Source: an uncultured Deinococcales bacterium
GTDB taxonomy: Bacteria; Deinococcota; Deinococci; Deinococcales; JAAFIG01
DNA: 14,608 nt
Assembly: GCA_964247135.1 (NCBI GenBank)
Contig: CAXTTL010000121.1
Location: 1 to 14,608, forward strand
Direction of reading: 5' to 3'
Shown in pieces: positions 1 through 14,608 of the stretch (position 1 is its first letter; each line of letters begins with the position of its first letter). The position numbers and the translations under genes were made by a program. The notes under the pieces were generated by a model. That model worked only from the letters and a program-made list of their open reading frames with translations, was not told where the DNA came from and searched no databases.

Positions 1-72
1 GTGTTATTTAAAAAAGTACGAGGTCACTTGCATGTGCATAAAGTCTAACGGGGGCAATGTTCGGAAGTCAAA

Positions 73-882
73 TTATTCGTCGTCTTGGAATTCATCGTCA
101 ACGCGGTTGGCTTCAACCAGTTTGCGTGCTCGAGCGTTTTGGCGCACTGCAACTCCTGAGAGTAAAATACCAATTTCGTAGAGCACCACGAGCGGTACTG
201 CCATCATGGACATGTTCACCAGGTCTGTGGTCGGTGTCAAAATGGCGCTCGCGGCGAAGATCGCAAAAATCGCGTAACGGCGGATGCTCGAGAGGAATTT
301 AGGATTGACCAAACCAATTTTCGAGAGCAAGTACATCGTGATCGGTAATTCAAATACCAGACCAAAAATGCCGAGGTACATCAAAATATCGCCGATGTAA
401 TCGGCAATCGTTAACTGGGTCGCCACGCCTTCTAAAAATCCACCGCCGAGCAAGAACTGTACGGCATAAGGCAAAATCACATAGTAAGCGAACGCAACGC
501 CCAGACCGAACGACAGTCCGACGCCCAGAATGAACGGTCCACCCCAGCGGCGCTCAGCTTTGGTCAACCCAGGAGCGACGAAAGCCCAAACCTGATAGAC
601 GATGAATGGTAGCGCCAACACGATGCCACCGAACAGCGAAATTTGCAGGGCGGTGGTCAATTGATCGGTCAGGCGCAAGGCGATAATTTCGCCCTTGCCG
701 CCGGTGGCGATGAAAGAGTTAAACGGGGCTTTCAGCAGTTTGAACAATTGGTTGTGATACGCCCAAGCCACACCAGAACCAATCGCCCAGAATACGACAG
801 CGTAAATCAGCCTCAGCCGAAGTTCCTCGAGGTGCGCTAAAAGCGGTGCTTCTTTGAAGCCTGAGTCCGAGTTGCTGTCCAT
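73..882 (-). CDS. tatC: Twin-arginine translocase subunit TatC
   Basis: 269-aa multi-pass membrane protein. It has the TatC motifs PLLAHLEELRLRL, YQVWAFVAPGLTKAERR, FGLVFELP and RRYAI...AILTPTTD, and lies directly downstream of tatA. Confidence 0.97.
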   Translation of the reverse strand: MDSNSDSGFKEAPLLAHLEELRLRLIYAVVFWAIGSGVAWAYHNQLFKLLKAPFNSFIATGGKGEIIALRLTDQLTTALQISLFGGIVLALPFIVYQVWAFVAPGLTKAERRWGGPFILGVGLSFGLGVAFAYYVILPYAVQFLLGGGFLEGVATQLTIADYIGDILMYLGIFGLVFELPITMYLLSKIGLVNPKFLSSIRRYAIFAIFAASAILTPTTDLVNMSMMAVPLVVLYEIGILLSGVAVRQNARARKLVEANRVDDEFQDDE

Positions 883-891
883 GATTTAGAC

Positions 892-1098
892 TTAAGCTTC
901 GGTTTTTTGCTTGGCTGGAGTCGCCACGGGTTCGTCTTTGAATGAACTCTCGAGTTCGCCAGTCAGTTCTTTACTGGCTTTCTTGAATTCGCGGATGCCC
1001 TTGCCCAAGCCCTTGCCGATCTCTGGCAGGCGGTTTGCGCCGAACAAAATGAGTGCCACGACGAGAAGTCCGATAATTTCTGGTGCGCCTAAGTTCAT
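892..1098 (-). CDS. tatA: Twin-arginine translocase subunit TatA/TatE family
   Basis: 68 aa: one TM helix, an [24 protein letters not shown] hinge plus amphipathic helix, and a charged tail. Shine-Dalgarno GGAGG lies at 1105-1109 on the - strand. Confidence 0.96.
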
Positions 1099-1325
1099 GA
1101 TTGACCTCCATCTCGAGGCTGGCTCGAGGAACTAGATTTCTGAGATACGTGGTTCGCTGTTCCTGGGTTCAGGGTACACCTTTTTCCCTGGTTTGATGCA
1201 ACATTTATCCCTTTTGTTCCAGGGGTTGTCTCGCGTTCATTCTGAAACGATTAGCTGAACGGTGGCTGAACGAATACACCCGAGGTTTGAAGTTTATTCA
1301 GGTGCGCTGAGTGTGGTGTTTGTAA

Positions 1326-1331
1326 TAGTCT
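1326..1331 (+). promoter_or_regulatory. Putative -10 element (TAGTCT) of a leaderless pgm transcript
   Basis: TANNNT hexamer 6 nt upstream of ATG 1338, with no Shine-Dalgarno sequence. The same arrangement recurs at other genes in the window. Confidence 0.6.
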
Positions 1332-1337
1332 GTTGGT

Positions 1338-2984
1338 ATGTCACGATCACCTCTTGCCGGATTACCGGCGCCGCACTCGATGCTCGAGAATATTTCACGG
1401 CTCGTTACTGGTTATTACGCGCTAAAACCAGATTTGGATGACATTGCGCAAACCGTGGCGTTTGGCACGTCCGGGCATCGCGGCTCGAGTGCAAAGGGGT
1501 CTTTTAACGAGGATCACATTGCCGCGATCTCGCAGGCGGTCGCCGAGTACCGATTTTCGCAAGGCATTACCGGAAAATTGTTCATGGGCATGGACACCCA
1601 TGCGCTATCCGAACCCGCCTGGGTCACGGCGCTAGAGGTGCTGGTGGGGAACGGGGTGCAGGTTTGCGTCGATCAAAACCGTGGATACACGCCGACACCT
1701 TTGGTTTCTCATGCCATCTTGGGCGCGAACAAAAACTCGAGCATCAAATCCGACGGCATCGTCATCACGCCCAGCCACAACCCGCCGACGGATGGTGGGT
1801 TCAAGTACAACCCGCCGCACGGTGGACCTGCGGACACCAACGCCACCAACGCGATTCAGGCTCGAGCCAACGAACTTCTCAAGCGCAACCTCGAGGGGGT
1901 TAAACGCATACCGTTTGCCAGCGCCTGGACTCAAGCCATCAAGTTCGATTTTGATTCGGCATACGTGAACGATTTGCACAATGTGGTCAATCTCGAGGCA
2001 ATCAAAAACTCGAGCATCCGAATCGGTGTTGATCCGCTCGGTGGCTCGAGCCTTAAAGTCTGGGAATTGATTCGGGATGTCTTAAACATCAAGCTCGAGA
2101 TCGTGAACGACCGTATCGATGCCGCTTTTGGTTTTATGACCGTGGACAAGGATGGCAAGATTCGCATGGATTGCTCGAGTCCAGACGCAATGGCGAGCCT
2201 GATCAAGCTCAAAGACCATTTTGACGTGGCAATTGGCAATGACCCCGACGCCGACCGTCACGGCATTGTCACACCGACAGGTCTCATGAACCCGAACCAT
2301 TATCTGGCGGTCTGCATCAATTATTTGTTCCAAAATCGCCCCAATTGGAACTCGAGCATGGGTGTGGGCAAAACCCTGGTCTCGAGCAGCCTGATTGACC
2401 GTGTGGTGGCGAGGCTCGGGCGGAATTTGCTCGAGGTTCCGGTCGGTTTTAAATACTTTGTGCCAGGTTTAGCCAGCGGCACCATCGGTTTCGGCGGCGA
2501 GGAAAGCGCCGGCGCGAGCTTCGAGCGTTTTGACGGTACGGCTTGGAGCACCGACAAGGACGGCATCATTTTGGGTTTGCTGGCGGCAGAAATCACTGCC
2601 GTCACGGGCAAAACCCCAGACCTGCACTACCTTGCCCTCGAGCAAGAATTTGGCGCAAGCGCTTACACCCGCGAGGACGCACCCGCCAGTCGGGAACAGA
2701 AAAAAGTCCTCTCGAGCATGACCCCAGATTTGGTCACGGCGACCGAACTGGCTGGCGAGCCGATCACCGCCAAGTTAACCCGAGCGCCAGGCAACAACGA
2801 ACCGATTGGCGGGTTGAAAGTCTGCACCCAAAATGCCTGGTTCACGGCGCGTCCGAGCGGCACCGAAGAGTTGTACAAGGTTTACGCCGAGAGCTTTTTG
2901 GGGACAGCCCACCTCGAGCGGGTCGTCAGTGAAGCAAAACTCGTGGTCGGTGAAGCCTTTAAAGCGGCTGGACTCGAGTCGTAG
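1338..2984 (+). CDS. pgm: Phosphoglucomutase (alpha-D-glucose-phosphate-specific)
   Basis: 548 aa with FGTSGHRG, catalytic TPSHNP, metal-binding DPDADRHG, sugar-binding GEESAG and ARPSGTE motifs. Confidence 0.97.
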
Positions 2985-3038
2985 GTTTGAAATGAGATTT
3001 GTTGGTTTTCAACATCTCACGGTAGACTCGCGCATCTT

Positions 3039-3647
3039 ATGCGTGTGATTCTCGCCACCAGCAGTGCAGGCAAACTCCTCGAGTTTAAAGAGGGTTTAAG
3101 TCCTTTGGCGTGGGAATTGCTCGGTTTGGACCAATTTGAGGTCACCATGCCGCCCGAAGACGGCGCGACCTACGAAGAAAACGCCATGATCAAAGCCGCC
3201 AGCATTTCTCTGGCGACCAAAATGGTCGCCCTGGCAGACGACTCAGGACTCGAGGTCGAGGCTTTAAACGGTGCGCCTGGAGTCTACAGCGCCAGGTTTG
3301 GCAACAAGAAAACCGATCTCGAGCGCAATCTGCATTTACTCGAGCACATCAAAAACGTGCCGACACCGCGCAAAGCCAAGTTTGTCAGCGTGATTGCGCT
3401 GGCGCACCCCGACGGTTTTGTCGAAAGCTACCGAGGCGAAATTGAGGGTCTGATTCTCGAGGGACCCCGTGGTGAAGCTGGCTTTGGTTACGACCCGTTG
3501 TTTTTGGTCCCAGAATTGGGCAAAACCTTCGCGGAACTGAGCGTCGAAGAAAAACGCAACATCTCGCACCGTGGACGGGCGCTCGAGGCGTTGCTGCTCG
3601 CGTACAAATCAGGCAATCCACGCCGCGAAGTCAGCAAACTCGAGTAG
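3039..3647 (+). CDS. rdgB: Non-canonical purine NTP pyrophosphatase (dITP/XTP pyrophosphatase, RdgB/HAM1 family)
   Basis: 202 aa with LATSSAGK, ENAMIKA, ADDSGLEVEALNGAPGVYSARF, GFGYDPLF and the C-terminal SHRGRA signature. Confidence 0.96.
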   Translation: MRVILATSSAGKLLEFKEGLSPLAWELLGLDQFEVTMPPEDGATYEENAMIKAASISLATKMVALADDSGLEVEALNGAPGVYSARFGNKKTDLERNLHLLEHIKNVPTPRKAKFVSVIALAHPDGFVESYRGEIEGLILEGPRGEAGFGYDPLFLVPELGKTFAELSVEEKRNISHRGRALEALLLAYKSGNPRREVSKLE

Positions 3648-3697
3648 GGTGCGCCTCGCGCACCGAGTCGTCAATTCAAGCGGTACGCGAGGCGCAC
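3644..3697. repeat. GTAG-type REP doublet, partly degenerate
   Basis: GTAG-GGTGCGC-CTC-GCGCACC-G at 3644-3665, then an inverted partial copy CGGTACGCGAGGCGCAC at 3681-3697 (one mismatch, GTAG end lost). Same family as the element at 8967-9024. Confidence 0.75.
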
Positions 3698-3830
3698 TGC
3701 AAAAACTTAGGTGCTGCCATCCAAACCCTAACATCTCACTATTGTCATGAGCGCGTTATCACCTGCCTTTCACGGCTCGCTCGAGTTTATGAACTAGACT
3801 TTTTAAAATCAGGTTTCAAAGGAGTCGCGC

Positions 3831-5585
3831 ATGGGTGATCTCGAGTCAGGTCAGAAAGACGTTTTAGAAACTTCAATCCCCGAACCCGTCGCCGTTCCCG
3901 TAAATTCGAGGCGCAAGTTTTTACGCGCCGGCGGGGCGTTGGCGGTCACGGCGGCGGTCATTGCGGGCGCTCGGGAAGCCGAGGCGAATTTGCGGGGTTT
4001 CTCGAGCGACGCGAAGCCTCAAAAACCACTTTTGAACACCAGAAAAACCGGAAAGCCCGCGATTCCTGTGCTCGAGATCGTGGTGTTCAACCGCCTTGCC
4101 TTCGGCTGGCGTCCGGGCGATCTGGAGGCGTTTCGCAAATTGCCGGGCAGCAATGGCGAAAAACTGCGCTCATGGCTCGAGGTTCAATTGAATCCAGAAA
4201 AAATGGAGGACAAACTCTGCGATTCCAAACTTGCCAACCTCGAATCGCTCAACAAGCCGCTGGAGGTCGCCTGGGCGGATTATTACAAAAATCTGGACGA
4301 CAAAGACGAGAAAAAATACCAGAAAATGGGCATCCCGACGCTCGAGGCGCGGCTTGCCACGATCACGCGGATGGTCTTCAGTAAGCGCCAGTTGCTCGAG
4401 GTGATGGTCGACTTCTGGCACAACCATTTTAACGTTCATCCCGAACGCGACGACTCGATTCGCCCAACTTTCATGGGTTACGACCGCGATGTGATTCGCG
4501 CCAACGCCTTCGGCAATTTTCGGGTCATGCTCGAGGCGGTCGCCAAACACCCCGCCATGCTGCGATACCTCGACAATGCCTCGAGCAACCGCGCGGGACC
4601 GAACGAAAATTATGCCCGAGAACTCTTCGAGTTGCACACCTTGGGCGCGGAAAATTACCGTGGCGTTGGGCGTCAACGCGACGTGGCGGGGTATGTCCAG
4701 GGGCAGCCCGAAGCTTACGTTGATGACGACGTTTACGAGGCGACAAGGTGTTTTACGGGCTGGCGGATCGACGACAATACCGATGAGCCAGGATTTAGCA
4801 ACACGGGCGAGTTTGCCTTTTTTCAACCCTGGCACGACCGCTTTCAAAAAACCGTGCTCGGACGTTACCTGCCGCCCGATCAGCCCGGCACCAAAGACGG
4901 TCAGGACGTGCTCGATGCGCTGGCGGCACACCCTGGTACGGCGCGGTACATTGCCCGAAAACTGACCCGACGCTTGATTTCGGACAAGCCCCCGCAAACC
5001 GTGATCGATGCCGCCGCCAAAGCCTTTCTCGAGCACAAAGACGCGCCAGATCAAATGAAATTTGTCATTCGCAGCATTGTTTTATCCAAAGAATTCTCGA
5101 GCACCTGGTCTGAGAAAATCAAACGTCCGCTCGAGCGTTTTGTCAGTGGTTTGAGGATTCTCGAGACGGACATCAAATTAAACGAGGACATGCTCTGGAC
5201 GACCTATTACCTGGGGCAAGCCCTGTTCGATCATCGTCCGCCCGACGGTTACCCAGATTTCCGTGAGGCGTGGGCGTCCAGCTCTGGTTTGCTGCGAACT
5301 TGGCAATTTATGAACGGCATCGCCCAGGATTGGGACGACAAATACAAATCTGAAGTTTTGAAAACCAACGCCAATCGCCGCAAACCTATTGAAATCACCG
5401 ATTTTTGGCTCGAGCGATTGCTGGGACGCAAACCCCATCCGCTAGAGATTCGAGATGATCTGATCAAATTCTTGGCGGACAATGGTGATCCAAACGTTGA
5501 GATCGGCGACGACGAAGCCCTCAAATGGCGGGTTCAGAGCATTGTCGGCTTTATTTTGATGGGTCCAGACTTCATGTGGAAATAA
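3831..5585 (+). CDS. DUF1800-family protein with Tat signal peptide
   Basis: 584 aa. Motifs recognised by eye: RLAFG, QLLEVMVDFWHNHF, YLDN, PNENYARELFELHTLG, ATRCFTGW and HPGTARYIARKL. The N-terminus has SRRKFL, a hydrophobic stretch and AEA. SD AAGGAG at 3819-3824. Confidence 0.85.
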   Translation: MGDLESGQKDVLETSIPEPVAVPVNSRRKFLRAGGALAVTAAVIAGAREAEANLRGFSSDAKPQKPLLNTRKTGKPAIPVLEIVVFNRLAFGWRPGDLEAFRKLPGSNGEKLRSWLEVQLNPEKMEDKLCDSKLANLESLNKPLEVAWADYYKNLDDKDEKKYQKMGIPTLEARLATITRMVFSKRQLLEVMVDFWHNHFNVHPERDDSIRPTFMGYDRDVIRANAFGNFRVMLEAVAKHPAMLRYLDNASSNRAGPNENYARELFELHTLGAENYRGVGRQRDVAGYVQGQPEAYVDDDVYEATRCFTGWRIDDNTDEPGFSNTGEFAFFQPWHDRFQKTVLGRYLPPDQPGTKDGQDVLDALAAHPGTARYIARKLTRRLISDKPPQTVIDAAAKAFLEHKDAPDQMKFVIRSIVLSKEFSSTWSEKIKRPLERFVSGLRILETDIKLNEDMLWTTYYLGQALFDHRPPDGYPDFREAWASSSGLLRTWQFMNGIAQDWDDKYKSEVLKTNANRRKPIEITDFWLERLLGRKPHPLEIRDDLIKFLADNGDPNVEIGDDEALKWRVQSIVGFILMGPDFMWK

Positions 5586-5593
5586 GGAGCGCC

Positions 5594-6841
5594 ATGCAAC
5601 ACATCAACCGCCGCGAATTTATGATGGGCTGCTCGGCAGCCATCGCCGCCATGACGGGTTCCAAACTCTCGAGCGTCGCACTTGCCGAAGCGACGGGTTC
5701 ACAAACGCTGGTGACCGTTTTTCTGCGGGGTGGCTGGGATGCCCTGTCGGTGCTGCCGCCACTGGACGGCAAAGACCGAGGCTATTACGAAGCCGCCCGT
5801 CCAACCCTCAAAGTTCCCGTCAAAGGCGACAACAAGGCACTCGATTTAAATGCCCAACTCGGTTTGCATCCCTCGCTGGCGCCACTGTTTGAACTCTACC
5901 AGGCAGGTCATTTGGCGGTCATTCCCGCCACCGGAATGCCGAGCAACACCCGTTCGCATTTTGACGCCCAAGAGTACCTCGAGCTTGGCACGCCCGACGC
6001 CCGCACCAGCCCGAGCGGTTGGGTGACACGTTTTTTGACGGGCACAAAATCGGGTAATGTTGCCGATTTACTCTCCGAAAGTTTATCGCTGAACGACGAA
6101 TTGCCGACCAGCGTGCGCGGCAACCTGAAAGCGGTGGGATTCCCAAGTTTTGACGGTTTTCAACTGGCGGACGACGCCGAGTACCGCAAATTTTTGGGCA
6201 ACGCCTTGACCCGACTCTGGGACGGCGACCAATGGTTGCAACAGGCGGGAATGACCGCGCTTCGGGCGGTGGACACGATCACCAAAATCAATTCGGGCGA
6301 GTACAAACCCGCAGGTGACGCCAAATACCCTGACGACAGCGAGTTCTCCAAGAGCCTGCAAACCCTGGCTCGGGTCATGAAGGCAGGACTTGGCGTTCGG
6401 GCTGCGACCGTGGACTTGGGTGGTTGGGACACGCATCAATACCAGGGCGAAAAAGCCCAAGGTTATTTTGGTAACTTGCTCTCCGAACTGGCTCGAGGTT
6501 TGGCAGCCTTTTTTACCGACTTGGACGGTTTGCGCTCGAGTACCACGGTGGTTGTGATGTCCGAATTTGGACGGCGCTTGGACGAGAACGCCAGTTTTGG
6601 CACAGACCACGGTCATGGCAGCGCCATGTTGGTTTTGGGTGGCAGCGTTGCAGGTGGCAAGGTTTACGGCAAATTCCCAGGACTTGCGCCCGACCAACTG
6701 TACGACCGCGCCGATCTGGCAGTCACCACCGATTACCGCACGGTGTTGCTCGAGGTGATGCAAAAACGGTTTGGACTGAAAAATTCGCTGGATGTGTTTC
6801 CAAACTTTAAGCCAGGTGCAGCGCTCGGCATCATGAAGTAA
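5594..6841 (+). CDS. DUF1501-family protein with Tat signal peptide
   Basis: The start is reassigned to ATG 5594 (MQHINRREFMMG), which follows SD AAGGAG just after the upstream stop, giving 415 aa. Motifs: VFLRGGWDALS, RSHFDAQ, GGWDTH, SEFGR and GTDHGHG. DUF1501 is the usual operon partner of DUF1800. Confidence 0.85.
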   Translation: MQHINRREFMMGCSAAIAAMTGSKLSSVALAEATGSQTLVTVFLRGGWDALSVLPPLDGKDRGYYEAARPTLKVPVKGDNKALDLNAQLGLHPSLAPLFELYQAGHLAVIPATGMPSNTRSHFDAQEYLELGTPDARTSPSGWVTRFLTGTKSGNVADLLSESLSLNDELPTSVRGNLKAVGFPSFDGFQLADDAEYRKFLGNALTRLWDGDQWLQQAGMTALRAVDTITKINSGEYKPAGDAKYPDDSEFSKSLQTLARVMKAGLGVRAATVDLGGWDTHQYQGEKAQGYFGNLLSELARGLAAFFTDLDGLRSSTTVVVMSEFGRRLDENASFGTDHGHGSAMLVLGGSVAGGKVYGKFPGLAPDQLYDRADLAVTTDYRTVLLEVMQKRFGLKNSLDVFPNFKPGAALGIMK

Positions 6842-6844
6842 CCA

Positions 6845-6874
6845 AAAAGCTCGAGTTTTTAAACTCGAGCTTTT
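6845..6874. terminator. Probable bidirectional terminator hairpin between convergent genes
   Basis: Perfect 14-bp inverted repeat AAAAGCTCGAGTTT-TT-AAACTCGAGCTTTT with A/T tracts at both ends, between the stops ending at 6841 (+) and 6885 (-). Confidence 0.7.
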
Positions 6875-6884
6875 AAAATTTGAC

Positions 6885-7151
6885 TTATCGTTTTTTGCCA
6901 ATGCCTGTTGAAAGGTTTTGATCTCGAGCTTCGATTTGGAACGCCCCTGGAACGGGTAAATCTTGCAATTGCTCCAAACTCAGCATTTGCCGCCCCAGCA
7001 TTTCCCAACCAAAACTGGTACGAGCCACCAAGGTCACCTGCACCACGTCGTCATCAAGTCGCTCGAGGATCAATTCTGCCTGCGGACCAAACGCCATGCG
7101 GATGCTGGCTGGTTTTGTCGCCTCGAGTTTGATTTTCGGATGTTGGCTCAT
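6885..7151 (-). CDS. Small hypothetical protein (about 88 aa; start uncertain, alternatives at 7196/7199)
   Basis: Fills the gap between the DUF1501 gene and serA, ends at the shared hairpin and has a globular-looking sequence. A TGn-TAAATT extended -10-like element lies upstream at about 7217-7225 (- strand). No family recognised. Confidence 0.6.
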   Translation of the reverse strand: MSQHPKIKLEATKPASIRMAFGPQAELILERLDDDVVQVTLVARTSFGWEMLGRQMLSLEQLQDLPVPGAFQIEARDQNLSTGIGKKR

Positions 7152-7350
7152 GCTGGTATTTGTGACAGGGCGACTTCGATTTGGCAAGCGTTTCATCATG
7201 AAATGGCGCTCAGACCAATTTAGCACGTTCAAAAATCGCCATGACTTTTTCCGTCACATTGCAAAGCCTTATGCCTTTATTCTCTTCTCATGCTTGACTT
7301 GCCTAGAGCGACCCCTTGTTGGGTTTGTATTTCTTGGGTTAATTTTGGTC

Positions 7351-8949
7351 GTGGCTGAACGTAATCCTTCAAATTGGCGAATCCTGATCTGCGACGAAAT
7401 GCAGTTCAAACCCGAAAACCTGATCCGTGAAGGTTTTCAAATCGAATACATTCCCAACATGCCCAGAGAACAAATTTTAGCCAGGCTGCACGAATTTGAT
7501 TCTTTAATCACCCGCTCGAGAACCAAAGTCGATCTCGAGCTTCTCGAGGCTGGCAGCAACTTGCGCGTGATTGGTCGCGGCGGCGTCGGCGTGGACAACA
7601 TCGATCTCGAGGCGGCATCACGGCGCGGCATTATTGTGCTCAATGCCCCAGAAGCCAATACGGTATCGGCAGCCGAACTCGCCATCACGCTGTTAATGGC
7701 GGCATCTCGAGGGGTGACGCGTTCAGACAAACTGACCCGTCAGGGTGTTTGGGATCGCAAGTATTTGGGACGTGAAGTCAAAGACAAAACCTTGGGCATT
7801 ATCGGTCTAGGACGAATCGGAACCATCGTCGCCAACCGTGCGATGGGCATGAAAATGAACGTGATTGCTTACGACCCGTACATTGCCAATCGCCGCTTCG
7901 AGCTTTTGGGCGTCAAACGCGCCAACACGCTCGAGGAATTGCTGCCCCAAGTCAACGCGCTAACGGTGCACACGCCGTTAACTGAGGAAACCAAAGACAT
8001 GATTGGCGCCCGCGAACTTGCCATGTTGCCCAGCGGCGCGATTGTCGTCAACGCCGCCCGAGGCGGCATCATCAACGAACTTGCCATTGCCGCCGCGCTC
8101 GAGGACAAGCACTTGTTCGCGGCTGGCATCGATGTCTTTGTCGAAGAGCCGCCCAGGCTCGACCACCCGCTGCTCGGGCGCGACGATGTGGTGATTACCG
8201 CCCACCTCGGCGCGAACACGCTCGAGGCTCAAGACCGCGTCGGCTCGGAAATTCTCGAGCGGGTCTGTGCTGCCCTGAATGGCGATGTTTCGCGCGGTGC
8301 GATCAACGCGCCCAAAATGGATGCGGACACCCTGGAAAAAATCGGACCGTACATGAAACTCTGCGAACGCATGGGTCACATGCTCGCGCAACTCGAGATT
8401 GGCGCGGCGCAAGAACTCGAGGTCGAATTCTCGGGGCGTTTTTCGGGCGATTTGGAACCGATTTTCTCGAGCGTTTTGGTTGGTTACCTGCGCGGAATCT
8501 TGGAAGAAACCCCAAACCTCATCAATGCCAGGGCGCTCGCCAAAGAGCGCGGCATTGCGCTGACCTTAAAAACCAGCGAAGAGTCTGAAGATTACGCCAA
8601 CGAAATCAAAGCCAGCATCTCCGACGGCAAACGCGTGCGAAGCGTGGCGGGCACCTGCTTTGGCAAGCAACCGCGCCTGACCCGCATTCGCAATTACCGC
8701 CTCGAGCTTGCCCCTGAGGGTTGGGTTTTGATTTGTACCAACATCGACCAACCTGGCGTGGTCGGCAAGATTGGCAGCATGATGGGCGAGGCGGGCGTCA
8801 ACATTGCCGGAATGCAGCTCGGACGCGACGAACCGGGCGGCAAAGCCCTGTTCGCGCTCAGTTTGGATGCCAAACCGAGCAACGACGTGCTCGAGAAAAT
8901 CAGGGCGCTCGAGTTTATTGAAAGTGCTTTCGCCGTCGAATTTTCCTGA
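7351..8949 (+). CDS. serA: D-3-phosphoglycerate dehydrogenase (long form with ASB and C-terminal ACT domains)
   Basis: Motifs: ITRSRTKV, GRGGVGVDNID, NTVSAAE, Rossmann GLGRIG, VNAARGG, IDVFVEEP and TAHLGANT, plus the ACT domain NIDQPGVVGKIGSMMGEAGVNIAGM. The start is reassigned to GTG 7351 (532 aa), just before the first recognisable strand (RILICD), with TAATTT 5 nt upstream. Confidence 0.95.
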   Translation: MAERNPSNWRILICDEMQFKPENLIREGFQIEYIPNMPREQILARLHEFDSLITRSRTKVDLELLEAGSNLRVIGRGGVGVDNIDLEAASRRGIIVLNAPEANTVSAAELAITLLMAASRGVTRSDKLTRQGVWDRKYLGREVKDKTLGIIGLGRIGTIVANRAMGMKMNVIAYDPYIANRRFELLGVKRANTLEELLPQVNALTVHTPLTEETKDMIGARELAMLPSGAIVVNAARGGIINELAIAAALEDKHLFAAGIDVFVEEPPRLDHPLLGRDDVVITAHLGANTLEAQDRVGSEILERVCAALNGDVSRGAINAPKMDADTLEKIGPYMKLCERMGHMLAQLEIGAAQELEVEFSGRFSGDLEPIFSSVLVGYLRGILEETPNLINARALAKERGIALTLKTSEESEDYANEIKASISDGKRVRSVAGTCFGKQPRLTRIRNYRLELAPEGWVLICTNIDQPGVVGKIGSMMGEAGVNIAGMQLGRDEPGGKALFALSLDAKPSNDVLEKIRALEFIESAFAVEFS

Positions 8950-8966
8950 GTCACCAATATTAAATC

Positions 8967-9024
8967 GTAGGGTGCGCCGTGCGCACCACAATGCCTGAAA
9001 AATGGTGCGCACGGCGCACCCTAC
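8967..9024. repeat. GTAG-type REP doublet (REPIN-like)
   Basis: Perfect 22-bp inverted repeat GTAGGGTGCGCCGTGCGCACCA (8967-8988) and TGGTGCGCACGGCGCACCCTAC (9003-9024) with a 14-nt spacer. Each arm has a GTAG end plus an internal 7-bp stem and 3-nt loop. Confidence 0.85.
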
Positions 9025-9053
9025 CCAAATTTTGCTTTTGGAGGTACTGCCCC

Positions 9054-10217
9054 ATGTTCCGCAAACGCCTGATCGCCCCAGGACCCGTCGAAACCTCTTA
9101 TGAGGTTGGTTTGGCTTTGGCGCAACCCCAATTGCACCACCGCAGCCCAGAAGCCAAAGTCGTGGTCAATAAGGCTCGAGAAGCCCTGCGGGTTGTCGCG
9201 GGATTACCGCTCGAGTCAGGTTTTGAACCCCTGATCGTGACCGCATCTGGCACTGGCGCGTTCGAGGCAGCCCTGGTTTCGCTCGTTCCAGCAGGTTCTG
9301 GCGTGGTCAGCGTCTCGAGTGGAAAATTTGGCGAACGTTGGGCGGACATGGCTCGAGTCTTGGGTTACAGCGTGTTTGAAGAGCGTTTTGAATGGGGAAA
9401 GGCGGTCGATCCGAAAGCGGTCGAAACGCTTCTCAACACCAATCCGAACGCTCGAGCGGTGCTGGTCACGCATTCTGAAACCAGCACCGGAACTTTGAAT
9501 GATGTTGCCGAAATTGCTCGGGTTGCCAAAAGCATCAACCCCGAGATTTTGCTGATCGTGGACGCCATCACCAGTCTTGGGATCGCCGAATTGCGCCCGC
9601 TCGAGTGGGGTTTGGATGCAGTCATCAGCGGTTCGCAAAAAGCCGTTGGAGGACCGCCAGGACTGGGTTTTGTCTAACTTTCACCCAAAGCCATTTCTAG
9701 CCTCGAGCAATCCAAACCGAGCGTGTATTACTGGGATTTAAAAAAAGAACTCAAAGCCCAAAAAACAGGCGAGACCGCCTACACGCCAGCCATCAACTTG
9801 ATCGTGGGACTCAATGCCAGCCTCGAGCCAATGGCGGCGGAAATCTTGAGCATCGGTTTGGAACAATACTGGAAAGACAAAAAACGCTTGAACGATGCGC
9901 TGCTCGAGGCGGCAAAAGCTTTGGGCTGCACCAGTTTCTCGGAATGCCAAACTCCCGCCTGCGTGACCCTCGTCCCGCCAGAACCCGTGACTGGACGCGA
10001 TTTGTTCAAAGCTTTATTGGCTCGTAACGCTCGAGCCATGACTGGACAGGATGCCATCAAAGACAAAATTGTGCGCATCAGTTTCATGGGTCACTTTGAC
10101 CGTTACGACGCGTTGTCATTCGCTGGTTTGCTCGAGGATGCACTGATTGATTGCGGCGCACCGATCACTCGAGGGGCAGGCGTGAACGCGCTCTGGAAGG
10201 CTTTGCAAGACCACTAA
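9054..10217 (+). pseudogene. Class V PLP-dependent aminotransferase (alanine/serine-glyoxylate family), interrupted by an in-frame TAA at 9675-9677
   Basis: ATG 9054 follows SD GGAGG (9040-9044). Motifs: LIAPGP, HHRS, SGTGAFE, GKFGERW, HSETSTG, VDAITS and GSQK. The two track ORFs (ending 9677; 9723-10217) share a frame and read ...PPGLGFV*LSPKAISSLEQSKPSVYYWDL...TPAIN...RISFMG. Joined length is 387 codons. Confidence 0.85.
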
Positions 10218-10219
10218 AA

Positions 10220-10759
10220 TTATTTGGGGATAACGTTTACCACCCATTGCAATATCACAGGACTCGAGCCACGAATGTTTACCCTGGCTTGTACTGTGTA
10301 ATTTCCTGGGAACGTGTCTTTCGGCACGAATAACGAGGCGTTGATGCTGTATTCACCAAACTCAACTCGAGTCACGGTTCTGATCGTGTCATCAAACGCG
10401 ACAACACTATTCGAGTTGGCAATCAATTCGACACCATCGGTTGCTATCCCCAATTTCCATTTTGTTGTAGGTGTTACCAAATAGGTTAAATCTGCAAGCC
10501 CAAGCGGAGCAAAACCATTTGTTCGACCAGACATCAACAATTCCCTCGAGTTGAGCGTAAACAACTCACCAGCACGTAGTCCAAGCCTGGAAATATCACC
10601 AGCATAAATTTTTAAGATCGTATCCATTCCAGCTTTTGCCGTAATGGTGTCCGTAGCGCGAACCAATTTTGGATTAAAAGTACCTCCAGATTCAAACGCG
10701 GCGCAGGAGGTTAAAACCAGCACAAAAACCGAGATCAATAATTTTTGGATCAAAGTCAT
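10220..10759 (-). CDS. Hypothetical lipoprotein
   Basis: Signal peptide with lipobox LTSC and a beta-rich mature region. The start is reassigned to ATG 10759 (MTLIQK, 179 aa), 7 nt downstream of TATGCT. Confidence 0.75.
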   Translation of the reverse strand: MTLIQKLLISVFVLVLTSCAAFESGGTFNPKLVRATDTITAKAGMDTILKIYAGDISRLGLRAGELFTLNSRELLMSGRTNGFAPLGLADLTYLVTPTTKWKLGIATDGVELIANSNSVVAFDDTIRTVTRVEFGEYSINASLFVPKDTFPGNYTVQARVNIRGSSPVILQWVVNVIPK

Positions 10760-10766
10760 GAACAAA

Positions 10767-10772
10767 AGCATA
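10767..10772 (-). promoter_or_regulatory. Putative -10 element (TATGCT) of a leaderless lipoprotein transcript
   Basis: TANNNT hexamer 7 nt upstream of ATG 10759; no Shine-Dalgarno sequence. Confidence 0.55.
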
Positions 10773-10823
10773 ACCTGAATTACGCAGTTTTCTCGAGGGT
10801 TTGGGTATGAAAAAACTCGGGTT

Positions 10824-11891
10824 TTATTTTGGTTTGACCACCAAGGTTTTTGCCAAAATGTCGTGCAATGCTTGCTTACGGGCGGTAAACCCTGCCATCA
10901 CAAAAGGAATTGTGCCAATCAAAATAGACACCAAAAACAACAATAAAAACGATCCAGCCGCCGCTCGAGCTGCCGGACTTGTTGCATCCGAAATGGCAGG
11001 AATGATCGGCAGAATGCCAATAAATAATACGATTGAACCGATCAAAGCAGGAATTTGCTTGGCAAAATACCGCCAGGTGGCTTGCCCAAAACCAATCGGT
11101 TGTTCGGACAAATTCGTGACTTTCAGCCCCAATGCCATTTTACCCAGTGTGGCTTGTTGTTTGCTGCTCTCGAGCAGCGCAAAGTACAACCAATTGACCA
11201 ACAAGCTAAAAATTAACGACAACAATATTGGTGCGACCAACGACACGGCTTCGTTCTGAATGGTTTCAACACTGCCGCCAGCAGCCACCGACCTCGAGAT
11301 TTCATTGAGGCGAACGACGGCGTTGTTCAAACCAAAAATGCTCGAGATGATGCTGGTGATGACTGATACCAAGATTCCGTCGATGATGGCTGCCAGAAAA
11401 CGCATCCAAAATCCTGCGTTTTCAGTCGATGCTCGAGCCGATTCGGTCGGCATGACGGGCGTCATTTTAGCGATTGGTACGGCTTGGCGAACGTCTTGGT
11501 GAAACGATTCGACCTGAACGGTTTTTGGTGGGGCAACCTCGAGCGGCGCCGGAATGACGGTAGGTTTTTCGGGAATGCGCTCCACTCGAGCGGCAGCCGC
11601 CTTGGTGTGGGCGCGTTGACCGGCGCTTTGCACCACCGTGAAAAAATTTGCCAAAGCGTCTTTTTCGGTGTTGACCGAACCCCGAATTAACTCGCCAGCG
11701 ACGCTCGAGATCACCAGTTCGTCGCCTTCGCGGTTGACTTTGGCAATCTCTACCAGGCTGGCGCGTTGCAAACCGTTCGCGTTTAAGTACAAGACTTCAG
11801 ATTCGGTGCAAACCAGCGCCGCGTCGTTTGTCTCGAGTTCGCTGAGAACGGGTTGATTGAGGATTTGTTTGAGTTGATTTAAGAATTCCAT
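10824..11891 (-). CDS. RDD-family membrane protein with an extra N-terminal soluble domain
   Basis: 355 aa. The C-terminal RDD domain has AGFWMRFLAAIID, QATLGKMALGLKV and RKQALHDILAKTLVV. It is preceded by a soluble domain of about 90 aa and a Pro/Ala-rich linker. Confidence 0.88.
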   Translation of the reverse strand: MEFLNQLKQILNQPVLSELETNDAALVCTESEVLYLNANGLQRASLVEIAKVNREGDELVISSVAGELIRGSVNTEKDALANFFTVVQSAGQRAHTKAAAARVERIPEKPTVIPAPLEVAPPKTVQVESFHQDVRQAVPIAKMTPVMPTESARASTENAGFWMRFLAAIIDGILVSVITSIISSIFGLNNAVVRLNEISRSVAAGGSVETIQNEAVSLVAPILLSLIFSLLVNWLYFALLESSKQQATLGKMALGLKVTNLSEQPIGFGQATWRYFAKQIPALIGSIVLFIGILPIIPAISDATSPAARAAAGSFLLLFLVSILIGTIPFVMAGFTARKQALHDILAKTLVVKPK

Positions 11892-11906
11892 CGTGCCTCA
11901 CAATAA

Positions 11907-11943
11907 CACTCGAGCATTGCGGTTTAACCGCCGTGCTCGAGTG
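11907..11943. repeat. Intergenic hairpin, possibly the terminator of the S41 protease gene
   Basis: CACTCGAGCA-TT-GCGGTT-T-AACCGC-CG-TGCTCGAGTG: a 10-bp outer stem and a 6-bp inner stem, starting 6 nt after the protease stop codon. There is no clear U-tract. Confidence 0.6.
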
Positions 11944-11949
11944 AAATTT

Positions 11950-13281
11950 TTACTTGGTGGCGACCACGCCCAAAAGTGACAATGCTTTGCGAACTTGGGC
12001 ATCGGTTGAGATATTGACAATCGCTTCGCCTTGTTGACCCGTGGTTTTGACTCGAGTTGGCTCGTCTTGGTAGGTGAACTGTCCGGTTTTGTCGGCTTTG
12101 AGTTTCAGGGTTTTGCCGTTGACTTTGACTTCAATGTTCGTTCCAGGTGCGGCGTTGATGCCCTGCAAGGTCAAGAGTTTTGGATAACGTGTGTCCGAGA
12201 CAGGATAATCTGGTGTCACACCACGTTTGTTGATGCTGTTGCGTTTTGGAGTCAGCCATTCCTCGAAACTGACATTGACTTGCCCACCGTTTGAAAGCGC
12301 AATTGGAGCGTTCGCCACGCCTTTACCATAGGTTTTTTCGCCGACGATTTTTGCGCGCCCGTTTTCTTGCAGGCTGCTCGAGACGATCTCGCTGGCGCTG
12401 GCGCTCGAGCCGTTGACCAAAACCACCAACGGTCCGAGGTAATCGCTTTGTTGCACACCCGCCTGGAATTCGATGTTGACTTTTTTGGTGTTGTCGCGGG
12501 TCACAAAAACATCACCCTTGGACAGAAAAGTATCCGCCACGCCTTCAGCCATGCTGACCAGACCGCCCGGGTTGTTGCGCAAGTCCAGAATCATGCCTTT
12601 GACGCCCTTGGCTTTGAGGCTGGCAACGGCGGTTTGGAGTTGCTCGGTGACTTTCTGATTCAAGAAATCTGAAATTGAAACATAACCGATGTTTCCAGGC
12701 AAAACGGTGGCATTGACGTTCACGACCACAATTTTTTCTCGAATCATGCTGAGGTTTAAACGTGTGACCCCCCGGGCAATCGTGACTTTGACCGTGCTGC
12801 CCTTTGGTCCGCGAATTTTACGAACCGCCTGATCGAGCGGCAATTTTGTGACATCTTCGCCGTTGACCGCAATGATCAAATCACCTGCCTGCATTCCGGC
12901 TTTGGCGGCGGGTTGACCGTTGAAAACAGTTTCGACCTGTACGCCCAAACCATCTTTGGTGGCGGGCGTTAAACCCAAACCGATACCAAAAAAACCACCA
13001 GTCAAGTTCTCGTTGTTGGTGCTGGTTTCACTCGGTGGGATGTAAAACGTAAACTCGTCATCGAGCGCGTACAACATGCCCGACAAAGCACCCTGCATCA
13101 ATTTGTCAGGGTCGGTGGTGCGCAAATATTTTTCACGCAAGGCTTGGTACGTCTCGAGGAACGCCTTGCCTGAAGGCGTGTTTAAAGCTTCATCTCGAGG
13201 GTTCGCGGCGAGGGTCACGGCTGCGGTAACTCCGCACAATGCCAAGGCAACAATGCCAAAAATCAAAAATCGGTTCTTCAC
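11950..13281 (-). CDS. S41 family C-terminal processing protease (CtpA/Prc-like) with PDZ domain
   Basis: 443 aa from a GTG start, with a signal peptide and a PDZ domain (GFFGIG...PAAKAGMQAGD...IRGPKGS). Also LDLRNNPGG, catalytic SASASE and KTYGKG. Confidence 0.93.
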   Translation of the reverse strand: MKNRFLIFGIVALALCGVTAAVTLAANPRDEALNTPSGKAFLETYQALREKYLRTTDPDKLMQGALSGMLYALDDEFTFYIPPSETSTNNENLTGGFFGIGLGLTPATKDGLGVQVETVFNGQPAAKAGMQAGDLIIAVNGEDVTKLPLDQAVRKIRGPKGSTVKVTIARGVTRLNLSMIREKIVVVNVNATVLPGNIGYVSISDFLNQKVTEQLQTAVASLKAKGVKGMILDLRNNPGGLVSMAEGVADTFLSKGDVFVTRDNTKKVNIEFQAGVQQSDYLGPLVVLVNGSSASASEIVSSSLQENGRAKIVGEKTYGKGVANAPIALSNGGQVNVSFEEWLTPKRNSINKRGVTPDYPVSDTRYPKLLTLQGINAAPGTNIEVKVNGKTLKLKADKTGQFTYQDEPTRVKTTGQQGEAIVNISTDAQVRKALSLLGVVATK

Positions 13282-13288
13282 AGCCGTC

Positions 13289-13294
13289 AGTCTA
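13289..13294 (-). promoter_or_regulatory. Putative -10 element (TAGACT) of a leaderless S41 protease transcript
   Basis: TANNNT hexamer 7 nt upstream of GTG 13281; no Shine-Dalgarno sequence. Confidence 0.6.
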
Positions 13295-13353
13295 ACGCCC
13301 TTGGTTGAGCGATGAATGTGCGTTTGAGCAAAAACAGTTCTCGAAACTCGAGC

Positions 13354-13875
13354 TTATTGGCTTGCGTCTGGAATTTGTGCCGCGTGGTGTTTGGTGTGCC
13401 AAGCGCACAAACGCAGCACCTCGAGCGTGGTTAGCTCGCCAAAAAAAGATTGGGTGACGCAAATTGTGTCCAGCAATTCGGGCTTCTCGAGTTTTTTGGC
13501 GTAACGTTTTAGGGCTTCAAAGGCAATTTCATGGTTGCGTTGTAAATCGGCGCGGCTTAAATTGGCTCGAGGTTCTTGCCCAGGATTGAGGGCGCGTCCG
13601 TCTTCGGTCACATGACCTTTTGGCATGACAAGCGCTGGTTTGTTTTTTAATGCTCGCTCGAGACAGACCGCGAAGAACGCGTTGGCAGTATTCAGGTGGT
13701 CTGCGATTTTGGCGGGCGCCCATTTGCCTGGCGTCACAGGTTCGTACAAGTCTGCCTGCTCGAGTTTGGCTGTAAATTCGGTTTTGGCAAGTTGCAGGTT
13801 CTCGAGTACCTGCTCAAGCCCGATGCCTTGCCGCTCGAGAAAGGCTTTGGGTAGGTAATCTTGAAGCTCAGGCAT
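13354..13875 (-). CDS. DinB/YfiT-superfamily protein
   Basis: 173-aa helical protein with PGKWAPAKIADHL and a C-terminal HTKHHAAQI, which supply the His ligands typical of DinB four-helix bundles. Confidence 0.8.
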   Translation of the reverse strand: MPELQDYLPKAFLERQGIGLEQVLENLQLAKTEFTAKLEQADLYEPVTPGKWAPAKIADHLNTANAFFAVCLERALKNKPALVMPKGHVTEDGRALNPGQEPRANLSRADLQRNHEIAFEALKRYAKKLEKPELLDTICVTQSFFGELTTLEVLRLCAWHTKHHAAQIPDASQ

Positions 13876-13881
13876 TTTAAA

Positions 13882-13887
13882 ATTCTA
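13882..13887 (-). promoter_or_regulatory. Putative -10 element (TAGAAT) of a leaderless DinB-family transcript
   Basis: Near-consensus TAGAAT 6 nt upstream of ATG 13875; no Shine-Dalgarno sequence. Confidence 0.6.
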
Positions 13888-13895
13888 ACTCGAGT

Positions 13896-14608
13896 TTAGA
13901 TCAATCGTCTTAAACCAACGATTGCTCCAGCCGCAAAGACTGCATTTGCCAACCACGCCGCAATCGCGGCTGGAATCGCTTGGGCGGCGGCAAGGTTGAA
14001 TCCAATTTGCCACAAGCTCCAATACGCTGCCATCAAGCCAATGGTTGCAGCAAAACCCCAAGCGCGGTTGGAGAGCGTCAAACCGAGTGCACCGCCGACC
14101 AGCGCCATCATGAGCGCCGCCAGGGGGTCGGCAAAGCGACGTTGCAACTTAAAATTTGCATCGTAAACCTCGCCGCTCGAGAGGCTTGTTGAATTGTTCA
14201 TTGCTCGAGCCATTAACTCGGAAGTTGAAACCTGGTCACTCGGGCGTAAATCTGGTTCAATGGGTGGTGTAAACGCAAAAACGTGCATGGTTTCAGGAAT
14301 TTCTTGAAAACCGTCGCTCGAGCTGCTGGGTTTATAAAAAACGTTGTACAACTCCCAGGTTTTGGCTCTTCCATCCCACAAGCCTTTGGTGGCGGTGTAA
14401 ATTCCAGATTGTGTGACCACCATCACCCCCGATAAATCTGCGATGTTTGGATTTTGTTCTCGAGGGGCGAGCGAACCCACATGAAACAAATCACCGTGAT
14501 CGTTGGCGTAACTTTTCAAACCCTGAACCCTGGGTGGTTCGGTGTGAATGATTGCATAATAGGTTTTCAGGAAATGGGCATCGGCACTGGGACGCCAGAT
14601 GTTTTCGT
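13896..14608 (-). CDS. LptF/LptG (YjgP/YjgQ) family permease, 3' part; 5' end lies beyond the window
   Basis: The frame stays open from the window edge (ENIWRPSADAHFLKTYY...). A periplasmic beta-rich region is followed by RRFADPLAALMMALVGGALG...AAWLANAVF, the three C-terminal TM helices typical of LptF/G. Confidence 0.8.
   Translation of the reverse strand, partial: ENIWRPSADAHFLKTYYAIIHTEPPRVQGLKSYANDHGDLFHVGSLAPREQNPNIADLSGVMVVTQSGIYTATKGLWDGRAKTWELYNVFYKPSSSSDGFQEIPETMHVFAFTPPIEPDLRPSDQVSTSELMARAMNNSTSLSSGEVYDANFKLQRRFADPLAALMMALVGGALGLTLSNRAWGFAATIGLMAAYWSLWQIGFNLAAAQAIPAAIAAWLANAVFAAGAIVGLRRLI

Follow-up and report, generated by a model that had tools for sequence, protein, structure and literature searches.

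CTCGAG as an iterated palindrome in an uncultured Deinococcales family and its possible maintenance by conversion drive

The six-base palindrome CTCGAG occurs 33,925 times in the 5,091,702 bp of an uncultured Deinococcales genome (~6,660 per Mb, or ~1 per 150 bp), and we tentatively read it as a highly iterated palindrome of the HIP class that may be maintained by sequence-specific conversion drive through a predicted reader protein. The excess is independent of coding, is conserved between species with turnover by single transitions, affects the proteome and is spread over the phylum. With a second and independent HIP case, iterated palindromes would stand as something that a DNA-handling process produces in general and not as a cyanobacterial quirk.

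Abundance in genes and spacers

Within the 14,608-bp stretch of this genome from which the analysis started (hereafter the window), a position scan located 114 exact, unstranded CTCGAG sites (129..14464, first site at 129 and last at 14464; ~1 per 128 bp), the same number that a preliminary description of this DNA had approximated by hand. By comparison, 200 dinucleotide-preserving shuffles of the window gave a mean of 2.77 sites (sd 1.58, maximum 7), and 114 or more were reached in 0/200. Based on rough gene calls, 55 sites fall in codon phase 0 (CTC GAG, Leu-Glu), 18 in phase 1 and 27 in phase 2, and 14 are non-coding. The ten intergenic positions given in the preliminary description all lie between open reading frames, and its list was slightly short, as the sites at 949, 6923 and 7062 are likewise outside called genes. 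It had also remarked that no responsible gene is visible here, and the 13 open reading frames of the window are indeed housekeeping genes.

Some of the spacer sites are paired. Directly 3' of a DUF1501 gene, reading of the sequence revealed an unstranded inverted repeat with perfect 14-bp arms and a 2-nt centre (6845..6874), which has one CTCGAG at the heart of each arm (6850 and 6864) and looks like a terminator hairpin, so that a terminator role is predicted for it. Between two minus-strand genes lies a compound hairpin (11907..11943, also unstranded and of putative function) whose outer 10-bp arms, CACTCGAGCA and TGCTCGAGTG, hold one CTCGAG each (11909 and 11936). The position scan further located an unstranded intergenic pair, with a spacing of 11 bp, upstream of the phosphoglucomutase gene (1112..1128).

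Across the whole source genome, CTCGAG exceeded expectation 24.7x under a zero-order model, 35x under a first-order Markov model and 14x under a second-order one, and it ranked first among all hexamers, with the runner-up palindrome at 3.7x. The maximal-order Markov ratio was 1.24, but that model carries no information in this case, as CTCGAG itself supplies almost all copies of the pentamers CTCGA and TCGAG. The excess is not confined to one contig: the motif was present in 386/386 contigs at densities of 2.6–11.3 per kb, with mobile-looking contigs at ~3.5 per kb, about half the genome density. All six bases are required, as one-mismatch neighbours are near baseline (0.5–1.7x; CTAGAG 0.08x). 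With flanking positions only weakly biased besides (≤39% for any one base), CTCGAG is not a mobile element. A dispersed repeat of the REP/MITE type was rejected as well, as there is no extended conserved flank and 81% of sites lie inside genes. The HIP class is characterised by quasi-periodic spacing at 10–90 kb; here spacing, analysed at short range in the assembly of 386 contigs (longest 115 kb), was near random and without short-range periodicity (CV 0.96), the sole deficit being below 25 bp.

Coding and non-coding DNA, as split by our own rough gene calls, had equal densities of CTCGAG (6.62/kb and 6.85/kb, with an observed to expected ratio of 31 in non-coding DNA). Against the 27,581 sites observed, five runs of a synonymous-codon shuffle gave ~3,860 (an excess of 7.1x) and three runs of a codon-order shuffle ~1,600 (17x). 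The excess over the synonymous shuffle was 5.7x in phase 0, which accounts for 63% of coding sites, 14x in phase 1 and 11x in phase 2. Codon and amino-acid bias, already judged insufficient in the preliminary description, are excluded because a 7-fold excess is left by the synonymous shuffle; nor did the excess vanish under dinucleotide-preserving shuffles. Leu-Glu has the highest observed to expected ratio of all dipeptides (2.38, versus 1.01 for Glu-Leu), and CTCGAG spells 77% of Leu-Glu pairs and contains 44% of all CTC codons. Maintenance of the motif overrides codon choice and even amino-acid sequence, and proteins are reshaped by it. A 2.4x distortion of Leu-Glu matters for codon and substitution models, and the abundance of CTCGAG matters for the binning of these metagenome-assembled genomes and for their taxonomic k-mer signatures. 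In cloning, XhoI would cut such DNA every 150 bp if it were unmethylated.

Conservation of sites and phylogenetic spread

In one 14.6-kb region aligned across three genomes at ~83% identity, CTCGAG was kept in 78/114 and 87/113 cases (68–77%), compared with 37–39% (coding phases) and 39–46% (non-coding) for other hexamers matched by phase class. Where the amino-acid pair is conserved, nucleotides were identical in 71–92% of cases at CTCGAG versus 48–50% elsewhere. The alignment also contained 34 sites private to one genome, and alternate states are mostly single transitions. CTCGAG is under ongoing maintenance, being kept about twice as often between species as other hexamers. The conserved part of serA (7366..8949, plus strand) carries 14 CTCGAG, and in a codon-aware alignment of 18 orthologues the site at alignment position 735 was present in 12/12 aligned family genomes and in 3 genomes from two other families; at other serA sites, outgroups show different amino acids.

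All sampled relatives in the same uncultured family (18/18) carry the trait at 4.3–6.8 CTCGAG per kb, and this recurrence argues against a library artefact. Mapped across relatives, the enrichment is common to the whole sampled family and patchy beyond it. Parts of four other families share it, making at least five families in all, and CTCGAG is the top hexamer in samples of three other families. The large Deinococcus-like genus g7 avoids CTCGAG and the genome G151 is without the trait. Within one genus, two species have ~7–9 CTCGAG per kb and a third 0.3 per kb, which, together with a neighbouring genus that avoids the word, provides natural contrasts for finding the cause. The trait is ancient and widespread in Deinococcota, and cultured relatives with a milder form of it seem to exist. 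Some of the CTCGAG in GC-rich relatives is matched by a comparable GAGCTC count, pointing to codon usage there.

Comparison with known iterated and uptake words

The preliminary description had called the signal HIP-like, and its abundance, its presence in all frames and in spacers, the conservation of its sites and its lineage distribution all bear this out. Cyanobacterial HIP1 (GCGATCGC) is, in the accounts of PMC5861425 and PMC4390886, similarly a short GC-rich palindrome at tens of times expectation in genes and spacers, conserved at orthologous places and phylum-wide with lineages that lack it, and these sources present its mechanism as not agreed. HIP1 is an 8-mer of cyanobacteria and CTCGAG a 6-mer of Deinococcota, which is also denser at ~6,660 per Mb than the 500–2,500 per Mb given for HIPs in PMC4390886. 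Orphan methyltransferases specific for CGATCG and for GATC are conserved alongside HIP1, whereas none conserved was found across the CTCGAG-trait genomes. For three decades HIP1 has been a cyanobacterial curiosity, and CTCGAG differs from it in word, phylum, density and in having no conserved methyltransferase in view. Closer in form is GGCGCC of Calothrix PCC 7103, a six-base palindrome and an extreme outlier among the hexamers of its genome; as described in PMC4390886, it belongs to one cyanobacterial lineage with its own specific methyltransferase, whereas CTCGAG spans at least five families in which a matching methyltransferase was not found. The same word as ours is the target of an orphan methyltransferase in Nocardia, where the motif, as portrayed in PMC4752239, clusters locally at the replication origin and not genome-wide. 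Our literature searches found no earlier description of a CTCGAG iterated palindrome.

Uptake words offer another comparison. The USS of Pasteurellaceae and the DUS of Neisseriaceae are enriched words with hairpin pairs and a protein imprint that are explained by molecular drive and not by per-site benefit. CTCGAG is likewise a genome-wide, lineage-specific word with inverted terminator-like hairpin pairs and an imprint on proteins, but USS and DUS are not palindromic, have more bases and occur at about a tenth of the density. By length, symmetry and density CTCGAG falls outside this class, being a palindrome of 6 bp that occurs 6.7 times per kb, in contrast to non-palindromic words of 9–12 bp at about 1 per kb with sequence-specific uptake.

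Candidate mechanisms of maintenance

Under our tentative reading, some process common to the lineage would recognise the full six bases and hold CTCGAG at ~1 per 150 bp in all resident DNA, whether in spacers, in any frame of a gene or, at about half density, in mobile-looking DNA. The force would be a molecular drive of the conversion type, in which an encounter between two DNA copies with different alleles at a site (sister copies of the chromosome, partners in recombination or intermediates of repair) would end slightly more often in favour of the intact CTCGAG. Motif-to-neighbour ratios of 16–26, which are count ratios and not a fitted model, suggest a scaled advantage of ~3 per site. The putative reader protein would match restriction enzymes in specificity. 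No candidate gene for it was found in the genomes searched, and a driver gene could be missing from the source assembly since this is 84% complete. The comparative data would fit conversion drive or weak natural selection at each site, two forces that such data would not separate.

A bolder extension, which we regard as doubtful, is that of an ancient methyltransferase-independent system of Deinococcota in which a putative CTCGAG reader would bias recombination, repair or uptake in favour of CTCGAG-bearing alleles, with enough force to rewrite ~13,000 dipeptides in a proteome. Loss or reversal of the system in the two genera studied best (the Deinococcus-like and Thermus-like genome sets) would then explain why it has been overlooked so far. 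If true, it could, together with cultured milder relatives, open the 30-year-old HIP problem to tests outside cyanobacteria.

Another possibility, unlikely in our estimation, is that CTCGAG marks self DNA for natural transformation or for recombination of incoming DNA, and accumulates by uptake-bias drive as proposed for USS/DUS and recently for HIP1, which is reported in bioRxiv 10.1101/2024.09.10.611283 to improve transformation. Family-wide conservation and even spread over the genome, as in uptake sequences, would suit such a signal, as would the lower density in mobile-looking DNA, the inverted pairs in terminator-like hairpins and the imprint on protein sequences. ComEC was present in 3/4 trait-bearing genomes searched (G011, G150 and G032), but equally in G151, which is without the trait, and no uptake receptor was identified. 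Known uptake sequences are about 9–12 bp long and occur about once per kb, unlike this short and dense palindrome. Because the density is already 6.7 per kb, a fragment should gain little in uptake from an extra copy, and we know of no uptake specificity in Deinococcota.

Methyltransferase-coupled repair of the very-short-patch type, in which a methyltransferase would mark CTCGAG and a mismatch nuclease would correct near-sites to it, is Elhai's model for HIP1 and alternate HIPs such as GGCGCC (PMC4390886). It was also the mechanism favoured in the preliminary description, which had named a DNA-binding protein and an uptake or recombination bias as well and whose HIP-like and non-codon reading of the signal held while this part went unsupported, and we consider it quite improbable. 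Vsr (PF03852) was found neither in the source genome nor in any family relative (0/18) or genome of genus g19 (0/3), although in G032 an m5C methyltransferase adjoins Vsr. Vsr-like DUF559 genes occur in 16/18 family relatives but are equally common in the CTCGAG-avoiding genus (80/111), and are therefore not specific to the trait. CTCGAG-specific enzymes do exist in the phylum, where 7/364 genomes have an XhoI-family nuclease (PF04555) with an adjacent SPPY methyltransferase and one of these seven still has CTCGAG at 5.8x. These seven finds indicate that the PF04555 search works, and it returned no such nuclease in the source genome or in the family relatives (0/18); the nearest relative of the XhoI-partner methyltransferase in the source genome has 25–30% identity.

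A survey of the m5C, beta-class, PF01555, D12 and Eco57I families yielded no methyltransferase orthologous across trait-bearing genomes and hence no trait-wide candidate for an orphan CTCGAG methyltransferase lacking an endonuclease. In G011, a family genome in a single contig, PF01555 is absent and the one m5C gene is not orthologous to those of the source genome. Each well-surveyed trait-bearing genome does have some methyltransferase of unassigned specificity, which would leave a place for such a repair process, but transition neighbours of CTCGAG are not depleted. More generally, one-mismatch neighbours show no depletion, which strong repair feeding on specific mismatches might have caused.

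Natural selection for a chromosomal function, with a weak benefit from each CTCGAG as the binding site of an abundant protein of the nucleoid, of segregation or of replication, seems to us similarly improbable. Sites are conserved beyond neutral expectation and fairly evenly spread, with 1,544 gaps of 400–800 bp versus 2,104 under a geometric model. PMC5861425 argues for selection on HIP1 and for a link between it and chromosome structure, and the Nocardia origin clusters (PMC4752239) would also agree with such a function. However, the spacing tail is estimated to be close to random once a short-range exclusion of ~15 bp is allowed for, a strict need for all six bases is unusual in architectural proteins, and no candidate protein was found. 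That the excess follows from codon usage, from amino-acid composition or from dinucleotide bias, or is an artefact of assembly or library preparation, might have been suggested by the share of phase 0 and the partial tracking of GAGCTC in GC-rich relatives, but is already refuted by the shuffle and Markov excesses, the equal non-coding density and the recurrence in all contigs and all 18 other family assemblies.

Restriction normally depletes its recognition word. XhoI/PaeR7I systems read the same six bases with full specificity but would deplete them, whereas CTCGAG is enriched in a family without the XhoI-family nuclease. A resident XhoI-type restriction-modification system was rejected for the source genome, which has no PF04555 and no close relative of the partner methyltransferase. 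Since four of its methyltransferases pair with NgoPII-, PvuII-, NotI- and SacI-like nucleases, these four are part of ordinary restriction systems that recognise other words. GAGCTC, GGCC and CAGCTG are depleted in this genome, and the absence of GAGCTC has a separate cause, the SacI-like restriction system.

Extent and placement of the CTCGAG excess

The preliminary description had put the number of CTCGAG sites in the window at about 114, and an exact count gave 114, lying from 129 to 14464; 200 dinucleotide-preserving shuffles averaged 2.8 and never exceeded 7. The ORFs in this stretch encode ordinary housekeeping functions (TatC, phosphoglucomutase, Ham1, DUF1800/DUF1501, SerA, class-V aminotransferase, RDD protein, S41 peptidase, DinB_2 and LptF/G). 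In the whole source assembly (G000; 5,091,702 bp in 386 contigs, 52.7% GC, completeness of 84%, with the window as contig C121), the word occurs 33,925 times, or once per 150 bp. Base composition alone would give 1,371 copies, and first- and second-order Markov models 963 and 2,351, respectively. The maximal-order Markov model was uninformative because its pentamers derive from CTCGAG itself. By ranking all hexamers, we found that CTCGAG is the most over-represented in this genome, the next palindrome being TTTAAA (3.7x). Flanking positions show only slight preferences (G at −1 and C at +1 at 38–39% of sites; A at −3 and T at +3 at 37%), so that the repeated unit is the hexamer itself rather than anything longer. 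The excess is not confined to one contig, as it is carried by all 386 contigs (2.6–11.3 CTCGAG per kb, median of 6.8) and by all 18 other genomes of the family.

Gene calls were rough (4,244 ORFs picked by codon-usage score, covering 82% of the genome), and by these calls CTCGAG density was 6.62 per kb in coding versus 6.85 per kb in non-coding DNA. Non-coding DNA holds 6,373 sites versus ~205 expected from its composition, while the 27,581 coding sites fall in codon phase 0 (17,286, always Leu-Glu), phase 1 (4,053) and phase 2 (6,242). When codons were permuted synonymously within each gene, which preserves proteins and per-gene codon usage, 3,829–3,918 coding sites were left (five runs), and shuffling of codon order left ~1,600 (three runs). 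The preliminary description had named vanishing under such shuffles as fatal to the excess, and it does not vanish; its recurrence in all 18 family relatives argues against the library artefact considered there, and codon bias or artefact is excluded as its source. In the predicted proteome, Leu-Glu is the most over-represented dipeptide (22,316 copies, observed/expected ratio of 2.38), compared with ratios of 1.01 for Glu-Leu and 1.64 for Ser-Ser. CTCGAG spells 77% of the Leu-Glu pairs and contains 44% of CTC codons and 45% of GAG codons. Across 18 serA sequences in codon-aware alignment, family members frequently carried CTCGAG (as Leu-Glu or x-Ser-Ser) at places with Leu-Leu, Ile-Thr, Val-Asp, Phe-Glu or Val-Thr-Gln in outgroups. 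The serA ORF of the window opens at 7096, with homology to relatives beginning at about residue 90 and stop codons upstream in congeners (region 7096–7370); the true start probably lies downstream of 7096. The class-V aminotransferase (Aminotran_5) is seemingly divided into two ORFs (8979–9677 and 9723–10217), the second lacking a Pfam match of its own, which may reflect misassembly, a frameshift or decay to a pseudogene.

Spacing of CTCGAG along the genome is near geometric (mean of 148 bp, CV of 0.96), with multiples of three in excess and spacings below 25 bp deficient (2,363 versus 5,027 expected). A spacing of 8 occurs in 11 cases and a spacing of 6 never, because GAGCTC would arise. We infer that the short-range deficit results from coding constraint and from the instability of close direct and inverted repeats. 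CTCGAG-free gaps longer than 1.6 kb number 13 versus 0.7 expected; they are mostly AT-rich (27–40% GC) and several are ORF-poor. AT-rich CTCGAG-free stretches of 1.7–2.6 kb (27–33% GC, against 53% for the genome), in which few or no ORFs were called, lie at C13:11893-14536, C70:14168-16418, C20:7986-9673 and C1:102561-104482. The contigs poorest in CTCGAG (~3.4–3.6 per kb) bear mobile-looking genes (an HNH nuclease with ATPase, SSB, helicase, a methyltransferase-helicase fusion and a weak terminase match), and the word there is still more than 10-fold over expectation. The self-complementarity of the word lets two sites pair into a hairpin, and two terminator-like CTCGAG hairpins were found in the window. 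A REP-like element without CTCGAG lies at 8955–9038, between serA and the aminotransferase gene; it has a perfect inverted repeat of ~21 bp with its stem around GGTGCGCCGTGCGCACC, and similar copies occur at ~42 places in the source genome and also in relatives.

Six-base specificity and turnover

One-mismatch neighbours of CTCGAG have ordinary frequencies in the source genome (0.5–1.7x), with the exception of CTAGAG (0.08x), which includes CTAG, a word avoided in general. The three transition neighbours top the set (1.2–1.7x), as expected if decay of the abundant CTCGAG feeds them. CTCGAG exceeds most single-position neighbour classes by ~16- to 26-fold, with larger ratios to CACGAG, CTGGAG and CTAGAG, and from these neighbour ratios we estimate, without fitting, a scaled advantage of ~3 per site.

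The window was aligned to its syntenic counterparts in the congeners G004 and G005 (82–83% nucleotide identity), and the following comparisons concern this single 14.6-kb region. Across the three genomes, 64 sites were common to all, 46 to two, and 34 were private to one. The alternates at non-shared sites were mainly single transitions (CTCGGG/CCCGAG 23, TTCGAG/CTCGAA 17, CTTGAG/CTCAAG 7). CTCGAG of the source genome was intact at 78 of 114 sites in G004 and 87 of 113 in G005, versus 37–39% of control hexamers in the same coding phase and 39–46% in non-coding DNA. At phase-0 sites the amino-acid pair was kept in 49/54 and 51/54 cases, versus 76–77% for other codon pairs, and where the pair was kept the nucleotides were identical in 71% and 92%, versus 48–50% for other pairs. 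High retention together with private sites indicates that, in this region, each lineage retains CTCGAG and also creates it anew. The data as a whole show a force that acts on DNA as such, needs all six bases and is still at work, slight at any one site and strong in sum.

Distribution across the phylum

In a survey of 364 Deinococcota genomes, all 18 other genomes of the family, from five genera, had ~4.3–6.8 CTCGAG per kb (by rounded genome sizes), while the large Deinococcus-like genus g7 (111 species) had ~0.01–0.4 per kb. Within g19, a genus of the same family as g7, two genomes (G149 and G150) reached ~7–9 per kb and a third (G151) 0.3 per kb; G032 had 3.6 per kb and many genera of families f2 and f5 had 2–3.5 per kb. 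Genome G325 contributes to the totals alone. By taking DNA samples of 15–40 kb from 13 genomes, we found CTCGAG to be the first-ranked hexamer in G004, G005 and G150 (each with an observed/expected ratio of 27x), G248 (18x), G011 (14x), G177 (12x), G032 (10x) and G186 (8x), and of rank 4–9 in G021, G019 and G263 (5–7x); it was unremarkable in G151 (1.2x). In these samples the ~3-Mb genus g13 shows a milder form of the trait (8.4x). Mapping of the enrichment across relatives, as the preliminary description had proposed, therefore gives a trait present in 18/18 family genomes and in parts of other families, which is old, widespread and graded, and missing or reversed in some lineages.

Genus g7 specifically avoids CTCGAG, the opposite of its sister lineages: in the sample from G020 the word stood at 0.1x, or 0.2 relative to its one-mismatch neighbours. 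None of the 111 g7 genomes yielded an XhoI-family nuclease. G151 is the only g19 species without the excess; its genome is small (2.3 Mb, 5 contigs), with no serA match at E <= 1e-50 and neither an m5C nor a PF01555 methyltransferase. It recalls the loss of HIP1, the highly iterated palindrome of cyanobacteria, in reduced cyanobacterial genomes. When viral records were scanned for dense CTCGAG, the matches listed were mostly GC-rich contigs. One complete virus from IMG/VR (G367; 110,308 bp with terminal repeats, 62% GC) has 318 CTCGAG (8.6x), with the word every 15 bp in its first 120 bases and no GAGCTC, AGGCCT or GTTAAC; it is uninformative on phages of the family because CGATCG (7.3x) is almost as enriched.

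Candidate genes, explanations and avoided words

Methyltransferases were searched with profiles PF00145, PF01555, PF07669, PF02384 and PF02086 in the source genome, and with all but PF02384 in relatives, and the matches were compared by BLAST and gene neighbours. Four paired systems have an m5C enzyme beside an NgoPII-type nuclease (GGCC; C14:36040-37936), an N4/N6 enzyme beside a PvuII-type nuclease (CAGCTG; C36:19235-21059), an N4/N6 enzyme beside a weak NotI-like nuclease (C207) and a D12 enzyme beside a SacI-like nuclease (PF09566, 29.7 bits versus a cut-off of 19.3; C320:1061-2985, minus strand). Two further N4/N6 enzymes lie on C189 and C4; the others are an orphan m5C enzyme on C178, two MmeI-like enzymes, one HsdM and one helicase fusion. 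Mapping of the C178 orphan gave orthologues in just three of the 18 family relatives (G001, G002 and G007). G011, a family genome in a single contig, carries one m5C enzyme that is not orthologous (28–31% identity), two D12 enzymes and no PF01555 match. No methyltransferase common to the trait-bearing genomes was found with PF00145, PF01555, PF07669, PF02086 and BLAST, nor any common cluster of Eco57I-family genes, and the expectation of a CTCGAG methyltransferase lacking its endonuclease was not borne out by this search. The NPPY/DPPY/SPPY motif occurs in 43 proteins of the source genome, and the 20 run against Pfam showed nothing beyond housekeeping enzymes, two DUF559 genes and one MTS methyltransferase of the rRNA type.

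The mismatch nuclease Vsr (PF03852) was found in 28 of 364 genomes, and not in the source genome, its 18 family relatives or the three g19 genomes. Vsr-like DUF559 is not specific to the trait, being present in 16/18 family relatives but also in 80/111 g7 genomes, and ComEC occurs both with and without the trait. In G032 (CTCGAG 10x), an m5C methyltransferase is directly followed by Vsr and a SNF2-type helicase (C11:83950-86457). Seven of the 364 genomes, none of them in the family, have an XhoI-family nuclease with an adjacent SPPY methyltransferase: G021 (C1:74659-76835) and six others, in family f4 and elsewhere. G021 has CTCGAG at 5.8x despite this nuclease, and stop codons interrupt the G356 copy. 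As a route to the cognate methyltransferase this failed, since the SPPY partner's nearest relative in the source genome is only 25–30% identical. That relative, a beta-class N4/N6 enzyme between DinB and FtsZ (C189:4856-5632) beside an unannotated gap of ~840 bp, has no CTCGAG in 777 bp versus ~5 expected.

The explanation that we rank most likely, and hold tentatively, is a conversion-type drive by a putative protein of restriction-enzyme-grade specificity. That CTCGAG is an uptake or transformation signal, as is now proposed for HIP1 in the abstract of PMC13756078, a study that also applied PGLS to HIP1, seems to us rather doubtful. Methyltransferase-coupled short-patch repair, Elhai's model for HIP as set out in PMC4390886, is weakened by the gene survey and appears improbable, and we give similarly little credence to selection for a chromosomal binding site at CTCGAG. 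No description of genome-wide CTCGAG hyperabundance was found in the main texts covered by the full-text literature search. By term look-up, CTCGAG occurs in the text of PMC4752239 and not in that of PMC4390886 or PMC5861425. The nearest known cases in the literature covered are the hexamer HIP GGCGCC of Calothrix (PMC4390886), an orphan CTCGAG methyltransferase with origin clusters in Nocardia (PMC4752239) and m5C-methylated CTCGAG in a strain of Halorubrum (PMC8112702).

The source genome avoids many palindromes to an extreme degree (CGGCCG, GGGCCC, CGTACG, GGATCC, CCGCGG, CAGCTG and GCATGC have at most 17 copies each), and the paired systems fit near-absent words (GGCC at 0.016x, CAGCTG with 15 copies, GAGCTC with none); beyond the NgoPII-type and PvuII-type systems, the assembly offers no gene to match the many other avoided words. 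Reading CTCGAG backwards gives GAGCTC, for which ~1,371 copies would be expected and none occurs in the 5.09 Mb; GAGCCC/GGGCTC has 10. A common cause for this absence and the CTCGAG excess was ruled out, as the SacI-like nuclease and D12 methyltransferase, which sit between P450 and molybdopterin oxidoreductase genes, explain the absence. The SacI-like nuclease is present in 20 of 364 genomes, including the source genome, 10/18 family relatives, G150 and six g7 genomes. In these six, GAGCTC is scarce although CTCGAG is not in excess; the lack of GAGCTC is therefore a case of ordinary restriction avoidance, distinct from the CTCGAG trait.
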